IMG/VR virus record: IMGVR_UViG_3300025897_002116
Coordinates: 8,953 to 72,952 of that record
DNA: 64,000 bases
Reading direction: 5' to 3' (one strand)
DNA from: a virus
Part shown: piece after piece, positions 1 through 64,000 of the stretch
How positions within the stretch are numbered: the first letter of the stretch is position 1
Layout: each line of letters begins with the position of its first letter
The notes under the pieces: model-generated
The model's database searches: none
Seen by the model: the letters and a program-made list of their open reading frames with translations, nothing else
What the model was told of the DNA's origin: nothing
Position numbers and translations under genes: made by a program

Positions 1-328
1 AACCCCACAACAAACTACTTCATTTTTCTACACATCATACATCTATTCATAGTACAATACAATCAATTCAATATATACATATATACTTACAATATAGTTC
101 ATACACTTCACCGTAAACAATCACCTTAACCTTCTTTCTCCCTTGATCTCTCTATGTCTGTCCATATATCGTATGTACCGGTGTACCTATGTTTGGTCAA
201 AGTCTATAATAACTCAGAGACGGGGTACGCCAGTACCTCCTCACCCTTTATCATCAGGTTTGGGAAGGCACGCCATTGTTGTTTGGTTGGTTGATAGGTT
301 GGCTTCATTTGAGACTTTAGTTGAAAAT

Positions 329-373
329 GCGCGTGGCACCTTCGGTGGAGAGATGAAAACCCCCTCCCCCTCA
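329..373. repeat. GC-rich hairpin element, copy 1 of 3
   Basis: gcgcgtg-g-cacc-TTC-ggtg-gagag...aaac-ccccctccccctca; same layout at 958 and 1634. Confidence 0.85.
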
Positions 374-416
374 TCATTCCTATCCTCCATCCAATCCCAT
401 TCCCTACCGGCATTGA

Positions 417-938
417 TCATAATACTGCATTACTATTAATCTGTCTATCAAAGCAAAATGTCTCATAATCTTTCTCATTAACCTTATACCCCCAATGCAA
501 TAAAGATTGCTGTATCCTTGGAGATATATTCCAATTGCCTTCATTATGTATCTTTGTATATATTCCTGTTCTCCATCTACCGTTGCTACCGCAGAACTCC
601 TGCCATCTCTGTATCTGTCTATTATCGTCTGAGTGCCTTCTTCCGTTATGGTACTTTGTATACCACTCAAACCAACCATATGGATCATCCTTATGCATCC
701 ATTTCATATCCCTCCAATAAGCATAGTTCATTCCACTTCTTATCTTGAACTTATTCATCTTAGGTTTGTATGTTTCTCCTAAGTATAAGCTTGTGTCTAC
801 GTTATCGTACGTTTCAAATAGAGTACTATACTCACAATCACCTTCTAGTTTTTCTATACCAAAATACGATCCTCCGAATATTCCTTCTCTAAGCATCTCA
901 CTTGGTGTCAATAAAGGGTTGAATTGTAATGTACTCAT
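417..938 (-). CDS. conserved hypothetical protein (TP.EML..G.FGG.YF / DPYGWFEWY / GRR..DD.RQI.RW family)
   Basis: 173 aa ORF with well-formed conserved-looking motifs; function not assignable. Confidence 0.7.
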   Translation of the reverse strand: MSTLQFNPLLTPSEMLREGIFGGSYFGIEKLEGDCEYSTLFETYDNVDTSLYLGETYKPKMNKFKIRSGMNYAYWRDMKWMHKDDPYGWFEWYTKYHNGRRHSDDNRQIQRWQEFCGSNGRWRTGIYTKIHNEGNWNISPRIQQSLLHWGYKVNEKDYETFCFDRQINSNAVL

Positions 939-957
939 ATGTAGTTTATGTTAATTT

Positions 958-1006
958 CGCGCGTGTCAACTTCGTTGACGGGAGAACAAACGCCCCCGCC
1001 CCCTCA
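958..1006. repeat. GC-rich hairpin element, copy 2 of 3
   Basis: cgcgcgt-gtcaac-TTC-gttgac-gggag...aaacgcccccgccccctca. Confidence 0.85.
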
Positions 1007-1028
1007 TCCTTATCCTTCTACTTAAAAA

Positions 1029-1247
1029 TTAGCGCTGTACGTTGCTAAAATAAGTCTTCAATGTATCCAATCTATCATCTGCATCTGTTAGCATCATTAA
1101 TGCATCTTCGGCATTTTTATAGAAATCATCTGTTGAATGATCTCCTATGCCGGCCGGATGATTAGATAAAAGATTTAATGTTAGTAGGGCCTTTGCTTTA
1201 TCTGCCTTTGCAGATGATTTTAACATAATGTATAGTTCTTCTTTCAT
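1029..1247 (-). CDS. hypothetical phage protein
   Basis: 72 aa ORF with a HPAGIGDHS motif. Confidence 0.7.
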   Translation of the reverse strand: MKEELYIMLKSSAKADKAKALLTLNLLSNHPAGIGDHSTDDFYKNAEDALMMLTDADDRLDTLKTYFSNVQR

Positions 1248-1258
1248 AGTTCTGAGGT

Positions 1259-1417
1259 TTAGCTTTTAGAAATATATTTGTAGTATCTGTATATCTCATC
1301 TTTGGTACCCATAATTTCAATCACCTCTGGAATTCCTTTCTCCTCTAATTCTCTGAGTAGATCTTTATCCGTAGCGTTCATAAAGTCAACTGTTACCTGC
1401 ATGAATATTTGTTTCAT
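1259..1417 (-). CDS. small hypothetical protein (52 aa, MKQIFMQVTVDF...)
   Basis: Translated manually; fills the gap and its ATG overlaps the upstream TGA (ATGA). Confidence 0.6.
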   Translation of the reverse strand: MKQIFMQVTVDFMNATDKDLLRELEEKGIPEVIEIMGTKDEIYRYYKYISKS

Positions 1418-1629
1418 TTTATCTTATATTTCTTCTTATATATATCAATGAATGCTTTTCCTACACCTACATCCAATATCTCCATTCCGGCTGGTATCTT
1501 CTTTGATCTCTCTGCAAGTATAGGATCTACATATCTTAGGTCCGTAAATACTTTAAGCCAAACTTTTCTACCGTTTGGTTTCTTGTATGTTACTGCTATC
1601 GGGATCTGTTCTTTTGGTATATATGTCAT
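1414..1629 (-). CDS. hypothetical phage protein
   Basis: Start revised to ATG at 1629 (MTYIPKEQ); the longer track start lies inside the hairpin element. Confidence 0.65.
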   Translation of the reverse strand: MTYIPKEQIPIAVTYKKPNGRKVWLKVFTDLRYVDPILAERSKKIPAGMEILDVGVGKAFIDIYKKKYKIK

Positions 1630-1633
1630 AATT

Positions 1634-1684
1634 CGCGCGTGACTCCTTCGGAGGAGAGAGGTTAAACGCACCCTCACCCCCTTA
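1634..1684. repeat. GC-rich hairpin element, copy 3 of 3
   Basis: cgcgcgtg-a-ctcc-TTC-ggag-gagag...aaacgcaccctcaccccctta. Confidence 0.85.
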
Positions 1685-1690
1685 GTTTAA

Positions 1691-2197
1691 TTATTCAAAT
1701 AAACTTAACTGTACTGTACGTATTTCAGGAACTATCTTATAAGCACTCAAAACCTTTCTAGTTGGTCTGAATGCTTCAATGCCCCAGTCAGCTAATTCTC
1801 CATCTATTACTGCTACTGCATGCTTTGCAACCGTCACTATATAGTTACCTTTAGGATGAGATTGAACAAAGCTTTTTAAAGTCTTCTTTCTCCATACAAA
1901 ATCACCGTTGAATTTATACCTATTCTTAGTCGACTTAGATCCTAATACCTCAACTTTAGCTTTCTTATCACCAAGCAGTATTCCTTTTGATTCAGCTTCT
2001 TCGAATTTACTATTAATAACTTTTTCTAAAGTTCCTTTTTTATCCTTCCTAGCGAAGGTCTCTTTTGCAACTTTATGTGCTATTGTATAATCTACTTCTC
2101 CTGCTATCGCTAATGCTCTCACAAAGCAATCATTTTTCTCTTTTGCAGCAAGAGGTGAACTAAATTCCGAGTAATTTTTTTGAATGTCTAAATACAT
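1691..2197 (-). CDS. phage protein with possible papain-like Cys-His-Asp triad and C-terminal QLSLF motif
   Basis: NDCFVRA, HAVAVIDG, DW motifs; ends VQLSLFE. Confidence 0.6.
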   Translation of the reverse strand: MYLDIQKNYSEFSSPLAAKEKNDCFVRALAIAGEVDYTIAHKVAKETFARKDKKGTLEKVINSKFEEAESKGILLGDKKAKVEVLGSKSTKNRYKFNGDFVWRKKTLKSFVQSHPKGNYIVTVAKHAVAVIDGELADWGIEAFRPTRKVLSAYKIVPEIRTVQLSLFE

Positions 2198-2258
2198 AAC
2201 CTTTTTTTTTATTTTAACTTATACCTAAATATACGAACTTTAATTGTAAAAAGCAACC
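2195..2258 (-). promoter_or_regulatory. repeated early promoter/leader cassette, copy 1
   Basis: Minus strand GTTGC-N-AAAGTTCGTATATTTAGGTATAAGTTAAAA...AAAGGTTATG; resembles the Bacteroidota TTG / TAnnTTTG promoter. Confidence 0.8.
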
Positions 2259-2260
2259 TT

Positions 2261-2644
2261 TTAGGCTACTTTATTTTCTACAAAAACTTTGTCTGCCCAA
2301 GTCTTAGCATTCACAGCTGAGTATTGGTGCTGATCATATAGGTTCGTGTTAAAGAATAGTTGATTGACTTCTCCTACAGTCACCTGAGCCATGAGCTCTT
2401 TATCCATAAAAACTATGGTTTTTCCTTTACGAGCAAATACTGTTAACCAGAACTCTGAACCTTCGGCTCTGAATTGAATAGTTTGCAAAGCTCCTTTCTT
2501 CCAATTACTTAACTTTGGCATGATAGTACCAACTTCGTAAGCTTTCATAAATCCAGCTTTTACTTTAACGATTGCTTGGTAAGTTCCTTTTTGACCTTTG
2601 ATGTAGTCTACTATGTTGATCGATGTTGTATTTCTAATTTCCAT
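2261..2644 (-). CDS. hypothetical early protein
   Basis: 127 aa ORF directly behind a promoter cassette. Confidence 0.75.
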   Translation of the reverse strand: MEIRNTTSINIVDYIKGQKGTYQAIVKVKAGFMKAYEVGTIMPKLSNWKKGALQTIQFRAEGSEFWLTVFARKGKTIVFMDKELMAQVTVGEVNQLFFNTNLYDQHQYSAVNAKTWADKVFVENKVA

Positions 2645-2708
2645 AACCTTTATTTTTATCTTTTTAACTTATACCTAAATATACGAACTTTAAGCCGGAA
2701 AGGCAACT
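2642..2708 (-). promoter_or_regulatory. repeated early promoter/leader cassette, copy 2
   Basis: Near-identical to the copies at 3787, 4234, 4735 and 5231. Confidence 0.85.
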
Positions 2709-2715
2709 TTTAACC

Positions 2716-2741
2716 AAAAAAAAACGGAAAGAATTCCGTTT
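2716..2741 (-). terminator. intrinsic terminator
   Basis: Minus strand AAACGGAA-loop-TTCCGTTT followed by a T run, downstream of the 2760..3011 ORF. Confidence 0.7.
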
Positions 2742-2759
2742 AATTTTAAAAACAAGGGG

Positions 2760-3011
2760 CTATGAAATCCTAGTATTTATTTGTTCTTTCTTAATTTCCA
2801 ATTGTATTACCAAGTCTTCATAAAAAAGACTAACAAGTTCATTTGTAAAAAAAGTATTACCTTTGGCAGTCAGCCAGGGAGGTGATAAATACATTCTTAT
2901 AAAATTATTGGCAAGCTTCTGAGAGGTTCCAATTTGCTCTAAAGTTAAACAGGAGTTTATTGCTCTCACTGTAAATTTGTAATTCTTAAGAATTTGTCTC
3001 TTTAGTTTCAT
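2760..3011 (-). CDS. hypothetical protein
   Basis: 83 aa ORF. Confidence 0.6.
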   Translation of the reverse strand: MKLKRQILKNYKFTVRAINSCLTLEQIGTSQKLANNFIRMYLSPPWLTAKGNTFFTNELVSLFYEDLVIQLEIKKEQINTRIS

Positions 3012-3015
3012 AAGC

Positions 3016-3789
3016 TTATTTGATGATTAGGTCTTTAAAGTCATTAACGAATACCTCTACATTACTAACTCTTACTCCTTTTACTTTATGAATATGTTTA
3101 ATATTATCATACGTGGAATGAGTAGTTACTAATAGATCAGCTGATTTGCCGGACGCAGTTACCTTACTAGCAGCAATTCTAACTATATTGGATAGAGTAT
3201 GATCAAATTTAACTCTAAGTTTAGTTCTATCACTTCTATTAAAATTAATACCTTTAGTTAGAAGGTTATCTAATAAGTTAACTTTATCTAAAGAGTCTAC
3301 TACAGTTCTTTGAGCCTCAATTAACTTAAATAGTTCCGTACGCTTAGTCTTAAACGTTTCAATAAACTTATTGTATTTAGTAGTACAATTATTTAAGTCT
3401 GTAAGGATATCCTCTTTGTATTCAACAGCAATATTGATATAATGATCAATCACATTTCGTTTTTCTCTAAGAATTATGTCATTACTGATTTCATATCTTT
3501 GAGAACTCATTGATAACTCAATTGAATTATGTAATCGAAAATTATCATCATTCCATGAGGTATAGGTATATAGCGACAGTATAGTTGAATTGTTTTTAAA
3601 ATCATTTATTTCAACATATTCATTACCTATTCTAACTTTGAAGTTTTCAGAAAAGTCATCTTGAAAATAACGAGCTAGTATTTCTCTCTTTTCATTATCA
3701 GCTCTTTGAGTTAAAGAACTAATTCTGATATCCAATTCTGCTTTTTCTGTAGTTAGCTTATCTAACTGATCTCTATGTAAATTTTTCAT
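3016..3789 (-). CDS. hypothetical early protein (coiled-coil rich)
   Basis: 257 aa ORF behind a promoter cassette. Confidence 0.75.
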   Translation of the reverse strand: MKNLHRDQLDKLTTEKAELDIRISSLTQRADNEKREILARYFQDDFSENFKVRIGNEYVEINDFKNNSTILSLYTYTSWNDDNFRLHNSIELSMSSQRYEISNDIILREKRNVIDHYINIAVEYKEDILTDLNNCTTKYNKFIETFKTKRTELFKLIEAQRTVVDSLDKVNLLDNLLTKGINFNRSDRTKLRVKFDHTLSNIVRIAASKVTASGKSADLLVTTHSTYDNIKHIHKVKGVRVSNVEVFVNDFKDLIIK

Positions 3790-3853
3790 AACCTTTATTT
3801 TTATCTTTTTAACTTATACCTAAAGATACGAACTTTAAGCCGGAAAGGCAACT
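3787..3853 (-). promoter_or_regulatory. repeated early promoter/leader cassette, copy 3
   Basis: cataacctttatttttatctttttaacttatacctaaagatacgaactttaagccggaaaggcaact. Confidence 0.85.
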
Positions 3854-3873
3854 ATTATCTTAATATTATTTAG

Positions 3874-4236
3874 TTAAAGGCTATTTAATAGCCCTAATGA
3901 TCCAGAGAAGTCTACTCCAGCTATTACAGATTCCGGAGAGTCAACTACCTTAGTAACCATTTCTTTTAACTGTGTATGTATTTCTTCCTCCAGTTTTACT
4001 GCAGATCTCTGTTTACTTCTCTCCTGTTCAGTCCAGCCTTCACCACCTAGTCTGATAGAATCATGACTTGCAAAATCACATTCTCTGGTAAGTTCACCGC
4101 TCAGGGTATGACCTTCATAGTCAATTAGCATACTAAAAAAGTATCCTTCATTATGTACACTGTAGGCTTTGTACTCGTCTATGAGTAGATTCTTGGCTTT
4201 ACTAAAATTCTTTTTTCTTAATGCTGTTTTTGTCAT
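3874..4236 (-). CDS. hypothetical early protein
   Basis: 120 aa ORF behind a promoter cassette. Confidence 0.7.
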   Translation of the reverse strand: MTKTALRKKNFSKAKNLLIDEYKAYSVHNEGYFFSMLIDYEGHTLSGELTRECDFASHDSIRLGGEGWTEQERSKQRSAVKLEEEIHTQLKEMVTKVVDSPESVIAGVDFSGSLGLLNSL

Positions 4237-4300
4237 AACCTTTATTTATATCTTTTTAACTTATACCTAAATATACGAACTTTAAACCAGAAAAGCAACT
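4234..4300 (-). promoter_or_regulatory. repeated early promoter/leader cassette, copy 4
   Basis: Same ~67 bp motif ending at ATG. Confidence 0.85.
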
Positions 4301-4316
4301 GCTTTTGTGACGTATT

Positions 4317-4412
4317 TTACCTACTATTAAACCACCAAATGAGTGTATGTACGATTATTGCCACTAGTAACCACCATTGTATTCTTCTTGATTCACGTTT
4401 CTGAGAGTTCAT
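4317..4412 (-). CDS. small membrane peptide (31 aa, MNSQKRESRRIQWWLLVAIIVHTLIWWFNSR)
   Basis: Manual translation; ATGA overlap with the upstream small ORF. Confidence 0.45.
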   Translation of the reverse strand: MNSQKRESRRIQWWLLVAIIVHTLIWWFNSR

Positions 4413-4507
4413 TTTTTGTATTTATCTTTAAGGAAGCTAATCATAGACATACAGTATAATACGAATATTAATGTTGCAATATCTATTATTAATCTAAATT
4501 CATCCAT
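4409..4507 (-). CDS. small membrane peptide (32 aa, MDEFRLIIDIATLIFVLYCMSMISFLKDKYKK)
   Basis: Manual translation; tightly packed between ORFs. Confidence 0.45.
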   Translation of the reverse strand: MDEFRLIIDIATLIFVLYCMSMISFLKDKYKK

Positions 4508-4512
4508 ATTGA

Positions 4513-4737
4513 TTATACGTTTTCTTTTCTTTTATTATCCTGAACAACAAAGTAGTAAGAGAACCCTATAAGGGCTATTGATAGAATTAAAAGTGTAGTA
4601 ATTGGATTCATCATCATTACATATAAGACTAAGAAAAAAGCCTTGATTGACTGTATCAACAAAAATACTGCGCATATTGTAGCCCCTATGGCTGCAAGTA
4701 TGGTGAGGAATCTAAATATTAAATCTTCTATTTTCAT
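4513..4737 (-). CDS. small membrane protein (2 TM)
   Basis: Hydrophobic 74 aa ORF behind a promoter cassette. Confidence 0.7.
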   Translation of the reverse strand: MKIEDLIFRFLTILAAIGATICAVFLLIQSIKAFFLVLYVMMMNPITTLLILSIALIGFSYYFVVQDNKRKENV

Positions 4738-4801
4738 AACCTTTATTTATATCTTTTTAACTTATACCTAAAGATACGAACTTTATCTTAAAAAGGCAAC
4801 T
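4735..4801 (-). promoter_or_regulatory. repeated early promoter/leader cassette, copy 5
   Basis: Same motif. Confidence 0.85.
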
Positions 4802-4817
4802 TTCTTACGTTTTATTT

Positions 4818-4919
4818 TTAATGCCCTAAATGCATTTCTATCTCCCACATCTCCATTTCTTCAATTTCTTTTGAGGTGAAGTTTGTATTAGCTAGCATTA
4901 ATTCTTTTAGGTATTCCAT
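4818..4919 (-). CDS. small acidic peptide (33 aa, MEYLKELMLANTNFTSKEIEEMEMWEIEMHLGH)
   Basis: Manual translation. Confidence 0.45.
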   Translation of the reverse strand: MEYLKELMLANTNFTSKEIEEMEMWEIEMHLGH

Positions 4920-4929
4920 AACTATTATT

Positions 4930-5130
4930 TTATTTTTTTATAGGTTGATGACCCTCAAGCATTAGATTCCAATACTTCCTTAATTTAGAGGGCAGTGACG
5001 AATTGGGAGGAGATTTTAGTTTTGCTAATTCACTACATAACCATCCGTAGTCTGGATGTTTGTTCGTAGCTAATAACGTAAATGAGATTGCATCGGCCAA
5101 TTTTCTTGTTTCTTTATCAATTCTTTTCAT
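4930..5130 (-). CDS. hypothetical protein
   Basis: Start revised to ATG at 5130 (MKRIDKETRK). Confidence 0.55.
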   Translation of the reverse strand: MKRIDKETRKLADAISFTLLATNKHPDYGWLCSELAKLKSPPNSSLPSKLRKYWNLMLEGHQPIKK

Positions 5131-5233
5131 TATGTATTTTTTTATTAATACCACTTGATATTACAGTTCCAACGGAATTTGCATGAACACTCAGTAAGTA
5201 CATAGCTTTTTCTAATTCACTCATCTTTTTCAT
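5117..5233 (-). CDS. small protein (38 aa, MKKMSELEKAMY...)
   Basis: ATG sits at the end of promoter cassette copy 6. Confidence 0.55.
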   Translation of the reverse strand: MKKMSELEKAMYLLSVHANSVGTVISSGINKKIHNEKN

Positions 5234-5297
5234 AACCTTTATTTTTATCTTTTTAACTTATACCTAAATATACGAACTTAAAATCAGAAAGGCAACT
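5231..5297 (-). promoter_or_regulatory. repeated early promoter/leader cassette, copy 6
   Basis: Same motif. Confidence 0.85.
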
Positions 5298-5673
5298 GTT
5301 TTTCAATGTTTTTTTTGGGGATCTATGGGTTAACTCCGCTATAATGATCTTACTATCTTCTTGTTTCTCTCCATTTTTCCAATATGTTGGCAATTACTGC
5401 AAAAAAGATAGGTACAGGAAGTACTGCGCATATTCCTAAAAATGTAATGATAACTATTTCTATTACAGTTGGACCCATGGCGGTTACTAGTTTATATTAT
5501 GTTACTGTAACCGGCTATACTCAAATAAGTATGTTTATATTGAGTTTTTTATACTAAGACTATACTTCTATGAACTTTTATATTAATGATAAATATTACT
5601 AGTTAACCATTATCTTGATTGTATTTGTAGATAAATTCATTAAAGTAGAGATTTAACTATTGTAATAAAGTTT

Positions 5674-5681
5674 CTATTTAT
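5674..5681 (+). promoter_or_regulatory. putative late-type promoter CTATTTAT
   Basis: Same octamer precedes minus-strand units elsewhere; here it is in + orientation before the only + gene. Confidence 0.5.
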
Positions 5682-5739
5682 TATCGGTAGAGAAGGTTAT
5701 GGCAGAATGGTTTTTATTCACCTGTAACTATTTACCTGC

Positions 5740-6123
5740 ATGCCAAAAGTAGAATTATCAGCTTTTTATATAGAATTTATTGGATTTATACTTACCTTGA
5801 TTGTAGGCTTAGCTATTAGAGATATGGCTATGTCTTTCGTACAAGGTATGAAATTTAAAATGCATAAAGCTTTCAAGGAAGGAGATAGGGTCCTACTAGA
5901 TGATGATCATGCATTAATTGTAAAAATAGGATTTACCGAAACAGTTTTTGGTATTTACGGAGAACAAGGATATACATGGAGATATATTCCAAATTCCAGA
6001 ATAGCAGGATTGAAGTTAGAAAAAATTGTTGATCCGGACTTGCATCCTGATACGAGAGAAGAGCGTGCTCAAAAACTTCTAGATACTATTAACGTTGCTA
6101 AGAAAATAAGAACAAAATCTTAG
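5740..6123 (+). CDS. MscS-like small protein (TM plus beta domain)
   Basis: N-terminal TM, then FKEGDRVLLD...IVKIGFTET...YIPNSRI, as in the MscS middle beta domain. Confidence 0.65.
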   Translation: MPKVELSAFYIEFIGFILTLIVGLAIRDMAMSFVQGMKFKMHKAFKEGDRVLLDDDHALIVKIGFTETVFGIYGEQGYTWRYIPNSRIAGLKLEKIVDPDLHPDTREERAQKLLDTINVAKKIRTKS

Positions 6124-6128
6124 CCCTC

Positions 6129-6548
6129 TTAATTTTTAAACATTTCTAAATACTGTGGATTTTTAGCTAAAATAGAAAAACTATTGGTTTTAGATAATCT
6201 TTTAAATTTTTGATTATTTAACAAACCTTTAAATTCTCCAAGGTTAGTAGTATCTAAGTTAGTATTTTCTATGAACTCAGTAAAATTTGCAGAGTGTATA
6301 AACTTATTAAAGTTCTCATCTTTTAGTAATTCCTGAAATTCATCATTTTGTAGAAGTATCTGTAGATCTTCACCTTCAAGCTCTACTTCGGTATCATCTT
6401 CAATTTTATATTTATTTGCTTTTTGAACTCCTTTTATTGCAGAACCCGTCATAGTATCTATTGGGAACCCTGTTGTGAGTTGTATAATGTATATAGCAAC
6501 TGATATTGCTACTAAAGTAAGTGCTATTTTTATACTTGATTTTTTCAT
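6129..6548 (-). CDS. membrane-anchored hypothetical protein
   Basis: N-terminal hydrophobic helix. Confidence 0.65.
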   Translation of the reverse strand: MKKSSIKIALTLVAISVAIYIIQLTTGFPIDTMTGSAIKGVQKANKYKIEDDTEVELEGEDLQILLQNDEFQELLKDENFNKFIHSANFTEFIENTNLDTTNLGEFKGLLNNQKFKRLSKTNSFSILAKNPQYLEMFKN

Positions 6549-6577
6549 AATCTTATTGGTTTTGTTTTTTTAAGTTA

Positions 6578-7201
6578 TTATATTAAATTAGGTTTCTGTA
6601 TGGTAAGAAGTTTATTAAAAGTTTTTTCATCATACCCATAAAAAGGAAGTGGCGTAATATCAGAATCTACTCCAGGATATTGTTTAAAGTATCTACTATT
6701 CAATTGGTCCTCTTTTAATATTCCTTTATTTTTAATACCACCGTACATTAAATCTAATCCCTCTGGTAATCTATTTTCTTCAATGAAGTTCAATAGCTTT
6801 TTAGCTCCTTCGGGCCAAATTATATAAGCTAAAATAGAAAAAGTATCTGGTACTAACCAAAATGTATCTAAATCTGTTCTATCTAATATTTCTTCAAATG
6901 AAAAATCAATAGGCTTCATTAATTCGGCATCATCTTCTATAATAACATAAGGAGCATTACTTGCAATACATTCTTCATAAAGTCTCATATGCATTCTATT
7001 TGCACATACAAGAGATGGTATATGAATCTGCAATGAATCATATTTATTTCCTTCAATCATTCTCGTATCTTCTTTGGTTAATTTATACTCTAACCCATCA
7101 ACCGCATCTACAAATTCAAAATCGAAATAAGGACTAAATGTATTAGTAAATTTAGTTCTACGGTCTTGTCTTCTTTTTAACGAAATAACTTTGATGTTCA
7201 T
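6578..7201 (-). CDS. glycosyltransferase family 25
   Basis: VISLKRRQDRR, FVDAVDG, IIEDDA, AYII motifs. Confidence 0.8.
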   Translation of the reverse strand: MNIKVISLKRRQDRRTKFTNTFSPYFDFEFVDAVDGLEYKLTKEDTRMIEGNKYDSLQIHIPSLVCANRMHMRLYEECIASNAPYVIIEDDAELMKPIDFSFEEILDRTDLDTFWLVPDTFSILAYIIWPEGAKKLLNFIEENRLPEGLDLMYGGIKNKGILKEDQLNSRYFKQYPGVDSDITPLPFYGYDEKTFNKLLTIQKPNLI

Positions 7202-7211
7202 ATAATATAAT

Positions 7212-7970
7212 TTAAAGCATGTATCTATCTGATTCTCTGTTTAGGCTTTCAAAAATATATTTATCGAATTTTGAAAAACCAAAGTAATGTTTGTACTTAT
7301 TAGATTTATAATCTTTTGTAAAATTATACTTAGTGTTATTTTTTTCACAGATATTTGTAAAATAGTACTGACAAATTATAGTTGATACAATTATTCCTTG
7401 TGTTATTAGTTTCTCTGTCGGTTCTATGTTTGTTAAGTAATATTTTCTAACTTTATAATATGAATCAATAAAAAGATTCTTTATATCTTCTGTTTTAAAC
7501 CTCAGTATGCCGACATTGAATACAAGTTTTGGATCAAATGAAAAGTCTGAAAACACCTCATCCATTTTATATTTTTTTAAAATATTCAATATATCTCTGT
7601 GGCATTGTTGTAGTCTTTCTTTTTGTTCAAATACAATATCAGATGTTTCATCAACTGAAAGTTTAGTGTGTAAAATTATATCCCCATCAAATGTAATACT
7701 TCCTGCTGGTTCCTGAGTATGTACGTAAATCTTTAGGTCATCTGTAATCTCAAATTCAACATTTTCTACATTAACAAAGACATCGTAATAACCTTTTAAA
7801 TAATTTAAAGAGTAATCACAACCATAGAATTTTATTTTATGGCCAAGTGATTTTGCTCGTTCCATTGATATTTTATATAACTTTAGAACATGGTCTGTTT
7901 CATTATCTTTGGTATATCTACCACCTTTATAATCTCCAATATGTGTTGAAAAACTAAAAATTAATGTCAT
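7212..7970 (-). CDS. DUF6734-like, GT-A-like protein
   Basis: FDGDII (DxD) and FNVGIL; paralogous in pattern to 9771 and 17464. Confidence 0.55.
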   Translation of the reverse strand: MTLIFSFSTHIGDYKGGRYTKDNETDHVLKLYKISMERAKSLGHKIKFYGCDYSLNYLKGYYDVFVNVENVEFEITDDLKIYVHTQEPAGSITFDGDIILHTKLSVDETSDIVFEQKERLQQCHRDILNILKKYKMDEVFSDFSFDPKLVFNVGILRFKTEDIKNLFIDSYYKVRKYYLTNIEPTEKLITQGIIVSTIICQYYFTNICEKNNTKYNFTKDYKSNKYKHYFGFSKFDKYIFESLNRESDRYML

Positions 7971-8545
7971 ATTAAACTATAGTTTTTATTTTCAATAAGA
8001 TCGGTTACCCATTTAGAAACTTTTTGATGTCCCTCGAAACTCCAATGACCTCCATCTTCTTCTTCCTGCATATCTATTTTGTTAAGAGCCCACCAATTAT
8101 TATCAGATGGAAAGTAATAAGAATCTATTTCATTAGAGTTAAGATACTTTACTAAACAATTAAAAGTGGTTTGGTAATATCTCTTGAGAGGTTCTTCATA
8201 TTCTGCTCTCATTGCATAATAATTATCACTATATCTTTCACGAATTTTAATATATGAAGATTTCGGCCAATTAGAATAGAAATCTGATTCTTCCCTAACA
8301 AATGATGACCTTGCTGAATGTGTATCAAATATAAAAAGATAATCTCCTTTTTTGACTTTATTTATATTTGTTAGTATACTAAATAATATATTTTCATTTG
8401 AGTAACCATATTGAGCCAAATTCTTTTCCTTACAATTTAAATGTTCGGTTACAATTTGTGACATTATTTTATCTTTATCATTGGTTCTATCTCTACAGCC
8501 CCAACCGTAGACAAAAGAATCTCCAAAAAACCAAGCAGTTTTCAT
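7967..8545 (-). CDS. SGNH/GDSL hydrolase-like protein
   Basis: FFGDSF, GYSN, DGGH motifs. Confidence 0.7.
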   Translation of the reverse strand: MKTAWFFGDSFVYGWGCRDRTNDKDKIMSQIVTEHLNCKEKNLAQYGYSNENILFSILTNINKVKKGDYLFIFDTHSARSSFVREESDFYSNWPKSSYIKIRERYSDNYYAMRAEYEEPLKRYYQTTFNCLVKYLNSNEIDSYYFPSDNNWWALNKIDMQEEEDGGHWSFEGHQKVSKWVTDLIENKNYSLI

Positions 8546-8546
8546 A

Positions 8547-9128
8547 TTAAATTAAATTTATTTTTTCTAGTTTTTTTTTAATCCAAGAGGAATCATCAAA
8601 TGTTTTATCAGGATATCCAATTACCTCCTGTATCGCAGTAACTACACTAGGCCACTTTTTTTGATAATCGTGTCCGCCAATAGATCCACCTGGTTTTACT
8701 TTAGGGTAATACAATGTTAAATCTTGCTTTACTGATTCATATAAGTGATTGGCATCTATGTAAATAAAATCTATACTATTATCTTCAAACGTATCAACAA
8801 CATTATAACTATAATCTGATATTAAGGATATGTTATCGAAGTATCGTGTATTTATTTCGAATTGTTGTTTAACAAGTTCCCAAGAATAATCATGGTTCTC
8901 GTTAAATATCTCGTGCCCCTCATGTGGCTCTACTGTATAAATCTTATCAAATATTTGAGATGATGCAAATAACATCGTGGATTCTCCCATATAGGAACCT
9001 ATCTCAATCATAGTAGTGTTCTTGCCTTTTAGAGTTTTAAGTTCCGTTAGCATATCCACAAACCCAAAAAACATATTATTTGTATTACCTTTGAACCAAT
9101 GTGGTGTATGTAATCTTTGAGTATTCAT
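8547..9128 (-). CDS. class I SAM methyltransferase (Methyltransf_24-like)
   Basis: IEIGSYMGES, DFIYIDANH, KPGGSIGGHDY. Confidence 0.85.
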   Translation of the reverse strand: MNTQRLHTPHWFKGNTNNMFFGFVDMLTELKTLKGKNTTMIEIGSYMGESTMLFASSQIFDKIYTVEPHEGHEIFNENHDYSWELVKQQFEINTRYFDNISLISDYSYNVVDTFEDNSIDFIYIDANHLYESVKQDLTLYYPKVKPGGSIGGHDYQKKWPSVVTAIQEVIGYPDKTFDDSSWIKKKLEKINLI

Positions 9129-9745
9129 ATAATGGATTTTACTATTCTTTCTTTATAGAAGTTTTTAAAAATAATTTGTTTATCACTATAAACACACGCA
9201 TATAAACATCTTGGTTTATCTGATTTGTTTGATTCTGATTGATGTGTAGTATCTCCATGTATTGCAACTATATCTCCGGCTTTTGGATATATCTTTGTAT
9301 CTCTTAATTGTAGTGTTCCGTTCTCATCCGTAAAGTCATTCAGTATTACAGACATATTTACTGTATTAGCTCCTTCGTTAAAATTACCTCCGATTGTATT
9401 ATCAGTATGTTTTCCAAATCCAAAATTATCATTGGGTAATTTAACAACAATCTGGTCATTATATAACCAAACATCTTTACTATTCAGAAGTTGTGTTGCA
9501 ATATCAATCATAAGGTTTGATTTATAAAAATCCAAAAGATAGGGATCATACATCCCCGCACATCCCAATCCATTCCAATGAATATCTCCTCCATATTTAG
9601 AGGGCTTTCCTACCTTATCACTTACCCATTTTCTTAATTTAATAGAACGAGTTTGTAATTCATGAACTACATCTTCACTTATCATTTTTTGTAAATGTAC
9701 CCATCCATGTTTTTTATAAAATTGTAAATTATTATGTATATTCAT
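9125..9745 (-). CDS. PhyH-like 2OG-Fe(II) dioxygenase
   Basis: FYKKHGWV, HTD, ENGTL, H.S..N.S...R. Confidence 0.8.
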   Translation of the reverse strand: MNIHNNLQFYKKHGWVHLQKMISEDVVHELQTRSIKLRKWVSDKVGKPSKYGGDIHWNGLGCAGMYDPYLLDFYKSNLMIDIATQLLNSKDVWLYNDQIVVKLPNDNFGFGKHTDNTIGGNFNEGANTVNMSVILNDFTDENGTLQLRDTKIYPKAGDIVAIHGDTTHQSESNKSDKPRCLYACVYSDKQIIFKNFYKERIVKSII

Positions 9746-9770
9746 GAATGCCTTCCTCCTGGTACATCAA

Positions 9771-10691
9771 TCATAATAAAACCCTTTGTTTAGTATCATT
9801 ATAAATATTGTTTAAATAATACATGACCTCTTCACGGTATATTAAATCTTTTTTAATTGTAGATTTATCTAACCAAATATGCCAATATTTAAAGTTACCA
9901 ATAGTATTTGAACTATTTGAATCAACCCACATAGGAGAATAACCACAATCCGAATGAGATACATCAGCAGATAGCTGTTCTTCAGAAAACGCTAAATAAG
10001 TTTTATCCTCAATACACCCAACCTTTAAATTTAATTCTCTTGCACAATAACCAAGTATTGATTGGTCCGATAATAACCACAACCATTCTGGTGTATTTTT
10101 GTATTTAGTTGAAACTACATTAAGATGATTTACATAGTAATTATTTTGTAATTCTTTATTATTCATAAATACAAAAGAAGTATTTGGCATTAACATTCTT
10201 TGATTAAAATTTGTAATAGGAACTTTATATTCTTTTATTAATTCATCTGTAATAAAGTATTTTCCTCTATGCAATTCCCAATGTGTATGAACTAAATCAT
10301 AATTAAATACTGATTTTGGTAGTTCACTTTGAACTATGAAATCATTATCTAAAAATAAAAATGGGCCCACTTCTTTTCCTATTGCTACTGATTTACCACT
10401 TGTCCACCATTTACCTGCATCTAAAGTATCTTCATTGTACTTATTTAATGTATCTATATCTATTTCATCGAACAACTTAATCATGTTGTGTTTTTTATAA
10501 AAAGAATACCCAACATCATCAGTATACAATTTGATTGGAACTTTTAAAAACTTTCTGGCACTTGTTATTGCTGCTTTGTTGATTAGTAATTCGTAATCAA
10601 CTATATCATATTCTTTACCTTTATTTTTATAAAAGAAAGGTTTTGTCCAATTAACAAATATTACTTTATAATTTACTTGTATGCCAGCCAT
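9771..10691 (-). CDS. DUF6734-like, GT-A-like protein
   Basis: WTKPF, LYTDDVG, W..GK, FLFLDNDF, PNTSF. Confidence 0.6.
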   Translation of the reverse strand: MAGIQVNYKVIFVNWTKPFFYKNKGKEYDIVDYELLINKAAITSARKFLKVPIKLYTDDVGYSFYKKHNMIKLFDEIDIDTLNKYNEDTLDAGKWWTSGKSVAIGKEVGPFLFLDNDFIVQSELPKSVFNYDLVHTHWELHRGKYFITDELIKEYKVPITNFNQRMLMPNTSFVFMNNKELQNNYYVNHLNVVSTKYKNTPEWLWLLSDQSILGYCARELNLKVGCIEDKTYLAFSEEQLSADVSHSDCGYSPMWVDSNSSNTIGNFKYWHIWLDKSTIKKDLIYREEVMYYLNNIYNDTKQRVLL

Positions 10692-10692
10692 T

Positions 10693-11001
10693 TTACATAA
10701 AACCTAATTCAAGTCTTGCTGAATCCGACATCATAGAGGAAACATATGGAGGATTAAATGTTAACTCTACGTACACATCATTAACCCAGCTAATCGATTT
10801 GACCATCTGTTCTACTGAACCTGGTATTTCTTCTGCTGAAGGACATGAGGGTGAAGTCAAAGTCATAACTACATGTACGTTGTTGTCTGAATTAATGTTT
10901 ACTTCATAAATTAGACCTAATTCGTATATATCTACAGGGATTTCTGGGTCGTAAATGGTTTTTATAGCATCTATAACTTCCTCTTGTTGGGTTTGTACCA
11001 T
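10693..11001 (-). CDS. sufT: Fe-S cluster assembly protein SufT / DUF59
   Basis: DPEIPVDIYELGLIY, MTLTSPSCP, ARLELG. Confidence 0.9.
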   Translation of the reverse strand: MVQTQQEEVIDAIKTIYDPEIPVDIYELGLIYEVNINSDNNVHVVMTLTSPSCPSAEEIPGSVEQMVKSISWVNDVYVELTFNPPYVSSMMSDSARLELGFM

Positions 11002-11004
11002 AAC

Positions 11005-11259
11005 TTACTTTTTTTCTTTACCTTCAATGTATCCTTTTTCATATTGAAGTTCTTTTTCTATTTCAACTATCCTATCTTCTAATTCGCTGATAACTTTAAT
11101 TTTTTTATCTAATCTATCATGTACACTAGTCAACTCTACTTGAAGAGCAGTGAACTGAGCAAATATAGTACCGGCAGTAAATATAGCTACTAGTATACCG
11201 GCTACGATTGACCAGTTATTTACTATAATCTTATTTAAATTCATCTCATCCTTACTCAC
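11005..11259 (-). CDS. membrane-anchored coiled-coil protein
   Basis: One TM helix followed by a heptad pattern. Confidence 0.65.
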   Translation of the reverse strand: MSKDEMNLNKIIVNNWSIVAGILVAIFTAGTIFAQFTALQVELTSVHDRLDKKIKVISELEDRIVEIEKELQYEKGYIEGKEKK

Positions 11260-11310
11260 TTTTATTTATTTTTCAGTGTTTTAATTATCTAGTTCCGGCT
11301 ATCTATGAAG

Positions 11311-11568
11311 TTATTGGGAAAGTATTACTTCATTTTTAATATCCAAAAGCATTTCACAATGCTCGTACATTTCATGTTCTTCAGCGTAGGTAATTAACCC
11401 ATCTAGATCTTCTAGTTTATCTTCAATAGTAATCTCATCAGTTTCAATATAATCTTTCCTTGCTTTAGAATCTTCGTATAACATCTCAATTGAATCATGG
11501 TATATGCCTTGAATAATTGTAGGAAGTTTATCTAAATTACGGTTGATTCTATCTTCTGGGTTATTCAT
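11311..11568 (-). CDS. hypothetical protein
   Basis: 85 aa acidic ORF with a UVR-like E.YE.C tail. Confidence 0.6.
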   Translation of the reverse strand: MNNPEDRINRNLDKLPTIIQGIYHDSIEMLYEDSKARKDYIETDEITIEDKLEDLDGLITYAEEHEMYEHCEMLLDIKNEVILSQ

Positions 11569-11613
11569 ATCAAGTTTATTTAAACATGTTTTATAGTCTG
11601 CTCTTTTATAACT

Positions 11614-12396
11614 TCACTCACTCCAATGCTTAAATTGTAGCTCTTTCATATCAATTGGCTCCCTTTTCATATGTCCACCTTTTGAGAAATTTGCTCCTCT
11701 TTTAAGATACCCTCCTAATAGGTTTCTTCTCATTCTATTAGAATTATTAGTTTCGGAACCATGAACGTTATGAGAGTGTAGTAATACCACCTGCCCTTTT
11801 TTTAATACTCCTTCTAGTTTCCTAAAATCATGACCTTCCGGCATGATACAAGGCTTGCCTCTTTCATTATTCCAGAATGCTGGGTTGGTTTTTACTCTTT
11901 CCTGGTCTACTTCTATCGGTAATATTGGAAGTCTGTGTGATCCTTCGTATACCCAAACGGCTCCATTACCTTCATCATGATTATCTAAAGCTAAGGCCGT
12001 ATTGATAATTTCATTGTGACCGCATTTAGTGTAGAATGCATTTTGATGCTGATCTCTGCCTAGCTGTCCGGGTGGTTTGAAGTAACACCAATCTTGCATT
12101 CCATCTATTGGACCATCCATTAGGTACTCAACTGCTTCTAAAATTTTTGGATGTGCAAAATATTTCTCTAGTAATAGTGAGAGTTTATGGGGGTAAGCAA
12201 ATGGGTCCCACTCTCCCCAAATCTTTCCGTCGGGTGATTCGGTTCCTGTTCTTTCTTTTCTTAGACGGCTTAGTTCATCGTTAATCAAATCACATTCTTC
12301 TTCTGTGATTAGTTCTAAAACGGTAAAGCCTTTATACCTCCAGTCAAATGTAATTTGCTGTAGTTCTTCTTCGCTAAGGTATTTTAATTTTGACAT
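11614..12396 (-). CDS. phytanoyl-CoA dioxygenase family protein
   Basis: YFKPPG, HQN, GNGAVWVYEGSH, HGSETN.S.R.RR. Confidence 0.85.
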   Translation of the reverse strand: MSKLKYLSEEELQQITFDWRYKGFTVLELITEEECDLINDELSRLRKERTGTESPDGKIWGEWDPFAYPHKLSLLLEKYFAHPKILEAVEYLMDGPIDGMQDWCYFKPPGQLGRDQHQNAFYTKCGHNEIINTALALDNHDEGNGAVWVYEGSHRLPILPIEVDQERVKTNPAFWNNERGKPCIMPEGHDFRKLEGVLKKGQVVLLHSHNVHGSETNNSNRMRRNLLGGYLKRGANFSKGGHMKREPIDMKELQFKHWSE

Positions 12397-12415
12397 AAAA
12401 CTTGTTTGTAGACTG

Positions 12416-12619
12416 TTAATTAATTATTTCTTTTATTAATGCAACAATAAATATAACTAGACTTAAAGGCCAATATAGAATATGGTAAAGTCTTTCTTTC
12501 CAGCTCCATGGCTCTGCTATTTTTCCATTAAAATTATTTAGTGTAAAATTCTCTAAGAATCCTGTATAAACTAAACCTATTAATATGTACCCTCCTATTT
12601 TAAGTATTAAAGTTTCCAT
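12416..12619 (-). CDS. small membrane protein
   Basis: Two hydrophobic segments, YWP motif. Confidence 0.6.
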   Translation of the reverse strand: METLILKIGGYILIGLVYTGFLENFTLNNFNGKIAEPWSWKERLYHILYWPLSLVIFIVALIKEIIN

Positions 12620-12786
12620 TGAGTGTTTACCTGTTTAGTATGTTTACATTTTTTATGGGCCATATACCCCCAGCAGTTACAGTACGGTCCATTTTTACCT
12701 AACTTAACTCTATATTCTTTTTCTGAGGATTCAGATTTAAATAGCCAATATTTTTCTTCTTGAAATAGTTCTTCAAATAATTCCAT
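12607..12786 (-). CDS. SWIM zinc-finger protein (59 aa)
   Basis: Manual translation gives YCNCWGYMAHKKCKH (CxC...CxH). Confidence 0.7.
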   Translation of the reverse strand: MELFEELFQEEKYWLFKSESSEKEYRVKLGKNGPYCNCWGYMAHKKCKHTKQVNTQWKL

Positions 12787-12787
12787 T

Positions 12788-13324
12788 TTACATCCATTTT
12801 ATATTACTATGAAACGTTACAGAAGAATAGTGACATGTATTATTTTTATATCCTTCTTCAAGATTCATCTTAATATTAAGTTTACCAGCCGGAGGAACAG
12901 TAACTTGCTCTGTAAATTGTTTTCTTGTTAGCAATACTACTCCTGTAGGGCTTAATAAAGGAGAATAAAAAGCAATATGAGTAAAAGCATATTTACCGTC
13001 TTTATTTTTTTTCTGTTTTATGCTCTGAAATGAGACGTATTTATTATCTGGTTTCCAGCTAGTCTTTACTTCAATGGAAATTTCTTCATCTAAACTTTTA
13101 ACATCAAAGCCAAATTGATTAGATAGTGTACCGACCTCCATATCTCTTCTGAAGTAATGAGAAGCCCAATTTTTTATAATTACTTCTGATAATATGGGTA
13201 GACCTCCACGTTTTAAAGCATCTCTTGCCTCTTGGTTATCTCTTATATACTTATCTAAAATCTTTTTAGGAAATCCTAAATCTTCTTCGTACATACTTAA
13301 AATTGCTTTTTTATTTACCATCAT
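12788..13324 (-). CDS. PD-(D/E)xK nuclease-like protein
   Basis: GFDVKS...IEVKT motif. Confidence 0.55.
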   Translation of the reverse strand: MMVNKKAILSMYEEDLGFPKKILDKYIRDNQEARDALKRGGLPILSEVIIKNWASHYFRRDMEVGTLSNQFGFDVKSLDEEISIEVKTSWKPDNKYVSFQSIKQKKNKDGKYAFTHIAFYSPLLSPTGVVLLTRKQFTEQVTVPPAGKLNIKMNLEEGYKNNTCHYSSVTFHSNIKWM

Positions 13325-13333
13325 ACTATACGG

Positions 13334-13696
13334 TTAAAAAAGTCCAATCCAATTATCTTCTTCTGAGAATGCTGCAATCTCATAGGGGTGATCGTAATAA
13401 CCGTAACCCATATTATAGTACCTTGTCATCCATGTAGGGGATTGTAGGTAATGTACATACTCGTGAACTACTGTTCTAATAACTTCTACAGTCGTTTTTA
13501 TATTACTGAAGTATAAAATTATTTCATTTGAATCTTGTATGTATTCACCTAGAAGGTCTGGGTCGGAAGTATTACTGGTTGTATTTCTTTCTAAGACTAG
13601 ATAGGGTGTAGTTTGTTTAAATTTACTTTCACCGTAAACTTCCACACATTCAGCTAAGTATTTTTCAGCGATTTTTTTAACAGTTCTTTGATGCAT
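13334..13696 (-). CDS. zincin-like metallopeptidase
   Basis: HEYVHYLQ and PYEIAA motifs. Confidence 0.7.
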   Translation of the reverse strand: MHQRTVKKIAEKYLAECVEVYGESKFKQTTPYLVLERNTTSNTSDPDLLGEYIQDSNEIILYFSNIKTTVEVIRTVVHEYVHYLQSPTWMTRYYNMGYGYYDHPYEIAAFSEEDNWIGLF

Positions 13697-13753
13697 ATAA
13701 CCTTTGTTTTTAAATGTAACTAAATATACGAAATTTAACTTAGAAAAACAACT
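13694..13753 (-). promoter_or_regulatory. diverged early/middle promoter cassette
   Basis: Minus strand AGTTG...TTCGTATATTTAG...AAAGGTTAT-ATG. Confidence 0.7.
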
Positions 13754-14818
13754 TTAGTTTGATAAAGGTGCTTTAATATTTGGGTGTGATTGATAGTTTA
13801 CTAAATGAAAATCAATTTGCCCATTGATAGCTTCATCAAATGATCTATGTTCTAAATTAGCTAAAAATATAGGATTCATTTTTAATTTAGGTAATTTAAA
13901 TGAGTCTCTACCAATTTGTTTTTTAGCTTGTTCAATATGATTTGAATATAAGTGAACATCTCCAAGATTCCCAATTAACTCATCAGGCACCATATTTACT
14001 TCCTTAGCTATGATTTCTAGTAATAAACCATATGATGCTATGTTAAATGGAAGCCCTAAGAAAGTATCTACAGAGCGTTGATTCCACATTAAGGAGATAG
14101 ATCTTGTTGGTATTCCGTAAGTATCTAAACCTGTATCCCATATTTTATTATTAGAGGTAAATTGATTATTTTGTTCTTCATTTTCAAGTCGAAACTTATC
14201 GTTCCAGAGACCTAATCTTTCTTCATAACTCAACTCTTTTGTATAAACTTGAAAACCATAATGACAAGGAGGTAGTGTCATCTCTGATAACTCTCCAACA
14301 TTCCATGCTGATACCATCAACCTTCTACTATCTGGATTCTCTTTGAGATTATTGATAAGAATTTTTATTTGGTCAAACCATTGGTTTCTGTACCCTGATT
14401 CTACTGTCCAATCTCTCCATTGTTTACCGTAAATAGGTCCAAGTGATCCCCATACATTTGCAAAATTTTTATCTGTTTTTATTTTTTGAACAAAATCTTT
14501 TAATGGTAATGGTTCATCTAAATCATGAGCATATGTACGCTCATATACCTTATAAGCATCCCCATTCCAAATATTACAGCCATTATCAACTAAGTACTTT
14601 ATGTTTGTATCTCCTTTAAGAAACCATATAAGTTCAGTAACTATAGTTTTAAGTGGAAGTTTTTTAGTAGTAAGTAGAGGAAAGCCTTCACTCATATTAT
14701 GTTTAATATGTCTACCAAATATAGATACAGTACCAGTTCCTGTTCTATCCTTTTTGATTACTCCATTATCAAGAATATCATGTAGGAGGTCTTGGTACTG
14801 TTTATCTAAACTGTTCAT
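13754..14818 (-). CDS. thyA: thymidylate synthase
   Basis: DRTGTGT, FPLLTTKK, LGPIYGKQWR, SRR, LPPCH, QRSVD, LGLPFNIASY, HLYSNH. Confidence 0.97.
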   Translation of the reverse strand: MNSLDKQYQDLLHDILDNGVIKKDRTGTGTVSIFGRHIKHNMSEGFPLLTTKKLPLKTIVTELIWFLKGDTNIKYLVDNGCNIWNGDAYKVYERTYAHDLDEPLPLKDFVQKIKTDKNFANVWGSLGPIYGKQWRDWTVESGYRNQWFDQIKILINNLKENPDSRRLMVSAWNVGELSEMTLPPCHYGFQVYTKELSYEERLGLWNDKFRLENEEQNNQFTSNNKIWDTGLDTYGIPTRSISLMWNQRSVDTFLGLPFNIASYGLLLEIIAKEVNMVPDELIGNLGDVHLYSNHIEQAKKQIGRDSFKLPKLKMNPIFLANLEHRSFDEAINGQIDFHLVNYQSHPNIKAPLSN

Positions 14819-15000
14819 AATCTGGGATCTTGTTTTTCTAACTGACTCTCATTGAAAATATGTAACATACCATTATCTTCCATTTCAGCTACTATTCTTA
14901 TCTTACCTTCAGTTGTACCGAAAATAGATACTATAGTACAAGGGAATTTATAACCTGAGGGTTTAAATGCCTTATCTCCTAATTTAAATTTATACTTCAT
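14815..15000 (-). CDS. DfrB (R67, type B DHFR)-like SH3 protein
   Basis: GDKAFKPSG...IVS...T...VAE...GMLHIFN...LE aligns by eye with R67 GDRVRKKSG...IVG...T...AVE...GSVQIYP...LE; overlaps the thyA start. Confidence 0.55.
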   Translation of the reverse strand: MKYKFKLGDKAFKPSGYKFPCTIVSIFGTTEGKIRIVAEMEDNGMLHIFNESQLEKQDPRL

Positions 15001-15004
15001 TTTT

Positions 15005-15193
15005 TTATCCGTAAATTACAATTTTTTCTTTTGTTACTTCGTTAAATAACCTTCTAACTACTCTTCTTCCGACAGGACGTTTAGAGATTCTTTCATAAGT
15101 GTAGCCGGCAATACCTATATGGTGGCCGTATTGAACCGAGTCTTCTATCTTATGGTTTATTTTAGTAGCGGTAACGTAAAATGATTTTTTCAT
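15005..15193 (-). CDS. hypothetical protein
   Basis: 62 aa ORF behind a promoter cassette. Confidence 0.6.
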   Translation of the reverse strand: MKKSFYVTATKINHKIEDSVQYGHHIGIAGYTYERISKRPVGRRVVRRLFNEVTKEKIVIYG

Positions 15194-15257
15194 AACATTT
15201 GATTTTTATATGATTTCTAATACCTAAATATAGTCGAGTTTGCGCAGAAAAACAACT
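15191..15257 (-). promoter_or_regulatory. diverged promoter cassette
   Basis: AGTTG...ACTATATTTAGGTAT...ATG on the minus strand. Confidence 0.65.
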
Positions 15258-15288
15258 TTCTACGAATTATTTTTCTTTTACTTTGCTT

Positions 15289-15726
15289 TCATTTTATACT
15301 TGGTTTTAAATATATTTTATAACCCTCGGGTGTAGGCTTAAAGTGAGATATCTCCGTACCTTTTAACTCCTTAGCTATAGTTTCTACAGGCATATCTTCA
15401 CATAGATACGGTCCACCGCTTGGATCAACCATATCAATTCTACTAGTATCGCTTGTAACATATCGTAAAAATTCTTGTGATATAAAACTCTGTTTAATTT
15501 CTTTAGTCTCTTTATCAAAGGACTGTTGATGTACATGTATTTTAAAATCTTCAAGTGACATAGGGTCACGTGAGTACCCTAAGTACTTCTTGTAGGCTTG
15601 GGTATAATCATTAGGAGACCCAAATCTACACCGTTTAAAATCTCCTTGCCATAATATTGTTCCATCGTCCTGTGGTGTGAAGCTATGCTCATTATTATAA
15701 CGGTTCAGTATTTTATACGTTTTCAT
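15289..15726 (-). CDS. hypothetical phage protein
   Basis: 145 aa ORF with a DPSGGPY motif. Confidence 0.7.
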   Translation of the reverse strand: MKTYKILNRYNNEHSFTPQDDGTILWQGDFKRCRFGSPNDYTQAYKKYLGYSRDPMSLEDFKIHVHQQSFDKETKEIKQSFISQEFLRYVTSDTSRIDMVDPSGGPYLCEDMPVETIAKELKGTEISHFKPTPEGYKIYLKPSIK

Positions 15727-16336
15727 TGTTTGTTATTTTTTCTAGTTTTTTAAGTTGTTTCTCAAATCGTTCAATACTACCCCATATGATTGAGGCATCT
15801 GGGTCAAGTAATTTTATTTGCTCAACCAACTCTTGTTGCCTGCCCCTACTATGAAATCCACGTTCAATATCATATGCTAAATCTTGTAAGTGTTTTGGTG
15901 CTGAGATACTAATTCGTAAATCATAGTGATCCCATTTAGTTTTCCAATCAACAAACCCAATACCTTTAGTTAGTGTATTAAGTAGATTATGTAGTCTACG
16001 ATTACGAACTCTTACTATTGATTTATCACTTCCAAATACATGAAGGAATCGTAAAAACCATCTTGGGCAATATTTAGGCTTTGCTTTGTAATCTAAAGCA
16101 AGTACAAGTGGGTAAAGTGCTTTAAAATAATCACCATCTCCCCATATTTGAGTTCCTAAATAGCCATACCGCTCAAATCCTTTTGGAAAGAATATGAAAC
16201 GCAAATCATCCCATTCTAAATTACGAGTATAAACCATGCCCTTATTTCGACCTTTCCAAAACAACATACTTTTCCCAAACGCCATCATTTTCTCACTACT
16301 AGTTCTATTGTCTTTTATTTCAAATTTACTTTTCAT
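15713..16336 (-). CDS. hypothetical phage protein
   Basis: 207 aa ORF. Confidence 0.7.
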   Translation of the reverse strand: MKSKFEIKDNRTSSEKMMAFGKSMLFWKGRNKGMVYTRNLEWDDLRFIFFPKGFERYGYLGTQIWGDGDYFKALYPLVLALDYKAKPKYCPRWFLRFLHVFGSDKSIVRVRNRRLHNLLNTLTKGIGFVDWKTKWDHYDLRISISAPKHLQDLAYDIERGFHSRGRQQELVEQIKLLDPDASIIWGSIERFEKQLKKLEKITNNENV

Positions 16337-16490
16337 AATCTATGATTAAATTGCTTGTGCTACATTTTTCACACAATCTTTTATTGCTATAAACTAAACC
16401 TAACTTAGGTGTGTGCATGGTAACCTTCATACAACTATTACAAAACTGCTTACCTCGTTTAAGTACTTCCGCTATTTTCTTTCTACCCAT
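16326..16490 (-). CDS. small zinc-ribbon protein (54 aa)
   Basis: Manual translation gives FCNSC...H...LCEKC. Confidence 0.6.
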   Translation of the reverse strand: MGRKKIAEVLKRGKQFCNSCMKVTMHTPKLGLVYSNKRLCEKCSTSNLIIDYEK

Positions 16491-16502
16491 GATAGTAGTA
16501 TA

Positions 16503-17360
16503 TTAACTATAAAGTAAATTAGTTGCTAATTTGAATAGTTCTCTATTTACTTTTATATCTTTCTCAAAAGATTTAATCTTTCGTACTTTTTGCACTTTTG
16601 CTCCAGTTAAAGCAACATGGAAGTCACCCTGTATAATTTTTTCCTGCAAAGTATTAAAAACTTTCCAAAGATCATTACCTCTATCTTCGTCCCTGTTAGG
16701 TGAAAGTAGTGACTTAAGTGTTATAATATTATACTCTATTCCAGAAGCCTGTTCAGATCCTATCTTTATTCCTGCTCTAATAAGCATTGAATCAGTAGCG
16801 AGTTGATGCTTTTCTTCTTCAGATAAGATTCTATTCTTCATACTGTTCAGTACCTCTACCTTACTAGGGAGATCTTGGACTGCCTGTGAGACAACGTTTC
16901 TAAGCTCATCAAAACTATAACCTTTATGTCGGATGGAGAAATCATTAAACTTTTCGTCAGCAACAACTAAACCATTAGAGCATACAAGTCTGTATATACC
17001 TAACATAAACTTAAATGCCTGTGTACCGTCATGACTGTTTGTAAGAAGTATACGAGGGTAAGCATCGTCACCTTTTTCACCCTTAATCAAAATATCAGGA
17101 TTTTGGAAACTAACCATATGTTTTGAGTAAACAGTTCCTTCTGTTTTACGAGGTGATCGTTGGGCAGCTTTGACTGGAAACCAATTAAGCTTAGCTAGAT
17201 CATCTATGATGGTTTCTGTATTAACAAATAAGTACTGATTGCTAAGTAAAGGATTTGTAGGCTTTTCTGCAAAAACTAAAGGAGCCTGTATCTTAATTTG
17301 TTCTTTAGTGAGGTAGGTATCTAAACCTTTACCTGTCTTCATTATTATATCGCTGTTCAT
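16503..17360 (-). CDS. DUF932/DUF945 family protein
   Basis: KHMVSF, LTNSHDG, YRLVCSNGL, R.EDRGNDLW.VFN..QE. Confidence 0.85.
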   Translation of the reverse strand: MNSDIIMKTGKGLDTYLTKEQIKIQAPLVFAEKPTNPLLSNQYLFVNTETIIDDLAKLNWFPVKAAQRSPRKTEGTVYSKHMVSFQNPDILIKGEKGDDAYPRILLTNSHDGTQAFKFMLGIYRLVCSNGLVVADEKFNDFSIRHKGYSFDELRNVVSQAVQDLPSKVEVLNSMKNRILSEEEKHQLATDSMLIRAGIKIGSEQASGIEYNIITLKSLLSPNRDEDRGNDLWKVFNTLQEKIIQGDFHVALTGAKVQKVRKIKSFEKDIKVNRELFKLATNLLYS

Positions 17361-17433
17361 AATTATAACCTTTTAAGTTTATTTTTACTTTTAATATACT
17401 TAAAGATACGAACTTAAATTAAGAAAGGCAACT
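17358..17433 (-). promoter_or_regulatory. promoter cassette
   Basis: AGTTGCCTTTC...AAGTTCGTATCTTTAAGTAT on the minus strand. Confidence 0.75.
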
Positions 17434-17463
17434 AACTTACAAAGAACTTTTATATGTATGAGC

Positions 17464-18570
17464 TTAATCTAATTCTATAAATTTAAAGCCCGTTAAGTTT
17501 TCGTAAAGCTCTTCACCTTTAGATTTCATTGGTAATGGGTCTGATGAATTTTCCAAGCTTAGTAGATTCTGCGGGAGGTTAGGATGTATCTTCCGGAAAT
17601 AAGAATGTATTTTTTGAAGTTGATTATCCCCTATTTCTTTTCTTAACTTATGAATAATCATTGCTTGAAAAATATCAAACCATTTTTGATAAGTAAGATG
17701 AAGGAATCCGTTAAAATTGTAATCTAAGAATGATAAAAGAGTTTCCCTAGTTTTATCTTCTAGGGTATATTTTACCATTTCTTGGGTATCTTTATGTATT
17801 ACATTATACGTCAATGGGAAGGTTAGACCTTCAAGACTCACAGCATCATTGTTAACGCTATTATTTCTGTTGTCCACACTAAAGGGAATATTATTAAAGA
17901 AGACATGATTGTGTTTGTCCGATATTTGCAAATACTCTGAGTTTAGTTCTCTTAATTTAAAATGAAGCATGAGTTGATCTATAAAACATGGTCCATCAAT
18001 ATCTTGATCAATCACTTTTTTATGTTTACCGTAAAAATCTAAAACAAAATCACTGGCCTCTTTAAATAATTTAGGATTCCCTATATAAGCCAAATTCGTA
18101 TTAGGAATAGATGAAAAATCAAACGTATTTAATATTCCAGCAGGCATTTCGTCCTTTAATTTTGAAAATAATTTTGAATAACAATTATTTTCGTTTAATA
18201 TAAACTCAGTGCGATTTGAAGGACCTAAGTCTAGGTGACTAAACACATTAGAATTTTTGTATTCTCCTAGTTGAAATTTATCAAATAAGAGTGTATCTGT
18301 ATCTAAATGTAAGTATTGTTCCTCTATAGTGTTAAATACTTTAACTTTAGGAACAGACCAGCATTTTAAATCTTGCTGATTAATGGTTTTATCGTCTATA
18401 AAATCATATGGTAAGTTTAATTCTTCTACTTGCTTTCTAATCTTTGGTGTACAGTAGAAGGATATATTTCCGTAGTGTTTCTTTGCTAATATCGCACTAA
18501 GGTATTGAGTGTACAGAAGCTCTTTCCAAAGTACTTCGTGTTGATTAGCGTATGTATGTATTACTTTCAT
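17464..18570 (-). CDS. DUF6734-like protein
   Basis: MKVIHT, AKKHYG, W...K, YLHLDTD, PNTN. Confidence 0.6.
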   Translation of the reverse strand: MKVIHTYANQHEVLWKELLYTQYLSAILAKKHYGNISFYCTPKIRKQVEELNLPYDFIDDKTINQQDLKCWSVPKVKVFNTIEEQYLHLDTDTLLFDKFQLGEYKNSNVFSHLDLGPSNRTEFILNENNCYSKLFSKLKDEMPAGILNTFDFSSIPNTNLAYIGNPKLFKEASDFVLDFYGKHKKVIDQDIDGPCFIDQLMLHFKLRELNSEYLQISDKHNHVFFNNIPFSVDNRNNSVNNDAVSLEGLTFPLTYNVIHKDTQEMVKYTLEDKTRETLLSFLDYNFNGFLHLTYQKWFDIFQAMIIHKLRKEIGDNQLQKIHSYFRKIHPNLPQNLLSLENSSDPLPMKSKGEELYENLTGFKFIELD

Positions 18571-18574
18571 ATTA

Positions 18575-18868
18575 TTAAACCTTTACTGCTTCTAATAAGT
18601 GCCAGGTATCTATCTGCTGGTCGGCTAATTCTAGTTCATGGTAATGATCTAAACAGCTCTGTAAAGCATCTTCCCATTGTGATTGTAGTAGAGATACTTC
18701 AAACATTGTATCGGCATTATCAAAGGTTAGTTCAAATACTAAAGCTCTTTTAGTCCTGTTAATCATTGCATTTTCAATTGCCTTGAATATACTATCAGTT
18801 ACCTCTTTATTTTTGCTTTTAAAAGTAGCTTCAAAATCTGCTGTTGATTCAAAATGTAATTTTACCAT
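18575..18868 (-). CDS. hypothetical phage protein
   Basis: 97 aa ORF. Confidence 0.65.
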   Translation of the reverse strand: MVKLHFESTADFEATFKSKNKEVTDSIFKAIENAMINRTKRALVFELTFDNADTMFEVSLLQSQWEDALQSCLDHYHELELADQQIDTWHLLEAVKV

Positions 18869-18888
18869 TTTTTTGTGGTTAGTAGTAT

Positions 18889-19188
18889 TTAAACTTGAAG
18901 TGAACCTCTTTTGGAACTGTCCTCTACTTTTCCTGAGTTAGTGAATGGTACTATCGTGTTTGATCCCCAATTATAAACAGGGCCTAAATATTCTTCAGTA
19001 ACTTGACGAGCATTTGTACCTTTTACTACCTCTATAGGTGAGGTAATCCTTCTTAGTCCATTAAAAGCACGAAAATCTCTTTCAGTAACTCTATACCATT
19101 TTTCTCTTTTAGGCATATATACCTCTAGTAATCCATTTGGATTAAAATTCATCTCTAATTTTCCGGTTTCCCCTCTCTTTTCTGCCAT
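18889..19188 (-). CDS. hypothetical phage protein
   Basis: 99 aa ORF; promoter-like motif at 19186-19243. Confidence 0.65.
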   Translation of the reverse strand: MAEKRGETGKLEMNFNPNGLLEVYMPKREKWYRVTERDFRAFNGLRRITSPIEVVKGTNARQVTEEYLGPVYNWGSNTIVPFTNSGKVEDSSKRGSLQV

Positions 19189-19283
19189 AACCTTTATATA
19201 CTTTAGTCGTTAAATATAGTTAATAAATCGGAGAATTCCAACTCTTTATGTATATAAGTAGTATAGTGTTAAGTTTAATTACT

Positions 19284-19877
19284 TTAATTTAAAGCTAAAT
19301 TATAGCCACTAAACTGCACCATATACTCTTTAATTCCGGTTCCTAAACCATCTTTAAAATCTACACCGGTGCGCAGAAATTTCTTAACACTAGAAGGGCC
19401 TCCTAGATGAGCGGCTGCTAATAAACCGGAAGGGGTAATTTGCACTCCGTAAACTACTTTACCACTGTACCGTCCAATTTCGTTTTTTAGTACAGTGTTA
19501 TTGTGTATTAGTAACTTAAACATTGCTTCTTCTTGTATCCTAGGTGAATTTAAGAACTGAGAGTTTGTAACGTTTCTATATCCAAGGCCGTTTAAAGTCT
19601 TTCTACCAAATTGATATTTTCCTAAATATCCGAATTTGTTGATTGCTTTATAATTATTGGACGATTCTCTAGCTCCGATAGATTGCAAAAAATCATTATG
19701 AGATTTTATAGCAGGGTAATAGTTAATTACTTCAACTAGATTGTAATTTAAAGGTGTAATTTGTTTTTTTACTATATTAATACTTTCTAACTTACTGAGC
19801 GGTCTTTCCACATTGGCAAAAGCCATAATAACAAACATAGTTGTAGTCATAGCGATAAAAGTCAATAAATGTTTCAT
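19284..19877 (-). CDS. lysozyme-fold muralytic enzyme with N-terminal signal/anchor
   Basis: RESSNNY.AIN..GYLGKYQF, AAAHLGG; hydrophobic N-terminus. Confidence 0.75.
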   Translation of the reverse strand: MKHLLTFIAMTTTMFVIMAFANVERPLSKLESINIVKKQITPLNYNLVEVINYYPAIKSHNDFLQSIGARESSNNYKAINKFGYLGKYQFGRKTLNGLGYRNVTNSQFLNSPRIQEEAMFKLLIHNNTVLKNEIGRYSGKVVYGVQITPSGLLAAAHLGGPSSVKKFLRTGVDFKDGLGTGIKEYMVQFSGYNLALN

Positions 19878-19892
19878 GAGTTTTTGTTTAGG

Positions 19893-20042
19893 TTAAAATA
19901 GATCCAAGAATGATGTTCCGATCTCTTTTTTGCGCAACTTTTCATTACGTTCGTGCAGTTTTACTAAACTGTCTGCAACTTTACGTTCAACTGTTTTAGA
20001 TTTTTTGAACGTGGAAAACTTGATTATTTTGGTTTTTTCCAT
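19893..20042 (-). CDS. small basic protein (49 aa, MEKTKIIKF...SFLDLF)
   Basis: Manual translation; preceded by CTATTTAT. Confidence 0.55.
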   Translation of the reverse strand: MEKTKIIKFSTFKKSKTVERKVADSLVKLHERNEKLRKKEIGTSFLDLF

Positions 20043-20046
20043 GTTA

Positions 20047-20054
20047 ATAAATAG
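20047..20054 (-). promoter_or_regulatory. putative late promoter CTATTTAT
   Basis: Recurrent octamer upstream of transcription units. Confidence 0.55.
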
Positions 20055-20056
20055 CA

Positions 20057-20695
20057 TTAAATTCTTGAGATGTATTCATCACCGGGTTTGCTATTGTCCT
20101 GCGACCAAAGTCCTAGTTCTTTTAAGTGTTCTATGTGGTGCTCATCTAACTCCCAATCTACCTGTTCTGCTTTCTTATCCAGATAATCCTCCATTACCTC
20201 AACCTGCTGGTCTGTTATAGGAGAAGTAGCGTAAAGAAAAGAACAGTTATAGCATAAAAATTCTAAATTATCTAAATGCCAATTTTTTTTATCGCCATTT
20301 TTATGCTGTAGTATAAGAGGTACTTTTGTATCCAGAACTCTTCGTTCACTAAAAGAACAGTGAGCGCATTTTTCTTCAATTAGAGCTTCAAATATGATCC
20401 TTTGTTTTATTTTCTTTGGATCAAAATGTTCTGCTGGTACTCTACCTTCAAGTAAATCAAGAAGTGGTGGTTCCTTTCCTCCGTTGGTTAAAAACTTTGG
20501 AATACCTTTCCCTTCTTGGTTCATATGAATTTCCAATAAAGTTTTACCAGTTGCTTCATCTTTATAAAGCTTGGCATACTTTTTATAATGATTATAGGAT
20601 ACATTAAGGTACCTTGCTGCTGCTCTATTTGAACGAGTAACAGTTATAGCTCTCAACATAGCTTCTTTAGTCAATATTTTGGAAGGTCTTGGCAT
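20057..20695 (-). CDS. HTH plus HNH-like nuclease domain protein
   Basis: AAARYLNVSY; CAHC...HKNGD..N..LDNL..LCYNC. Confidence 0.75.
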   Translation of the reverse strand: MPRPSKILTKEAMLRAITVTRSNRAAARYLNVSYNHYKKYAKLYKDEATGKTLLEIHMNQEGKGIPKFLTNGGKEPPLLDLLEGRVPAEHFDPKKIKQRIIFEALIEEKCAHCSFSERRVLDTKVPLILQHKNGDKKNWHLDNLEFLCYNCSFLYATSPITDQQVEVMEDYLDKKAEQVDWELDEHHIEHLKELGLWSQDNSKPGDEYISRI

Positions 20696-20704
20696 TATGT
20701 AAGT

Positions 20705-21064
20705 CTATCTTTCTATTGAGTTAGGATTAAGCATATCATTGTCTTGAGAATCTTGTTCTAATTTTCTAGTCACTCTACCTTTTACGAATTGATCTGTCTG
20801 TTGATCATCTGTTTCAAAGTCTAAGACTTCTATCAATGCCTTTTGACCTGATAGTTCTGAAGCTCTTCTAGCTATTGCTACAGCTTGGTCGTGGTCCATA
20901 ATAATTAAACCATTATAAGTATCCTCACCATGGCCTTCTACAGTCGTGATACCTACTAAGGGTTTTACAGTGGAACAGTTTATACAAACTGCGTAACCTA
21001 ATTCTTTTCTCTTTAATGGAAAGTCGTTGCCGCACTTAGGGCATTCAATCATTTCTAATTGCAT
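20705..21064 (-). CDS. C4 zinc-finger protein (TraR/DksA-like finger)
   Basis: CPKC...R..LGY..CINC; promoter cassette at 21062-21130. Confidence 0.6.
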   Translation of the reverse strand: MQLEMIECPKCGNDFPLKRKELGYAVCINCSTVKPLVGITTVEGHGEDTYNGLIIMDHDQAVAIARRASELSGQKALIEVLDFETDDQQTDQFVKGRVTRKLEQDSQDNDMLNPNSIER

Positions 21065-21142
21065 ATCGTATAACCTTTTACATTTTAAATTTATACCTAA
21101 AGATAAGTAATAAAATTCAGAAAGGCAACTCTTTCTTAAACT

Positions 21143-21547
21143 TTATTTATTTATTTTATTTATTACATTCCAGACGTCTTCTGGTTTCTTAAAATCGACC
21201 TCTTTTTGTTTTTTATCTACATTTATAGTTATTTTACCGTTCCAATCCATATCGGGCATGAGTTGGTATAGGTACGTATTAATTAGAGTGTACTGCTCTT
21301 TTGAGAACGACATTCTAAATAAGTTCTCTATAACATCGAAGAATTGATCTTCGTAGACAGTCATATCTAACCCTATCTCAGTTTCCATAAAATCTCTTCT
21401 TTCTTCTATTTTACGAAGGCCGTCTAAAATTTGTACAAAGAGTTTTTTGTTCATAGTTTCTGCACTAAGTGGTTTTTGTGTTATCCGGTAAGAAATTTTG
21501 TGGGCAGAAAATAGTACTTGGCGAATCCTTTTTTTTGGTTCAATCAT
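21143..21547 (-). CDS. hypothetical phage protein
   Basis: Start revised to ATG at 21547. Confidence 0.65.
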   Translation of the reverse strand: MIEPKKRIRQVLFSAHKISYRITQKPLSAETMNKKLFVQILDGLRKIEERRDFMETEIGLDMTVYEDQFFDVIENLFRMSFSKEQYTLINTYLYQLMPDMDWNGKITINVDKKQKEVDFKKPEDVWNVINKINK

Positions 21548-21599
21548 AATAATCCACTTTAATAGTTTATTGTCACCGTTATAACCTTTAGGTTTAAAT

Positions 21600-21986
21600 T
21601 TAAACTTGTCCTGGATCAGCTCCAGTATCACCTTGATCAGGATTCTCTCCTGCTAAAGCTTTACGAATAATTCTATCAAAGTATTCAATGTAAATAAAGA
21701 AACCAATTATTGTCTTGTCTTTCAAGTTTCTATCTCTTTCAACTCTCATATCAAATTCACCTAATCCTTTTTCAAGTCTAGTTTCTAATTCAATAGCGAT
21801 GTCGTTTTGTTGGGTTGGAGTTATAGAACCAAATTCTGTAGGAATAAATTGAATTTTCACTCCTTTTTTCTGAGGGTCTTCATTTGTATCTACTTTTAGT
21901 AGAAAGGAATGTCCAGCAAATTTAATTTTGGCAGCTTCGGTTATAACTTCTTTTACTAATTTTTCTAAATGGGTTAATTGCTTCAT
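21600..21986 (-). CDS. hypothetical (possibly virion) protein
   Basis: MKQLTHLEKLVKEVITE-type N-terminus; CTATTTAT at 22022-22029. Confidence 0.65.
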   Translation of the reverse strand: MKQLTHLEKLVKEVITEAAKIKFAGHSFLLKVDTNEDPQKKGVKIQFIPTEFGSITPTQQNDIAIELETRLEKGLGEFDMRVERDRNLKDKTIIGFFIYIEYFDRIIRKALAGENPDQGDTGADPGQV

Positions 21987-22029
21987 ATTATAAAGATAGG
22001 TAATTAAATTCAATTATACAAATAAATAG

Positions 22030-22203
22030 TTAACCAAATAGCATTTTCTTTTGTTTTGCATTATTTTCATTCAAGATTTGGTGATTTACTATCTTTCTAT
22101 TACGACAATATTGGTCAATTGTCCATACTAAATCATCAGTATTAAATTCTACCTCTTCTTTTGTTCCGTTGAGGTACGTAAATTCTATTATATATTTTTT
22201 CAT
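22030..22203 (-). CDS. small hypothetical protein (57 aa)
   Basis: Manual translation MKKYIIEFTY...KKMLFG. Confidence 0.55.
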   Translation of the reverse strand: MKKYIIEFTYLNGTKEEVEFNTDDLVWTIDQYCRNRKIVNHQILNENNAKQKKMLFG

Positions 22204-22205
22204 AT

Positions 22206-22997
22206 CTAAAAAGTTATTCCTTTAATTTCTTGACCAATCGGTCTATGTGAATTATTTTTGTACCGGGTTGGCGGTGTTCCCCACTTATAAATATACGTCT
22301 CTGCTGCTGGACCTTCTGTTGCCTTAAACGCTGTACCTTCCTTACCGTTTTTTGTTGCTGAGGAGCCGAAGTGGTAAAAATGTGCTTGATGAGTTCTGAT
22401 AAAAGTCATTCCTTTAAGGTCTAATTTTAAAAAGAAATCCCAATCACATATAAATGGAGATTTATAGAGTGTATCGAATCCTCCAACGATCATGTAGTCT
22501 ATCTTTTGCATAGCAAAAGGAAAAATTCCTCCATCATTAGTAGTCTTCACCTCACTAATACTTTTTTCATACTTAAGAAATCCTTCGTAGTCAAAGGTAC
22601 TGGGTGTACGACCTAAATCCTTTGCAGGAAAGTTAAAAATCCCAGGTCCTTCTGGTTCAATCTGATTAATAGTAAGAACTGTATTAGTGAGTTCTGTTTG
22701 CTCTATGACTGTATCCCAGCCTTTACTTAGAACATTGTCATCATTTATAATACATATTTTTTTATTTTTTGCATTATATACTCCAAGGTTTAAAGCCATC
22801 TGCATTCCTTGATTATCAGCTAGTGGAAGCACATTAATGCTGTCTTTATATCTGTTCAGTATATGTTTGCTCTCTTCTACAAATCCATCTACAATTACTA
22901 TTATTTCATTTTTATTATCTTGACCTTCGAGAGCAGATCTTAAGCATATATCCAAAAACTCAGGATTTCTATAGGTAGGTATTATTAAACTAATCAT
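22206..22997 (-). CDS. glycosyltransferase family 2
   Basis: ISLIIPTY, IVDG, NLG, INDD, GGFD, DWDF. Confidence 0.9.
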   Translation of the reverse strand: MISLIIPTYRNPEFLDICLRSALEGQDNKNEIIVIVDGFVEESKHILNRYKDSINVLPLADNQGMQMALNLGVYNAKNKKICIINDDNVLSKGWDTVIEQTELTNTVLTINQIEPEGPGIFNFPAKDLGRTPSTFDYEGFLKYEKSISEVKTTNDGGIFPFAMQKIDYMIVGGFDTLYKSPFICDWDFFLKLDLKGMTFIRTHQAHFYHFGSSATKNGKEGTAFKATEGPAAETYIYKWGTPPTRYKNNSHRPIGQEIKGITF

Positions 22998-23997
22998 TTT
23001 TCCAAAATTTATAAATTCCTTTTTCTAATTCATATTTTTCCCATACAAATCTATCTTGCATAGGTTGGTGATTTGCCCAAATCCACATTTTTTCTAAACC
23101 ATCTCTCAATGTAGTTGTAAATTTAAAATCTAATAAATCAATAGATTTTTGAAAGGTTGGTATTGAATGTTTTACTTCATGTCTTGCTTCTAAGTACCTA
23201 AATTTATCCTCAGTTCCAATTACGGATTTAAGAGTATTAGCAGCTTCCTCTATTGATATTTCCTCAACACCTCCTAAGTTAATAATTTGTTTTGATGTTT
23301 GTTCCCTTACAGCAGCATTCCATAAAGGCTCTAATATATCATCTATAAAACTAAATGCCCTAGTTTGTGAACCATCTCCAAATATAGTCATTTGTTCCTG
23401 ATTGATATACTGGTACATCCATATGCCTAGTACATTTCTATACTTGTCCCATATATTTTGTTTAATACCGTAAACATTATGGGGTCTTATTATACAGTAA
23501 TCTAATCCGTGCTGTTCGTTTGCAATTTGGATATCCATTTCACAGGCATATTTTGCTACACCGTATGGGTCAATAGGCTTAGGTACTTGTTTTTCGTCAA
23601 ATATGCCACCATACCCATGACCGTATACAGCAAGTGTTGATGTAAATACTAGCCGTTTAACGTCGTTTTTAATACATTCATTGACTATACGTGCTGTAAC
23701 CTTTAAGTTGTTATCATAGTTAAAGCAGCGAATAAAAGGTGATAATCCTTCTGCTGCATAGGCAGCAAAGTGAAACACATAATCAAACTTATGAACTTCA
23801 AAGCAGTTCTCAATAGGGTGATCTACTAAGTTCATTTGCCAAAATGTAACTTTAGGGTGTACATTAGTTTTATACCCCCCACTTAGATCATCAATACCTA
23901 CTACTTCATATTCTGGTTTATTTTCTATAATCCAATCTGCTAGTCTGCTTCCTAGTAGTCCTGCTACTCCTGTAATTAGTATTGTTTTCTTACTCAT
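22990..23997 (-). CDS. NAD-dependent nucleotide-sugar epimerase/dehydratase
   Basis: TGVAGLLGS, HFAA, YGVAK, RPHNVYG, GDGSQTRAF. Confidence 0.92.
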   Translation of the reverse strand: MSKKTILITGVAGLLGSRLADWIIENKPEYEVVGIDDLSGGYKTNVHPKVTFWQMNLVDHPIENCFEVHKFDYVFHFAAYAAEGLSPFIRCFNYDNNLKVTARIVNECIKNDVKRLVFTSTLAVYGHGYGGIFDEKQVPKPIDPYGVAKYACEMDIQIANEQHGLDYCIIRPHNVYGIKQNIWDKYRNVLGIWMYQYINQEQMTIFGDGSQTRAFSFIDDILEPLWNAAVREQTSKQIINLGGVEEISIEEAANTLKSVIGTEDKFRYLEARHEVKHSIPTFQKSIDLLDFKFTTTLRDGLEKMWIWANHQPMQDRFVWEKYELEKGIYKFWKND

Positions 23998-24698
23998 ATC
24001 TTATCCCAATTTGTTAAAGGTGCTAGCCAAGCTGTTTCTCCGTGAGTTGCGTAACCTGGAAGTGGTGTTACTAATAATTCGTTTTTCTCTCTAAGTTCTG
24101 TAAACATATTAAAGTCATTAGGATATGTACCGATTGTATGCTTTTTCATTATTTCGTTTACTTTCTTTAATGTTTTAACTCTAGCAGCAAATGTCATTGT
24201 GGTACTGTTAGTTATCTTCCAATGTACACTATCCGTTAAGTACACTCTAGTATCTTCTGCGTTACCTTTACAGTAAGGGTTACCACCTTTTGATGGATCT
24301 AAATACTTATCGGGGTGGTCATATAAAGATACGAAACTTGCTCCTAATAAAAAACCTTCTTCCAATATTTTTTTACTATCAGGTTTATGTAAGTAGTCAT
24401 TTTCAATAAAATAGACTATCTCTTCATTATCAAACTTTAAAGCTTCATTTAATCCAATATTAAAAGTACCAGCTCCATGTCCTATAGAAACATACTTAAT
24501 TGTTACATTTTTCAAAAACGGAGTCTTTGTATACTTATAAAGCATATGGTTTGTTTCCTCTGAGGTATCATCGGCTATGATAATCCATTCTGCATCTTTA
24601 AATTCTTTTACTGCATTTTTTAAGCAGTTTTCATTGTTAATGTAATCTGGTTTAACTTTATTGTATCCGCTATCTGAAATTCTATATATTACTTTCAT
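23994..24698 (-). CDS. GT-A fold glycosyltransferase
   Basis: IIADD, YFIENDYLH. Confidence 0.7.
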   Translation of the reverse strand: MKVIYRISDSGYNKVKPDYINNENCLKNAVKEFKDAEWIIIADDTSEETNHMLYKYTKTPFLKNVTIKYVSIGHGAGTFNIGLNEALKFDNEEIVYFIENDYLHKPDSKKILEEGFLLGASFVSLYDHPDKYLDPSKGGNPYCKGNAEDTRVYLTDSVHWKITNSTTMTFAARVKTLKKVNEIMKKHTIGTYPNDFNMFTELREKNELLVTPLPGYATHGETAWLAPLTNWDKI

Positions 24699-25447
24699 TT
24701 TAAAAGCTTTATTAGAGCGTCCTGCATTCTTTTTTCATCTGATCTCTGTTTAACTCTATATTCAATCTCTCCAGGTCCTCCATCTATATAAATGTTAGGG
24801 AGGTGATGAATAAGATTATCTTCAAAATCTGATATGCATATTAGTTTTTTCATTCCGGCATGTCCATATATGTCTGTATTAGTTTTACATTTAACACTAA
24901 AATGATCATTAGAGAAAAATTGAGTAAAATCTTTTTCTGACTTAATTTTTAATAATTGCTCTTTTGATAAGATAAAGGAGGCTTGATGAATGTTTGTAAA
25001 GTGTGCAAATTTCTTGCCGTTATACTCTTCTACCGAATTATAATCCCAGTCGTAGATCCAATGATAGGCAGGGTAGTAACGCCCTGTATGGTTCTGTTCG
25101 TACTGTATCAATCCTGCTATTCTATCTTGAGGTAGTATTTTTGTGTACTCTATAAACTTATCAACGTGGTGTTCTTTCCATAAATGGTCATTCTCAGAAA
25201 AAATAAAGTAATCAAAATTATTTGATTCTTGATTAATCATCTGACGGCATGTCATAGGTAGAAGCTGGTAATCTTCTAGTTCTATTTTATTTACCAGATC
25301 AATTCCTTTTATAGAAGGAAGATCTATATTTGAATGAACGACTACGGTGATTTCGTACTTCTTAAAAGACTTTAACTCCGCTACTACCTGTTGTAGGTAA
25401 TTTAGTTGCTCCTCACCAAAATTTACTAAAACTGCTAATATTCTCAT
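24695..25447 (-). CDS. putative GT-A glycosyltransferase
   Basis: FIFSENDH motif; cluster context. Confidence 0.55.
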   Translation of the reverse strand: MRILAVLVNFGEEQLNYLQQVVAELKSFKKYEITVVVHSNIDLPSIKGIDLVNKIELEDYQLLPMTCRQMINQESNNFDYFIFSENDHLWKEHHVDKFIEYTKILPQDRIAGLIQYEQNHTGRYYPAYHWIYDWDYNSVEEYNGKKFAHFTNIHQASFILSKEQLLKIKSEKDFTQFFSNDHFSVKCKTNTDIYGHAGMKKLICISDFEDNLIHHLPNIYIDGGPGEIEYRVKQRSDEKRMQDALIKLLK

Positions 25448-25454
25448 AACTTAC

Positions 25455-26240
25455 CTACCATCTATTTTTTACTTCTTTGATTAAGCTTTTATAGGAATTA
25501 AATCCTAATATGTTTGCTCCACTGAGGAGTTTTAACCATGAATCTGTTTTCCAGATACCTCTTCCTGCTCCTATTCCTTGGGGGCTGTCAAATATCATTA
25601 CATCTCCTCCAAAATAAGAAGCAATACATGCATTTCCTCCCGATACTGTTATATGTCTTTCTGATGAGGCTTCTATCGTAAACTGTAATGTATTATAGCT
25701 CATATCTGGGTACATTCTTGTAAAGTCTTCTATGGTGTATACTTCCGGATGTTCCTTTTTTATAAACGCATAGTCTTCAAACTCTTTAATTTCGTTTTCA
25801 TCAGTGTAATAGTCCTTAGCTTTACCTGTAGGTCTTATATATACAATATCGTATTTTTCTTTTAAATATCCAAATAATTCACCTAGTACTTCTATTGTAA
25901 AATAGTTAAATACACCTTGTGACCACTCTAATGCAAATTTATTTTGAATAACTACAACAGGTTTATTGAAACTAATCTTATTTTTGAAATGGTCTTTAAT
26001 CGGCGGTGGGGACCATTGAGATTCTGTGTAATAAGGAGGTTCTAAATTATATGAAACAGTATCATTAATCGCATCGAATCTTTCTACTTCTTCTACATCC
26101 GAACTAAAATAGTAAACAGATTTTAATCCTGGTTTGCATTTTACCTGGTAAGGTAAATTAATATTTTGGAAGTAATAAGCTTTAGGTAGAGATTTAATCA
26201 TATCCCAAGTAAACTCATGAAACTCTTCTACTACTTTCAT
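25455..26240 (-). CDS. putative glycosyltransferase (GT-B-like)
   Basis: YIRP, HITVSGG..CIASYFG; cluster context. Confidence 0.5.
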   Translation of the reverse strand: MKVVEEFHEFTWDMIKSLPKAYYFQNINLPYQVKCKPGLKSVYYFSSDVEEVERFDAINDTVSYNLEPPYYTESQWSPPPIKDHFKNKISFNKPVVVIQNKFALEWSQGVFNYFTIEVLGELFGYLKEKYDIVYIRPTGKAKDYYTDENEIKEFEDYAFIKKEHPEVYTIEDFTRMYPDMSYNTLQFTIEASSERHITVSGGNACIASYFGGDVMIFDSPQGIGAGRGIWKTDSWLKLLSGANILGFNSYKSLIKEVKNRW

Positions 26241-26860
26241 TTATTTAAATTTAAACTCTTATGATAACCTCTTGTTGCCTTGCCTACATATGGATCAAAT
26301 ACACTCCCTACATCTATATATGTGTTTGTCTTATTTTCTTTCCATAATTCGTGTATGAAGACATTTGTTGCCATTCCAGCTGAGAAGCAATACACTTTCT
26401 GTTTATCGTCAAATGTGCTTCTAACTAAGTTTAACAATGCCTCTCTCTGTAGCCAAACATTATTTTGAGGAATAGTTATAAATTCTGTTACAAATGAAAG
26501 TTTTTTTAGATCTTGATTACCAATATAGGTTACCCATTTATTTTTTAATGTCTCAATAAGAGGTTGAAGATTTCCTTGCATACTAGCTTTATGAAATATA
26601 TCAGCATCTATCCAGTCTTGATAGTATTTCTCAACGTCTGAGTCTAGATTAAAAGTTTTGTAATCTTGTGCTCCTAATATGTAATCTTGTTTTACACTAA
26701 CTATTTCTTTTAACGCATCTCCTAAGTCCGGGTAGTATATATTACCATCACAGTTGGCTCCTTTAAGTTTTCTAATATTATACCATTCTCCATCTCCCCA
26801 ACGTGTTAGGGCAAAAGGTTGGTTTGTTTCTAATTTAAAAAGTATATCTTTAAGTGTCAT
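26237..26860 (-). CDS. GT-D fold (DUF1792-like) glycosyltransferase
   Basis: RWGDGE and IDVGS motifs. Confidence 0.7.
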   Translation of the reverse strand: MTLKDILFKLETNQPFALTRWGDGEWYNIRKLKGANCDGNIYYPDLGDALKEIVSVKQDYILGAQDYKTFNLDSDVEKYYQDWIDADIFHKASMQGNLQPLIETLKNKWVTYIGNQDLKKLSFVTEFITIPQNNVWLQREALLNLVRSTFDDKQKVYCFSAGMATNVFIHELWKENKTNTYIDVGSVFDPYVGKATRGYHKSLNLNK

Positions 26861-27686
26861 TACTTTCGCTAATTGCTCTACCTTTGCTTTTCTCCCAGTC
26901 TTTTTCTGGTCTAACCTCTAGGTTTGTTTTCCAACCTCCTTTGATAGTATGCAAGGGACTATCTAATTTATCAGCTAATGTAATTAATGCATTTACATCC
27001 TTAGGGAAACATGTTCCTCCGTATCCTAGTTTTCCATCTGGGCCAGGTACATGTAGGTGACTATCTCCTATTCTCCCGTCTGAAGCGAAGCCGTATAATG
27101 CATCATTCCAGTTAGCACCTAGCTTGTCTGATAGTACTTTAAATTCATTTACTATGGAAACCTTAGTAGCAAAAAAAGTATTATTCATATATTTAATTAG
27201 TTCGGCGGTAATATAATCAGTTTGAATTATATGTCTATTTCTAAATCTCTGCTCAAATAGCTGTGTTACTTTAGAACACAGATCTTTAGGTCCTCCGAAA
27301 ATAATTCTTGCTTGAGTCAACATATCTAATTTAGCGGTTCTCTCAGTGAGAAACTCCGGACTAAATACTATATTAATTTTAGGGTACTTCTTTGAGAGAG
27401 CTAATGTAGTACCGGGTAGTACAGTGGATTTAAGTATATAGATAGGACCTTCTGCAGCATCTTCAAATACTCTATCTACATAGGATGTGTCTTGAGATCC
27501 ATCTTTAAACATTGGGGTTGGTACACAAACAAAAATAAAATCGCATTGATCTATCTCCTCTTTTGTGTGAGTAGTTTTTAAAGGATCTAAATCATAGATT
27601 CTTAAATCAGTTGTTGGGGAGAAAGCAAATGCTTGACTCTCTCCTACAAACCCATTTCCTATCACTCCTACTTTAAATTTTTCCAT
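26850..27686 (-). CDS. UDP-glucose/GDP-mannose dehydrogenase family protein
   Basis: IGNGFVG, CVPTP, KSTVLPGT, SPEFL, AELIKY, GYGGTCFPKD. Confidence 0.92.
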   Translation of the reverse strand: MEKFKVGVIGNGFVGESQAFAFSPTTDLRIYDLDPLKTTHTKEEIDQCDFIFVCVPTPMFKDGSQDTSYVDRVFEDAAEGPIYILKSTVLPGTTLALSKKYPKINIVFSPEFLTERTAKLDMLTQARIIFGGPKDLCSKVTQLFEQRFRNRHIIQTDYITAELIKYMNNTFFATKVSIVNEFKVLSDKLGANWNDALYGFASDGRIGDSHLHVPGPDGKLGYGGTCFPKDVNALITLADKLDSPLHTIKGGWKTNLEVRPEKDWEKSKGRAISESNDT

Positions 27687-28350
27687 ATAGTAATTCTGCT
27701 ATTTTGAATTGCCATTTATAATCTATATCAAATGCTTGATGCTCTTCTATAGTATATAAGATAAGGTTTTCTTTTGAATAATCCACCATAAAATGATTAT
27801 TTTTTATAATATTTAATTTCGATGCATATAAACAATGAGCTGCTTCGTAAGTGGGGTTTATAACTTTTGTGTTCATTATAGTTTCTCCAGCCGGCCAGGA
27901 GTTAATCATGTTACCGGATGCATCCCAATAGTACTGTTTTTTTTCTATAACCGCAAATAAATTTTCTTCATCTTGAGTTAAAAATTTAGAAACAAAATCA
28001 TCTATAGTTTTTATAGTCAAAAAAGGAATACATCCTGAGATTAGTACAACATATTTGTAGTCAAGTTTATCATGCCATTCATATATTGTTTTAAGATCCT
28101 TATCTTCATTAGCAGATTCTTGACTCCTACTGTAAATATGTATACCTTTTTTAGAAGCTATGTTTTTTAACTCCTCCTCATATACCGAGGCAATGATTTG
28201 TTTTTTAGGTATAATAGAAGAAGTAATTAACTTGTCTAATACTAGATCAAATAAGGTAGTGCCTGCAAAAGGTTCAAGCATTTTTTGAGGAACCCTCTGA
28301 CTGTTTAGTCTTGCTTGAACAATAAATGCTACATCTTTAATGTCTTTCAC
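27673..28350 (-). CDS. neuA: CMP-nonulosonate synthetase (NeuA family)
   Basis: ARLNSQRVPQK, PF, FDIDY. Confidence 0.8.
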   Translation of the reverse strand: MKDIKDVAFIVQARLNSQRVPQKMLEPFAGTTLFDLVLDKLITSSIIPKKQIIASVYEEELKNIASKKGIHIYSRSQESANEDKDLKTIYEWHDKLDYKYVVLISGCIPFLTIKTIDDFVSKFLTQDEENLFAVIEKKQYYWDASGNMINSWPAGETIMNTKVINPTYEAAHCLYASKLNIIKNNHFMVDYSKENLILYTIEEHQAFDIDYKWQFKIAELLYGKI

Positions 28351-29204
28351 CCTCTTAGTTTCTTTTTAATTTCTTCTTCAGCTTCTGTAACAACTATCTT
28401 TCCATCACCATAGGCTTCCTCTAGTTCCCTTATTCCGGAAACTAATTTAAAGAGGCCATGTGGGGTGACAGAACAGCTATGATCAGATCCCCAGCTCGTT
28501 CTATCTAAAGTTACATGTCTTTCTATAATAGTGGCCCCTAGGTATATAGCAGCAACTGTTGTGCCTAAAAGTAACTCATGTCCTGAGTATCCTATTTCAC
28601 AGTCGGTGTATTTTTCAGCTAATGTATTTATAGCAGATAGATTAAGATCTCTAACCGGTGTAGGGTATGAAGAATTACAATGAAGTATTCCTATTTGATG
28701 ACCGTTTTTAAATAGGTCTTTTGCTTTTCTTAAAACATTTACTGCCGAGTCGATCTCCTCCTCTGTGGACATTCCTGTGGAAAGAATAACTTTCATGTTA
28801 CTTTTCATACAAGATATAAGTATCTCATAATTAGTTAACATTGCAGAAGGTATTTTAATAAAAGGCAGGTTATATTGTTTTAAAAATTCTACCGAATCGT
28901 AATCCCAAGGAGAAGCAGACCAAGTAATTCCGGACTGTTTACAGTATGAATCTATAAAATCATATTCTTTTTTACCGAACTCTATCTTGTTTTTATATTC
29001 AAGATAGGGCATTTTTCCCCATGGAGTATCTCTTATAATATTTTTTTGATGTTCAGGAATACTTTTATCAGGGTTTCTTTTTTGGAATTTGACTGCATTA
29101 CAGCCTGCTGCTGCTGCTATATCTATAAGTTTTTTTGCAACAGAAAGATCGCCGTTGTGATTAATACCTATTTCAGCTATGATATAGGTGTCAAATTTCT
29201 TCAA
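28347..29204 (-). CDS. neuB: nonulosonate synthase (NeuB family, no C-terminal SAF domain)
   Basis: IAEIGINHNG, AVKFQKR, KIPS, HCNSSYP, GYSGHE, IERHVTLD. Confidence 0.92.
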   Translation of the reverse strand: MKKFDTYIIAEIGINHNGDLSVAKKLIDIAAAAGCNAVKFQKRNPDKSIPEHQKNIIRDTPWGKMPYLEYKNKIEFGKKEYDFIDSYCKQSGITWSASPWDYDSVEFLKQYNLPFIKIPSAMLTNYEILISCMKSNMKVILSTGMSTEEEIDSAVNVLRKAKDLFKNGHQIGILHCNSSYPTPVRDLNLSAINTLAEKYTDCEIGYSGHELLLGTTVAAIYLGATIIERHVTLDRTSWGSDHSCSVTPHGLFKLVSGIRELEEAYGDGKIVVTEAEEEIKKKLRG

Positions 29205-29493
29205 TTCTTCTAGATTTATCGCAAATTAACAAGTCGTATGGAGGTTTATCCCCTACTCTTAATTGATGGTATTTGCAACTCCATTCATCAAGTTGTTTTT
29301 TTGTTAAATCATAATGGTTTATACCAGATTTTGATCCTCTTGCTGTCCAGTATGTAATGTTATGACCTTCATCATACAGTTTATTAATCTTATCTATATT
29401 AACCTGTATAGGGCTGGCTAAAGCATACGCTCGAAAGTCTCCTCCGTAAACGTAATCACAAATTGTTTCATCAATATCTACGTAGATGTTCAT
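29191..29493 (-). CDS. HAD-like phosphatase
   Basis: DIDETIC, WTARG, KP.YD..ICDK. Confidence 0.8.
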   Translation of the reverse strand: MNIYVDIDETICDYVYGGDFRAYALASPIQVNIDKINKLYDEGHNITYWTARGSKSGINHYDLTKKQLDEWSCKYHQLRVGDKPPYDLLICDKSRRIEEI

Positions 29494-30110
29494 AATGTAC
29501 TGTAGTATTTATTTTGTTTTTCTTGTCTTATTATATCTTTTGGATGATATAGAGCCCACTCTTCTTCCATAGGGAGCATACCATGTAACTTAAAACCCTT
29601 TAATACTTCATGAACCTTATTAACCCATTTAATATCTAAATGGTTTCTATATATTCTCATCTGCCAATCAGCCCAGTTTACCCATCCTTTTTCATTTACA
29701 TTCCAGCCCCATTTTTTAATATGATCTTCTGTTAATCCTTGTACAGTATTTACTCGAGGCACTCTTAGCATATCAACTTCAGAATTTGCTTCTAATAATG
29801 CTGGTAGGTTGTCTATTAAGTGTTTGTTAGGTATCTCATCTGCATCTATCTGAAATATATATTCTCCAGAGCAGTAACTTGTAAGTTGATTTTTCCAATC
29901 TGCAAAATGATTATCAAAATCATCATTAAACACTTTAACCTCTACATAGTCTAAACCACTTAGGTAAGTGAAAACACTACTATCCCCATTTTTAGAATCA
30001 TAAAGAACCACTATTTCATCTTCTTCTCTTTTGTTAAAGATTAAAAAACTAATAAGCTTCTGTACTTCTACTAACTCATTACAAACAGTTACAGCGTAAC
30101 TTATTTTCAT
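29490..30110 (-). CDS. glycosyltransferase family 2
   Basis: ISYAVTVCNE, QIDADE, D.Q.R, VHE. Confidence 0.85.
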   Translation of the reverse strand: MKISYAVTVCNELVEVQKLISFLIFNKREEDEIVVLYDSKNGDSSVFTYLSGLDYVEVKVFNDDFDNHFADWKNQLTSYCSGEYIFQIDADEIPNKHLIDNLPALLEANSEVDMLRVPRVNTVQGLTEDHIKKWGWNVNEKGWVNWADWQMRIYRNHLDIKWVNKVHEVLKGFKLHGMLPMEEEWALYHPKDIIRQEKQNKYYSTL

Positions 30111-30556
30111 GCTTCAAAAAATCCGATTGCATCTAGAGCATCCATAAAATCTTTTTGTCCAAATTGCTTAGAATTTTTCATATCCATTCTATATGTTTGA
30201 TCAGAAGGAAATTGCTTTATTTTTCTTTCTTCTTCTGTAATTTCTATGGCTTTAACAGAAGACCATTTCCAATTTGTTTTATTTGTTCCATCTATAAACA
30301 CCATTCCTTTAGCTGGTAATGTAACCGTTGATGGAAGCCAGGTTTGCTTATTTGAGTCTTCAAACATTAAATCTTTGTATAACTCAGGGGATGTTTCAAT
30401 TGCATCAGTGATAACTTTGCTTCCTTTCACTAACTCGGTACTAGACGTAAAACCACATCCCAGGCATAGCCATGTTGTTAGTTTTTCACTAAGTACTTGT
30501 TCATAACATGCGTTACCGTTGCATCGGCCGCATTCTACTAATTGGTCTTTATCCAT
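30107..30556 (-). CDS. zinc-finger hypothetical protein
   Basis: CGRC...CLGCG. Confidence 0.65.
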   Translation of the reverse strand: MDKDQLVECGRCNGNACYEQVLSEKLTTWLCLGCGFTSSTELVKGSKVITDAIETSPELYKDLMFEDSNKQTWLPSTVTLPAKGMVFIDGTNKTNWKWSSVKAIEITEEERKIKQFPSDQTYRMDMKNSKQFGQKDFMDALDAIGFFEA

Positions 30557-31838
30557 TTGTTTGTAATTTTGGTAAATTTAATTTAGGTAAATTTAATTCG
30601 ATTTGTTTGGGAAAATCAGGAAGGGTTCTTTCTAGAATTATTCCTAGTTCCTCAGTCATTTTATCTAAACTAAAATTAGTCCTGTTTTTAAATCCTAATT
30701 TTTTCGCGTTAACTGTGAAGCTCTTATAATTCTTATAGACATTTTTTATCGCATTAGCAGCTTGCCCATCATCTGGGGTGAACCATTTTGAAGTCTCAAT
30801 TATAGTGCCTTGTGATAAAGCTGATTTATGTACATCGGTTAGTGTTCCTCCTACTAGTATGGCAAGATCTTTATCTAAAAAATCTAATTGACCAGACCAA
30901 CCAGATGATATGATAGGTTTATTACTAAGGCTAAACTCTAATAAAGGTCTTCCAAATCCTTCTCCTTTTGTAAAACTCACCATTGCCTTTACTTTAGGGT
31001 GGTTGTATAGCTCATTAACTTCTTCATCGGTAATATCGCCGTGAAAAAGATATATGTTAGGTAAGGATCCTTTAACAGTAGATTTTATACTTTCAATTTT
31101 ATCTAATACCTCTTCCCTGTCAAGTAAGGATGTAGTAGCGTTATTAGTTTTTAAAATTAATGCAGGAGGATTAGGTTTATTTTTAAATACCTCTAAGAAA
31201 GACTTGACTGTGTATCCAACATTTTTCCTATCATGTCCGAAATCTCCTTGGAGCCAATGTCCCACAAATAGAAAACAAAAGGACTCTTTAATCTGATTTA
31301 AGGCTATAGTAACTTCCGAATTAGGTCTAGGTGTGGTAGGAAAATATTTTGTAATATCAGCTCCTTCGAAAATTACTTCAATAGGAGTTTCTAATTTTAC
31401 CTTACCTACTGTCTTATTTGTATTTTGATCTACTGCATCAAATGAAGTTTCAAGAAAAATATCTTTACTGTGTTGAGATGATGTTAGTATTAGATCCATA
31501 CTATTGCAACCTTTAATCCAGCTAGCATCTGCAAGATTTGTTTCTATACCTGCAGTTAATCCTATATTAAACTTCCCTGTCTTTTTGAACTCATTTGGGA
31601 CAGTAATTTGAATCCATACATCAGGTTGAGATTGCAAGTTATGTACTATTAGATTTTGAAGTTCTACTTCTTGATGATCAGCTAAATAACCGAATCGAGT
31701 ATTTCCCCATCTCTGGCTTAATACTTTAACTTCGTATTTCTCTAATGATAATAAAGCTTTAATGAAATCTCTAGATCTTGCTCCATATCCTGAGTATGTG
31801 TCAATTGGGCAAGAAACTACTACTGTTGTTTTATTCAT
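30549..31838 (-). CDS. GT-B glycosyltransferase (GT4-like)
   Basis: SGYG, DRKN, KGEGFGRPLLE, WSGQLDF. Confidence 0.85.
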   Translation of the reverse strand: MNKTTVVVSCPIDTYSGYGARSRDFIKALLSLEKYEVKVLSQRWGNTRFGYLADHQEVELQNLIVHNLQSQPDVWIQITVPNEFKKTGKFNIGLTAGIETNLADASWIKGCNSMDLILTSSQHSKDIFLETSFDAVDQNTNKTVGKVKLETPIEVIFEGADITKYFPTTPRPNSEVTIALNQIKESFCFLFVGHWLQGDFGHDRKNVGYTVKSFLEVFKNKPNPPALILKTNNATTSLLDREEVLDKIESIKSTVKGSLPNIYLFHGDITDEEVNELYNHPKVKAMVSFTKGEGFGRPLLEFSLSNKPIISSGWSGQLDFLDKDLAILVGGTLTDVHKSALSQGTIIETSKWFTPDDGQAANAIKNVYKNYKSFTVNAKKLGFKNRTNFSLDKMTEELGIILERTLPDFPKQIELNLPKLNLPKLQTNG

Positions 31839-31839
31839 C

Positions 31840-33285
31840 TTAATAACCAGTTAATTTATGCTTAATGTACTTTGAAGGTCTTTTTTTAGTCTTAATTAAA
31901 TCAAATCTAGATCTAGGTTTAAATTTATCAAAAGCTTCATCTAATGTTTCAACTATATTTTTACACATAGCAGATGCAGACATTTGTGACTCATCTGATG
32001 TCACCCACTCTCTGCCTTTAAGACCTCTTTTTTCTCTATCTTCAGAAGAAAGGTTGTAAACCTTTTCTATAGCCTTAGCTACATCTTCAGGTTGACATCT
32101 ATCATCGAAAATATAAGGGGTGGTTGGGGAGCCTGTAAGTGAAATATTAGATGGGAAAACCGGTTCTACCCACTCCCCACATTCTTTTACAGTACCTCTA
32201 TGGTTAGAAGGAAAATCAGCGTCAAAATCTATCCACTTACCGTCTTTTTCAAATCTCATTTGATCTTGCATACCTCCGGTTACATTACCGATAATCATCT
32301 TACCAGCCATCATAGATTCAGTTAAACTTAATCCCCAACCTTCGTTAGAAGAAATTAAAACCGTAACATCTGAGATATTATACATGAGGTTCATTTGACT
32401 AGGATTAATACGGGCCTGTGAAAAATACACATTAACGTAACTTGGATCGGTTAATGCCTCTTTTACAGCTCTTAGATCAGTTCCATTATTGTCACTAACA
32501 TGAGTATGCATTATAAGAGCACATTTTTTTGCTTTTTCTTCTCCAATTAAGTCACAGAAAAGTCTATACGCAAAAATTACATCAGCAGGTTTTTTTCTTT
32601 GAATATTTCTAGAATTGAAAAATACTATAAATTCAATATCGTCTCTACCAAGAGTATTCTTTTTAAACTCTAAAAGATTTTCATATAGAGAATGCTTAGA
32701 ATCTATAGGGAAAAAATCATTTTCGTTAATTCCATGAGGAACATACTTTAGTATCTTACTATCGGCTTTTTCACCTAGGACTAATCTATTAATATTGTTA
32801 GTTTGTTTTGAAATTGCCATAAGTACATCAACTGAATCATAATAGTTGACATTATACCCTGGGGCTGGGTAGTCATCCCATATATTGAGCCAGAAGATTG
32901 GTATCTTGGACCTAATTTCCCTTTCTATTTGGAATAACCATACCCAATATCTTGGATCGGTAAAGATAAAAATAGCATCAGGTTTCTCTCTTTCAATTAA
33001 CGCTCTCATTAACTCAGCATCTCCGTAACCATTGTTCGGCAGTACCTGTACAAGTGAATCTGTGATTCCTATTATTTTGTTTACCTCCTCTGATAGATCG
33101 TAGATTTTACCAATCTCAGGATGCTTTACAGCGGCTCCTACATTGAACCAATTAAAGTGCTGTGCTGTACCGACTGTGAACTCTCTTGCCATTGTGGCAA
33201 TTCCGGAGTTCATTCTGATATCATCACATAAAAGTAAGATCTTTTTCCGATCCTTCTTTTCGATATAACGAAACTGTTCTTTCAT
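31840..33285 (-). CDS. GT-B glycosyltransferase (GT4-like)
   Basis: VPHG, RNIQRK, SSNEGWGLSLTES. Confidence 0.85.
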   Translation of the reverse strand: MKEQFRYIEKKDRKKILLLCDDIRMNSGIATMAREFTVGTAQHFNWFNVGAAVKHPEIGKIYDLSEEVNKIIGITDSLVQVLPNNGYGDAELMRALIEREKPDAIFIFTDPRYWVWLFQIEREIRSKIPIFWLNIWDDYPAPGYNVNYYDSVDVLMAISKQTNNINRLVLGEKADSKILKYVPHGINENDFFPIDSKHSLYENLLEFKKNTLGRDDIEFIVFFNSRNIQRKKPADVIFAYRLFCDLIGEEKAKKCALIMHTHVSDNNGTDLRAVKEALTDPSYVNVYFSQARINPSQMNLMYNISDVTVLISSNEGWGLSLTESMMAGKMIIGNVTGGMQDQMRFEKDGKWIDFDADFPSNHRGTVKECGEWVEPVFPSNISLTGSPTTPYIFDDRCQPEDVAKAIEKVYNLSSEDREKRGLKGREWVTSDESQMSASAMCKNIVETLDEAFDKFKPRSRFDLIKTKKRPSKYIKHKLTGY

Positions 33286-33289
33286 GGAA

Positions 33290-33472
33290 CTATTTTAATT
33301 TTAATGTAGTTTGTTTATGAAGTTTTTCTCTAAATTCTATATCATTAAGATAAAGAAAAATAGCACGATCGGCAAGCTTTTTAAAAGAAAAGTTGTCCTG
33401 ATAGCAAGCTATTTTAAATTGATCAAAGAGAGGTTGGGTTACTTTTACTGAGGTGAGTCTTTCTTGTGCCAT
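33290..33472 (-). CDS. small ribbon-helix-helix-like DNA-binding protein
   Basis: LTSVKV strand followed by two helices. Confidence 0.5.
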   Translation of the reverse strand: MAQERLTSVKVTQPLFDQFKIACYQDNFSFKKLADRAIFLYLNDIEFREKLHKQTTLKLK

Positions 33473-33508
33473 AACTTTTTAATTTATATATAAATATATA
33501 CGTATATA

Positions 33509-34471
33509 TTAAACCGCATCAGGACATAGCCTGTTTTGTTTAAAAGAGCAAAATCTACAATTATGTTTTGAAGGTGAAGTAGGGTACTCTTTATCTATAT
33601 ACTCTCCGTTTAGGTCCACTGCAGTTTTTACAAAATTATTCATTAGTGAAATTGCTTGACCTCTTTTAATCTTACCAGCGGATGGTTTAAACTCTTGTAC
33701 TCTTTTTTGCATTGAGGCAAACTCTGCTTCAACAGGTACTTTTCTTTTTAGGATAAAATATTCTACTTCAATTCTATCTATGTCAATCCCAAATTGATTA
33801 GCAAAGAATTCTTTATATAGTAAGATTTGTGCTATTTTTTTATCGTCTTTCTTAGCATAATCATTCCATCCTGATGTTGATGTTTTAATATCAACAATAG
33901 TCCAAATATCTGCAGTAGAGTTATAAAAAACTAAGTCAATAAAGCCTTTAAACATCACTCCAGGTCTTAACTCCTGGTATAATAGTGTCTCTATGCCAGC
34001 TAAATACGTATTGTTAGTACTAAAGTACCCTCCTCGTTTTTTCTTTAAGTAATCTAGTATGTGTTTCCCGTCTAAGTAGAACATATTCAACTCTGCTGCG
34101 GTTGAAAAATGCTGATGACTGTTTTGTGCTTTATTAGATTTATAGGCTTTAATCATATTATCATAAAAAAGCTTATCTAAATCCATCTCATTGGCTGTCT
34201 TTACTTTATCTCGGTAAAGAACCTCTAGCCAGGTTTGTATAGTAGAGTGCATAGCTGTACCAAAGGCTGCATGAATAGAAGCTTGGTAGGGTGCTAAGTT
34301 TCTAACATAGGTTAAGTACCATTGCTTCTGACAGGAGGCAAAGGTAGATAACTGGCTGTATGAAATATGTTTATTTGATTTAGGAGATTGTTTAAGTTTA
34401 CTCTCCCATACTTGTTTTACTAAGGGATTAGCCTTAGTTTTTGTACCCTCGGGGTATATTTTTTTTGGCAT
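33509..34471 (-). CDS. PD-(D/E)xK exonuclease (RecB/Cas4-like)
   Basis: SYSQL...C, FGTAMH, GFIDL, DIKT, Q..LY, CRFC...C. Confidence 0.88.
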   Translation of the reverse strand: MPKKIYPEGTKTKANPLVKQVWESKLKQSPKSNKHISYSQLSTFASCQKQWYLTYVRNLAPYQASIHAAFGTAMHSTIQTWLEVLYRDKVKTANEMDLDKLFYDNMIKAYKSNKAQNSHQHFSTAAELNMFYLDGKHILDYLKKKRGGYFSTNNTYLAGIETLLYQELRPGVMFKGFIDLVFYNSTADIWTIVDIKTSTSGWNDYAKKDDKKIAQILLYKEFFANQFGIDIDRIEVEYFILKRKVPVEAEFASMQKRVQEFKPSAGKIKRGQAISLMNNFVKTAVDLNGEYIDKEYPTSPSKHNCRFCSFKQNRLCPDAV

Positions 34472-34502
34472 AACTCTTATTTTTTTTACTCATAACTCGA
34501 AG

Positions 34503-34721
34503 CTACTCAATACCGTACTTCTCTTTAAGTACAGCTTTTATTTTTTCTAAGTATAACGTTAAGTCCATAGCCTCCTCTTGAGCATGTTCTAACCAATCTA
34601 AAAGATTTAAGTCTTCTCTTTCTAAAGTAGTATTATATTTTTTAATACCTGTTTGAGATCTTATTTCAAACTTTTTTTTGACTAATTCTACGTACTTATC
34701 CTTCTTTAAATTTTTTTCCAT
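34503..34721 (-). CDS. phage protein, possible MazG-like helical fold
   Basis: GIKKY.TTL.R.D...WL.HAQEE.MD...Y. Confidence 0.55.
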   Translation of the reverse strand: MEKNLKKDKYVELVKKKFEIRSQTGIKKYNTTLEREDLNLLDWLEHAQEEAMDLTLYLEKIKAVLKEKYGIE

Positions 34722-34751
34722 ATAACTAAATATACGAACTTTTTGGTGAGA

Positions 34752-35981
34752 TTACAAATATCTCTTAATACTTTTCTTTTCTTTCCAACCCTCTGTACCG
34801 TCGGTGTATTTAACTCTAATCTTACTAGGGGACTTTTGTAGAACTCTTGCTACTTTTTTTTCTTTTAATTCTGATCCGTCTTCATTGAGAGTTATCCATT
34901 CATCTTCCGGAGCTTTTTCTTTTATTGCTTCTGTAACTTCTGCTTCTTCTTTAATCTCCTCCAAATTTTCTGGTGTCGGGAGTGAAGTTTCTTCTATAAT
35001 TTGTTCTTTTTTTACTTCAATATCATCTAGTACTTCATCTAATGTTTCTTCTAAACTTTCTATTTTAGAATCTTTATCTATGGAGTTAAAAAAGTCTACA
35101 GCTTCTTCTTCAGTGTAATTTAGTTTACCTTCTTGAAGTTCTCCGTATAGATTTTCTTCATATTTCTTTTTAGGGAAAGCTTGCTCAAAAGCAAAGTTTG
35201 CTGCAATTACTAGGGAAAGTGCTAGTGGGTCAAAAACAAATATAATTATAAGGAGTAAAATATTTATAATTTTATCCATAGGTACACCTGTTAGTCCGGA
35301 AAGGTATTGAAGTGGGCCTAATTCACCAGTAGCTTCATTATCGTTCTCTAAAGTAAGTATATTGAGTTGGTATTTTTGTAGGCTATCAGCAACTATTTCT
35401 CTTTTTGCTTGAACTGCTTTCCTATTTTCTTCTTCTACTGTTATCCTTTTTTGAGATAACCTAAGTTCAGTAGTCGATATAGTATTTCTTATCCCTGTTG
35501 CTGCCGTAGTATCTCTAACCTGTATACCGGTGGCTTTGGCGTTGGAGAGTATAGATATATTCTCTGATATTCTATTGAGTTCTGTATCGTACCTCTTGAC
35601 ATCGCTTTCGTAGAAGTCTTTTTTTTGAGTCAAGAATAAAACTTTATTGTCTTTAATTGATAGACTCCTATAAGTATCCTGATATGCTGCACTTAGGAAA
35701 CCGTAGATACCCATACTAGTAATGAGTACTAGCACTAGGGCAGCAATGGAGAGATACGCTCTAAGCCATTTGTTTAGGTTACCCCAGTACTGATAAAGAA
35801 GTGAAGCTATAACCAGCTTAGCTATTTCTAATGAACCAGCCATAAGTATGACTGCGAATGATGCTCCGGCAAAAAGTTTACTAAGGCCGCTGACTGAGTA
35901 AAAAGCAGCTGAAGCTGATACAGATAAGGCGGATAAGGTAATTACAGAGGGGAAGAATCCTTTCTTAATATTTTTCCACAT
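34752..35981 (-). CDS. multi-TM plus coiled-coil membrane protein
   Basis: Three N-terminal TM helices, TSMGIYGFLS, coiled coil, VFDPLA TM, acidic tail. Confidence 0.75.
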   Translation of the reverse strand: MWKNIKKGFFPSVITLSALSVSASAAFYSVSGLSKLFAGASFAVILMAGSLEIAKLVIASLLYQYWGNLNKWLRAYLSIAALVLVLITSMGIYGFLSAAYQDTYRSLSIKDNKVLFLTQKKDFYESDVKRYDTELNRISENISILSNAKATGIQVRDTTAATGIRNTISTTELRLSQKRITVEEENRKAVQAKREIVADSLQKYQLNILTLENDNEATGELGPLQYLSGLTGVPMDKIINILLLIIIFVFDPLALSLVIAANFAFEQAFPKKKYEENLYGELQEGKLNYTEEEAVDFFNSIDKDSKIESLEETLDEVLDDIEVKKEQIIEETSLPTPENLEEIKEEAEVTEAIKEKAPEDEWITLNEDGSELKEKKVARVLQKSPSKIRVKYTDGTEGWKEKKSIKRYL

Positions 35982-35996
35982 AGAGTTCTTTATTAG

Positions 35997-36431
35997 TTAA
36001 GTACCAATTATATTTAATAAGAGTACTACAGCTCCGATTACAGAACCTATCTGGTATAATTTTTTTTGTTTTTGAGCTTTCTTTAAAGACGATTGTAGTT
36101 GATCTGAGAGTTCTTGAAAAGCTGTTAATTGTTTGTCTTTGTTACTGGATATTAAGTTTAAATTCTCGATTTGTTTTTGCTGATTGAATACTAGTTCGTT
36201 CAAACTTAATACTTTACCGTTGATGCTTTCAATTAATTCATTTAGATTTATATTTTCTAAAACTACTCCATCAAGCCTAGTTAGATCCTTAGCTACTAAT
36301 TTAGCGATTGGAGTTGTTAGTTGAATCGTTTTTGTAGTATCCGTAGCGTTTTGCGAAAAACTGTTCAAGCTCATCATCACCAAAGTAATCAATAGCATCC
36401 AATTTAATTTTTGTTTCATCTTGTATGACAA
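35997..36431 (-). CDS. putative spanin-like partner (signal peptide, coiled coil, C-terminal TM); likely start 36398
   Basis: Out-of-frame overlap with the upstream gene in a lysis cassette. Confidence 0.5.
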   Translation of the reverse strand: MSYKMKQKLNWMLLITLVMMSLNSFSQNATDTTKTIQLTTPIAKLVAKDLTRLDGVVLENINLNELIESINGKVLSLNELVFNQQKQIENLNLISSNKDKQLTAFQELSDQLQSSLKKAQKQKKLYQIGSVIGAVVLLLNIIGT

Positions 36432-36681
36432 TTATTTTTGTATTAAGTTTTTTAATTTTAATATCATAAGAAGCTATTTCTTCATTAAGATTAGTAGCCT
36501 GTATTTTTAAACTATCATTTAGAAATTGGACAGAATCTACTCTTAGTTGTAATGAATCAATCTGTGATTTGTAAACATCAATGTCTACTACTTCTTCACT
36601 TGATTTTATGAAAACCATATAAATTAGAAGTAACCCGGCAATTAAAAGCCCTAGATTTTTCTTTATATACTTTATCATCAT
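36301..36681 (-). CDS. putative inner-membrane spanin-like protein
   Basis: N-terminal TM and coiled coil; follows the endolysin-like gene. Confidence 0.55.
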   Translation of the reverse strand: MMIKYIKKNLGLLIAGLLLIYMVFIKSSEEVVDIDVYKSQIDSLQLRVDSVQFLNDSLKIQATNLNEEIASYDIKIKKLNTKIIVIQDETKIKLDAIDYFGDDELEQFFAKRYGYYKNDSTNNSNR

Positions 36682-36705
36682 ATTAATATAGTAAAATTTT
36701 TCCCC

Positions 36706-37317
36706 TTATGCAACTATATCCTTAGATTCTATTAGAGTGTAGGTAAATGAATTACCCCATACATCTTTAGCTTTATTACAGATCTCCATAAATTGATTGA
36801 AATCTGATTCTTTTGCAAACACTTGGCAGCCGGCAGACCATTTATCTATCTGAGTTGATCCAGCTACTCTTGATCCTGCTTTATGTATGTTAATACCAAA
36901 TATCCCTTCTTTTACATTTTCTTCAATCATATCATACTTTCCGTCTTCATTATTATCACGGTAAACTTTAACAGGTTTTTGCTGCCTTAAAGCTTCATAC
37001 TTACCTTGATGTAATCCAACCTTATGAGACCCTCTATACTGGCCTGGTTTTAAAATAGCTACGCCATCTTCATTCATTATATTCTCTACCCAGTGTTTTC
37101 CAGGGTCTGTGGTACAGTCTGATTCGTAGTATTTCCAGTTACCGTCTGGGTCTTTAAATGATATTGTCATCTTATCGTCAAACTTATTTGTTACTTGATC
37201 GCCGGTACTTGAATTTCTAATTCCAACGATGTTAACGTCTAATCCTTTATCACTTGTAAAGTACTTATATCCTTTACTTCTTACTGCTTTTTCAATTTGA
37301 TCTCTAGTATAACTCAT
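36706..37317 (-). CDS. putative endolysin with L,D-transpeptidase (YkuD)-like active site
   Basis: GINIH...WSAGCQ (H...S.GC); sits between holin-like and spanin-like genes. Confidence 0.65.
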   Translation of the reverse strand: MSYTRDQIEKAVRSKGYKYFTSDKGLDVNIVGIRNSSTGDQVTNKFDDKMTISFKDPDGNWKYYESDCTTDPGKHWVENIMNEDGVAILKPGQYRGSHKVGLHQGKYEALRQQKPVKVYRDNNEDGKYDMIEENVKEGIFGINIHKAGSRVAGSTQIDKWSAGCQVFAKESDFNQFMEICNKAKDVWGNSFTYTLIESKDIVA

Positions 37318-37327
37318 AATTTATTTT

Positions 37328-37591
37328 TTATTCGGATTCTCCTTTTTTTCCGAAGATTTTTCCGGCTTCAGCGATTCCAAAAGAACCTAATGTGATTATT
37401 ACAAATGAATTGTAAACAAATTCATTAATTTCTAGTTCCTGGCCAGTAAACCCTGTTACTATGTCAGCTGTTGCAAATAGTACCATTACTGCAAATGAAG
37501 AAAAACCAACTACTGATTTTTCGTTAATATCGTTTTTATCTTTGAAAATGTCTCTGAAGGCCATCCATTTATGATTTAAATAATTAAACAT
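37328..37591 (-). CDS. putative holin (2 TM)
   Basis: Two TM helices and a charged C-terminus; upstream of the lysin. Confidence 0.55.
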   Translation of the reverse strand: MFNYLNHKWMAFRDIFKDKNDINEKSVVGFSSFAVMVLFATADIVTGFTGQELEINEFVYNSFVIITLGSFGIAEAGKIFGKKGESE

Positions 37592-37627
37592 AGCTTAATA
37601 ACATTTTAAGTAAAACATTTATTTAGT

Positions 37628-37635
37628 ATAAATAG
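37628..37635 (-). promoter_or_regulatory. putative late promoter CTATTTAT
   Basis: Directly upstream of the lysis cassette. Confidence 0.6.
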
Positions 37636-37662
37636 TCAAGTAGAAACACGGAATTGGGGTTC

Positions 37663-38652
37663 CTAAGTAGAGAGGTTTTTCTTGAAAATAATCTTTCTCC
37701 AATAATTATTTAATTCACTTAGTAATAAACCAGCTTCACCAAGTTCAGAACGGTTATCGGGATATCCTATTTCTTTATCATAATCAAAATCTTCTACATC
37801 TTCTATGAATTCATACATATCAGGATTAACTCTCTTTAACTTTGGAATATCCCTTCTCCAAAGATGTGAAGGTAATTGTGTTTGGGATTTATATAAATTA
37901 TTTATATGGTCATCTGGTAGTTCGTTATCTCCTGTAAATGAATGAATCATTTTAGTTCCCATTTGTCCTATGAGTGTTTGATAAGTGGCAAGTGAAGTAT
38001 GTAGTATACCATCTTCTTTATCTAATACTAAATCAGCAGGCATATTTATAACCTTCATACTATCAAGAAGTTCTCGTAAAGAATTAACATTAACTATATA
38101 CGATTGAGCTCCTGGTGCTTCAAATCTTCTGATATGCTGTAATCTACCATTCAAATTTATTCCTCGTATTTCGGGTGTTGCTCTACCCAACCAGAGTATA
38201 TCGAATGAAAGTTTTATAATATCTTCTACCAATAGAGTGTACTCACCATCTTGAATAGAATTAATTAATGCAGTTGTTGGTCTAGCATCATCTTCTAAAA
38301 ATAAAAAATATCCTAGTGAATTTCCATTAGAATCGAATTCATTCAAAGCAATCTCATACGCCTTCTGATGAGATAATGCAACTCCAATAATATTTTTAGA
38401 AAGATTCCCTGATGGGTCTATAAATGTATCCAATCTACCAGTTTGTATCATAGATTTGATATCAAGATCTCTACCCATTATAGCATCTACAAATTCATAT
38501 TCTAAATCAGACCATTCCCAAGCTTTAGTAAATTCCTGTCTTCTATAACTATCCTTTTCGGATATTACATAAACTTTATCTGCTCCAAAATTTTGTAAGT
38601 GGGCAATATTAGTCTTTATCGACACTCTTAATTTCCTTTGGCAAGAATTCAA
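37663..38652 (-). CDS. glycosyltransferase family 25 (start uncertain)
   Basis: VYVIS...RR, FVDAI.G, GVALSH, FLEDDA, GAQSY. Confidence 0.75.
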   Translation of the reverse strand: MNSCQRKLRVSIKTNIAHLQNFGADKVYVISEKDSYRRQEFTKAWEWSDLEYEFVDAIMGRDLDIKSMIQTGRLDTFIDPSGNLSKNIIGVALSHQKAYEIALNEFDSNGNSLGYFLFLEDDARPTTALINSIQDGEYTLLVEDIIKLSFDILWLGRATPEIRGINLNGRLQHIRRFEAPGAQSYIVNVNSLRELLDSMKVINMPADLVLDKEDGILHTSLATYQTLIGQMGTKMIHSFTGDNELPDDHINNLYKSQTQLPSHLWRRDIPKLKRVNPDMYEFIEDVEDFDYDKEIGYPDNRSELGEAGLLLSELNNYWRKIIFKKNLST

Positions 38653-38836
38653 CGTTTACATGTCCGCATTTAGTACAAGCAAAAACGGGAATTGGAATAT
38701 AAGAGGGTTTTCCAGTTCCTGTAAGAAATCCTGATGCTTTTCTTATAATGATATGCTGTTCAAAATAAACTCCATTGCATTCATCACACGTAATTCCTGT
38801 TGTCTGGTTAAGATCTATGTTTAGTTGTTGTTCCAT
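38609..38836 (-). CDS. zinc-ribbon protein
   Basis: CDEC...CTKCGH. Confidence 0.7.
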   Translation of the reverse strand: MEQQLNIDLNQTTGITCDECNGVYFEQHIIIRKASGFLTGTGKPSYIPIPVFACTKCGHVNVEFLPKEIKSVDKD

Positions 38837-38842
38837 AGTTAC

Positions 38843-39022
38843 TTACTTTTTAACTATAGTCGATTTTTTAGCACGAGGCTTTCTAGGTTTTGCAGATGGT
38901 TTTTTTGTTTTTTTGATTTGTGCTGCAGCTTTGGCTTTTCGTTCAGCTGCAAACTTAGATACGACATAGATTACTAGTACAGTAGATATTAGGATTAAAC
39001 TAAAAATTGCAAATAATTTCAT
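38843..39022 (-). CDS. membrane-anchored Lys/Ala/Pro-rich basic peptide (59 aa)
   Basis: Manual translation MKLFAIFSLILISTVLVIYVVSKFAAERKAKAAAQIKKTKKPSAKPRKPRAKKSTIVKK. Confidence 0.65.
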   Translation of the reverse strand: MKLFAIFSLILISTVLVIYVVSKFAAERKAKAAAQIKKTKKPSAKPRKPRAKKSTIVKK

Positions 39023-39067
39023 AGGTGTTTTTTAAAATTTGATATAAATATATATTAATTAACTAAG

Positions 39068-39538
39068 TTAGTATTTATTTTCTAAGTAGAAATAAAAATC
39101 TAGGATAGTGCCTTTAGATTCTAAGATTTCATCATCGTACTCTTTGTCGGGAATGCCGAATTTTTTACATAAGCCTTTTTTTAGTGCTTCTAATCGTTTT
39201 GATTCTTCTTTTTCAAAATCTACGAGAAGTCTTTTTCTTCTAGCCCTTGCTAGTGAGGTTTCTTCCACCCATTTAAGTTGGTCTCGGATTGAAAGTTGGA
39301 ATTTTTCATTTAACTGGTGTTCTACTATTTCAGCTTCAAATTCAAATGGTGCATAATCAAAATCGCCATTCTCTATTCTATCAAGAATAGGCGCGTTTGC
39401 CGGTAAAGGTTTAGTTTTTGCCGTAAAACTTCTCCACCACATAAATCGATCATATGGCTTTTTATAGTAATTTTTTTTAAAGTATCTTTCTAACCAAGTT
39501 AATTTATGGGTAGGACTATAAGGTAATGAAATATCCAT
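39068..39538 (-). CDS. hypothetical phage protein
   Basis: 156 aa ORF. Confidence 0.7.
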   Translation of the reverse strand: MDISLPYSPTHKLTWLERYFKKNYYKKPYDRFMWWRSFTAKTKPLPANAPILDRIENGDFDYAPFEFEAEIVEHQLNEKFQLSIRDQLKWVEETSLARARRKRLLVDFEKEESKRLEALKKGLCKKFGIPDKEYDDEILESKGTILDFYFYLENKY

Positions 39539-39552
39539 ATCTAAATATAGTA

Positions 39553-39996
39553 TTAAATTTTTAAAAATCCAACTTTTTCAAAGAATTTCTGTCCTCTTAT
39601 ATTATCTTTAACGCAATAAAGTCTAATATCTTTACCTACATGATAGCAAACATAATTACAGAAATCATGGGAGTCACCGTGTATTCTCTTTTTTGAGACA
39701 AACATATTATAGAGGTAATTATTATCAAACCAAACATAGCCGAGAACATTATTATTCTCCTTTAAAACAAACATTAAATTGTTTTTTTGAAATCTATGTT
39801 TGGCTTCTTCAACATTAAACATTCCTGCCCATTGTATTTCTGAGTTGAATAAGTCAATGCATTTTTGGACTAGATGGAGATCATCAGGTTCTACTTGTTG
39901 AACATTTAAATTAGGTCTAAGTGTAGGTGCTTTAAAAACCTCTTTATCGGCAATGTACCAAATTTTTTTTGTAGGATCTTCAACAAGTGGAAACAT
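39553..39996 (-). CDS. GNAT acetyltransferase
   Basis: LGYVWF, LYNMFVSK.R..G, N.RG.KFFEKVGF. Confidence 0.75.
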   Translation of the reverse strand: MFPLVEDPTKKIWYIADKEVFKAPTLRPNLNVQQVEPDDLHLVQKCIDLFNSEIQWAGMFNVEEAKHRFQKNNLMFVLKENNNVLGYVWFDNNYLYNMFVSKKRIHGDSHDFCNYVCYHVGKDIRLYCVKDNIRGQKFFEKVGFLKI

Positions 39997-40169
39997 TACT
40001 TAGTCTTTTGTAGTATTTCAAGAGCGCGTTGTATTTCTTCAGTTGTGTATTCTAAGAGAATTTGATAAGCTCGTCGATCATCTACTTTTCGTTTAAAGTC
40101 TTTTGATTCGCTTTGATGACTTGAAAGTCTATTTTGTCTATCATGCCAGGCTGTAATTGTATCACTCAT
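39996..40169 (-). CDS. small hypothetical protein (57 aa, MSDTITAWHDRQ...)
   Basis: Manual translation; TAATG overlap with the GNAT gene; promoter motif at 40167-40225. Confidence 0.6.
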   Translation of the reverse strand: MSDTITAWHDRQNRLSSHQSESKDFKRKVDDRRAYQILLEYTTEEIQRALEILQKTK

Positions 40170-40226
40170 AACTTTCTATTTTTATATTTACTTAAAGATA
40201 GTATAATTTAACCAGAAAACCAACTA

Positions 40227-40727
40227 TTACAAGTTTTTATTATGAACTAAAATACCATTAGCAAAAAAATTACTATTGTCTTCTACATGAAAAATATAAG
40301 TCTGTACTGGTTCTCTCTCCTGTTCTTCTAAGTCTACAAGTTTTACATTCTCTAGTTCCAAATCAATTAAACTATCTCCTACTTTAAGTTGATTAATTTC
40401 GGAGGTAAAAGTGTATCTTGCTGATGTTAGGTTTGGTTTATAAGATGCTAGGTGTTTACCCTCAACATAGTATGGATGATCAAATGTAGAAATTATTTCA
40501 ATATCATTTTCTAATATCAATTTGATTAAGTCATTATGTATAGAGGTAGAAACTTCTATTACTTCTTTAACTTCTATTTCTTGAGTTTTTTCGTTATAAG
40601 AGAGAACAAAATCACCTATTCTAATGTCCTCTATGTACTTAGTATAGTAATCCTCCATGGTAACCTCTGTACCTGCTACAAAGCAAAGTTTATTGGACAT
40701 TTGTTTACTATTTAAAAATTTTTCCAT
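40227..40727 (-). CDS. stand-alone Hint (BIL/intein-like) domain protein; alternative start 40700
   Basis: CFVAGT...IEDIRIGD.V...ST.DHP...NFFANGILVHN. Confidence 0.9.
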   Translation of the reverse strand: MEKFLNSKQMSNKLCFVAGTEVTMEDYYTKYIEDIRIGDFVLSYNEKTQEIEVKEVIEVSTSIHNDLIKLILENDIEIISTFDHPYYVEGKHLASYKPNLTSARYTFTSEINQLKVGDSLIDLELENVKLVDLEEQEREPVQTYIFHVEDNSNFFANGILVHNKNL

Positions 40728-40809
40728 TTATATCTATTAAATTTTTGAAATATTTACACTTGCTTTAAGGAAATAAAACAGTCTGCACTATACTTTTCAT
40801 ATGCTACTT

Positions 40810-41952
40810 TCAAATTAAACTTTTTGCTTTCTTTTTTAAATCTTTATTTTTTACTTGTATTACTATTTGGTATTTAGTTCCTTCTTCTACTTTATCATAT
40901 GTCATATGCTGCCAAGGTTTATAAATATATACATCTCCTTGTTTAATCTTACAAACAGCGCATCCTCCTTCTTTACTTCGTTCCCAACTTTCTTCTGCAA
41001 TAAGGTTACCTCCTTTGAAATTATCATTTAAGTATATATCAATACTCATACATAGTTGTTCAGGGGCAGATAAAGGCATTCCTTTAGTAGTCATAACATG
41101 TCTATCGTATTTATCTCCTTCTTTGTATCTGAATAGACTGATATCTAAATCATTAAAATTAACATTATTAAACTCTTTAAATATTTTCTCACTAATGATA
41201 CTATTTAATCTTTGATTAGATTTAATTTTTGGTACATATCCAAATCCTCTAGAATGCACTACTCCTTTTACTAAAGCTGAAGTTTTATGATCTTTTAAAT
41301 CGTTAATATTATCTTCTAGAAGTTCATTACAAAGATCTTGAGGTATTATATTAGTTAATTTACGAAAAAGAGGAGTGCAAACAAACTCTTTACCTACATA
41401 ATAAGTCCAACATACTTCTTTATAGTCTCTCATAAATTTAGGATAAGATTTGAGAGAGTCTTTCTTGAAATGATATATCTTTTTGTTTAAAAGTTTATCT
41501 TTTTTTAATCTAGCATATTCATATATCGATAAACAACAGTTTTGGTTAGCTATAGATTTAGCTGCTTCTTCAAACTTACCGTAACTTCTATCTTTATATG
41601 TATCCATAAAGATACCATCATACTTAATGCCTTTCTCTGCTAATGTAGGTATTACTTCAGTCCAGTCACCAAATAAGATAGTAACATTTGACTTACCTAT
41701 AGCCCATTCTAACGCTTTTTCATAAATCTGAGGGTTTATTTCTATACAGGTGTAGTGGTTTGCAAGTTCTGACATTTTATTTGCCGAGAATCCCATTCCG
41801 AATCCAACATCAAGAACGTTGCCTCCATTTTCACAAACTACGTTTGAATACATATCCATCAGAGATTTGGATATAGAATCCATTACAATGGAACGATTAT
41901 TATTTTTTAGGTAAATTGTTTTACCTGTAAATACTACCTCTTTATCTCTCAT
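40810..41952 (-). CDS. SAM methyltransferase (GAMT/RMT2-like) fused to a 2OG-Fe(II) oxygenase-like domain
   Basis: VLDVGFGMG, IEINP, GDW, DGIFMDT; C-terminal half Y..GD...H, YLNDNFKGG, H...V..G. Confidence 0.8.
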   Translation of the reverse strand: MRDKEVVFTGKTIYLKNNNRSIVMDSISKSLMDMYSNVVCENGGNVLDVGFGMGFSANKMSELANHYTCIEINPQIYEKALEWAIGKSNVTILFGDWTEVIPTLAEKGIKYDGIFMDTYKDRSYGKFEEAAKSIANQNCCLSIYEYARLKKDKLLNKKIYHFKKDSLKSYPKFMRDYKEVCWTYYVGKEFVCTPLFRKLTNIIPQDLCNELLEDNINDLKDHKTSALVKGVVHSRGFGYVPKIKSNQRLNSIISEKIFKEFNNVNFNDLDISLFRYKEGDKYDRHVMTTKGMPLSAPEQLCMSIDIYLNDNFKGGNLIAEESWERSKEGGCAVCKIKQGDVYIYKPWQHMTYDKVEEGTKYQIVIQVKNKDLKKKAKSLI

Positions 41953-42473
41953 ATTAAACTTGTATCTAATTTTAATCGCGTTTTTGATATTCCTATTTGG
42001 AATATTTCAATATTATGTGGGAGTTCAATTACGAATTTTATAATATTAGAAACTTCTGAGAATTTTAGTTTTTGATTTTTTACTAACTTAGCACTCTCTA
42101 ATGTATTAGGGTATACATTTATAATACGAACTTCCTTTTCTATATCTCGTAATTCAAATGTTTTTTGTTCTAAATGTTTTTTATCCTCAATATACTTTTG
42201 ATTAGGGCCTCCAAATATTAATGCAGATGTTAGTATATTAATTATAGTTTTAGGTTTATATTTCCACTCTTTATAAACAAGTTCAAATAAATCAGATTGT
42301 AATTTATCTTTATATTCATTATTAATAAATACATCATACTCGTTTATCACATTTGAAAAGTAATGTGCATACGAATCAGTAGTACTTAGGGAATCAGCTT
42401 TATGACCATTTGAAGAGAGATGATCTTTTATATTCTTTCCCAATCCATAATTTCCTGTAACTAATATTTTCAT
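41949..42473 (-). CDS. short SDR/Rossmann-like protein
   Basis: ILVTG..GLG, DVFINN, IINI, Y...K. Confidence 0.75.
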   Translation of the reverse strand: MKILVTGNYGLGKNIKDHLSSNGHKADSLSTTDSYAHYFSNVINEYDVFINNEYKDKLQSDLFELVYKEWKYKPKTIINILTSALIFGGPNQKYIEDKKHLEQKTFELRDIEKEVRIINVYPNTLESAKLVKNQKLKFSEVSNIIKFVIELPHNIEIFQIGISKTRLKLDTSLI

Positions 42474-42485
42474 ACCATAAAGGTA

Positions 42486-42980
42486 TTACAGTAGTGGGTT
42501 TTTTAAATCTAAATGTTCGTAAAAGTAGAACCCGATTAAACTCCATCGATTTCCCTTAGTAACTTCTAAGACTTCGTGTTCTAATGAATGTTTAAAAGTG
42601 TAAAGGGAACCTGTATTTTTTGGTAGTATCTGGTATTTCGGTTGGTGTATAACAAAATCACCTCCTTCGTAATCTTCATTTAAAGAAGCTCCTATATTAT
42701 AAATCTGATTATCATAATAGATATCTCTATGTCTACCGAACTTGTCACCAACGGAATAGTTAAACATATGAATAGCATCTAAACTTTTAACAACTTTAAT
42801 TCCAGTTGTTTCAGTAAAGTAAGAATCCATTCTATCAAAAATCCACCGTATATATTGATTCCACCCAATAGAATAAAAATTATAACTAATAGGACGTGGG
42901 TATTCATTCCTCTCTGTCTTTTGTAACTTAGCCGAAAGTTTTATAATAGCATCACATTCTTGTTTATTAAATGAAATCAT
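42486..42980 (-). CDS. 2OG-Fe(II) oxygenase (prolyl-hydroxylase-like)
   Basis: F.K.EC, Y..GD.F..HRD, LNEDYEGG, HEV..VTKG.RWS. Confidence 0.88.
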   Translation of the reverse strand: MISFNKQECDAIIKLSAKLQKTERNEYPRPISYNFYSIGWNQYIRWIFDRMDSYFTETTGIKVVKSLDAIHMFNYSVGDKFGRHRDIYYDNQIYNIGASLNEDYEGGDFVIHQPKYQILPKNTGSLYTFKHSLEHEVLEVTKGNRWSLIGFYFYEHLDLKNPLL

Positions 42981-43123
42981 CAAAGATGCTTAGCACTAAA
43001 TAATTCAAAAAATTTAGTTACAGTTCGTCTAATTTGAGATTTTTCAGTATCAGTCAATACTTGTACAGTTCGATTTTGAACATTAGTATTTGATACTTTT
43101 TTGTATAATGTTGGTTTTTTCAT
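42980..43123 (-). CDS. small basic protein (47 aa) in the ATP-grasp/Hint operon
   Basis: Manual translation MKKPTLYKKVSNTNVQNRTVQVLTDTEKSQIRRTVTKFFELFSAKHL; TGATG overlap with the next gene. Confidence 0.7.
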   Translation of the reverse strand: MKKPTLYKKVSNTNVQNRTVQVLTDTEKSQIRRTVTKFFELFSAKHL

Positions 43124-43131
43124 ACTATTAA

Positions 43132-45450
43132 TTATTTATTGTGCACTAATATTCCGTTAGCGTAAAAATTTCTATTATCTTCAACGGAAAAAATATAAGT
43201 TTGAGTTGGTACAACTGGTAGTTCCGTTATACTCAAAATAGTAGTTTCAATATCACTATCTAATGTGTATACCGTATCACCAACTTTTATCTGAGAAACT
43301 TCTAACGGTAAGTCATATCTTTCGTTTGTTAACTTAGGAGCATACGATGCAAGTTCTAAATTATTTACATAGAATGGGTGGTCATGTGTAGATATAACTT
43401 CTGTTTGATTTGAAAAAGTATATTTAACCAAATCATCATGTACTGGTGATTCAGTATCTAATACATTCTTATCTTGATGTATTCCAGTTTTTTCATTATA
43501 CGTTAAGACTGTATCACCAACTACTACGTCTTCTATGTTTTTTTCATCTCCATTGGATAACATAATTGAAGTTCCTGCAATAAAACAATACCTATTATGT
43601 ACCAATACCTTATTTGCAAAAAAGTTATGATTTACTTCTACTGTCTTTACATTGTAAACAGCAGTTGGTTCTGTTAGTATTTCGGTTGATAATATTGTTA
43701 ATTCTGAACCATCTTGTTTAAATACTTTGAATCCTTCTTCTGCTTTTGTTGTAGTAAGATTGTATACACCTGTAGTGTAATCTGGGTCCATAGATACCCA
43801 TCCTTTTTCTTTTGAATATAATGGATGATCTAACGTTGATTCTATAATACTGTTATCTTCAAATGTGTATTTTACAGTTGTATTTACCAATTTGGATCCG
43901 ATTCCTTTAACTAAGTGCGGCTCTACTACATTAGTAGCAAAATTAAAAGACAAAACAGAATCTCCTATTTTAATATCTTCTACTAATTTATACTCGCCAT
44001 TTGCTAAGGTAATTTCAGTTCCTGCTACAAAACAAGGAGCGTTGTGTGATACGATGGCTTGAAAAGAAGTAGACCCACTTATGATATATGTATCAGTATC
44101 TTCAACATCTAACTCAACAATTTTCAAACCAGTATCGGATGTTACATAAAAGTTAACCTCGTCTATATCAATAATATTACCGTTTAAATCAAAGAAATAA
44201 TCATCATCCGGGTTTAGATATTGGGTAGGTTTATATGCTGTTTGATTTGAAGAAGAATTATAGACTAACCACTGTTTACCGGTGCCGGTGAATTTAGAAT
44301 CTGAATCGATTACAACTTCCATAAGTGCATTATAAGTTGAATCTCTTTCTACTTTAAATACAACTTGTGATGATGTTATGAATGATCCAGATGGTAATTC
44401 GTTACCTTCAAAATTCCAAGCTAGTAATGTGGAATCGGATTCAACTTGTGGTGAACCAGAAATAAAATACGATGATACAAAGTCTCCGACTTCCGTATCT
44501 CCTATTTCGGTGAAAGTACCGTCTACCATTTGTATTTTATGAGTAGACAATATACCAGATGATCCTGCTTTTATAAAGTTTGTAGCAAACTCATAATAAT
44601 GAATATCTGATAGCTTATTAATGTACCTTGTTGTGTCCACTTCAGATGATATGTCAGCAGGTAATTCAAATATAGAACTTATCTTATAACTATGTAGTGT
44701 TACTACACTTAAATCACTCCCATACACTATTTGAAAAGATCTTACAGATGTTATGTGGCCATTATCATCGGTATTAGACGTATTATAGTGATATTGGAGG
44801 ATTAATTTATCATCTCCTTTAATTTCCTCTACAAATGAATTCCATCTATCTTCGTTTGACTCATTTTCTACTGTAGAACCTATTTTATAGAAACTAATAG
44901 GGTTATATACTTCGGTTATATCCTTTATAGCAACATCTGGAATATTAGATGGGTTAATAGTTGATTCTAGTGTATTTGTAATTGAATCAGATCCAGAGTA
45001 ATAATGTGAAACTACAAAACTACCGCTATCAGTTGAATCACTTGAATCAAATAAACTAAGTAGCTCTAATGTGCTTTTACAGTATACACTATCAAATAAA
45101 GCAGATTCATCATATGCTAACCTTAATATAAATTTATCATCTGAATCTTCTATACTTTCTGGGTATATTGTGTTTAAATCCTCTGGATGTAGAACTATAT
45201 TATCAGCAAGTGATGGAATACTTGTGGTTATAGCAGTAGATATCGCAGAAACTATCTCATTGTGAAAAACTGGTTTGTAAGTAATATGTAACTCAGCTAT
45301 GTCATTTGTAGTAAGGATTTCAGCAAATTCAGTAAAATTAAAATTTGACAATTCATTACCGACTATACTAGTATCTGTGTTTATTTCTAATAACCTAAGA
45401 TTTCCATTACTGTCTTTTGCAAAATCTGCAGAAAAAAATGTGCCTTTCAT
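43132..45450 (-). CDS. circularly permuted ATP-grasp-like domain fused to three tandem Hint domains
   Basis: N-terminal SADF...LLEINTD, later PDVAIK, LILQY, VRS; three Hint units each ending HN (aa ~299-470, 473-619, 622-771). Confidence 0.8.
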   Translation of the reverse strand: MKGTFFSADFAKDSNGNLRLLEINTDTSIVGNELSNFNFTEFAEILTTNDIAELHITYKPVFHNEIVSAISTAITTSIPSLADNIVLHPEDLNTIYPESIEDSDDKFILRLAYDESALFDSVYCKSTLELLSLFDSSDSTDSGSFVVSHYYSGSDSITNTLESTINPSNIPDVAIKDITEVYNPISFYKIGSTVENESNEDRWNSFVEEIKGDDKLILQYHYNTSNTDDNGHITSVRSFQIVYGSDLSVVTLHSYKISSIFELPADISSEVDTTRYINKLSDIHYYEFATNFIKAGSSGILSTHKIQMVDGTFTEIGDTEVGDFVSSYFISGSPQVESDSTLLAWNFEGNELPSGSFITSSQVVFKVERDSTYNALMEVVIDSDSKFTGTGKQWLVYNSSSNQTAYKPTQYLNPDDDYFFDLNGNIIDIDEVNFYVTSDTGLKIVELDVEDTDTYIISGSTSFQAIVSHNAPCFVAGTEITLANGEYKLVEDIKIGDSVLSFNFATNVVEPHLVKGIGSKLVNTTVKYTFEDNSIIESTLDHPLYSKEKGWVSMDPDYTTGVYNLTTTKAEEGFKVFKQDGSELTILSTEILTEPTAVYNVKTVEVNHNFFANKVLVHNRYCFIAGTSIMLSNGDEKNIEDVVVGDTVLTYNEKTGIHQDKNVLDTESPVHDDLVKYTFSNQTEVISTHDHPFYVNNLELASYAPKLTNERYDLPLEVSQIKVGDTVYTLDSDIETTILSITELPVVPTQTYIFSVEDNRNFYANGILVHNK

Positions 45451-45467
45451 GTAGTAAGTATTTTAAA

Positions 45468-45475
45468 ATAAATAG
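45468..45475 (-). promoter_or_regulatory. putative late promoter CTATTTAT
   Basis: 17 nt upstream of the 772-aa gene start. Confidence 0.55.
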
Positions 45476-45519
45476 AAGTATTTTCAGTAATACCTACTGA
45501 TCTGTTAGTCTTTTTTACC

Positions 45520-45611
45520 ATAGTCACCGTATAAGCATTCTACTCCCCGCTATACAGAAATTGTATCTTACTTAGCCCTACTGTGCGGTATGGGTACTTA
45601 AGGGTAACTAT
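45520..45611 (-). ncRNA. candidate structured RNA (~92 nt irregular hairpin)
   Basis: AUAGUUACC/GGUGACUAU, UAAGUA/UGCUUA, CCGC/GCGG, AUACA/UGUAU; G-U pairs valid only on the minus strand. Confidence 0.5.
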
Positions 45612-45622
45612 CTTTAATTAAT

Positions 45623-45790
45623 TTATTTGTTTTCCTCTACGGAAGCGGCACGGTAAGCTGTAATCAACTTTTTTATTTCACCTGCGAATTTGCGAGCTCT
45701 CTGTTGAGACGCTTTAGTAGTGCCGGAATTGTTTTCTGCTAATCCGTTAAAATTAGACTGTATTTCTTCAAATAACTCTTGTTTGTTCAT
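45623..45790 (-). CDS. histone H1-like Hc1 family small protein (55 aa)
   Basis: Manual translation contains TKASQQRARKFAGEIKKLITAYRAASV, matching the KAA..RARK...E..K....R..S pattern. Confidence 0.7.
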   Translation of the reverse strand: MNKQELFEEIQSNFNGLAENNSGTTKASQQRARKFAGEIKKLITAYRAASVEENK

Positions 45791-45809
45791 AATTTTTAAT
45801 TTAATTGTT

Positions 45810-47453
45810 TTAACCTAATAGCATATTTGGATCTATACTATCTTCTTTTTTATTTAACTCTGGTGTAATAGAAACTACTGCTTCTGTTATTAACATCGTA
45901 CCAGCTACCGATGCGGCATTTTCTAGTGCCAGTCTTGCGACTTTGGTCGGATCAATAATACCTGCTGAGAACATATTTACTTTCTTATTCTCTCTAGGAT
46001 TATACCCTAACCAATTATCTTTAGAGTTTCGTAACTCTTTATCAATACTGTTTATACTTTCGGCAGTAAATCCAGCATTCTGTAGTATCTTCTTAAATGG
46101 TGCCACACAGGAATTAAGTACTATCTGGTATCCTTTTCGTTCATCAGTAGAATCAATTGAATCTAATCTAGTTTGTAGCATTGTAGCTGCATTTAGTAAT
46201 GCAATTCCTCCTCCAGGTAATATACCTTCTTCTAAAGCTGCTTTTGTAGCATGTAGTGCATCGTCAACTCTATCTTTCTTTTCTTTCATTTCAACCTCTG
46301 TATGACCTCCTACATGTACAATTGCTACTCCTCCAATAAATTTAGCTAAACGGTCTTGAAGGGTTTCTTTTTCGTAGGGTGAAACTGTATCGTCAATCTG
46401 GTGTTTTATCTCTTCAATACGAGCTGAGATTTTTTCTTCTGTTCCTTTAGCGTCAATAAGCGTGGTGGTGTCTTTACCCACAGTAACCTTATTAGCTTTA
46501 CCAAGCCAGGTAGCATCAAATTTATCTAATCTCATTCCTTTTTCAGTAGATACTACTTGACCTCCAGTCATTATTGCAATATCCTCTAATACAGCTTTTC
46601 TTCTTTCTCCAAACTCAGGAGCTTTAACCGCCACTACATTTAGAATTCCTCTCATTTTATTAACAACAAGTGTCGACAAAGCTTCTCCATCTATATCTTC
46701 AGCAATTACTAATAATGATTTACTCTGTTGGGAGGCACCTTCTAAGATAGGTAGTAACTCTTTTACCTGTGTTAGACGTTTATCTGTAATTAAAATTAAC
46801 GGATCACGAAGAACAGCTGTCATTGTGGTATTATCGGTAACAAAATAAGGAGATTTATAACCTCTATCGAATTGCATTCCTTCGACAGTTTCTAAATATG
46901 TTTCTCCTGTTTTTGATTCCTCAATTGTCACAACTCCGTCTCTACCTACCTTATCCATGGCAGTGGAAATTAATTCGCCTACTTCCGTATCATTATTAGC
47001 TGAAATGGTAGCGACTTGTTTTAGCTGCTCTTCATCCGTTATTTCTTTAGAGTAATCTTTCTGTAGGAATTCTACGACTTCTTTTACTGCTTTATCAATT
47101 CCTCTTTTAATATCTACTGCATTTGAACCTGCATCTAGAGAATTGATACCTTCATCAAGAATGGATTGTGCAAGTAGAGTAGAAGTTGTAGTTCCGTCGC
47201 CGGCTTGTTCTCCTGTTTTAATAGAAGCTTGTTTTACAATTTGTGCTCCTAAATTTTCAACTTTATCTTTTAATTCAATAGATTTAGCAACTGTTACTCC
47301 GTCTTTAGTAGATATTGGATTTCCCATCTCTTGTTCTAAAATAACATTACGACCTGAGGGTCCTAGTGTTGCGGTGACTGCATTTGCTAATTTATCTACT
47401 CCGTCTGCAAGTTTATTTCTTGCTTCTTTTGAAAAAATAATTTCTTTATTCAT
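45810..47453 (-). CDS. groEL: chaperonin GroEL
   Basis: [45 protein letters not shown]. Confidence 0.97.
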
Positions 47454-47454
47454 T

Positions 47455-47757
47455 TTATGATTCTTTTACAACTGCTAAAATTTCTCTGTCTTGTGCTATA
47501 TAGAACTCTTCACCTTCAAAGTCAATTCGAAGTGTTCCTATTTTTGGAACAAGTACTATGTCTCCTACCTTGCAGGATCGGACAGTAATTAATTGATTAT
47601 GTTCGGACATTCGGCCAGGACCGACTGCTAGTACTTCTCCCATTTCTGGTTTTTCTTTTCCTAAATCTGGGATTACTATTGAACCGTAAGTTTGTTCTCC
47701 TTCATCTATTGGTTTTAGAAGAACGCGGTCATTTGCTGGTGATAACTTTTTTAACAT
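47455..47757 (-). CDS. groES: co-chaperonin GroES
   Basis: P.NDRVL, I.IPD..KEKP..GEVLAVGPG, KVGD.V, EILA. Confidence 0.95.
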   Translation of the reverse strand: MLKKLSPANDRVLLKPIDEGEQTYGSIVIPDLGKEKPEMGEVLAVGPGRMSEHNQLITVRSCKVGDIVLVPKIGTLRIDFEGEEFYIAQDREILAVVKES

Positions 47758-47801
47758 ATATATAACGTTTTAGTTTATTAATATAAGAAATAAAATTTTA
47801 A

Positions 47802-47818
47802 GATCAAACTCGAGAGCG
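47802..47818. repeat. downstream arm of the inverted repeat bracketing hsp20
   Basis: actcgagagcg (47808-47818) is the reverse complement of 48292-48302. Confidence 0.75.
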
Positions 47819-47825
47819 GAAATAA

Positions 47826-48236
47826 TTAAGCTATTTTCAAAGTTTTTAACTCTGAACCTTTAGCGAAAGGGACTGTGATTTTAAGTAAACCATTTTCAAA
47901 CTCAGCATTTGCTTTGCTTAAATTAAATTTACTATCAATCTTCCAACCAAGATTAAAAGATCGTTTAGCTATACCCTTATGTAGGTACTGACTAAGGTCA
48001 TCTTCTTTTGGTCGGGTGTAGTTTATTCTAATTATATTACCCTGAATTTGTATCTCAACTTCTTCTTTTGAGATTCCTGTACAAGCAATATCTAGACCTA
48101 GACCGTTGTCTTTCTCGTAAATATCTACAGGATGGGGGAGTTTGGATGCTGCCAGTGGTGCGTATGCACTGGCGTCTTGGAAAAAATTCTTTACTAGAAT
48201 GTCGAACGGATTGCGTTCGTAAAATAATGTACTCAT
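47826..48236 (-). CDS. small heat-shock protein Hsp20
   Basis: PVDIYE, G.SKEEV.I, YLHKGIAKRSF, AEFENGLL.I.VP. Confidence 0.93.
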   Translation of the reverse strand: MSTLFYERNPFDILVKNFFQDASAYAPLAASKLPHPVDIYEKDNGLGLDIACTGISKEEVEIQIQGNIIRINYTRPKEDDLSQYLHKGIAKRSFNLGWKIDSKFNLSKANAEFENGLLKITVPFAKGSELKTLKIA

Positions 48237-48291
48237 ATCATTTAAAATTTGTGATGCCCTAGGGTCATCGGTTAAAAAAAAAATATAAAAT

Positions 48292-48307
48292 CGCTCTCGA
48301 GTCGACC
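48292..48307. repeat. upstream arm of the inverted repeat bracketing hsp20
   Basis: cgctctcgagtcgacc; CTATTTAT lies at 48321-48328. Confidence 0.75.
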
Positions 48308-48367
48308 TTAATTACTTTTAATAAATAGGATAAAATTTACTTTCCTACGTATCTTCCGTTTATAACT

Positions 48368-50731
48368 TTAATGACCATCTCTCCAGTTATTAGATATCTC
48401 TGGTGGTGCCTTTAGTGTAACACCGGGTAATACGGTAGTGGTCTCCATTATATGCTGGACTATAGGGGCAAACATTTCAGCATCATTCTCCGATACGTTT
48501 ATTAAGAGCTGATCATGTACCTGTGCCTGGACTGTAGCATCTATGCCGAGCTCTCTTGCTTTACGATTAATCTTCACTGCAGCTCGATTTACTACCGCAG
48601 CGGCTAAAGATTGAAGTTGAAAGTTAAGACAGTTATTTAATCCATTTCTATAATCTCTATACGCTTGCATTACTTGCTCTTTACCGTATTTGATTTCTAA
48701 CTCTTTTCTAAATCTCCAGTCCATTATACGGTCTTGAAACTTAATATAGGTCTTCTGTACTTTAGGTAAGTGCCTAACTCGGCCAACGTAGTTCTTTATA
48801 AAGCCATGAGCTTTCACTTGAAGTCTAGAGTTTTCTCTCCATTCTTTAAGTTGAGGGAAACCATTTAAATACCCTTGAACTAAACTTTCAGCAGTCTTTT
48901 GATCTACCCCTAAAGTCATTTTAAGAGCATAGGCCTCCATTCCGTATGCAATACCTAAAGAGTAAGCCTTTGCCTTATTACGTGCTGGTGCATCTAAGTT
49001 TTTAAGATAGTTGGTAGCCTTTTTATCAGGCGAGACTCCGTTAGGAAATCTTTTTAGATCCTGGTCTAGCTTTTCAGTTTTAATAGCAACGGTAGAGTAG
49101 AAATCCCATCCTTTATTAAAGATTTCCTGTAATGCAGTATCACCGGTAACTGAAGCAAAACAATGAGGTTCAAGAGATTCATAATCAGCATCTATTACTT
49201 TTCTACCTTCACCGGCTATCATAAAAGCTCTAACAATATTATTATACTTAACTATTATAGGAACATCTTCTCCTTCTTCTTTGGTTTTAGGTAACTGTTG
49301 AGCATCTGAACCATATCGACCGGAGACAGTACCGTTCTGCTTAAAGTAAAAATAATATTTACCATCTTCGGCTCTATCTAAGAATCTATCTACGTAGGTA
49401 GATTTAATTTTAAGTAGTTTATTATAGATTCGTAAATTCTCGGCCCATTCATAGTCTTTTGCTAATTCTTCAATCATATCCATGTCGAATTGATCTCTTC
49501 CGGATTTAGTATTACCGCCGGACTTAAGGGGAGTAATACCCATATATTTAAATACGATTTCTCCTAGATGCTTTTTAGATTGAATATTAATAAGGTCGCC
49601 GTCATTAGTTTCCTTCCACATACTCATAGAAATTCTATACATTTCTACTTCCTCTAAAAAAGATTCATCTCCAGTAAGTAGAAACTGCTTTACTTTTTCC
49701 TCTTTTTCATTAGTAGACTCTAGGTCTTGTATTACCTTTTGAGTTAATGTATATTTACCGGTCTTTTCAGATTTAGGTAGAGATAGAGAATAACGTTTAG
49801 CAAGATTCTGAGCCCAATTACCTTTATTTGATACCGGGAACTTATCGTTAGCGGTCTTAATTACCCAGGTTTTAGCTTCTGATGTAGCCAGTAAGGATTT
49901 CATTACAACCTCTTTATTATGAGCCAAATCAGTAGTTATTTCATTAAGAGTATTCTTTATAAGGTCCATATTAAGTTCAACTCCATATGCTTCCATAGGA
50001 ACAGTAACTTCCCTATATACAGGCATTACCTCTTCTTCAAAAAAGAACTTCTCCAGGTTTTCTTGCTTAAGTTTAGCAAGGTAAAGATTACAGATACGGA
50101 GAGTAAGGTCAGTATCAGCCGAGGCATATTTAGATAAGATTTCAAGGTCTGCTTTATATATTTCATAACTTTCTTTAGTAACGGATCCTCCGTTATTTTT
50201 TATACTTTCTTTTAATTCAAGTTGTTCCTGATTAGCGGCTTCTTCAACGTTTAACCCTAGAGCTTCTTGATTCATAATTGCAATGGACTTTAGTCCGAAT
50301 GGATTACCAAATCCAAAGGCTCCTTCTTCATAAACTGTATGAACTAGTAGCCCAGTATCTACCCAAATATCTTGTAGTAGATCCACACCAAAATAATTCT
50401 TTATAAACTGAACATCAAAGGAGGCATTATGGAAAACTAACTTTTTACCTTTAAGAAGTTTAAGTAGATTTATAGAGATCACCTCAGTAGAGGTACCTTC
50501 TATTTCCTGTAACACTAATTCTTCTCGATGGTAATCCCATACAAGGGTAGGTAAGTAGAATCCTATGCCTTCATCTCCGGATACTGACCATCCAATAATT
50601 TTATTCTTTCTAGGATTAAGTCCGGTAGTTTCTGTATCCACCGCAAGTACGTCTGAGTTACTTATATGTTGGTGGAGTAGCTCAAGAGTAGTTTTATCTT
50701 GAACAGTATAGTACTTTTTTTCTAATTTCAT
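48368..50731 (-). CDS. polA: family A DNA polymerase with 3'-5' exonuclease, no 5'-3' exonuclease
   Basis: DTETTG, HNASFD, YASAD; TVSGRY, DADYESLE, R.KAK.YSLG..YG, N..LQS.AA, QVHD. Confidence 0.93.
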   Translation of the reverse strand: MKLEKKYYTVQDKTTLELLHQHISNSDVLAVDTETTGLNPRKNKIIGWSVSGDEGIGFYLPTLVWDYHREELVLQEIEGTSTEVISINLLKLLKGKKLVFHNASFDVQFIKNYFGVDLLQDIWVDTGLLVHTVYEEGAFGFGNPFGLKSIAIMNQEALGLNVEEAANQEQLELKESIKNNGGSVTKESYEIYKADLEILSKYASADTDLTLRICNLYLAKLKQENLEKFFFEEEVMPVYREVTVPMEAYGVELNMDLIKNTLNEITTDLAHNKEVVMKSLLATSEAKTWVIKTANDKFPVSNKGNWAQNLAKRYSLSLPKSEKTGKYTLTQKVIQDLESTNEKEEKVKQFLLTGDESFLEEVEMYRISMSMWKETNDGDLINIQSKKHLGEIVFKYMGITPLKSGGNTKSGRDQFDMDMIEELAKDYEWAENLRIYNKLLKIKSTYVDRFLDRAEDGKYYFYFKQNGTVSGRYGSDAQQLPKTKEEGEDVPIIVKYNNIVRAFMIAGEGRKVIDADYESLEPHCFASVTGDTALQEIFNKGWDFYSTVAIKTEKLDQDLKRFPNGVSPDKKATNYLKNLDAPARNKAKAYSLGIAYGMEAYALKMTLGVDQKTAESLVQGYLNGFPQLKEWRENSRLQVKAHGFIKNYVGRVRHLPKVQKTYIKFQDRIMDWRFRKELEIKYGKEQVMQAYRDYRNGLNNCLNFQLQSLAAAVVNRAAVKINRKARELGIDATVQAQVHDQLLINVSENDAEMFAPIVQHIMETTTVLPGVTLKAPPEISNNWRDGH

Positions 50732-50786
50732 ATATAACCTTTTAATTATAACTTAAATATAAGAACTTTTACTCAAATAAACAACT
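50729..50786 (-). promoter_or_regulatory. diverged promoter cassette
   Basis: AGTTG...TTCTTATATTTAAGT...AAAGGTTATAT-ATG on the minus strand. Confidence 0.65.
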
Positions 50787-50832
50787 ATGTACCTATTTTA
50801 ATTTAGGTCTACAGTTTGAATGCATTATATTC

Positions 50833-51093
50833 TTACATTTCTCCGTAAAGATCAAACTTTTCGGGTTCGGGCTCTTCTATCAATATTTCATTTTCCTTTA
50901 TAGCAAATAACTTACCATTTAAAGGCTCTAGTCTATAATGACCTTTGAATTGTGTTTTTCGCATATAAGCAGTTAGTGTTGCTACAAGGCCTGTGATAAC
51001 TGTTGCTTTGTCTATTGTTAACTCCCAGCTATCACCAGGAGGAACTCTTTTAGCTATAAGTTCATTTTGCTCTTCTATTATTTTCTCAGTCAT
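50833..51093 (-). CDS. hypothetical phage protein
   Basis: 86 aa ORF. Confidence 0.65.
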   Translation of the reverse strand: MTEKIIEEQNELIAKRVPPGDSWELTIDKATVITGLVATLTAYMRKTQFKGHYRLEPLNGKLFAIKENEILIEEPEPEKFDLYGEM

Positions 51094-52652
51094 TATTTTC
51101 CTTTAATATAATCTAAAATTTCGTCTTGAATATCAGGTTCTATATAATCTTGAGATCCTGGGTTAGAGTTTTGTGGGGATAGTACCCATCCTTCTTTTTT
51201 AGCTAGTTCTAAAACACCAGAAACTTCACTATTAGAATTAGCTGTATCACCATTCATTGACCCCAAAAGCACAGGGGCTAATTTGGTTTCTGGAATAGAA
51301 TCCCACCACTCTTTTAATGTAGGGAAGGCTTCAAGAAAGTTTTTATTTCTTCTTATATCGTATTGAGTATAGAAGGATTTCCAATCTCTTTCTCTACTTT
51401 CAAAAGAGGAAGTATGTTTATGTCCAGTCTTGATTTCTCTAATATAGGCAATAAGTCTTACTATACCATCTTTCTCCATCTCTAAGAGATACTGAGTATT
51501 CAATTCTAGCCATTTTTCGATGTGATCTGCACGTTCTTTTCTAATATATTCCGGTAAGGTTACTATAGACTGGAAGCTTGGAAATCTTAAAATATTAAAA
51601 GAGCAGATTGGAAAATGATCTCCATATTTTTGTTTCAATTTTATTACTTCGTCCATAAATTCTGTTATAGAGAATAGGCACAAAGCATTAATTGTCATCA
51701 TAACATTTAAAGATTTGATATTAGCTTCATCACATACTCTGTACATATTAGATAACCACTTATCCCAAATTAAATTATACCGTATATACTCAGACTGCAA
51801 TCCTGTAGATTCATTAGATGTATAAAGATGAAATGATTTGATATTATGACTTGCTTTAATTAACTCATCTAAGAGTCTATCTTTCTGCCCTAAATTAGAA
51901 TTAACTGCAAACTCAACTTCACACTCTTTATGTGTTTCCCACCACTTCATTAGTTTCCAAAAATCTGGGGACATGGTAGGTTCACCGCCTGTCACTCTTA
52001 ATTCACGTAAACTAAATTGTAGCTCGGCTTCCCACCATTTATAAAAAGCTTCTACATAAGGATTATTTTCATTTTTCCTGCCGTATGGCATGGCATGACC
52101 ACCATCGTGTTGGAATGCTACCGCACCATCGGATACCAGGTTTTGATACGGGCCGAATTGTTTGATATCTTTTTGCCAAGTAGTTGAAAATGAAGCATTG
52201 CAGTAAGAACAAGCAAAATTACAATTAGGGTCAAATGCAATTTCTAAAGTCTTTAAGTCAACATCTTCTTGCCATCCAAATTTTGACTTAGCATCTTTAA
52301 GTTCCTCATCGGTATAAATTACAGATTTGTAAACTCTATCTGATATTTTATCTTCCCCTAGGTCTTCAATCTTCCAGCAATATTCACACTCTTTTGGTCT
52401 TTCTCCTTCGAGCATCTGCTTTCGGATAAGCTTCTTATAACTAGTGTTGTGTATTGCTTTATAACTTTGGGCTACTTCCTCTAAAGGTATCTTATGTGCG
52501 GGTGGGTGATGGCAGCTTGCAGTAGTACCATTTCCTAGCCATATAGTAGCGTTATACCATTTGGCTCCGCAGAAAGCAGGGGATACAGAGTTTATTGCTC
52601 TATCTCTGTATTTCTGGTAGCTTTCGTTTCCTTTTTTTGCGAATATTCCCAT
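51093..52652 (-). CDS. radical SAM protein with N-terminal twitch/SPASM-like domain
   Basis: CNFACSYC, TGGEPT; N-terminal CGAKW, SCHH, CEYCW. Confidence 0.88.
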   Translation of the reverse strand: MGIFAKKGNESYQKYRDRAINSVSPAFCGAKWYNATIWLGNGTTASCHHPPAHKIPLEEVAQSYKAIHNTSYKKLIRKQMLEGERPKECEYCWKIEDLGEDKISDRVYKSVIYTDEELKDAKSKFGWQEDVDLKTLEIAFDPNCNFACSYCNASFSTTWQKDIKQFGPYQNLVSDGAVAFQHDGGHAMPYGRKNENNPYVEAFYKWWEAELQFSLRELRVTGGEPTMSPDFWKLMKWWETHKECEVEFAVNSNLGQKDRLLDELIKASHNIKSFHLYTSNESTGLQSEYIRYNLIWDKWLSNMYRVCDEANIKSLNVMMTINALCLFSITEFMDEVIKLKQKYGDHFPICSFNILRFPSFQSIVTLPEYIRKERADHIEKWLELNTQYLLEMEKDGIVRLIAYIREIKTGHKHTSSFESRERDWKSFYTQYDIRRNKNFLEAFPTLKEWWDSIPETKLAPVLLGSMNGDTANSNSEVSGVLELAKKEGWVLSPQNSNPGSQDYIEPDIQDEILDYIKGK

Positions 52653-52682
52653 ATTATGTTACTATCCCCCTCATGTAAATTT

Positions 52683-53591
52683 TTACTGTCTTAAAGTTTT
52701 GGCAATTCTGAACTCTGGTGAAGTAAAGAATTCTGGTATCAGCATTGAATGCGTTGCTCTAATTGGATTAATATCAATTCCTCCTCTACGGGTGTATAAA
52801 CAAGATACCATTAACTGCTCAGGTTGAAAAGCATCATATAGGTGTCTAAATATCATTTCACATATTTCTTCATGAAAATGTGATACAGTTCTATGAGAAA
52901 CTATATATTTAGCGATTGATCCGGATGATGGTATTTTCTTTCCTATAATTTTTATGTAAACATCTCCCCAATCCGGTTGATTTGTAACTCTACAGTTTGA
53001 TCGAAGTAAATTTGAGGATAATTTTATTTCACTTGATTCTTCAGCAACTTCTTCTACTGTTAGTTGAGAAGCATCGGATTGAAAAGCGGTAAAGTCTATT
53101 TGATCTAAATCTGTTGCATCTTTTAAATCTACGTACCCTTCAAAAGAAAGCGGGTGACCATCATCATTAGATGTATAAAAAGAAACAGTTGTATCAGTTT
53201 CTAATAATTCATCTAGATCCCTTTTGACTCTTGCTTCAATTCCAGAAATACAATCTGATGCGGTCTTGCCGATTTTAGTCATATTAAGTGAATTCAAGTA
53301 AAGTTTAATTGACTTAGACTCTACGTGATTATATGAATCAGCAGGGCAAACTATTTTAAGCATTCCGGCTACGGGTTGACCTTTTTCGGTTATTGCTGAG
53401 ACTTCATATGCATTCCAGGTATCTACCCCAACGAACTCTTCTCCGGTTAAGCTATATGCTTCTCGATTAAGGTATCGAGGAATTTTCACTAATAGGGATG
53501 CATCGTATTGATCTGAGTAACCATCACCGCCTACTTTACCTAAATGTCTGTTTGCTAGACTTACTACTTCTTCTTGATTCTTATCTGCCAT
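52683..53591 (-). CDS. queF: NADPH-dependent preQ0 reductase (bimodular QueF)
   Basis: D.WNAYEVS, VESKS.KLYLNS, LLRSNCRVTNQPDWG, FHEE.CE, YTRRGG.DINP. Confidence 0.93.
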   Translation of the reverse strand: MADKNQEEVVSLANRHLGKVGGDGYSDQYDASLLVKIPRYLNREAYSLTGEEFVGVDTWNAYEVSAITEKGQPVAGMLKIVCPADSYNHVESKSIKLYLNSLNMTKIGKTASDCISGIEARVKRDLDELLETDTTVSFYTSNDDGHPLSFEGYVDLKDATDLDQIDFTAFQSDASQLTVEEVAEESSEIKLSSNLLRSNCRVTNQPDWGDVYIKIIGKKIPSSGSIAKYIVSHRTVSHFHEEICEMIFRHLYDAFQPEQLMVSCLYTRRGGIDINPIRATHSMLIPEFFTSPEFRIAKTLRQ

Positions 53592-53595
53592 AATT

Positions 53596-54114
53596 TTATT
53601 TAATAAATTCCAATATTTGCTCTACTCTTTGCATAGGAGAACCAGTAACTTTTATCATATTACTGTTTATACTAGCTAATTGATTTCTAAATTCTTTATC
53701 TATATCTCTTCTCCACTCTTCATTAATACTCCTAACTCCATCATCAACTGATTTGAACTCTATAGGAAAGTAAACATAATGTGAATATTCATTTTTAATT
53801 CTTGACCAAGTATCATCAACAAACGCTACGGTTGCAGCGCTTGCTTTATTCATATACTTAGTATATACTACTAAATCCATATAACATCGATCTAACACAC
53901 AGTTATACGGTTTAAGTAATGCTTCTAAATGAAAACTAGAGATTGCTAATTGAGTTTCCGAAGTTCCTTGTTCATTAATAGGAAACCCAAACTCTTTGAC
54001 CGTACGAGTAGATTCATTTATAAACTCGTATTTAGGTAATTTACTTTTCAGTAATTCATATACTGTAGTCTTACCGGTACTGCTTGCTCCTATTAATGCT
54101 ATTTTCTTTACCAT
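53596..54114 (-). CDS. P-loop nucleotide kinase (AAA_28/NadR-like)
   Basis: GASSTGKTT, LDRC..D, DDGVR; start revised to MVKKIALIG. Confidence 0.75.
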   Translation of the reverse strand: MVKKIALIGASSTGKTTVYELLKSKLPKYEFINESTRTVKEFGFPINEQGTSETQLAISSFHLEALLKPYNCVLDRCYMDLVVYTKYMNKASAATVAFVDDTWSRIKNEYSHYVYFPIEFKSVDDGVRSINEEWRRDIDKEFRNQLASINSNMIKVTGSPMQRVEQILEFIK

Positions 54115-54665
54115 GTAACCTTTTTTAAAAACATAACCCACATACTTAAACTCGTATCTCTAAATTTAAGGAATAATTCTTCAATTTCCAACTCTTCAGC
54201 ATTAAATTTTCCAGTTGCTATAACTCCTCCTTCGTCTACTCCTTTAGTTACCCTATGTAGTACACAACCTGCTTGTTTGTAATTACCTCGGTAAGCTCTT
54301 ATTTGAGGATCTTTACCTTTAAGTTCTGGATACTCGGTTATAAGTCCTGGATGACCATTAATTATCTTGTATTTTTCACAGAGCTCAGGAGGAATCACTC
54401 TTAACCAACCATGTAGAGTTATAATTGGATTATCAAACTTACTTAAAAATCTTTCATAATCCTCAACAGTAGGTTTATTAGGGGTATAGCGTACAATACC
54501 TTTATTATTAGCCCAGGAAAGTATCTGCTTATTTATTTTCCTCAAATTTTCAGGTCTCTCATTAGTAATTATTCTATCAGGCAGTCTTCCTAATTTTTCT
54601 ACTAAATCTACTATTTCGGTACCTGTTTGACTAAAAAATACAATCCAGGGTTTATTCTTATTCAT
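54108..54665 (-). CDS. PurN-like formyltransferase (putative preQ1 formyltransferase, DpdN-like)
   Basis: FSQTG.E, LHGWLRVIP, INGHPG, GKDPQ, GCVLH.V...VDEG. Confidence 0.8.
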   Translation of the reverse strand: MNKNKPWIVFFSQTGTEIVDLVEKLGRLPDRIITNERPENLRKINKQILSWANNKGIVRYTPNKPTVEDYERFLSKFDNPIITLHGWLRVIPPELCEKYKIINGHPGLITEYPELKGKDPQIRAYRGNYKQAGCVLHRVTKGVDEGGVIATGKFNAEELEIEELFLKFRDTSLSMWVMFLKKVTW

Positions 54666-55449
54666 TCCAAAACTTTCTAAACTTTTTTATATTTACTTTT
54701 ATTAACTCATTACTTATCTCCGCTAAAGGAGTATTGATTAATGTGAATAGCTTTTGAGATTCCTTACTCCATAATCCCGTTTCTCCGTACTTAATATTCT
54801 TAATAGCATGTACTACAGGGTTAGATGTATCCATTGAATAGATCCATGGATAGTTTCTATAGTACATTCCTTCTTGGGGTAATGAACATCCTAATAGGTG
54901 ATGAGGTTTATTCTCGTTCAATATCCCATCTTTTAATAAGTCCCCTAATAGTTTTACTCTGCCGAGCATCCAACTAACATACTTATTTGGATGAGGAACA
55001 GACTTACTATAGTAGGAATAATCGAAAGAGATTGCAATCATATCTACGTTAGTAGATTTATCCATGTACTTGTAACAATCGCAGATTTCTTTATAGGATT
55101 TTCCTTGTACAACTCCTATACTTTTGCCTGGAACATCATCGTGCTCTTTATACCATTTCTCTGCTTGTCGCATAGTCTTTTCTGCGTTCTCTAATGCATC
55201 AGGAATAATGTACCATTCCGGACGTAATTTTTTTACCCATTTAGCAAAACTATCAGCATCAAAAGCTTCTTCCAATTCAAAGATAGAATTATCTAAAATA
55301 ACTTCTCTACCTTTTCTTAAAGCTTCTTTAAACTGATCTAGATATTCTTTATCTTCCTCAAGTAGGTGTACTAATGCGTACGAGTAATCTGTAACTTTAT
55401 TTACTTCGTCGAAAAGACTCTTAGGGCTCTCATGTGCTATTCGGATCAT
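54658..55449 (-). CDS. TGT-fold deazaguanine transglycosylase (DpdA-like, probably DpdA3 type)
   Basis: LDNS.FE, IIPD, GVVQG, HHLLG, SMDTS; adjacent to queF and near folE. Confidence 0.75.
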   Translation of the reverse strand: MIRIAHESPKSLFDEVNKVTDYSYALVHLLEEDKEYLDQFKEALRKGREVILDNSIFELEEAFDADSFAKWVKKLRPEWYIIPDALENAEKTMRQAEKWYKEHDDVPGKSIGVVQGKSYKEICDCYKYMDKSTNVDMIAISFDYSYYSKSVPHPNKYVSWMLGRVKLLGDLLKDGILNENKPHHLLGCSLPQEGMYYRNYPWIYSMDTSNPVVHAIKNIKYGETGLWSKESQKLFTLINTPLAEISNELIKVNIKKFRKFWNE

Positions 55450-55522
55450 CTAGTTTCTTTATTTTATTAACCCAGTACTGTAAACCTGGGCTTGTTATAT
55501 TCTTTAATATACGTGTGCTATT

Positions 55523-55717
55523 TTAATCATTTAAAATTTCTACAGTTTTATTAATATCTGTCATAGCATTATTCATAATCTCCATAGCTTGGTCTAATTT
55601 AGCCTGATAGCCTTTAAAGTCAGCTGCTTGTTCTACAGCTTGTTTAGCTACTGAGTAAGGTATTACATCTATGCCTAGGTTCTTAACATATATTTTATGT
55701 TCGTCTAAATTTATCAT
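55523..55717 (-). CDS. hypothetical protein
   Basis: 64 aa ORF. Confidence 0.6.
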   Translation of the reverse strand: MINLDEHKIYVKNLGIDVIPYSVAKQAVEQAADFKGYQAKLDQAMEIMNNAMTDINKTVEILND

Positions 55718-56238
55718 TAGAAAAATTGTTTTAAGTTAGGTCTAAAATAATTAATAGATTTCATTACTTTTTTATCTCTTGATCGATAAACGATATACCT
55801 TCCATTCGCAATTTTCTCAAAATGACAGGCCTCACCTTGTTCCTTACTTCTAGTGCTGACAGTAAGTATGGCTTCTGCTTCAGAAATACAAGCTTTTGAT
55901 AGATTGCTCGCTTGCACTTCTTGATAAGCCGGCCATATCTTATCCTTAAGGCCGTGTAACATAACACCGTTCCCAAGGGAAACGTAAGTAATATCACAAA
56001 GAGCATCCAAAACTTCCACGATGTTTCCATCTTCGCAAGCTTGTTTATATTCCTCAAGTTCCTCGAGGATAAAATTGTAGACGAATTCCCATTCCTCTCT
56101 TTTCGGTATTGTTGGTTCATAGTTATTTGGTTTTCCAAAAGTAGCATTAAAAATTTCTACTTCATCTACAAAAGGTACCCCATTAACCCATACAGGTAAT
56201 TCTTCTTCTTCTTTGAATAATGATAATTGTTCACCCAT
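55717..56238 (-). CDS. MazG/PRA-PH-like nucleotide pyrophosphohydrolase
   Basis: EELEEY...EVLDALCDITYV, EV..SNLSK, K..K; N-terminal QLSLF. Confidence 0.85.
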   Translation of the reverse strand: MGEQLSLFKEEEELPVWVNGVPFVDEVEIFNATFGKPNNYEPTIPKREEWEFVYNFILEELEEYKQACEDGNIVEVLDALCDITYVSLGNGVMLHGLKDKIWPAYQEVQASNLSKACISEAEAILTVSTRSKEQGEACHFEKIANGRYIVYRSRDKKVMKSINYFRPNLKQFF

Positions 56239-56239
56239 T

Positions 56240-56440
56240 CTAGTATACTTTAATAATTCTAGATTCTGTTAAGCTAATAATCTTAAAGTTAGTCTCACTA
56301 AGCTCTTCTAACATTTTATATGTCTTAGTTTCTGCTTCAGTTCCTGACATTGCGTCTACTAGGTAGATCTCTTTTACTTTCTGAATTCTGCCTCTATCGT
56401 TTTCTTTTTCAAACTGTGCTGTTACTTGCCAATAATTCAT
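56240..56440 (-). CDS. DUF4494-like protein
   Basis: KVKEIYLVDAMS.TEAE. Confidence 0.7.
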   Translation of the reverse strand: MNYWQVTAQFEKENDRGRIQKVKEIYLVDAMSGTEAETKTYKMLEELSETNFKIISLTESRIIKVY

Positions 56441-56454
56441 AATTTTATATACTT

Positions 56455-56808
56455 TTAGGTTCTATTATAATCATCTTCTAATCTCACTATATCAGTCTCT
56501 TCAAAAGAAGTACCTGTTTGTACTTCAATAAAAGTTACAGGTGCATCTGTTTTGTTCCAAGCCCTGTGTTTAGCTTCTACCGGAATTTCTAATGTATCTC
56601 CTGACGTTAATAAATGGTCTACCCCGTTGAGTATAACATTAAGTCTTCCTTTTACTACCGTCCAACTCTCGGAACGTTCTGTATGAAACTGGTACGATAG
56701 TCTTTGTCCAGGATCTATAGTTAATTCTTTAACTTTACAGAACGGGGTCCTGAGTATTACTTCAAAATACCCCCAGGGTCTTTCTTCAAAATCTATTAAT
56801 GTATACAT
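56455..56808 (-). CDS. cupin, mannose-6-phosphate isomerase type II C-terminal-like
   Basis: RPWG.F, PGQRLSYQFH..RSESW, HR..N, EVQTG...E.DIVRLEDDY. Confidence 0.85.
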   Translation of the reverse strand: MYTLIDFEERPWGYFEVILRTPFCKVKELTIDPGQRLSYQFHTERSESWTVVKGRLNVILNGVDHLLTSGDTLEIPVEAKHRAWNKTDAPVTFIEVQTGTSFEETDIVRLEDDYNRT

Positions 56809-57497
56809 CTACCTGCTAATTCTATGTTTTTATAAAACTCAGCTCTTGCTGAATCTTCGTCTAGGAAGCAACCAGATAATTTAGCTGTTTGCATCGAAGC
56901 ACCATTATGTTTAATACCTCTACAACTAACACAATTATGTGTAGCTGAGATCATTACAGCAACCCCTAGGTTACCTTCACAAATTTTATTAACTGCATTG
57001 TGAATTGCAACTGTAAGTTGTTCTTGAATTGCTCCTCTTCTACCAAAGTGCTCTACAATCCTGTTTAGCTTAGATAACCCAACTACCTTGCCATCATTTG
57101 AGGGGATATAAGCTATGCTTACTTTTCCTCCAATAGTCTGGTGATGGTGACTACACATTGAAGTGACTGGGATAAGGCTTTCTTGAACTATACCGTCATA
57201 CCCGTCGGAAGGAAAGGTAGTAATTTCGGTCATAGGTTCAAATCTACCCTTCCATAAGTCGTTTACGTATGCTTTCGCAACTCTTCTAGGAGTATCAGAT
57301 GAATTAGGATCATTTTTCCAATCACATCCCAGGGCAGTTAAAAACTTTCCGAATGCTTTTGCAGCGTTCTTTATAATCTCTTCTTTTTCTGCGGTGCTCA
57401 ACACACCCATTTTTCCTTTGGCAGCTAACTGCGAAGATACACCGTTGGCGTAACCTTCTTTAACTAGTTCGGTACCTTCTATAAACTTTTTTGACAT
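56796..57497 (-). CDS. folE: GTP cyclohydrolase I
   Basis: DTPRRVAK, SMCSHH, VVGLSKLNR, QEQLT, H.CVSCRG, RAEF. Confidence 0.95.
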   Translation of the reverse strand: MSKKFIEGTELVKEGYANGVSSQLAAKGKMGVLSTAEKEEIIKNAAKAFGKFLTALGCDWKNDPNSSDTPRRVAKAYVNDLWKGRFEPMTEITTFPSDGYDGIVQESLIPVTSMCSHHHQTIGGKVSIAYIPSNDGKVVGLSKLNRIVEHFGRRGAIQEQLTVAIHNAVNKICEGNLGVAVMISATHNCVSCRGIKHNGASMQTAKLSGCFLDEDSARAEFYKNIELAGRCIH

Positions 57498-57537
57498 CTA
57501 TAACTTTTTAAATATACTTAAATATACGAACTTTTGA

Positions 57538-57939
57538 TTAAATATCCAAATAGTCCTGTATTTCTTTTGAATCTTTTTTCTCCCATGGGTACACTATCCA
57601 TCCTGAAGTATCTTGTAGTTCTTGGGCAAAATAATCCGGTTTTACTATAGATGATAATTTATAATGTAGGGTAGCAAACTTACAGTCAAACATCGTCTCT
57701 CTCAACTCAAATAATGTTTTACCACTATCCGCTATATCATCAATTACTAGCAGTCTAGGAGGGTGTAAATAAGTGAGTTCCTTGTATTTAGTACCGAACC
57801 TATGTGAATAGAGAATTGCTAGAATTGTGCCGCCTCTTGGTATTCCAGCTACGTAGTCTATAGGTTCTTCTATTTGTGCATAAATCTTATCTAATAAGCC
57901 ATATACATCTTCCCAACTTAAATAAACTTTTTTATTCAT
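57538..57939 (-). CDS. purine phosphoribosyltransferase (Gpt-like)
   Basis: LSW, GIPRGG, LVIDDIADSGKT, WIVYPWE. Confidence 0.85.
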   Translation of the reverse strand: MNKKVYLSWEDVYGLLDKIYAQIEEPIDYVAGIPRGGTILAILYSHRFGTKYKELTYLHPPRLLVIDDIADSGKTLFELRETMFDCKFATLHYKLSSIVKPDYFAQELQDTSGWIVYPWEKKDSKEIQDYLDI

Positions 57940-57956
57940 AACTATAAGATAGTAAA

Positions 57957-58499
57957 TTATCTCTGTTTTAACAACTTTAGAATTTGCTTTACTGTTTTAC
58001 TCCCTACTTCTACTTCATGGTACGGTAAATTATGTTCCTCTAATTTAGCTTTGCATAATTCATCAATCTCTATAGATTGTTTTAAATCCTGGAATCTTTC
58101 TGCTTCATTAATTTCAGTATTAGATCTCTTCAACAGGATGTTTAAATTGTCGTAATTGTTATGTAAGTCAACAACCATTTTATGGAAGGACTCTCCGTAA
58201 TATTCTGCTGGATACCCTTTAGTGTAGTAGCTGTGATATATAGTTGAGAACATTATAGGTGAATCAATAACAATGTAATCTACTTTACCGTAGGATTGTG
58301 CTATACCTCTATGTTGGTTAGCAAATACGTATAACTGATCTTGTATAGCAGGGTAATTTTTATCCCATGCTAAAGTTTTGGGAAATTCATAAGGATTATT
58401 ACAACTAATATGTTTTTTCTTTAATTTGTAAGTAATTCCTGCTGAAATAGATGATTTTCCAATTCCTGGTCCTCCGAATAAGTTTATGAGTATACTCAT
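57957..58499 (-). CDS. P-loop kinase (AAA_28/NadR-like)
   Basis: INLFGGPGIGKS, IDSP, R.Q. Confidence 0.75.
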   Translation of the reverse strand: MSILINLFGGPGIGKSSISAGITYKLKKKHISCNNPYEFPKTLAWDKNYPAIQDQLYVFANQHRGIAQSYGKVDYIVIDSPIMFSTIYHSYYTKGYPAEYYGESFHKMVVDLHNNYDNLNILLKRSNTEINEAERFQDLKQSIEIDELCKAKLEEHNLPYHEVEVGSKTVKQILKLLKQR

Positions 58500-58724
58500 T
58501 TACCCTAGTAGTTGTCTAATCAAACTAAACATGTAACCAACCATACCTACTACATTAAGAAGAGATAGATTGTATTGCTTTGTTTTCTGTGTCTGAATAG
58601 TTAATAAACCTAATCCTATGAAGGAACCAAGTTTACCTAGTGGTGTATCTATAAAATAAGGTGATACCATCATTAATGCCGTTCCTAAATAAAGAACTCC
58701 ATACTTATAAAAAATGTCTTTCAT
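58500..58724 (-). CDS. small 3-TM membrane protein (possible PnuC/SemiSWEET-like half transporter)
   Basis: Three hydrophobic segments, K.YNL.LLN; 74 aa. Confidence 0.5.
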   Translation of the reverse strand: MKDIFYKYGVLYLGTALMMVSPYFIDTPLGKLGSFIGLGLLTIQTQKTKQYNLSLLNVVGMVGYMFSLIRQLLG

Positions 58725-59485
58725 GAAAATATTTCGTTTAAAATTGTTGATAGTCTTATTCCTGCTTGATATAATCTTTGGTCTATAATTGGTAGAACTT
58801 CATATACATAATCGTACGATAAGTAAGATCCTGCAGTAGTTTCATAAATTTTAGGTACATATGAATGAGATTCCTTAGACCATTCTAATGCATTTCCTTG
58901 AGGAAAATCTGCTTTATTATTAAATTGGTTCATAAGCTTATCAGCATATTCTTTATAACTCATCTTATAATCATCAATGATACCTGCATCCCATAAATCA
59001 TGTAGGTTAGTCCAATTCTCAGCTCCTTTTCTTCCTTTGAAGTTTACTTTAATTTTGTTACCTCCCCAATCTTCTTCTCTACCTGTGTGAAGTGGTTGAT
59101 GTATATCACCCACCATATGAACTAAGTACTTTAAGTAGAATCTCTTCATATCCTCAGGAGCAGAAGGTAATTCTAATATTGCAATAGCTCTTTCTATAAT
59201 CATTACAACGTTTTCTTGAGTATGTTCTATTTCATCATACTCTTTATCTATTGGGAGATTAATATAGTGCCACTTAGCAAACTCATCATATTCTGGGTTA
59301 CTTCTCATCTCATCAGCCCAAGTACTAGCATTTGCAAGTGATTGTCCGTCTAATAAATCTCTAACTTTTTCTCTAACCTCTTCTGTTAAGTTATTTTCTG
59401 CTATTTCACCAACTACTCTATGACCAGTCTTACCCCAACCTAATAGATTGAAAGGTATTAATAAAAGTATAAATATATTTTTCAT
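58721..59485 (-). CDS. S1/P1 nuclease with signal peptide
   Basis: WGKTGH, WADE, WHYIN, HMVGDIHQPLH, GGN, NLH..WD. Confidence 0.93.
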   Translation of the reverse strand: MKNIFILLLIPFNLLGWGKTGHRVVGEIAENNLTEEVREKVRDLLDGQSLANASTWADEMRSNPEYDEFAKWHYINLPIDKEYDEIEHTQENVVMIIERAIAILELPSAPEDMKRFYLKYLVHMVGDIHQPLHTGREEDWGGNKIKVNFKGRKGAENWTNLHDLWDAGIIDDYKMSYKEYADKLMNQFNNKADFPQGNALEWSKESHSYVPKIYETTAGSYLSYDYVYEVLPIIDQRLYQAGIRLSTILNEIFS

Positions 59486-59492
59486 AGTAAAT

Positions 59493-59520
59493 AAAAAAAG
59501 GGGAGTGTTTAAGCTCCCCT
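59493..59520 (-). terminator. intrinsic terminator after the TonB receptor gene
   Basis: Minus strand GGGGAG-cttaaaca-CTCCCC-TTTTTTT. Confidence 0.85.
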
Positions 59521-59530
59521 AATTGTTTCT

Positions 59531-62266
59531 TTAAAAGTTATAACGTAAACTTGCGTTCCAAGTTCTACCAAATCCAAACCATACTGAGTTTCTTACATCA
59601 ACGCCTTCCCAGGTTACAGAAGTATCATCAGCGTGAATATTTGAGTTAGATTCTGCAATATATGTTGTATTGAGTAAATTGTTAATATTTGCTCTTACAG
59701 TCCATCCTTTACCAATTTTTCCAGTTATACCAAAATCAACTAAACCAAAAGAAGGTAATTTAAGTGCTCCATTGTTATCAGGGTTAGTAAACTCTGAGTC
59801 AGTAATAGAATAATCAGCATACAGCCCATCGACAAATCTATAATCTAAATCTAGTGATAAGTGTTTTCCAATTTTTTGATCTACTCCTATATTACTAGTA
59901 AATTGTGCGGCATCTCCTACTTTAGCATCTTTTAGGTAAAGTGTACCCGTTCCAATTGATTCTTGATTTTCATCAAATAGTTCTGAAGTAAAATCTTTAG
60001 TATATCTCCAATCACCGATTGATAACATACCTGTAAATCTAGTAGAACTAGATAACTGATATTTACCTTCAAATTCTATACCATTGTGTCTTACATCAAT
60101 ATCTTTAAATTGAGCTGATCCATCTACACCAAATTGGTTAGATAAAGAACGAGTAACAAATCTATTACCCCAAGTTGTAGAATATGCATTAACTTTAAAT
60201 GATAAATCTTTACCAATAAAACCATACCCTAATTCAATAGATTTAATTTCCTCATTTTGTAAATCAGGATTAATATCATTTATATAATTAGGAAATACAG
60301 CACCAAATTGAGGTTGACGTGAAATATACCCTGTATTAAAGAATACATTTTGTTTTGCATCAATGTTGAAGTTAGCACCTCCTTTAATATAACCACCACG
60401 TTGGTTTTGTACCTCTGATTCTGGGTTATCTGGTACGTCAAAGTAGTCAATTCTTTGAAATGCTTGATTTGAAAGTCCAGATTGTACTACGGCTGTTAGT
60501 TTATCACCACCATATTCAAACATAGAGTTTACACCAGTCCATCCAACTTTACCTACATTATGATAATCAATCTTAGGTCCATCTAAACCGGTACTACCAA
60601 ACGGACTAGCCGCAACAGTTGTGTTGATTATTTGACCATTAGAGTTCTTATTACCTGTTGAGTAGTACCCATCTAATCCCATAAGATTGTTTAGTACTCT
60701 ATAATGCTGACCTGTATATTTTCTTAAATCAATACCAATAGATGCTTTAACTTTACCAAACTGTCCTTCTAAGTTAGAAATACCACCAACCCAATTATGT
60801 GAGTTCATTGATGCTCTTCTAATAAGTACTTCTCTGTTAACACTTGAATCTCTAAATCCGTTTGAACCAATTAAGAGTCCTGAGAAAGCTGAAATATCAC
60901 CAGTATAACCACTAGTGGTTGATTGGTTATGTGCAACAATAGCATCAAAATTAATTGAACCGTCTGGATTTCTTGAACCTCTACCATTTTCTGAGTAATG
61001 CTCAGTAAGGTCTATTCGATATGGAAGTATATCAGAATCAGATGCTCTATAATTGGCTCCTCTTGGACCTGTTCCTCCACCTCTACCAGCTGAACCATAT
61101 AATGATGTGGCTAATTTAAGCTTAGAATTAATTTTATAATCCCAGTTAAAAGTTGCTAATGGTTTATTATAGAAGTTTCTTCTCATTGAGAATTCTTCTC
61201 CATTTAGTGTACCTCCGTTTGAGTTCCATCTAGTATCAATTCCTTCATCACCGAAATTTTGGTAATCTCTAATAGAAACCCATACATCTCTTTGATGGTG
61301 CCATTGACCTGCTCCTAAGAATGAAAAGTTTAACTCATGTTTAGAACCTTCTGGTGCATATCCAATAGCAGTGAAATAATTAAATCCTTCTCCTGAGGTA
61401 TTATTGATATACCCATTACCGCTCCATTTAGATAGAAGTACAGATGTTGCCCATCCACTTTCGCTCTTACCGGAATTGTAAGAAGCTACAGTCTTTGAGT
61501 ACCCATTATTACCCACCATTTGTGAGATTGAGCCTCCTTTTTCTTTATCAACAGCTTTAGTAAAAATGGAAATAGTTCCTCCAACTGAAGGGACTGCCAA
61601 TTTAGTTGCTCCCAATCCTCTCTGAATTTGAATACCACTAGCAACATCAGTTAAACCTTGCCAATTACTCCAATACAGTCTACCATTTTCCATATCGTTA
61701 ACTGGTTGTCCGTTAATTAAGATAGAAGTATTAGTTTGATCAAATCCTCTTAAAGATATTCTTGAATCACCATAACCACCGCCTTGCTTAGTAGCATAGA
61801 CACCAGGTACTTTATTCATAATTTCAGGAAATTCCTGATTTCCACCTTTAAGTTGGATATCTTTTGAAGATATTGATGATACGGCAATAGGGGTTTTTCT
61901 TCCTACAGCAATATCAATTACTCCTGAGGTAACTACTACAGCATTTAATTCTGCAATATTTACTTCCATGGTAACATCTACAATTGATCTAGCTCCGATT
62001 ACAACCTCTTGTTTGTTATAACCTACAGCACTAAAAACAAGAGTGCTTCCAACTTCTGGTATATTTAAATCAAAAACACCATTGAAATCTGCAATAGTTC
62101 CAATATTGGTATCCTTAATTACTATACTTACCCCAGGTATACCTTCGTTATTTTCGTCTACCACTTTGCCGGATACAGTACGTTCTTGTGCGTTTACAAT
62201 TAGAAACAGAAAACTTAGGGAAATAGTCCACAGAAGTCTTGTTCCTGATTTTAAATAATTTTTCAT
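59531..62266 (-). CDS. TonB-dependent outer-membrane receptor (Bacteroidota type)
   Basis: Signal peptide, VSGKVVD...GIPGVSI N-domain, plug (PGVY, ISLRG, LINGQPVND, QIQRG, GGTI), barrel ending GRTWNASLRYNF. Confidence 0.93.
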   Translation of the reverse strand: MKNYLKSGTRLLWTISLSFLFLIVNAQERTVSGKVVDENNEGIPGVSIVIKDTNIGTIADFNGVFDLNIPEVGSTLVFSAVGYNKQEVVIGARSIVDVTMEVNIAELNAVVVTSGVIDIAVGRKTPIAVSSISSKDIQLKGGNQEFPEIMNKVPGVYATKQGGGYGDSRISLRGFDQTNTSILINGQPVNDMENGRLYWSNWQGLTDVASGIQIQRGLGATKLAVPSVGGTISIFTKAVDKEKGGSISQMVGNNGYSKTVASYNSGKSESGWATSVLLSKWSGNGYINNTSGEGFNYFTAIGYAPEGSKHELNFSFLGAGQWHHQRDVWVSIRDYQNFGDEGIDTRWNSNGGTLNGEEFSMRRNFYNKPLATFNWDYKINSKLKLATSLYGSAGRGGGTGPRGANYRASDSDILPYRIDLTEHYSENGRGSRNPDGSINFDAIVAHNQSTTSGYTGDISAFSGLLIGSNGFRDSSVNREVLIRRASMNSHNWVGGISNLEGQFGKVKASIGIDLRKYTGQHYRVLNNLMGLDGYYSTGNKNSNGQIINTTVAASPFGSTGLDGPKIDYHNVGKVGWTGVNSMFEYGGDKLTAVVQSGLSNQAFQRIDYFDVPDNPESEVQNQRGGYIKGGANFNIDAKQNVFFNTGYISRQPQFGAVFPNYINDINPDLQNEEIKSIELGYGFIGKDLSFKVNAYSTTWGNRFVTRSLSNQFGVDGSAQFKDIDVRHNGIEFEGKYQLSSSTRFTGMLSIGDWRYTKDFTSELFDENQESIGTGTLYLKDAKVGDAAQFTSNIGVDQKIGKHLSLDLDYRFVDGLYADYSITDSEFTNPDNNGALKLPSFGLVDFGITGKIGKGWTVRANINNLLNTTYIAESNSNIHADDTSVTWEGVDVRNSVWFGFGRTWNASLRYNF

Positions 62267-62413
62267 TAGCAGTAATTTTTAAATTTTAAATTTTAAATAT
62301 TGAACAAATTAAATTAACTTAAATTAAATTACCCAAACTGGTAAGTACCTTAACTAAAATAGTGTATATACTTAAAAATTCCGATTTGAAGTAATTTTTT
62401 CTTCACATTACAT

Positions 62414-62584
62414 TCATGTAGTTGAGATAACCCAACCTTCTGTATGCACGTATAGTTTTTTTGATTTTTTTTCTACTAAATCTAGTTTAGCTGTTAACAA
62501 TTCCCACTGAGGGTATGTTATTCCGGATGGCCCTATAGATGTTATAAACACTTGTAACCAATTTATGAATTCCTTTTTGCTCAT
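62414..62584 (-). CDS. small hypothetical protein (56 aa, MSKKEFINWLQ...)
   Basis: Manual translation; starts 1 nt after the nuclease stop. Confidence 0.55.
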   Translation of the reverse strand: MSKKEFINWLQVFITSIGPSGITYPQWELLTAKLDLVEKKSKKLYVHTEGWVISTT

Positions 62585-62585
62585 A

Positions 62586-63173
62586 TTATTTGACTCTATA
62601 GTCTACCCAATCTGTTCCTTTAGTATCTATGTTTGGAAATTCATAGATTCTTATTGTACCGTTAATGTCTATAGTCTTTCTAAAAGATGTAGGAACCATT
62701 GCACCTGTGGGTAATGTAGTGGTATTATCGTCAAATAAAACTTCGACTTTAACTTTTACATCTACCCCGAAGTAATTAGCGGCGTCTCTTTCAAAAGCTT
62801 CTAACTGACTCCACTGGCCTCTATTTAAACCTTGATGCTGTAGAACTGAGTTGAGATACGAAAAAGATTGATGAAGGGATTCTTTTGTACAGCTAAAAGA
62901 AGCTGCCGGAGCAAGGTGACCCTTATCGTAAACATTATCTTTATAATCTTTATCATCAGAGGTACTGATGCCTTCTGGGACCCAAAAACTCTTTCCTGAT
63001 CTAGAAAATGTTCCGTTAGGGCAGGCTACAATGTAGGTTAATTCTAAAGGCTGTTGTGCTATTTCAGAGTAAACTACAGTAAATATATCTGTCTTGATTG
63101 TCTTGATTTGTTGTGCAGATATAGCAATTGAACATAACAGTAAAAATGTGCTTATACTATATTTTTTATTCAT
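62586..63173 (-). CDS. DNA/RNA non-specific endonuclease (NucA/EndA family) with signal peptide
   Basis: YDKGHLAPAA, SF.Y.N...Q...LNRGQW..LE, VPT.F.K. Confidence 0.9.
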   Translation of the reverse strand: MNKKYSISTFLLLCSIAISAQQIKTIKTDIFTVVYSEIAQQPLELTYIVACPNGTFSRSGKSFWVPEGISTSDDKDYKDNVYDKGHLAPAASFSCTKESLHQSFSYLNSVLQHQGLNRGQWSQLEAFERDAANYFGVDVKVKVEVLFDDNTTTLPTGAMVPTSFRKTIDINGTIRIYEFPNIDTKGTDWVDYRVK

Positions 63174-63240
63174 ATGTAATATAACTTTTAAAAATTTAAT
63201 TTATATCTAAATATAGTCAAATTAACTGTAAACGGCAACT
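63171..63240 (-). promoter_or_regulatory. promoter cassette
   Basis: AGTTGCC...ACTATATTTAGATAT on the minus strand, upstream of the nuclease. Confidence 0.7.
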
Positions 63241-63255
63241 ATGAATGTACTTTTT

Positions 63256-64000
63256 TCAAAAATTAACTCCAACACCAAATTGAACAAATTCTCTTATTGG
63301 ATCCATATCAAATTTTAAAGTAAAGTTTTTAATGTCATACATAGTTCCTACTTTTAAGGTAGTAAACTTTCCATTAGATTTGGGGAATGTAATTTCTCCT
63401 ACTACATCTTCTCCTCTCCAGAAAATATCTTCTGATCCAAAGCCTATCATACAGTGTATACCAATTCTCTCAACCCTCCTACCTATACCGAAGTAAAAGG
63501 TTCTTTCTTTAATTAAATCATCTATTAAAGGAAAATCAATATCATCAATTTGCCCATCTTTGAAAAAAGTAGAACGATCAGGTTCATAGGTTGAATGAAA
63601 GTCCATAATAAAGTATATTTTATTACCAACAGCAAAGTACCCACCTAGTTGTTTATTTGTAGAATACAGAAACCCAACATTTACGATGGGTTTTTTACCT
63701 TTAATGGTATCTGTTTGTCCGTCTTCAAATACATAAACACGTGCAGGTTGTCTATATCCCTGAGGGGTGTAATAATTATAATCTATATATGTACTATATC
63801 CGTAATTTGGAGCTCCCCATCTTCCCCATCTACCGTAACCCCAATACGGGTCATAGTTATTGTACATATTAGAGTAGTAATATGGATTTTGACCGTAAAA
63901 ATTAGATTGGTTATTTAGATTATTCGGTTGGTATGTAGTTGAAGAGTTAGATTTAGTTGTAGTAGGTGGGTTACTCCTCCAAGTACTTTGGGTATTTGTG
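63256..64000 (-). CDS. putative outer-membrane beta-barrel protein, 5' end beyond the window
   Basis: Frame stays open to 64000; Y/G/N-rich N-region, alternating beta pattern, ends VQFGVGVNF. Confidence 0.6.
   Translation of the reverse strand, partial: TNTQSTWRSNPPTTTKSNSSTTYQPNNLNNQSNFYGQNPYYYSNMYNNYDPYWGYGRWGRWGAPNYGYSTYIDYNYYTPQGYRQPARVYVFEDGQTDTIKGKKPIVNVGFLYSTNKQLGGYFAVGNKIYFIMDFHSTYEPDRSTFFKDGQIDDIDFPLIDDLIKERTFYFGIGRRVERIGIHCMIGFGSEDIFWRGEDVVGEITFPKSNGKFTTLKVGTMYDIKNFTLKFDMDPIREFVQFGVGVNF

Follow-up and report, generated by a model that had tools for sequence, protein, structure and literature searches.

The nut sites of lambda-type phages (boxA plus boxB) and the put RNAs of HK022 combine a linear box with a small purine-loop hairpin; they are transcribed, immediately precede terminators where gene blocks meet, and number one to three per phage genome. 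The boxB hairpin has a 5-bp stem and a GNRA-like pentaloop, and it is bound by the arginine-rich N protein. We know of no nut-like system in Bacteroidota, the host group of the element described here, and to our knowledge almost nothing has been established about how transcription is laid out along a 160-kb genome with nearly all genes in one direction, be it in the phages that carry the element or in Bacteroidota phages generally. A second precedent is ops, the DNA signal read by RfaH, which, according to the available part of its description, forms a tiny hairpin on the non-template strand next to a flanking pause sequence, is read within a bubble of 10–11 nt, and leads to read-through of downstream terminators (PMC5995543). 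Hairpins or GC-rich signals of comparable size are also found in the early promoters of phage N4 (PMC4496689), at the nick sites of T5, tf and phiKMV-like phages, for which the accessible portion of the source gives the function as unknown (PMC3517423), and at the target sites of diversity-generating retroelements (DGR; PMC3240598).

The GC-rich element analyzed here is one of a so far undescribed family of elements in large marine Flavobacterium phages, and it is real and strand-specific. It was found in a stretch of 64,000 nt (the window), which is part of a 73-kb fragment (a contig of 72,952 nt) from a phage related to immuto, a Flavobacterium myophage of 160 kb; the DNA polymerases of the contig and immuto are 68% identical, and a tRNA scan of the window returned no tRNA genes. 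The preliminary description had located the elements near a genome end, which is not supported here: the window starts 8,952 nt into a contig with a completeness rating of 44%, and the complete relative G002 has a terminally redundant (circular) map. The pattern GCGCGTG-N5-TTC has exactly three matches in the window, at 329, 959 and 1635 on the plus strand, and none in any of 100 dinucleotide-preserving shuffles. This agrees with what had been reported, except that the second and third positions, given as 958 and 1634, had included the preceding C; the first was correct. The heptamer GCGCGTG alone occurs at the same three sites only, counting both strands (shuffle mean 0.21), and the whole contig holds the same three exact matches plus one match with a single mismatch, which is not accompanied by the remaining element. 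As described earlier, the three stems differ in sequence, cacc/ggtg in the first copy (337–340 and 344–347), gtcaac/gttgac in the second (965–970 and 974–979) and ctcc/ggag in the third (1643–1646 and 1650–1653), and each is followed on its 3′ side (plus strand) by a GAGAG-type tract, AAAC and C-tracts.

The genes around the elements are encoded on the minus strand, so we refer to this as the coding strand. Element E1 (321–374, minus strand; covariance-model match of 68.8 bits, E 1.4e-11; exact pattern at 329–343) reads, on the coding strand, G-run, TTTT, CTCTCC, CACC, GAA, GGTG and CCACGCGC, and is contained in a small ORF at 244–420. Element E2 (951–1004, minus strand; 59.5 bits; exact pattern at 959–973) has a 6-bp stem, GTCAAC-GAA-GTTGAC, and is located between the stop codon of a 72-aa ORF (1029–1247) and the start of orf173 at 938. 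Element E3 (1627–1680, minus strand; 53.9 bits; exact pattern at 1635–1649), with the stem CTCC-GAA-GGAG, starts about 10 nt past the stop codon of orf168 (1691–2197), and the ATG of the next ORF (1629) is found 5 nt after its CACGCGCG. The ATGs at 938 and 1629 are plausible starts of downstream genes, as first proposed, while the third candidate, at 308, is no gene start and lies out of frame inside the ORF at 244–420. The usual promoter cassette of this DNA is represented by TATACCTAAATATACGAA-like sites at 2220, 2670, 3815, 4262, 4763 and 5259, and none is present in positions 1–2200, which bears out the initial remark that the genes downstream of the elements lack it.

More than 70 AT-rich viral contigs contain the same element of ~55 nt. 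Its coding-strand sequence consists of a G-run, a CTCTCC tract, a stem of 4–6 bp with a C-GAA-G loop and an invariant CACGCGC, so that a mini-hairpin of 11–15 nt is flanked by the boxes GGGGGCG..CTCTCC on the 5′ side and CACGCGC-R-AATT on the 3′ side. A loop-unbiased scan, in which only GGGGGCG and CACGCGCRAATT were fixed, yielded 35 distinct cores; 33 of them show the other features of the element, and among these 33 the C-GAA-G hairpin occurs in register in 31, so the triloop originally called fixed is nearly so. We then examined the stem in an alignment of 48 distinct rows obtained from a scan that did not use the hairpin as a criterion. All 186 stem cells are paired, with changes on both sides at three of the four pairs (46 cells), and the covariation score is 0.559, against 0.145 ± 0.024 in shuffled alignments (0 of 500 reach it) and at most 0.112 in slid controls. 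The compensatory variation pointed out in the window is thereby supported: the three copies are one conserved element whose hairpin has been kept by compensatory change. The sole wobble pair in the alignment is U.G on the coding strand, A.C was never seen, and loci L243 and L199 likewise have T.G on the coding strand. The folding energy of the elements is unremarkable by itself (Z-scores of −2.0 to +0.4 for RNA and −0.9 to +0.1 for DNA), and it is the comparison of copies, not thermodynamics, that speaks for the hairpin. A closing helix (GCGU/ACGC) around the element was considered and rejected, as it is missing in at least nine copies and the invariant CACGCGC leaves no covariation to judge it by.

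Four related genomes (139–173 kb) and the 73-kb contig fragment of the window carry one to three copies each, a low number that resembles nut or ops sites and not a general promoter. No relevant Rfam match was obtained for window positions 1–3000 (E up to 10) or for 4.4 kb around the elements (E up to 1), and the gathering score was reached nowhere in the whole window. Literature searches on intergenic hairpins of Flavobacterium phages, on immuto and on GCGCGTG in phages brought up no description of the element; GCGCGTG does appear in a paper on DGRs, where it belongs to a primer only (PMC3240598). A scan of 185,579 bacterial species genomes with the commonest variant returned 26 matches, 25 of which are chance occurrences in records of 54–71% GC without the remaining element. 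The one real match, L285 (37% GC), is in a contig of an uncultured MAG and is probably phage DNA, and we consequently rejected the idea of a host motif. The 8-kb stretch around the elements is present in runs from 18 studies. In metatranscriptomes, two runs gave four and three contigs on a 12-kb stretch, strandless and with a depth of 2–6; one such low-depth, strandless contig corresponds to window positions 997–1256 and ends at the G-run of E2, which is a weak hint at most.

The position of the element relative to genes is also conserved. The element is always found on the coding strand. All three window copies have their GAA loop there, and the 73 related copies point the same way as the sense ORFs around them: among these 73 distinct AT-rich copies, 49 have an ORF of 100 aa or more in the sense direction within 800 nt, and only 5 an antisense one, in a set where many copies come from closely related phages. 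The G-run begins 0–40 nt past the stop codon of the upstream ORF in 48 of the 66 copies that have such an ORF, and 34 of 67 reach the next start codon within 60 nt, without an intervening promoter-like word. A hairpin plus T-run terminator is found 32–66 nt downstream in 13 of 73 copies under a lenient rule, or 9 of 67 under a strict one; a terminator upstream was seen only once (1/67). In relatives the element closes the groES-groEL-hc1 operon, ahead of the terminator of the operon, and since most examples of an element followed by a terminator come from this one orthologous position behind hc1, the number of independent events is small. This copy is present in immuto, G001, G002 and G003, and absent after the hc1 gene of the window (45623–45790). 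The element sites in the immuto record are at 42,443–42,496 and 64,752–64,796. In G002, the detrended cumulative GC skew peaks at 44 kb, where the E1-type copy and the non-coding region after it are located; this is the border between the replication/metabolism block and the structural block. What follows on the 3′ side of the element varies, and may be a terminator, a start codon 15–30 nt off or, in E1-type copies, a second covarying hairpin (CATTT/AAATG, CATAT/ATATG, CGGAT/ATCCG or CGAAT/ATTCG).

The E1 locus deserves separate consideration, as here the element lies within a gene. The small ORF (59 aa; 244–420, minus strand) spans E1 and starts with an ATG that shares bases with the TGA of orf173 (ATGA); it is the counterpart of ORFs of 59–77 aa in relatives, which have the form GWGFD..EGAF.LSPPKVPRAFSTNVSN..EEWCxYGGxPSPKAYM. 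Their tail codons show TCN/AGY serine switches and third-position changes, on which basis we regard the ORF as real and translated. Inside the element, the synonymous sites of the E1-type ORF are frozen (always CCG/ACG, AAG, CGC), which implies a constraint at the nucleotide level even in coding sequence. A protein-coding reading holds for the E1-type ORF only; for the family as a whole it was discarded, because the PPKVPRA frame has an upstream ATG in just 17 of 73 copies and several copies contain in-frame stops. The neighboring orf173 (417–938, minus strand), with E2 upstream and E1 downstream, encodes a conserved phage protein. Among ten orf173 loci in relatives, four (three of them distinct) are unsplit, with an element-free gene of 184–187 aa that carries the EEWC..AYM tail itself, and two are split, with an E1-type element after the gene; the E1-type element sits in the small ORF that splits its neighbor. 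We also considered the orf173 product as a reader or enzyme of the element and dropped it: it has no Pfam or PHROG match, none of its 242 homologues bears a functional name (all are hypothetical or uncharacterized), and no structural neighbor was obtained with its AlphaFold model (pLDDT 81), the best values being E 8.9 in Foldseek and Z 2.6 in VIA-align. Beyond the small ORF, an alignment of nine loci from several phages shows a conserved non-coding region of ~330–400 nt, which in our sequence occupies positions 1–240 (minus strand) and continues into contig positions 8760–8952, with conserved blocks and a TATATA-rich stretch. The region has no match in Rfam, and in immuto it is flanked by ACGGGT repeats with a spacing of ~11 nt.

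Our preferred reading, which we hold tentatively, is that the element is a signal for the control of transcription elongation or of 3′-end formation, acting either as nascent RNA or as the non-template DNA strand. In this view immuto-like Flavobacteriia myophages would carry a strand-specific signal that acts in cis and is read, single-stranded, from the coding strand during transcription of the region. It would mark the ends of transcription units or gene blocks; a protein may bind it and cause the RNA polymerase to pause, to read through a terminator (antitermination), or the transcript to acquire its 3′ end. This reading is supported by the reality of the hairpin, its location on the coding strand, its position in transcription units and its low copy number, as well as by the skew maximum at the E1-type copy of G002, the frozen synonymous sites and the precedent of RfaH and ops. 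Counting against it, the minimum-energy RNA folds of E1 and E3 do not include the 4-bp hairpin, which is weak as RNA, and no terminator was found directly downstream of the three window copies. Like ops, the element is a short, orientation-specific signal inside transcription units with few copies per genome, and its minimal hairpin of 11 nt has the size of the 10–11-nt bubble quoted for ops (PMC5995543). By sequence, its position and strand fit too. On the other hand, its sequence is unrelated to GGCGGTAGNNTG, its stem has 4–6 bp where ops has a single physiological pair, it is located at 3′ ends or between genes while ops is in operon leaders, and a NusG or RfaH paralogue was found in none of the five phages searched (the NusG NGN domain matched 0 of 5 phage genomes and 11 of 14 controls). 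With nut the element shares a linear box, a small purine-loop hairpin, one to three copies and a location near terminators; it differs in having a triloop and unrelated boxes, and no N-like protein or other trans-acting factor has been identified for it. One of its copies, moreover, is within a translated ORF, a location that suits an RNA site of the nut type poorly.

The C-GAA-G hairpin is a mini-hairpin motif of the DNA type and is also consistent with DNA signals unrelated to transcription. We consider it doubtful that the element is a structure-specific landmark read as DNA, in which the mini-hairpin on the non-template strand would serve as an ops-like site where an antitermination factor is recruited, or as a T5-like nick or priming site. 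A purely single-stranded DNA signal with no bearing on transcription appears rather unlikely: here the mini-hairpin and the heptamer would be recognized by a phage nickase, primase or origin protein, and the site would give rise to a localized, T5-like single-strand interruption, serve specifically for priming or belong to a replication origin; the coding strand would be the lagging-strand template if forks move with the genes. Congruent with this, the loop and its closing pair are of the C-GNA-G class, which the available N4 text describes as a stable DNA hairpin (PMC4496689), the stems have just 4–6 bp and RNA folds do not favor the hairpin, and both coding and non-coding contexts are tolerated. 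The E1-type copies, moreover, adjoin the 330–400-nt non-coding region with its TATATA-rich stretch and, in immuto, ACGGGT repeats, and the switch point of the GC skew in G002 is at such a site. Nevertheless, the other copies (after hc1, E2 and E3) have no adjoining AT-rich region, and a signal of this kind gives no reason for a position upstream of terminators or directly after stop codons. The nick sites of T5 (R/GCGCRGG), tf and phiKMV-like phages are likewise few, one-stranded and built on a conserved GC-rich core, and the template-strand GCGCGTG agrees with the T5 major-nick consensus at six of seven positions, but GCGC is preceded by a pyrimidine in the element and by a purine in T5, and the part of the source at our disposal describes no covarying hairpin (PMC3517423); the likeness is one of sequence. 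DGR target sites, as far as the consulted portion of their description goes, also have a GC-rich stretch followed by a DNA hairpin just past the 3′ end of a gene, with a free stem sequence and a sequence-dependent loop that is purine-rich on the sense strand, but their stem is 7–10 bp and their loop a 4-nt GRNA, against 4–6 bp and a triloop here, and they require a reverse transcriptase and a template repeat (PMC3240598). A reverse transcriptase (RVT_1) was found in 0 of 5 genomes, with three matches in the control, and the Y1 (HUH) transposase (Y1_Tnp) that goes with IS200/IS605- or REP-type hairpin elements also in 0 of 5, with six matches in the control; nor did a nickase that could be linked to the element come to light. 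The G-run itself was considered as a DNA G-quadruplex or as a site of primer formation like that of mitochondrial CSB-II. Both were rejected, as many copies have a single G5 run; in the virion DNA of immuto, moreover, every dG is replaced by a 7-deazaguanine derivative according to the part of its description available to us, which excludes a DNA G-quadruplex, and the guanines of the genome that hosts our element are probably all replaced in the same way.

Another kind of mRNA-level signal, such as a determinant of processing or stability, a site for a translational repressor, in 3′ UTRs and intercistronic spacers, or the conserved body of a small RNA derived from the 3′ UTR, is distinctly unlikely in our view. 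It can claim the same positional evidence as elongation or 3′-end control, and it accommodates the differing downstream contexts (terminator, second hairpin or start codon); together with a terminator, the element would form a two-hairpin RNA of ~100 nt with a conserved single-stranded CACGCGCRAAUUU linker, and the G-run on the coding strand can pair with the CUCUCC tract, if only by means of G.U pairs. However, the hairpin is weak as RNA, E1 is translated through, the helix of G-run and CUCUCC tract shows no convincing covariation, and the very thin metatranscriptome data contain no processed ends.

We regard as quite improbable that the elements form a second class of promoter, either an N4-like hairpin or a bipartite sequence (GGGGGCG, 14–17 nt, CGAA) used by host RNA polymerase under phage direction, the latter version firing towards the downstream genes. 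The genes after E2 and E3 do lack the standard cassette, the elements are spaced like cassettes, 34 of 67 copies have an A/T-rich leader and then a start codon within 60 nt, and the distance from GGGGGCG to CGAA is 14–17 nt in the copies inspected; yet a double-stranded promoter leaves the compensatory changes in the stem unexplained, the terminator 32–66 nt further on at 9–13 loci would limit the transcript to ~40 nt, and E1 lies inside an ORF that starts upstream of it. The likeness to the N4 early promoters, as presented in the accessible part of their description, includes a G-N-A triloop closed by C-G, stems of similar length (5–7 bp in N4, 4–6 here), conserved flanks, a stem whose sequence is free as long as it pairs, and three clustered copies (PMC4496689). 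But the G-N-A loop is on the template strand in N4 and on the coding strand here, so N4 geometry would fire against all the genes, a caveat raised from the start that proved right. In that geometry the CTCTC tract would template a GGAGAG start, again against the genes. N4 also employs a giant T7-like virion polymerase, and the search for such a gene in the relatives yielded none: PF00940 (T7/N4-type polymerase) matched 0 of 5 related genomes, with a control that also lacked any match, the complete relative G002 gave no polymerase or sigma PHROG for any of 118 ORFs with 140 aa or more, and the one unmatched protein of 2,231 aa in this phage is fibre-like and without a DxDxD motif. In addition, the element precedes terminators or sits within an ORF, and on these grounds the N4-type promoter suggested in the preliminary description is not supported. 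A candidate factor for a second promoter class is a 234-aa protein of the contig and its relatives with weak similarity to sigma region 2 (Sigma70_r2 at 12–20.6 bits, below the cut-off; SigI models at E 2e-4), one homologue of which is named 'specialized sigma subunit' by its source. Still, a sigma factor in charge of a gene block cannot have as its promoter class an element with only one to three copies per 160-kb genome; CTATTTATA and similar intergenic words are more promising in this respect.

Finally, promoter/stem-loop cassettes have been proposed to spread or be exchanged between intergenic sites in T4-type phages, and a mobile or recombinational cassette with no function of its own, a repeat that spreads in this way and shuffles nearby small genes, would account for the variable presence of the element (the hc1 copy is found in immuto, G001, G002 and G003 but not in the window), for the unsplit, element-free orf173 homologues in L300, L301/302 and L309, for the direct copies that flank orf173 in the window, G002 and L303, and for an element far better conserved than proteins such as the DNA polymerase, 68% identical to that of immuto. 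We find it very improbable, given that same-position copies in different phages are more alike than copies within one genome (E1 matches the E1-type copies of G002 and L148, while the stems of E1, E2 and E3 all differ), which makes them old residents under selection, that neither target-site duplications nor terminal inverted repeats nor a transposase came to light, and that purely selfish spread does not explain a fixed loop and boxes.

As a well-supported structured signal that is strand-specific, low in copy number and placed where gene blocks meet, the element provides a concrete handle on how transcription is organized in these phages, and the family could join the RNA/DNA motif libraries used for their annotation. 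A cultured system is at hand in immuto, which grows on Flavobacterium sp. LMO8, and metagenomes from marine and estuarine sites often contain large Flavobacteriia myophages of its type. A hairpin read as DNA would add to the few regulatory DNA secondary structures, and if the element is indeed such a DNA-read landmark, it would have no predecessor among hairpin-dependent DNA signals of its kind apart from N4 and RfaH, and it would come from an abundant group of marine phages.

The window holds exactly three matches to GCGCGTG-N5-TTC, at 329, 959 and 1635 (329, 958 and 1634 in the preliminary description) and all on the plus strand; none of 100 shuffled versions of the window contained a match, and the heptamer GCGCGTG occurs nowhere else in it on either strand. 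The stems of the corresponding elements (E1, 321..374; E2, 951..1004; E3, 1627..1680) differ as that description listed (CACC/GGTG, GTCAAC/GTTGAC and CTCC/GGAG), and on the minus (coding) strand each element reads G-run, (CG)TTT, CTCYC tract, a GAA-loop stem closed by C-G, CACGCGC and an A/T-rich stretch. Folding energies are within the ordinary range; it is the sequence statistics and the other phages compared, rather than thermodynamics, that exclude a chance origin.

The second of two IMG/VR pattern scans with a fixed TTC loop returned at least 102 distinct matches. Among those listed, 73 lie in AT-rich loci and have at least four contiguous Watson-Crick pairs in 70 cases (two of the three exceptions show a T.G pair on the coding strand), while 29 lie in GC-rich loci, which served as an internal chance control for the stem and have a stem of at least four pairs only once. 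Because both patterns fixed the loop, a third scan was run in which only GGGGGCG and CACGCGCRAATT were fixed and the loop was left free. It yielded 71 loci with 35 distinct cores, two of which look like chance matches; the C-GAA-G hairpin is present in the same register in 31 of the remaining 33, the other two being one TGGC-TTT-GCCA and one degenerate core. A covariance model, the check suggested at the outset, was built from 31 copies and used to align 73 (48 distinct). All 186 stem cells pair, three of the four stem pairs show double-sided changes (46 cells), and no slid control and none of 500 shuffles scores as high for covariation, which bears out the proposal that the hairpin is kept by compensatory change; little or no variation affects the closing C-G, the loop and CACGCGC. 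Searching 185,579 prokaryotic genomes with the commonest variant gave 26 matches, one of them a real copy, on an AT-rich MAG contig. Rfam has no family for the element, and we found no description of it in the available portions of the literature searched. We conclude that it is a new, well-supported family.

The window covers bases 8,953-72,952 of a 72,952-nt viral contig with an estimated completeness of 44%, has a G+C content of about 32% and carries essentially every ORF on the minus strand, among them genes for a family-A DNA polymerase, GroES and GroEL, thymidylate synthase and many sugar-modifying enzymes. Its closest relative in culture is vB_FspM_immuto, a Flavobacterium myophage of 160 kb (68% DNA polymerase identity). 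According to the accessible part of bioRxiv 10.1101/2023.04.13.536721, a formylated preQ1 derivative (fdPreQ1) replaces all dG in immuto virion DNA, so the DNA of the window's phage, which has a 7-deazaguanine gene set at 52683-57497 (-) that includes a QueF-like gene, FolE and a PF00551 formyltransferase, is probably modified throughout too. The window also encodes a phage-borne SusC/TonB-receptor-like outer-membrane protein (911 aa, 59531-62266 (-); CarboxypepD_reg, Plug and TonB-dependent-receptor barrel domains), two Hint/intein regions in a helicase-like 772-aa ORF (43132-45450 (-)) and a stand-alone Hint domain as a separate 166-aa ORF (40230-40727 (-)).

The covariance model finds three copies in the window's 73-kb contig, itself a fragment, two in immuto, two and one in the related phages G001 (173 kb) and G003 (139 kb), and three in the complete relative G002 (168 kb). 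One immuto copy shares the CACC stem; the second, upstream of the homologue of orf173 (417..938 (-), a conserved phage protein), is degenerate and stemless. Every copy runs in the direction of the genes. Among the matches listed, the G-run starts 0-40 nt past a stop codon in 48 of 66 copies with an upstream ORF, and 34 of 67 have a start codon no more than 60 nt further on, across an A/T-rich spacer without a promoter-like word. Of the matches listed, 9 of 67 by a strict rule and 13 of 73 by a lenient one have a hairpin and T-run terminator 32-66 nt downstream, and the remaining copies precede a long stretch of non-coding DNA. The element recurs at three positions: behind the gene for an Hc1-type histone-like protein that closes the groES-groEL operon, upstream of orf173 (E2) and downstream of it (E1). 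Although the first is standard in relatives, the element is absent after the window's own hc1 gene (55 aa, 45623-45790 (-), directly after groES-groEL). In two related loci, L185 and L166, a promoter-like word, about 130 nt of conserved sequence and a strong terminator lie some 40-240 nt past the element's terminator; this stretch, which matches no Rfam family, may be a phage small-RNA gene.

At E1, a 59-aa ORF (244-420) overlaps the orf173 stop as ATGA and reads through the element. Its counterparts in relatives have 59-77 aa, and their tail, EEWCxYGGxPSPKAYM, evolves as coding sequence, with TCN/AGY serine switches and third-position changes. The orf173 family, whose fold matched nothing in the PDB searches carried out, takes two forms, split (orf173 plus the tail-bearing small ORF) and unsplit (L300, L301, L309). 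Since the unsplit homologues (184-187 aa, in three distinct, more distant loci) carry the tail directly and lack the element, we infer that in the window's lineage some 200 nt, comprising a stop, a new start and the element, part orf173 from its tail. Synonymous sites within the element are frozen in E1-type ORFs, and nucleotide-level constraint therefore acts there too. Coding does not explain the element in general: an in-frame upstream ATG exists in only 17 of the 73 copies listed, and several have in-frame stops.

The hairpin would have to form in a single strand. A signal in single-stranded DNA independent of transcription, such as a T5-like nick, a priming site or part of an origin, is somewhat doubtful; in its favour, GCGCGTG resembles the T5 nick consensus in the part of PMC3517423 available, and an AT-rich conserved non-coding region adjoins E1-type copies. 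This region (330-400 nt, 3' of the E1-type ORF; window 1-240 with contig 8760-8952, and 4400-5010 in the related locus L005) contains the blocks GTCTGAG.. and GACTTTGAYCAA and a TATATA-rich stretch, lies in immuto between two arrays of ACGGGT repeats at about 11-nt spacing, has no Rfam match, and is a possible origin or non-coding RNA. In G002 the global maximum of the detrended cumulative GC skew, at 44 kb, falls precisely on the E1-type copy with its non-coding region; the minimum lies at about 149 kb. The first 25 nt of the G002 record recur at 165,250, so its map is terminally redundant or circular. C-GAA-G is a mini-hairpin of DNA type, like that of d(GCGAAGC). Other roles at the mRNA level seem unlikely.

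A promoter function is very unlikely. The N4-type promoter proposed earlier fails on strand: the G-N-A loop lies on the coding strand here and on the template strand in N4 (PMC4496689, as far as that source was available). The phage RNA polymerase gene expected with it did not appear either, as a T7/N4-like polymerase was not found in five related genomes by a search whose control was likewise silent, no polymerase PHROG occurs among 118 ORFs of G002, and the sole unmatched giant protein of G002 is fibre-like. A 234-aa protein encoded outside the window, about 4.7 kb further along the contig (G000:C1:3829-4533 (-)), has weak sigma region-2 similarity (Sigma70_r2 below cut-off; SigI models at E ~2e-4) and 6,462 same-length homologues, one of which its source calls a specialised sigma subunit; we regard it as a candidate phage sigma factor from these similarities. 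A copy number of one to three per genome and the compensatory changes in the stem are at odds with a sigma-dependent promoter class, for which intergenic words, CTATTTATA among them, make better candidates; G002 has three classes of such words, TTCGTATATTTA, TTCTTATATT and CTATTTATA. In the window a near-identical promoter-like cassette (TATACCTAAATATACGAA, plus strand) precedes each small gene in the region of the elements (12 matches against 0.24 expected; 2220, 2670, 3815, 4262, 4763 and 5259 in plus-strand coordinates). A recombination or mobile cassette is highly improbable. A DGR target and an IS200/REP-type element were ruled out because reverse transcriptase and Y1 transposase, respectively, are absent from all five genomes.

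One wobble pair, strict co-orientation with genes and placement inside transcription units suggest that the single strand in question would be the coding strand during transcription. The minimal hairpin, at 11 nt, equals the bubble of the RfaH/ops complex (10-11 nt in the accessible part of PMC5995543). A DNA version of this kind would also account for the C-GAA-G mini-hairpin and the tolerance of translated context. Against control of transcription by the element stand the lack of a reader protein (NusG NGN domain in none of five phage genomes), RNA data from few contigs at low depth and unstranded, and element-then-terminator cases that come mostly from one orthologous locus. Supporting context is given by G002, whose E1-type copy lies at the sharpest compositional switch in the genome, where the block for replication and metabolism meets the structural block. 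The element resembles known hairpin-plus-box signals in predicted action but fits the definition of none of the families tested. The reading we tentatively favour is a signal that would control elongation or transcript 3' ends where gene blocks end.

Follow-up and report, generated by a model that had tools for sequence, protein, structure and literature searches.

Nine enzyme genes in two clusters of a viral DNA stretch of 64,000 nucleotides (the window) share a C-terminal tag, which is a protein-level short linear motif of roughly the form [KN]-[KN]-[KSTN]-[LIM]-[LI]-COOH. In many uncultured viruses, tagged enzymes lie beside a ligase-Hint fusion protein and a tiny peptide, an arrangement that suggests a so far undescribed viral modification pathway centred on a peptide. 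We tentatively read the tag as a docking motif that would bring interchangeable enzymes to a ligase/peptide hub. The candidate hub, an ATP-grasp-Hint fusion with a conserved 47-aa peptide, goes beyond the original prediction. No published description of a shared tail tag was found.

Tagged genes in the window

ORFs were all called mechanically, and the tag was defined as a C-terminal [LIM][LI]-stop. The translated ends bore out this ending in all nine genes for which it had been claimed, with the terminal codons as originally given (tta ata, atg ctt, tta att, att ata, tta tta and cta ctg). The ORF at 204-413 of the window (69 aa, ending ELL), whose coding status is doubtful, also matches the definition; it is missing from the 114-ORF count below because the greedy ORF filter kept an overlapping longer plus-strand ORF.

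All nine genes lie on the minus strand. In order of coordinate, the six genes of cluster 1 end KPNLI, DRYML, NYSLI, KINLI, VKSII and QRVLL. The gene at 6578..7201 (207 aa, ending QKPNLI) encodes a GT25-family glycosyltransferase (Pfam PF01755, E 2.9e-15). g7212 (7212..7970; 252 aa, DRYML) encodes an enzyme-like, DUF6734-like protein without a Pfam match, a distant paralogue of the DUF6734-like product of g9771 (9771..10691; 306 aa, KQRVLL), whose match to PF20508 (E 4.3e-4) is below the curated Pfam cut-off. Between these two lie g7967 (7967..8545; 192 aa, KNYSLI) for an SGNH/GDSL-like hydrolase, g8547 (8547..9128; 193 aa, EKINLI) for a Methyltransf_24 methyltransferase (PF13578, E 3.3e-19) and g9125 (9125..9745; 206 aa, VKSII) for a PhyH-type 2OG dioxygenase (PF05721, E 6.9e-10). 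The genes of cluster 2 end AKSLI, DTSLI and KNPLL. The first, g40810 (40810..41952; 380 aa, KAKSLI), encodes a methyltransferase (residues 1-191) fused to a 2OG dioxygenase (195-363); the former aligns at 62% identity to free-standing methyltransferases of 200 aa, the latter to free-standing oxygenases of 165 aa, and the tag occurs solely at the true C-terminus. Next in coordinate come the gene at 41949..42473 (174 aa, LDTSLI), for a Rossmann/SDR-like protein without a Pfam match, and g42486 (42486..42980; 164 aa, LKNPLL), for a 2OG-FeII_Oxy_3 (prolyl-hydroxylase-like) dioxygenase (PF13640) whose start is likely the ATG at 42980 rather than the TTG at 42983. Several folds are thus present, as predicted, but calling the nine enzymes unrelated was an overstatement: they comprise about six distinct folds, with 2OG-type dioxygenases in g9125, g42486 and the C-terminal half of g40810, and methyltransferases in g8547 and the N-terminal half of g40810.

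The tag clustering is far beyond chance. The minus strand of the 72,952-bp contig has 114 ORFs of 50 aa or more, and [LIM][LI]$ was found in 9 of them, exactly the nine claimed, where the internal dipeptide frequency (0.028) gives an expectation of 3.2. All island genes were tagged (9/9), as opposed to 0/105 of the other contig ORFs. The exact P for nine marked genes of 114 falling in at most two runs was 6.9e-9, and a run of at least six tagged genes appeared in 4 of 1,000,000 shuffles. The glycosylation cluster at 22206-33285 was indeed tag-free (0/14), its genes ending ITF, KND, DKI, LLK, NRW, LNK, NDT, GKI, LRG, EEI, STL, FEA, TNG and TGY.

The ligase-Hint protein, its peptide and their viral neighborhoods

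Cluster 2 adjoins a minus-strand gene (43132..45450) for a 772-aa fusion of a putative ATP-grasp ligase (residues 1-293), a degenerate Hint domain (296-470) and two canonical Hint/BIL (bacterial intein-like) domains (472-620 and 623-771). Hint families were matched in Pfam, whereas residues 1-470 had no Pfam or NCBIfam match, and matches to PDB profiles were confined to the Hint part. The AlphaFold2 model of residues 1-470 (pLDDT 94) was compared with known structures using Foldseek and VIA-align. The Hint part reached Z 19.4, and the ligase fold matched 5oeu (glutathione synthetase-like, Z 10.0), YgiC (7uka, 9.6) and GspS (2io7, 8.8), with weaker matches to RimK (5.8), LysX/ArgX (5.8-6.2) and TTLL6 (5.7). 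The ligase is probably an ATP-grasp enzyme of the glutathione/glutathionylspermidine-synthetase type, an assignment made from a moderately strong structural resemblance (Z 8.8-10, rmsd 4-5 Å). D9, E22, T25, R110, Y113, D120 and R237 were invariant in a 61-row alignment, and N24 was nearly so (90% or more). The protein had 266 cluster representatives in a library of 1.84 billion proteins. The last of the Hint domains in the ligase protein is 46% identical to an untagged, stand-alone Hint/BIL domain protein (40227..40727, minus strand; 166 aa, ending VHNKNL; Pfam PT-HINT and Intein_splicing). Counts of extra Hint domains and of tagged genes did not vary in step (Spearman rho 0.22, P 0.16).

Downstream of the ligase gene lies the conserved 47-aa peptide ORF (42980..43123, minus strand; …LYKK…KFFELFSAKHL), the one match of its family HMM in the contig (E 8.5e-21). 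We collected 80 ligase-anchored loci from IMG/VR, reduced to 53 non-redundant ones at 90% ligase identity, and an ORF of this family (43-53 aa) was found directly 3' of the ligase gene in 52 of the 53. No further gene family was universal in these neighborhoods. The peptide is a candidate scaffold or carrier.

The tag follows the ligase in these loci. It was present in 188/401 genes (47%) at positions +1 to +8 downstream of the ligase, and in 47/499 (9%) far away, from -5 or +15 outward; by position, the frequency was 45-65% at +2 to +7 and 40% at +8. Between -4 and +12, every locus (53/53) had one or more tagged genes, and 42/53 had at least three. Some ligase loci carry just one to three tagged genes. 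Ligase-free controls showed no enrichment, with the tag in 6/213 ORFs of immuto, 1/59 ORFs (58 plus-strand) of the marine virus AG-345-E15 and 1/34 genes of an S-SSM7 region. The module was absent from 50,697 GenBank phage records.

The predicted swappable enzyme set was evident as about 15 tagged families in combinations that differ among the 53 loci, including 2OG dioxygenases, SET and class-I methyltransferases, radical-SAM enzymes, SGNH hydrolases, DUF6734-like proteins, a GT25 enzyme and carbamoyltransferases. Family counts were 78/102, 25/34, 23/30, 21/21 and 10/10, and the backbone families Hsp20 (0/14), PhoH (0/13) and DUF2061 (0/14) were untagged. The count of 78/102 belongs to the family of g42486, in which H84, D86, H135 and R145 show little or no variation, and that of 21/21 to the family of g7967 homologues, a representative of which matched Pfam Lipase_GDSL. 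The tag is not universal within tagged families, as 78/102 shows; among the matches listed, the [LIM][LI] end was found in 40/120 homologues of g8547 and 79/120 of g9771. For the Rossmann/SDR-like gene at 41949..42473, eight of nine homologues adjoining ligases were tagged. BLAST against ligase-neighbor proteins returned 20 matches for g7212 (13 tagged) and 9 for g7967 (all tagged). These homologues of cluster-1 genes adjoin the same ligase gene in other viruses, and that gene flanks cluster 2 here, which links the two clusters as predicted. Ligase adjacency is not obligatory: in the window, cluster 1, with six of the nine tagged genes, is about 30 kb away from the ligase.

The module is virus-restricted, and its two constant parts are the ATP-grasp ligase fused to Hint domains and, immediately 3' of its gene, the 43-53-aa peptide. 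The ligase would most probably act on the C-terminal carboxylate of the peptide, like its structural neighbors. The tagged enzymes would act next, on the peptide itself or on a group attached to it, and the common tail would dock each enzyme onto the ligase-Hint protein, the peptide or a complex of both. If so, enzymes could be swapped without evolving recognition domains of their own.

The tagged tails might instead be substrates or acceptors of the ligase, which we consider unlikely. The C-terminal carboxylate of the enzymes would be activated and then extended or amidated; alternatively, the C-terminus of the small peptide would be ligated to the conserved tail lysines in a Pup-like tagging of defined enzymes. 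RimK and tubulin-tyrosine ligase activate a C-terminal carboxylate, followed by extension- or amidation-type chemistry. The requirement of the tag for a true C-terminus and the enrichment of lysine at tag positions -2 to -4 are consistent with such roles, as are the closest structural neighbors (GS, GspS and YgiC, Z 8.8-10), which act on peptide or protein C-terminal carboxylates, and the weaker RimK, LysX/ArgX and TTLL6 matches, the chemistry being described in the available text of 10.1101/2024.03.12.584671. However, the universally adjacent peptide is a more natural substrate, and its C-terminus varies (KHL, KHS, ASVE, AALG) without the enzyme tags changing in step.

A protein-level signal on a short tail

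The original prediction took the ending for a protein-level signal, and uncoupled genes do keep the same K-rich-[LIM]-[LI] end in place of an end dictated by the TTAATATGA coupling sequence. In the 154 tagged genes without an overlapping downstream start, the motif was unchanged (K at -3 in 74, L/I at -1 and I/L at 0), and the stop was TAA in 114. Their final Ile codons were ATA in 65, ATT in 43 and ATC in 7 (internal usage 0.46/0.45/0.10), and all six codons encoded the penultimate Leu in proportions near the internal ones. These ordinary features argue against a by-product, with no functional signal, of AT-rich composition, TTAATATGA stop-start overlaps or a cassette-boundary nucleotide motif. 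The tag was indeed commonest at -4 overlaps (52%, 105/203), compared with 40% at -1 overlaps and 17% at gaps of more than 20 bases, so operon tightness and the tag are confounded; in addition, TGA stops (19/40 vs 39/207) and a last-codon ATA were over-represented among tagged genes, and TTTAAT precedes the stop in five of the nine window genes. However, the tag is missing at about half of the -4 junctions, the glycosylation cluster is rich in ATGA overlaps yet tag-free, no nucleotide similarity extends beyond the last three codons, and the background in other AT-rich phages is 2-3%. This by-product origin is the least supported of all readings and extremely improbable.

The tag is predicted to form part of a flexible tail, a few residues long, at the end of small tailoring enzymes. 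In the AlphaFold2 model of g42486, the mean pLDDT was 95.6 and that of the last four residues 53. Tail length differs among homologues of the tagged families, including those of g9771, and the two hydrophobic end residues are kept; in g8547 homologues the tag lies on a short extension C-terminal to a conserved D-[ST]-S-W-I block.

Such an exposed, strictly C-terminal tail with non-polar residues after basic ones could also be a degradation or timing signal by which a host protease limits the lifetime of accessory enzymes in infection. Candidates are ClpXP, which recognizes C-motif-2-like basic-then-hydrophobic ends as in MuA, FtsH and tail-specific protease, and the other contig ORFs avoid the ending (0/105 vs about 3 expected). 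We regard this as rather improbable, as a general degron would explain neither the tight linkage to the ligase/peptide module nor the family-level conservation over about 15 families and differing viral backbones, and Pfam revealed no protease or adaptor gene in the window. Very unlikely is a weak membrane or localization anchor, in which the basic residues and the hydrophobic pair would keep the enzymes at the inner membrane. Despite the matching composition and the small membrane proteins (DUF2061) encoded by some neighboring genes, two hydrophobic residues offer very little for membrane binding, no amphipathic helix was predicted, the g42486 tail is unstructured in its model, and the likelier membrane-acting glycosylation cluster (22206-33285) lacks the tag.

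Comparison with known systems

For the docking reading, KDEL, PTS1 (SKL) and encapsulin cargo-loading peptides offer precedents in which one short C-terminal signal directs diverse enzymes to one receptor. The viral tag is likewise at the free C-terminus of a diverse enzyme set, but its sequence differs and its context is a phage; Pfam showed no receptor, compartment or encapsulin shell gene in the window. LysW, an amino-group carrier protein of about 50 aa, is loaded at its C-terminus by the ATP-grasp ligases LysX/ArgX, and the loaded protein is offered to successive enzymes. The virus similarly encodes a peptide of about 50 aa beside a probable ATP-grasp ligase and an enzyme series, and the peptide may be loaded in the same way; however, it ends K-H-[LST] without an acidic tail, the LysX/ArgX match is weak (Z 5.8-6.2), and the enzymes are unrelated.

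In NRPS/PKS systems, docking domains and C-terminal motifs, which are short non-catalytic termini, unite separately encoded enzymes, according to the available text of PMC9113145. The same role is proposed for the short, terminal viral tag, but NRPS/PKS elements pair consecutive subunits one-to-one and usually span 15-30 residues, as opposed to 4-5 residues on many alternative enzymes. Cyanomyoviruses of the Syn9 type carry tandem arrays of 2OG dioxygenases with halogenase-type enzymes, the predicted targets of which are peptides or secondary metabolites (PMC2938197, available text). Multiple phage-encoded 2OG dioxygenases are common to both, and g42486 has distant homologues there. However, just 1 of 34 genes in the S-SSM7 region has the [LIM][LI] end, a search of S-SSM7 for a ligase homologue found none, and the available text on these arrays mentions no tag, Hint fusion or small peptide.

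PEARLs append amino acids to scaffold peptides and are structurally related to glutathione synthetase and glutathionylspermidine synthase, and in ATP-grasp enzymes of the GS/GspS type the peptide C-terminal carboxylate is phosphorylated before an amine attacks (10.1101/2024.03.12.584671, available text). Another scaffold-peptide pathway is covered in the available text of PMC13622209. The viral ligase differs in being a plain ATP-grasp enzyme with Hint domains rather than a LanB-like tRNA-dependent PEARL, for which there was no Pfam match, and the viral module has a common C-terminal tag on its enzymes instead of peptide-recognition domains. As in the pearlin/PEARL pathways, the genes for a small ribosomal peptide and for a ligase with structural relatives that activate peptide C-terminal carboxylates lie side by side, and the tailoring array that follows comprises oxygenases, methyltransferases and radical SAM enzymes, joined in some loci by a halogenase.

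The C-terminal tag in the two gene clusters

The original prediction held that nine tailoring-enzyme genes in two distant minus-strand clusters share a C-terminal tag, [LIM][LI] before the stop after K-rich residues, which would serve as a sorting, docking or degradation signal. The gene ends confirmed all nine C-termini, six in cluster 1 (6578-10691) and three in cluster 2 (40810-42980), and likewise the lack of this ending in the glycosylation cluster at 22206-33285 (0 of 14 genes). The contig has 114 minus-strand ORFs of 50 aa or more. Nine of them end in [LIM][LI], against 3.2 expected from the internal dipeptide frequency, and these are precisely the nine genes; a doubtful 69-aa ORF (204-413, ending ELL) also matches and was dropped by the ORF filter of this count. 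For nine marked genes to lie in no more than two runs, the exact probability is 6.9e-9. The enzymes had been described as nine unrelated ones; several distinct folds are indeed represented, but they number only about six among the nine proteins. Untagged second copies of families tagged elsewhere, all on the minus strand of the same genome, serve as natural controls: PhyH (11614-12396, ending HWSE), DUF6734 (17464-18570, IELD) and GT25 (37663-38652, NLST).

The enrichment test in other phages placed the controls at background frequency. The ending was found in 6/213 cases in Flavobacterium phage vB_FspM_immuto (5.2 expected), in 1 of the 59 ORFs called in the locus of the marine virus AG-345-E15 (58 on the plus strand), and in 1 of 34 genes of the dioxygenase-rich region of cyanophage S-SSM7. 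Cyanophage dioxygenases were thus rejected as tagged relatives, as those of the S-SSM7 region lack the tag; the tandem dioxygenase arrays of cyanophages have been predicted to modify peptides (PMC2938197).

The 64-kb window, part of a viral contig of 72,952 bp, has ~32% G+C, with nearly all genes on the minus strand, and its backbone is collinear with immuto, a 160-kb myovirus. The two DNA polymerases share 68% identity, and 36 of 101 window ORFs matched immuto in tblastn in the same order. No counterpart of any of the nine tagged genes was found in immuto, the nearest named phage, and both tagged clusters are accessory insertions. A megablast search of window positions 6000-11000 against phages gave no match, g9771 (cluster 1 genes are named here by start coordinate) had no match in GenBank phages or GTDB genomes, and an IMG/VR pattern scan with g7967 returned no relative.

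Several other minus-strand features were observed. The glycosylation cluster at 22206-33285 encodes NeuB, a CMP-sugar cytidylyltransferase, a UDP-glucose-dehydrogenase-like protein, an epimerase and several glycosyltransferases, which suggests a nonulosonic-acid pathway; immuto shares the outer genes of the cluster only. A 7-deazaguanine DNA-modification set (51093-57497), syntenic with immuto, comprises a QueF-like gene (52683-53591), a DpdA-like transglycosylase (54658-55449, 68% identical to the annotated DpdA of immuto), FolE (56796-57497) and an extra 519-aa radical-SAM gene (51093-52652) absent from immuto. A phage-encoded 911-aa SusC/TonB-dependent-receptor-like protein (59531-62266), with CarboxypepD_reg, Plug and beta-barrel domains, has no immuto homologue. 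Genes for an S1/P1 nuclease (58721-59485), absent from immuto, and a non-specific DNA/RNA endonuclease (62586-63173) lie near each other. The thymidylate-synthase homologue (13754-14818) has 354 aa against a 266-position Pfam model, indicating a large insertion; its immuto homologue is also long (~420 aa aligned).

The predicted ligase-Hint protein

The gene upstream of cluster 2 (43132-45450, minus strand) encodes a 772-aa protein whose Pfam domains are of Hint type only. A library of 1.84 billion proteins contains 266 cluster representatives of the family defined by its residues 1-470; their domain invariably begins at residue 1, and their lengths run from ~470 to >900 aa. An IMG/VR scan with the ligase alignment, from which the best 80 of 109 relatives were kept and ligases >90% identical removed, yielded 53 loci. 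The ligase proteins of these loci have 607-913 aa, which fits the 470-residue core plus one to three added Hint domains.

The AlphaFold2 model of residues 1-470 (pLDDT 94) consists of two parts, residues 1-293 and 296-470. The first part resembles an ATP-grasp fold, its closest structural neighbours being glutathione-synthetase-like proteins, E. coli YgiC, GspS and trypanothione synthetase at Z scores of 7.6-10 (5oeu 10.0, 7uka (YgiC) 9.6, 3k1t 9.3, 2wyo 9.0, 2io7 (GspS) 8.8, 2vpm 7.6); the alignments span 200-230 residues with middling Z and an rmsd of 4-5 Å. RimK, LysX/ArgX and TTLL6 were structurally more distant, and Foldseek matched the model to 7uk8 (E 2.1e-5). Residues 1-470 had no Pfam match even at E 10 and no NCBIfam match, and a PDB profile search with the ligase matched the Hint part only; the predicted ATP-grasp assignment is therefore one of fold similarity without sequence-profile support. 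Atlas feature matches to TTL and GSP_synth clusters (scores 0.83-0.86) are leads only. Among 61-100 homologues, D9, E22, T25, R110, Y113, D120, D172 and R237 were invariant and N24, K59, K176 and K189 nearly so; E22-x-N24 may be a Mg-binding E-x-N motif. According to one preprint, glutathione synthetase and glutathionylspermidine synthase phosphorylate the C-terminal carboxylate of a peptide and then couple it to an amine (10.1101/2024.03.12.584671). As a rival to docking, the tagged tails could themselves be substrates or acceptors of the ligase.

Residues 296-470 adopt a Hint fold (Z 19.4, rmsd 1.6 Å over 138 of the 138 residues of 2lwy), and residues 472-771 matched Pfam PT-HINT, Intein_splicing and Hint. 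The PDB profile search gave a match to BIL2 (6tmm, E 6e-25). The tandem Hint/BIL domains follow each other closely, one to two residues separating His-Asn from the next Cys. The catalytic residues of Hint/BIL domains are present, with C473 invariant and H469-N470 and H618-N619 invariant or nearly so, and the third Hint domain has a Cys at its start. The first one starts without a conserved Cys (consensus G299) and is thus probably unable to cleave at its N-terminus. Since Ala and Arg, and not Cys, Ser or Thr, follow the first and second His-Asn, cleavage seems likelier than splicing. A stand-alone 166-aa Hint protein with a three-residue C-extension (KNL) is encoded at 40227-40727 (minus strand). 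The idea that Hint domains are counted docking sites was rejected, as their number showed no significant correlation with that of tagged genes. In a complex prediction of the full-length ligase-Hint protein (61-row alignment) with the tagged dioxygenase encoded by g42486 in cluster 2 (66-row), a single run without controls, the ipSAE values of 0.27 and 0.30 fell short of the 0.32 mark; the outcome counts neither for nor against binding.

Ligase loci and the level of the signal

In the window, a 47-aa ORF (42980-43123) lies directly downstream of the ligase gene, and a homologous ORF of 43-53 aa directly follows the ligase in 52 of the 53 loci drawn from the best 80 of 109 relatives. This peptide family has a conserved Y-K motif near its start and usually ends in K-H-[LST]. 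In the same 53 loci, tag frequency was 32% at position +1 from the ligase, 45-65% at +2 to +7, 40% at +8 and 27-37% at -1 to -3; 188 of 401 genes were tagged over +1 to +8, as opposed to 47 of 499 (9%) at -5 and beyond or +15 and beyond. All 53 had at least one tagged gene near the ligase and 42 had at least three. When 775 proteins neighbouring the ligase in loci from these best relatives were clustered into families, the tag was distributed bimodally between families. It was frequent in 2OG-FeII_Oxy_3 (78/102), an unknown 196-aa family (25/34), radical SAM (23/30), GDSL hydrolase (21/21), SET (13/21 and 5/5), NT5C/HAD (10/10) and carbamoyltransferase (5/8) proteins, and absent from Hsp20 (0/14), PhoH (0/13), DUF2061 (0/14) and the small peptide (0/12).

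The predicted functional link between the two clusters was borne out, as cluster 1 homologues adjoin the ligase in other viruses (20 matches for g7212, 13 tagged; nine for g7967, all tagged), and both window clusters are therefore tied to one system. The backbone genes flanking the module vary among loci, indicating that it moves as a unit; GroEL, GroES and DNA polymerase were adjacent in 0 of the 53 loci from the best 80 of 109 relatives. Directly upstream of the window's ligase gene lies a chaperone block (45623-48236, minus strand) of Hsp20 (47826-48236, without an immuto counterpart), GroES and GroEL, with an Hc1 histone-like protein. Hsp20 (through its sHSP groove), GroEL and GroES were rejected as tag readers, given the 0/53 adjacency of GroEL and GroES; the tag's two adjacent hydrophobic residues, not I-x-I, also speak against the sHSP groove. 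Hsp20-like genes near the ligase numbered 14 by family clustering and occurred in 2 of the 53 loci by BLAST with the window's protein. The ligase had no match in 50,697 GenBank phage records, is absent from immuto, S-SSM7 and AG-345-E15, and gave one match, a 2.8-kb MAG contig, in a single N-terminal pattern scan of 185,579 prokaryotic species genomes.

The tag could be a nucleotide artefact, and the original prediction would have fallen had coupling sequence alone explained the motif. TGA stops and ATA as last codon are enriched in tagged genes, and ATGA overlaps show the highest tag frequency (105/203), indicating that the stop-start overlap shapes codon choice. It accounts for codon choice, not for the tag residues. 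The residue pattern was unchanged in 154 tagged genes without an overlapping downstream gene, whose stops were mostly TAA (114), whose final Ile codons (ATA 65, ATT 43, ATC 7) were near internal usage, and whose penultimate Leu used all six codons in near-internal proportions. No nucleotide similarity extended past the last three codons. About half of the ATGA junctions were untagged. The tag occurred in 79/120 homologues of g9771 and 40/120 of g8547 among the matches listed, with tails of varying length that keep two final hydrophobic residues; a membrane anchor is a rival reading of such tails. In the AlphaFold2 model of the g42486 product (mean pLDDT 95.6), the last four residues (mean 53) were the sole low-confidence stretch. 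The g40810 product fuses a methyltransferase to a dioxygenase, families each tagged separately elsewhere, and carries a single tag at its true end; an internal KLTNII, considered as a relic tag at the fusion joint, was rejected since in the alignment it falls at the start of the oxygenase half. The tag is therefore not explained by coupling sequence alone, and the data largely exclude an artefact.

Possible role of the tag and comparison with known systems

Only the ligase-Hint protein and the small peptide accompany the tagged enzymes universally. The loci encode prolyl-hydroxylase-like dioxygenases, SET and other methyltransferases, radical SAM enzymes and hydrolases, some adding a tryptophan-halogenase-like enzyme and an Asp/Asn hydroxylase-like protein, a repertoire to be expected if a peptide, or a group attached to it, is modified. 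One viral locus (L010) encodes a tagged 1167-aa B12-binding radical-SAM protein (2233-5736, plus strand, ending NNKLI), a Trp-halogenase-like protein ending KNLV and an APS-kinase-like protein; another (L013) has a SET-domain protein in the tagged set (2105-2593, plus strand). Based on these partners, the fitting repertoire and the scaffold or carrier logic, we infer that the tag is a C-terminal docking motif for a ligase/peptide hub; the chemistry of the ligase and the role of the peptide are likewise inferred. A shared docking tail would allow small single-domain enzymes to be exchanged freely.

It is conceivable, though we hold it rather doubtful, that a mobile, self-contained system for plug-and-play modification of peptides resides in large uncultured aquatic phages. 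A 47-aa carrier peptide would be loaded or activated by the ATP-grasp-Hint ligase, and a universal four-to-five-residue C-terminal address tag would recruit more than 15 enzyme families. Such a system would be the viral counterpart of assembly lines built on carrier proteins, its enzymes sharing one docking code. In its boldest form, the ligase would attach the peptide covalently to the tagged tails, and the phages would thereby encode a means of tagging proteins. Docking motifs and address tags shared at C-termini are of a known kind; the tag itself, its viral module and its breadth over enzyme families appear new, and in the main text of the literature searched we found no description of the tag, the conserved peptide or an ATP-grasp-Hint fusion in phages. 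The module of ligase, small peptide and tagged enzymes was previously unannotated in viruses and provides a handle on many 'orphan' dioxygenase/methyltransferase arrays of marine and freshwater phages; with the tag as a simple sequence rule, pathway members distant from the core genes, such as cluster 1, can also be sought. If the tail is a docking code, it would serve as an address tag that is both very compact and transferable. It would then account for the free shuffling of tailoring enzymes by phages, and pathway engineering could use it to recruit any chosen enzyme to a substrate bound to a peptide.

We compared the module with known systems. No encapsulin-family Pfam match was found in the window, and encapsulin cargo-loading peptides carry an LxxGxL-type motif, whereas the tag logo is K-rich, then [LIM][LI]. 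C-motif-2 degrons (MuA-like), recognised by ClpX, have a C-terminus that is small or hydrophobic and preceded by basic residues; reading the tag as a degron is a rival to docking, the likeness to the tag logo being one of composition only. No PDZ or S41 peptidase matched in Pfam among 97 window ORFs scanned, and a reader could be host-encoded. In PEARL/pearlin pathways the peptide is extended at its C-terminus, tailored and then released; here the SGNH hydrolases, tagged in 21 of 21 cases, are no more than candidates for such a release step. PEARL/pearlin pathways similarly place a small ribosomal peptide gene beside a ligase, as seen here with 43-53 aa in the window and in 52 of 53 loci (best 80 of 109 relatives), but their ligase is LanB-like and aminoacyl-tRNA-dependent, whereas the ligase here is predicted to be of ATP-grasp type; no lanthipeptide-dehydratase-type Pfam match occurred among the window genes scanned. 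The closest known logic for the module is scaffold-peptide or carrier-protein biosynthesis.

Follow-up and report, generated by a model that had tools for sequence, protein, structure and literature searches.

A TonB-dependent receptor with accessory nucleases in large marine phages: a candidate module for nucleic-acid uptake

The locus described here belongs to a large uncultured marine phage whose hosts are Flavobacteria-like bacteria. It lies near the end of the window (the whole 64-kb stretch of DNA that was analysed), which forms the final 64 kb of an IMG/VR virus record of 73 kb, and it associates a TonB-dependent outer-membrane receptor with two leader-bearing nucleases (Table 1). The set recurs in many ocean phages and probably lets infected cells harvest DNA and RNA from outside for use as building blocks. 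Sequence comparisons tip the balance slightly towards the phage carrying a small host-derived module for nucleic-acid uptake, and from them we infer nucleic acid to be the likely substrate of the receptor. Within this module the receptor forms the core; the S1/P1-type nuclease, a three-helix membrane protein and the NucA-type nuclease are optional add-ons.

A first-pass annotation of the same DNA had proposed a larger nucleic-acid scavenging locus that also included a kinase and a phosphoribosyltransferase (PRTase). Its scavenging interpretation is supported in part, since the locus is phage-borne, comparative data link nucleases to the receptor and a homologue of the receptor anchors a Ddb-like gut locus; the kinase and the PRTase did not hold up as members, and the three-helix protein showed no likeness to a transporter.

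Gene organization and regulatory signals

All the genes of the first-pass annotation were recovered where it had placed them. The ORF list puts every part of the locus on the minus strand; the genes share one strand and the G+C content is even.

The promoter cassette proposed ahead of the NucA gene is real. The pattern (AGTTGNNTTT-N15-TATNTTTAR) was spotted by inspection and counted afterwards: the window contains 17 matches where 0.97 would be expected, none of 100 shuffles reaches 17, and 16 of the matches are on the coding strand. In a sigma-70 scan, promoter-like sites were no commoner than in shuffles (33 vs 35.0). Two cassettes, of the same type as those that precede phage replication genes, bound the genes of the unit. 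The terminator described within it was also found, as a hairpin with a T-run that separates the receptor from the S1/P1 gene. In two metatranscriptome libraries, each from a different study, there are contigs that match the receptor gene at 90-100% identity (193 nt with 0 differences and 225 nt with 1 are examples). DNA may be present in such libraries, and the matches do not demonstrate transcription; the genes beside the receptor have little or no cover by metatranscriptome contigs, which carries no weight either way.

Table 1. Features of the receptor locus and its borders, in window coordinates
Feature	Position	Strand	Basis
Exported-protein gene, 3' part, cut by the contig end	63256..63999	-	ORF; no convincing Pfam family
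Promoter cassette (TTG ... TATATTTAG) ahead of the NucA gene	63207..63240	-	One of 17 pattern matches
NucA-type DNA/RNA non-specific endonuclease, leader-bearing, 195 aa	62586..63173	-	Pfam PF01223 Endonuclease_NS, E 3.5e-20
56-aa ORF, no family, no signal peptide	62414..62584	-	ORF list
TonB-dependent outer-membrane receptor, 911 aa	59531..62266	-	Pfam CarbopepD_reg_2, Plug, TonB_dep_Rec barrel
Intrinsic-terminator-like hairpin and T-run, between receptor and S1/P1 gene	59499..59520	-	Sequence pattern
S1/P1-type zinc nuclease, leader-bearing, 254 aa	58721..59485	-	Pfam PF02265, E 2.6e-65
Three-helix membrane protein, 74 aa, mostly viral family	58500..58724	-	AlphaFold model, pLDDT 77.6
AAA_28 P-loop kinase	57957..58499	-	Pfam, E 1.2e-11
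Small purine phosphoribosyltransferase, 133 aa	57538..57939	-	Pfam; PDB 1vdm, E 1e-9
Promoter cassette ahead of folE; downstream edge of the unit	57518..57551	-	Pattern match, 2 mismatches
FolE	56796..57497	-	Pfam

A core receptor of marine Bacteroidota in phage genomes

A receptor of this type was defined by a Plug domain together with a 22-strand barrel domain, and both are present above their curated cut-offs (PF07715, E 1.2e-13; PF00593, E 5e-12). The gene had been described as intact, and the alignment with cellular orthologues bears this out: the 911-aa ORF runs without a stop codon from a leader read by eye (MKNYLKSGTRLLWTISLSFLFLIVNAQ), and the TonB-box region (ELNAVVVTSGVIDIA), the plug and the C-terminal aromatic beta-signal (...WNASLRYNF) are conserved. 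The receptor is under purifying selection (dN/dS 0.09-0.17). Assignment to SusC/RagA does not follow, as TIGR04056 scored 95.4 bits against a cut-off of 368 and only its first 163 model positions were matched. The caveat that a SusD partner is absent was well founded, Pfam and family profiles revealing no SusD-like neighbour; family profile searches of the locus likewise found no partner of the DdbD, SusD or lipoprotein type, and DUF5689 was matched by no locus protein.

Relatives of the receptor comprise 134 viral contigs and 330 cellular sequences. Identity to chromosomal orthologues of marine Bacteroidota is 58-72% over the full length; judged from sequence, the phage gene is a copy of a chromosomal receptor that is core to this group. 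The receptor tree shows several exchanges between hosts and phages, and among phage loci alleles have been swapped within one slot.

These observations have a bearing on an alternative that seems unlikely, though it deserves serious attention: by encoding a core host receptor itself, the phage could maintain the import of an unrelated nutrient (an iron chelate, a peptide, a sugar or a vitamin) during the shutdown of host gene expression, in parallel with cyanophage psbA, the nucleases being independent accessories. Such a role would suit a host orthologue that is a near-universal single gene in marine Bacteroidota without a fixed functional neighbour. Repeated host-to-phage exchange and allele swaps in one slot fit the matching of the host envelope, a nuclease is missing beside most phage receptors, and carbohydrate uptake is proposed for other phage receptors in the consulted part of PMC9723777. 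The associations of the nucleases, considered below, speak against it.

Nucleases and their association with the receptor

Both nucleases keep predicted leader peptides and catalytic motifs. In the NucA-type enzyme, the leader is an N-terminal hydrophobic stretch read by eye, and DKGH aligns to the DRGH motif of EndoG and Serratia nuclease, so that the catalytic His is preserved; a catalytic Asn also aligns to these enzymes. In the S1/P1-type enzyme, W17 aligns with residue 1 in all eight matched solved mature S1/P1 chains, which fits signal-peptide cleavage. The motifs HxxGDxHQPLH and NLHxxWD are kept, and the alignment shows no variation at W17, H22, H123/D127/H133 or H162/D166, which are the zinc ligands.

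Co-occurrence in phages was assessed in 56 evaluable kinase-anchored loci, 39 of which bear the receptor. The proposed association holds in one direction: S1/P1 and NucA genes were found only where the receptor is also present (15 of 15 and 4 of 4 loci, respectively), whereas 24 of the 39 receptor-bearing loci are without S1/P1 and 35 without NucA, which indicates that the receptor does not need the phage nucleases. NucA homologues lie directly upstream of the receptor in contigs L068, L075 and L077. A search of viral contigs with the NucA protein alone gave no match, homologues surfacing only in loci retrieved via other genes.

The receptor-linked S1/P1 genes of viruses and cells, including that of the window, form a single clade of 24 rows with 99% support. 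Among 80 cellular S1/P1 loci, the receptor is directly upstream only in the five closest to the phage enzyme, each of which also has a nucleoside transporter. Five Flavobacteriaceae genomes carry the receptor, S1/P1 and a nucleoside transporter (CNT or NupG) together, four of them with a LOG-family gene and one with an Endonuclease_NS (NucA-type) gene.

Nuclease linkage had also been expected for the cellular homologues of the receptor and proved partial. Within three genes of the orthologue, 18 of 74 loci encode EEP nucleases that are exported (10 loci), phosphodiesterase lipoproteins of the NPP type (5) or S1/P1 (3), and the other 56 have no nuclease neighbour. The commonest context, consisting of DUF3108, an M23 peptidase and pgi, is uninformative on substrate. 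Ten loci of Flavobacteriaceae contain a further receptor two genes away from the orthologue; in the one genome inspected, a DUF5689 protein comes after it and the pair is flanked by EEP nucleases.

Several of these associations argue against mere maintenance of an unrelated uptake function. Phage S1/P1 and NucA occur only beside the receptor, the receptor-linked S1/P1 enzymes constitute one phage and cell clade with nucleoside transporters alongside, three exported phosphodiester-hydrolase families adjoin the orthologue in three host lineages, and the nearest distant homologue anchors nuclease loci.

Neighbouring genes and extent of the module

The kinase, included in the unit by the first-pass annotation, is a phage backbone gene and a neighbour rather than a member of the module, being found without the receptor in 17 of the 56 evaluable loci. 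Its profile matches a deoxynucleoside kinase (E 0.0047) and NadR (E 0.038) in the PDB, and its fold matches (thymidylate, adenylate and deoxynucleoside kinases, and NadR) resolve it only to a nucleoside/nucleotide-kinase fold. The same revision applies to the PRTase, whose best solved match is a purine PRTase (Gpt-type PRTases; Table 1). It was seen only in contigs that also carry the folE/DpdA-like cluster, and it travels with the adjoining 7-deazaguanine gene cluster directly downstream of the unit.

The three-helix protein belongs to a family of 80 clusters of small proteins whose ESM Atlas neighbours are 67-100% viral. It gave no Pfam match at E up to 10 and no fold match at E <= 0.001. 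A role as a PnuC/SemiSWEET-like nucleoside transporter acting with a NadR-like kinase was considered and rejected on these two results; among 80 matches of a profile search, the sole long protein with a Pfam family was a DHFR fusion and no transporter. With the kinase in the phage backbone, the PRTase attached to the 7-deazaguanine cluster and the three-helix protein devoid of a recognisable fold, the unit is smaller than was proposed.

At the other end of the locus, the 56-aa ORF has no family and one weak relative only (contig L049, 35%). Full-length copies of the upstream exported protein (289-298 aa) are located directly upstream of the receptor in contigs L002-L004. These complete versions combine a signal peptide with a T/N/S-rich linker, a stretch rich in Y/G/W/R and a beta-rich C-terminal part that ends in ...VQFGVGVNF.

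The genes downstream of the receptor bear on a second alternative, which is improbable, namely that the phage keeps out competitors. Its exported nucleases, possibly aided by the small membrane protein, would degrade superinfecting DNA in the periplasm, and the 7-deazaguanine-modified DNA of the phage itself would be spared. T4 Imm with host endonuclease I is a precedent for degradation of superinfecting DNA released in the periplasm. The leader peptides on both nucleases, the mostly viral family of the three-helix protein, which adjoins S1/P1 in 17 of 19 S1/P1-bearing loci (the window counted), and the proximity of the 7-deazaguanine cluster are consistent with this without being specific to it. 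However, the part that is most common and best conserved, the receptor, would be left unexplained, and the company of the cellular receptor and S1/P1 pair (nucleoside transporters, a LOG-family gene) points to salvage. Moreover, jumbo relatives with receptor and S1/P1 show no folE/DpdA-like genes nearby, and S1/P1 enzymes are generally known to prefer single strands.

Phage origin of the locus

The locus is phage-borne and no host chimera, as bridging contigs, synteny and complete relatives concur in indicating. Contigs from two other studies bridge positions 54000-64000, including every junction, and extend past the end of the window. The order NucA, receptor, S1/P1, three-helix protein, kinase, PRTase and folE is also found in the divergent contigs L077/L165 and L166, and contig L162 has the same gene order with NucA undetected. 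Four relatives of 252-297 kb, 99-100% complete according to CheckV, have one terminase each, and the receptor is internal in three of them. Neighbours of viral receptors include clamp loader, PolB, GroES/EL, ribonucleotide reductase and thioredoxin genes, and viral and cellular neighbour sets are almost entirely disjoint. Among GenBank phages, a DNA search with the whole locus gave no match and a protein search gave only matches of <=35% identity. The best record of the latter, MT837128, was rejected as a phage example because 99% of it is Phocaeicola coprocola chromosome.

That the contig end is mis-joined host DNA or a prophage flank, as the position of the locus 0.8-6.5 kb from that end and the likeness of the receptor to chromosomal genes might suggest, is so improbable as to be refuted for practical purposes by the independent assemblies across all junctions, the folE/DpdA-like synteny kept in divergent contigs, the receptor internal to complete 250-300 kb phage genomes, the cassette that precedes the unit as it does genes in the rest of the phage, the even G+C content and single-strand gene layout, and the absence of cellular neighbour genes.

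A possible mechanism and its implications

In the preferred reading, nucleic-acid uptake, the NucA-type nuclease and the receptor would be made early in infection from the cassette ahead of the NucA gene. The receptor would be inserted into the outer membrane by the machinery of the host and powered by host TonB-ExbBD, since the phages seem to encode neither (no TonB or ExbB gene was found in five phage records). It would then carry outside DNA or RNA fragments, or nucleotides, into the periplasm, where the NucA-type and S1/P1 nucleases would cut the fragments to mononucleotides. Both nucleases have apparent ordinary (type I) leaders, as read by eye, and would therefore be periplasmic, in which case the receptor must pass oligonucleotides. 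No recognisable inner-membrane nucleoside transporter or nucleotidase was found in the phage, and import would be completed by host phosphatases and nucleoside transporters. Finally, the nucleotide enzymes of the region (the kinase and, in relatives, ribonucleotide reductase and an enzyme of the IMP-dehydrogenase/GMP-reductase family) could channel the products towards DNA synthesis.

The sea contains a large pool of phosphorus and nitrogen in the form of dissolved DNA, and the nucleotide demand of large phages is high in hosts that often lack phosphorus. It can be proposed, as a tentative and still doubtful extension, that a widespread group of large ocean phages sets the infected flavobacterium to scavenging DNA from its surroundings by means of their own outer-membrane importer, related to transporters that serve DNA feeding and natural transformation in Bacteroidota, together with periplasmic nucleases. 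If so, it would be the first locus for polymer utilisation carried by a virus. New phage genomes would be built straight from recycled dissolved DNA, that of lysed neighbour cells included, directly linking viral lysis to reuse of the nucleic acid released, and auxiliary metabolic genes would extend beyond cytoplasmic enzymes and phosphate binders to complete outer-membrane uptake and polymer digestion. The newly described Ddb-type DNA-utilisation systems would likewise extend to marine hosts and viruses. A core, uncharacterised receptor of marine Bacteroidota thereby gains a testable substrate hypothesis, and receptor exchange between phages and hosts can serve as a case study for the way in which an envelope protein dependent on host TonB and assembly machinery stays compatible.

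Comparison with known systems

Close counterparts are chromosomal orthologues such as those of Polaribacter sp. HL-MS24, Flavobacteria bacterium MS024-3C and Candidatus Arcticimaribacter MAGs, in which the TonB box, plug and C-terminus are as in the phage. In Arcticimaribacter-type genomes the orthologue is accompanied by S1/P1, a CNT transporter and a LOG gene, and in one of them (L240) also by NucA. Unlike the phage loci, none of 80 cellular copies has the phage kinase or three-helix protein alongside.

The Ddb DNA-utilisation loci belong to gut Bacteroidales; in B. thetaiotaomicron, the TonB-dependent transporter and secreted nucleases of ddbABCDEF are required for depleting outside DNA, DdbC/DdbD representing a pairing of receptor and DUF5689 protein, and a natural-transformation outer-membrane transporter of Riemerella anatipestifer is related to Ddb (consulted part of bioRxiv 10.1101/2025.03.18.642099). 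The phage receptor is a full-length homologue, at 35% identity, of a Phocaeicola transporter; the comparator here is this protein and not the published DdbC. Loci of the Phocaeicola homologue contain a lipoprotein in 57 of 60 cases, a DUF5689-related protein in 39 and Endonuclease_NS in 26, and these gut loci appear to resemble the published Ddb loci. Leader-bearing nucleases are also present in the phage locus (S1/P1 and a short NucA type), and the marine orthologues of its receptor lie beside the receptor and DUF5689 pair flanked by EEP nucleases. However, the phage receptor is only 22% identical to this DUF5689-paired receptor, and its locus is phage-carried and has no DdbD/DUF5689 or lipoprotein partner.

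TonB-dependent receptors are encoded by the megaphages Mar_Mega_1 and LR745206, for which carbohydrate uptake was proposed (PMC9723777), and have been reported for Lak phages (bioRxiv 10.64898/2026.10.24.761521). In the portions of these two sources consulted, they too are full-length, belong to large phage genomes and are seen as auxiliary for host envelope or uptake; import is proposed to be of carbohydrate or left open, and no nucleases are connected with them. All these receptors are distant, LR745206 matching only residues 98-303, at 31%. In the openly accessible literature, no phage cassette of receptor and nuclease was found described.

Cyanophages carry the phosphate-uptake auxiliary genes pstS and phoA. 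These are likewise phage-borne host genes for nutrient acquisition that would feed nucleotide supply, but they concern another host phylum and membrane, and their substrate is phosphate rather than the polymer, or organic phosphorus, suggested here.

Gene organization and transcription signals

The window ends where the 72,952-base IMG/VR virus record ends (bases 8953-72952; completeness 44%, CheckV), which places the locus 0.8-6.5 kb from the end of the contig. G+C content is even over the window (range 0.27-0.37) and the minus strand carries every gene of the region. Pfam agrees with the first-pass annotation for each gene, the 56- and 74-aa products being included as open reading frames. 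Alignment shows that the NucA-type protein retains the catalytic histidine (DKGH) and asparagine. The S1/P1 protein keeps the metal-binding motifs, and its W17 corresponds to residue 1 in all eight solved mature S1/P1 enzymes matched. The phosphoribosyltransferase (PRTase) is closest to small purine PRTases (1vdm, E 1e-9).

Features of the nucleic-acid locus, its flanks and other parts of the window
Feature	Coordinates	Strand	Evidence or remark
Exported protein, cut by contig end	63256-63999	minus	upstream of promoter cassette; full length in homologous loci L002:3469-4365, L003:5673-6545, L004:2866-3735
Promoter cassette	63207-63240	minus	motif count; precedes NucA
NucA-type endonuclease	62586-63173	minus	Pfam
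56-aa ORF, without family	62414-62584	minus	Pfam
TonB-dependent receptor, 911 aa	59531-62266	minus	Pfam; N-terminal carboxypeptidase-regulatory-like domain, plug, barrel
S1/P1 nuclease	58721-59485	minus	Pfam
74-aa (3-helix) protein	58500-58724	minus	three helices in model
AAA_28 kinase	57957-58499	minus	Pfam
PRTase	57538-57939	minus	Pfam
Promoter cassette	57518-57551	minus	motif count; precedes folE
FolE	56796-57497	minus	Pfam
7-deazaguanine DNA-modification gene set	51093-57497
Further promoter cassettes (examples)	2675-2708, 13720-13753, 50753-50786		motif count
Glycosyltransferase/sugar-nucleotide enzyme run	22206-33285, 37663-38652

The promoter cassette proposed from the first reading is real: AGTTGNNTTT-N15-TATNTTTAR occurs 17 times in the window against 0.97 expected, and 16 of these copies are on the coding strand, ahead of many genes. 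Two of them, before NucA and before folE, thus bound the unit; a hairpin and T-run separate the receptor gene from that of S1/P1. The shape of the cassette (TTG, about 19 nt, TAnnTTTA) is reminiscent of the Bacteroidota housekeeping promoter. The cassettes probably represent phage promoters of a single temporal class, recognised by the host polymerase.

In its full-length relatives, the exported protein that is truncated here combines a signal peptide and a T/N/S-rich linker with a Tyr/Gly/Trp/Arg-rich stretch (GYGRWGRWG) and a beta-rich, outer-membrane-barrel-like C-terminal part ending in VQFGVGVNF. In the closest relatives its gene directly precedes that of the receptor, with no NucA between, and the protein might pair with the receptor at the surface. 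A contig from an RNA library (X15) joins window positions 62217 and 63260. It links the end of the gene for the exported protein straight to the receptor start, omitting NucA and the 56-aa ORF, an arrangement also seen in L002-L004.

The long glycosyltransferase run elsewhere in the window includes epimerase, UDP-glucose-dehydrogenase-like and heptose-isomerase-like enzymes. It may serve cell-surface remodelling, or sugar modification of DNA or proteins.

Phage origin of the locus

PHROGs matches over the window include DNA polymerase, thymidylate synthase, GroEL/GroES, an exonuclease and an endolysin-like protein. Sampling of marine and estuary water has recovered near-identical sequence in at least 11 studies (14 DNA runs), and contigs of two of these runs bridge all gene junctions from 54000 to 64000 and extend past the window end. 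The full order NucA, receptor, S1/P1, 3-helix protein, kinase, PRTase, folE, cupin, MazG, DpdA-like is kept in the divergent homologous loci L077/L165 and L166. L162 has the same order with NucA and cupin undetected, and contig ends interrupt the order in L163 and L164. Bridging contigs and the conserved order in divergent contigs exclude, for practical purposes, a host chimera at the contig end. Contigs of three runs join position 63524 to 59465 with 24 other letters between, which may point to a relative whose genes are ordered differently, or to a short repeat.

Four relatives, 252-297 kb long, reach 99-100% completeness and have one terminase each; the receptor is well inside the genome in three of them and absent from the fourth. 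IMG/VR yielded 134 receptor relatives (79 loci kept, 63-90% identity) and GTDB genomes 330 (best 80 kept, 58-72%), the chromosomes with matches being those of Polaribacter, other Flavobacteriaceae, Cytophagales and Balneolales. Clustering of neighbouring genes shows that viral and cellular receptor contexts are almost wholly disjoint. The viral copies sit among genes for a clamp loader, a sliding-clamp-like protein, PolB, GroES/EL, ribonucleotide reductase, thioredoxin, a PD-(D/E)XK nuclease and a protein of the IMP-dehydrogenase/GMP-reductase family, whereas cellular neighbours include DUF3108, M23 peptidase and pgi.

Constraint and history of the receptor

Judged from its sequence, the receptor is intact and constrained: dN/dS is 0.09-0.17 against five phage relatives, and the TonB-box region, plug and C-terminal signal are almost identical to those of cellular orthologues. 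Neither TonB nor ExbB is encoded in five phage records (three complete), and the receptor must therefore depend on a host energiser.

In a FastTree phylogeny of 141 sequences (82 cellular, 58 viral and the window), cellular and viral rows are interleaved, with at least seven label changes forced by well-supported branches; the window receptor falls within a 17-row viral-only clade. Loci L075-L077 and L162-L166 share the gene order and have kinases 83-90% identical, together with receptors from another clade that lack the N-terminal domain (824-855 aa in L075-L077) and are 65-66% identical to that of the window. Receptor alleles have therefore been swapped inside one fixed slot. Short MAG contigs with the unexpected labels Candidatus Paceibacterota (L110) and Bacteroidaceae (L081/L156) carry the marine Bacteroidota receptor (64-65% identity) and are probably mis-binned.

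Co-occurrence in phages

Co-occurrence was counted from the kinase, an anchor that does not presuppose the receptor. Among 80 such loci, the 56 with at least 2.5 kb upstream were counted, presence being scored anywhere in the locus and receptor matches below 45% identity dropped. The receptor is present in 39/56. The expected linkage across phages holds for S1/P1 (15/56, receptor in 15/15), NucA (4/56, receptor in 4/4) and the 3-helix protein (20/56, receptor in 19/20), but not for the kinase, which lies in 17 loci without receptor. Twelve of these 17 show GroEL but lack every cassette gene. The kinase thus belongs to the backbone of these phages. Among seven S1/P1-anchored viral loci, two have S1/P1, 3-helix protein and kinase, with the receptor absent from the available 1.6-3.8 kb upstream. 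The representatives search also yielded one 3-helix family member, the 235-aa P0025, that is joined to the C-terminus of a dihydrofolate reductase.

The PRTase is seen only in contigs that also have the folE/DpdA-like cluster, and may serve that pathway instead. In the window, the 7-deazaguanine set comprises FolE, QueF-like, DpdA-like (phrog_19058), PurN-like formyltransferase, a second AAA_28 kinase, a twitch radical-SAM protein, a MazG-like protein and a cupin; the small PRTase may belong to it.

Nuclease linkage in cellular genomes

The anticipated nuclease linkage of cellular homologues is found in 18/74 loci (EEP, NPP or S1/P1 no more than three genes away), while 56/74 have no such neighbour. 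Kinase, 3-helix protein and NucA occur in none of the best 80 of 330 cellular receptor loci. S1/P1 is directly downstream of the receptor in three of these 80; a nucleoside transporter (CNT or NupG) comes next, with a LOG-family gene in two. Conversely, among the best 80 of 532 cellular S1/P1 loci, the orthologue of the phage receptor is upstream only in five, those whose S1/P1 is nearest to the phage enzyme (50-54% identity). A nucleoside transporter is present in each of the five, and in one, a Candidatus Arcticimaribacter contig, there is an Endonuclease_NS gene as well. A tree of 96 S1/P1 proteins unites the 16 viral rows, the five receptor-linked cellular rows and three other cellular rows in one clade (99% support), so that the receptor-S1/P1 pairing looks like a single module common to phages and hosts.

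In other hosts the exported hydrolase beside the receptor orthologue is of another kind. An NPP phosphodiesterase lipoprotein adjoins it in five Balneolaceae loci. In ten Flavobacteriaceae loci an EEP (PF19580) nuclease-family protein lies within two or three genes of it and is followed by a second receptor; in the single genome inspected, a DUF5689 protein partners this second receptor.

Proposed function

The best-supported reading is that the unit is a phage-borne, host-derived module for nucleic-acid import and periplasmic digestion, its substrate suggested solely by gene neighbourhoods. The receptor would be the core, with S1/P1, 3-helix protein and NucA as optional parts; the host would provide TonB-ExbBD, outer-membrane assembly, dephosphorylation and inner-membrane transport. 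That the receptor is instead a maintenance copy of a general importer is a live alternative, since most receptor copies, viral and cellular, have no adjoining nuclease. A role of the nucleases in exclusion is possible, although it leaves the receptor unexplained.

Comparison with known systems

The gene cassette was not found described in the literature searched, with supplements and subscription journals outside that scope. Receptors of the TonB-dependent superfamily are reported, in the accessible parts of the sources, from the megaphages Mar_Mega_1 and LR745206, without nucleases and with other suggested substrates (PMC9723777), and from Lak phages, again without nucleases (bioRxiv 10.64898/2026.10.24.761521).

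The top match of the window receptor in the phage database (35% identity, full length) is MT837128, GenBank 'Bacteriophage sp.' (L319), which was rejected as a phage example, being 99% identical to a Phocaeicola coprocola chromosome. It carries RadA and a Ddb-like nuclease locus and looks like bacterial DNA filed under phage. Its receptor is followed by a lipoprotein, a relative of the DUF5689-protein C-terminus, an Endonuclease_NS nuclease and an EEP nuclease.

The accessible part of a 2025 preprint (bioRxiv 10.1101/2025.03.18.642099) describes ddbABCDEF of Bacteroides thetaiotaomicron as encoding three secreted nucleases, the TonB-dependent transporter DdbC with its DUF5689 partner DdbD, and another exported protein. 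This locus is needed to deplete outside DNA, and a relative of it is the natural-transformation transporter of Riemerella anatipestifer. Identity between the window receptor and the marine receptor paired with DUF5689 is only 22%. Of the 60 gut loci that could be evaluated for the MT837128 receptor's family, 57 have the lipoprotein, 39 a DUF5689-related protein, 26 Endonuclease_NS and six EEP. In gene content this family matches the Ddb-like build as given in the accessible part of the preprint.
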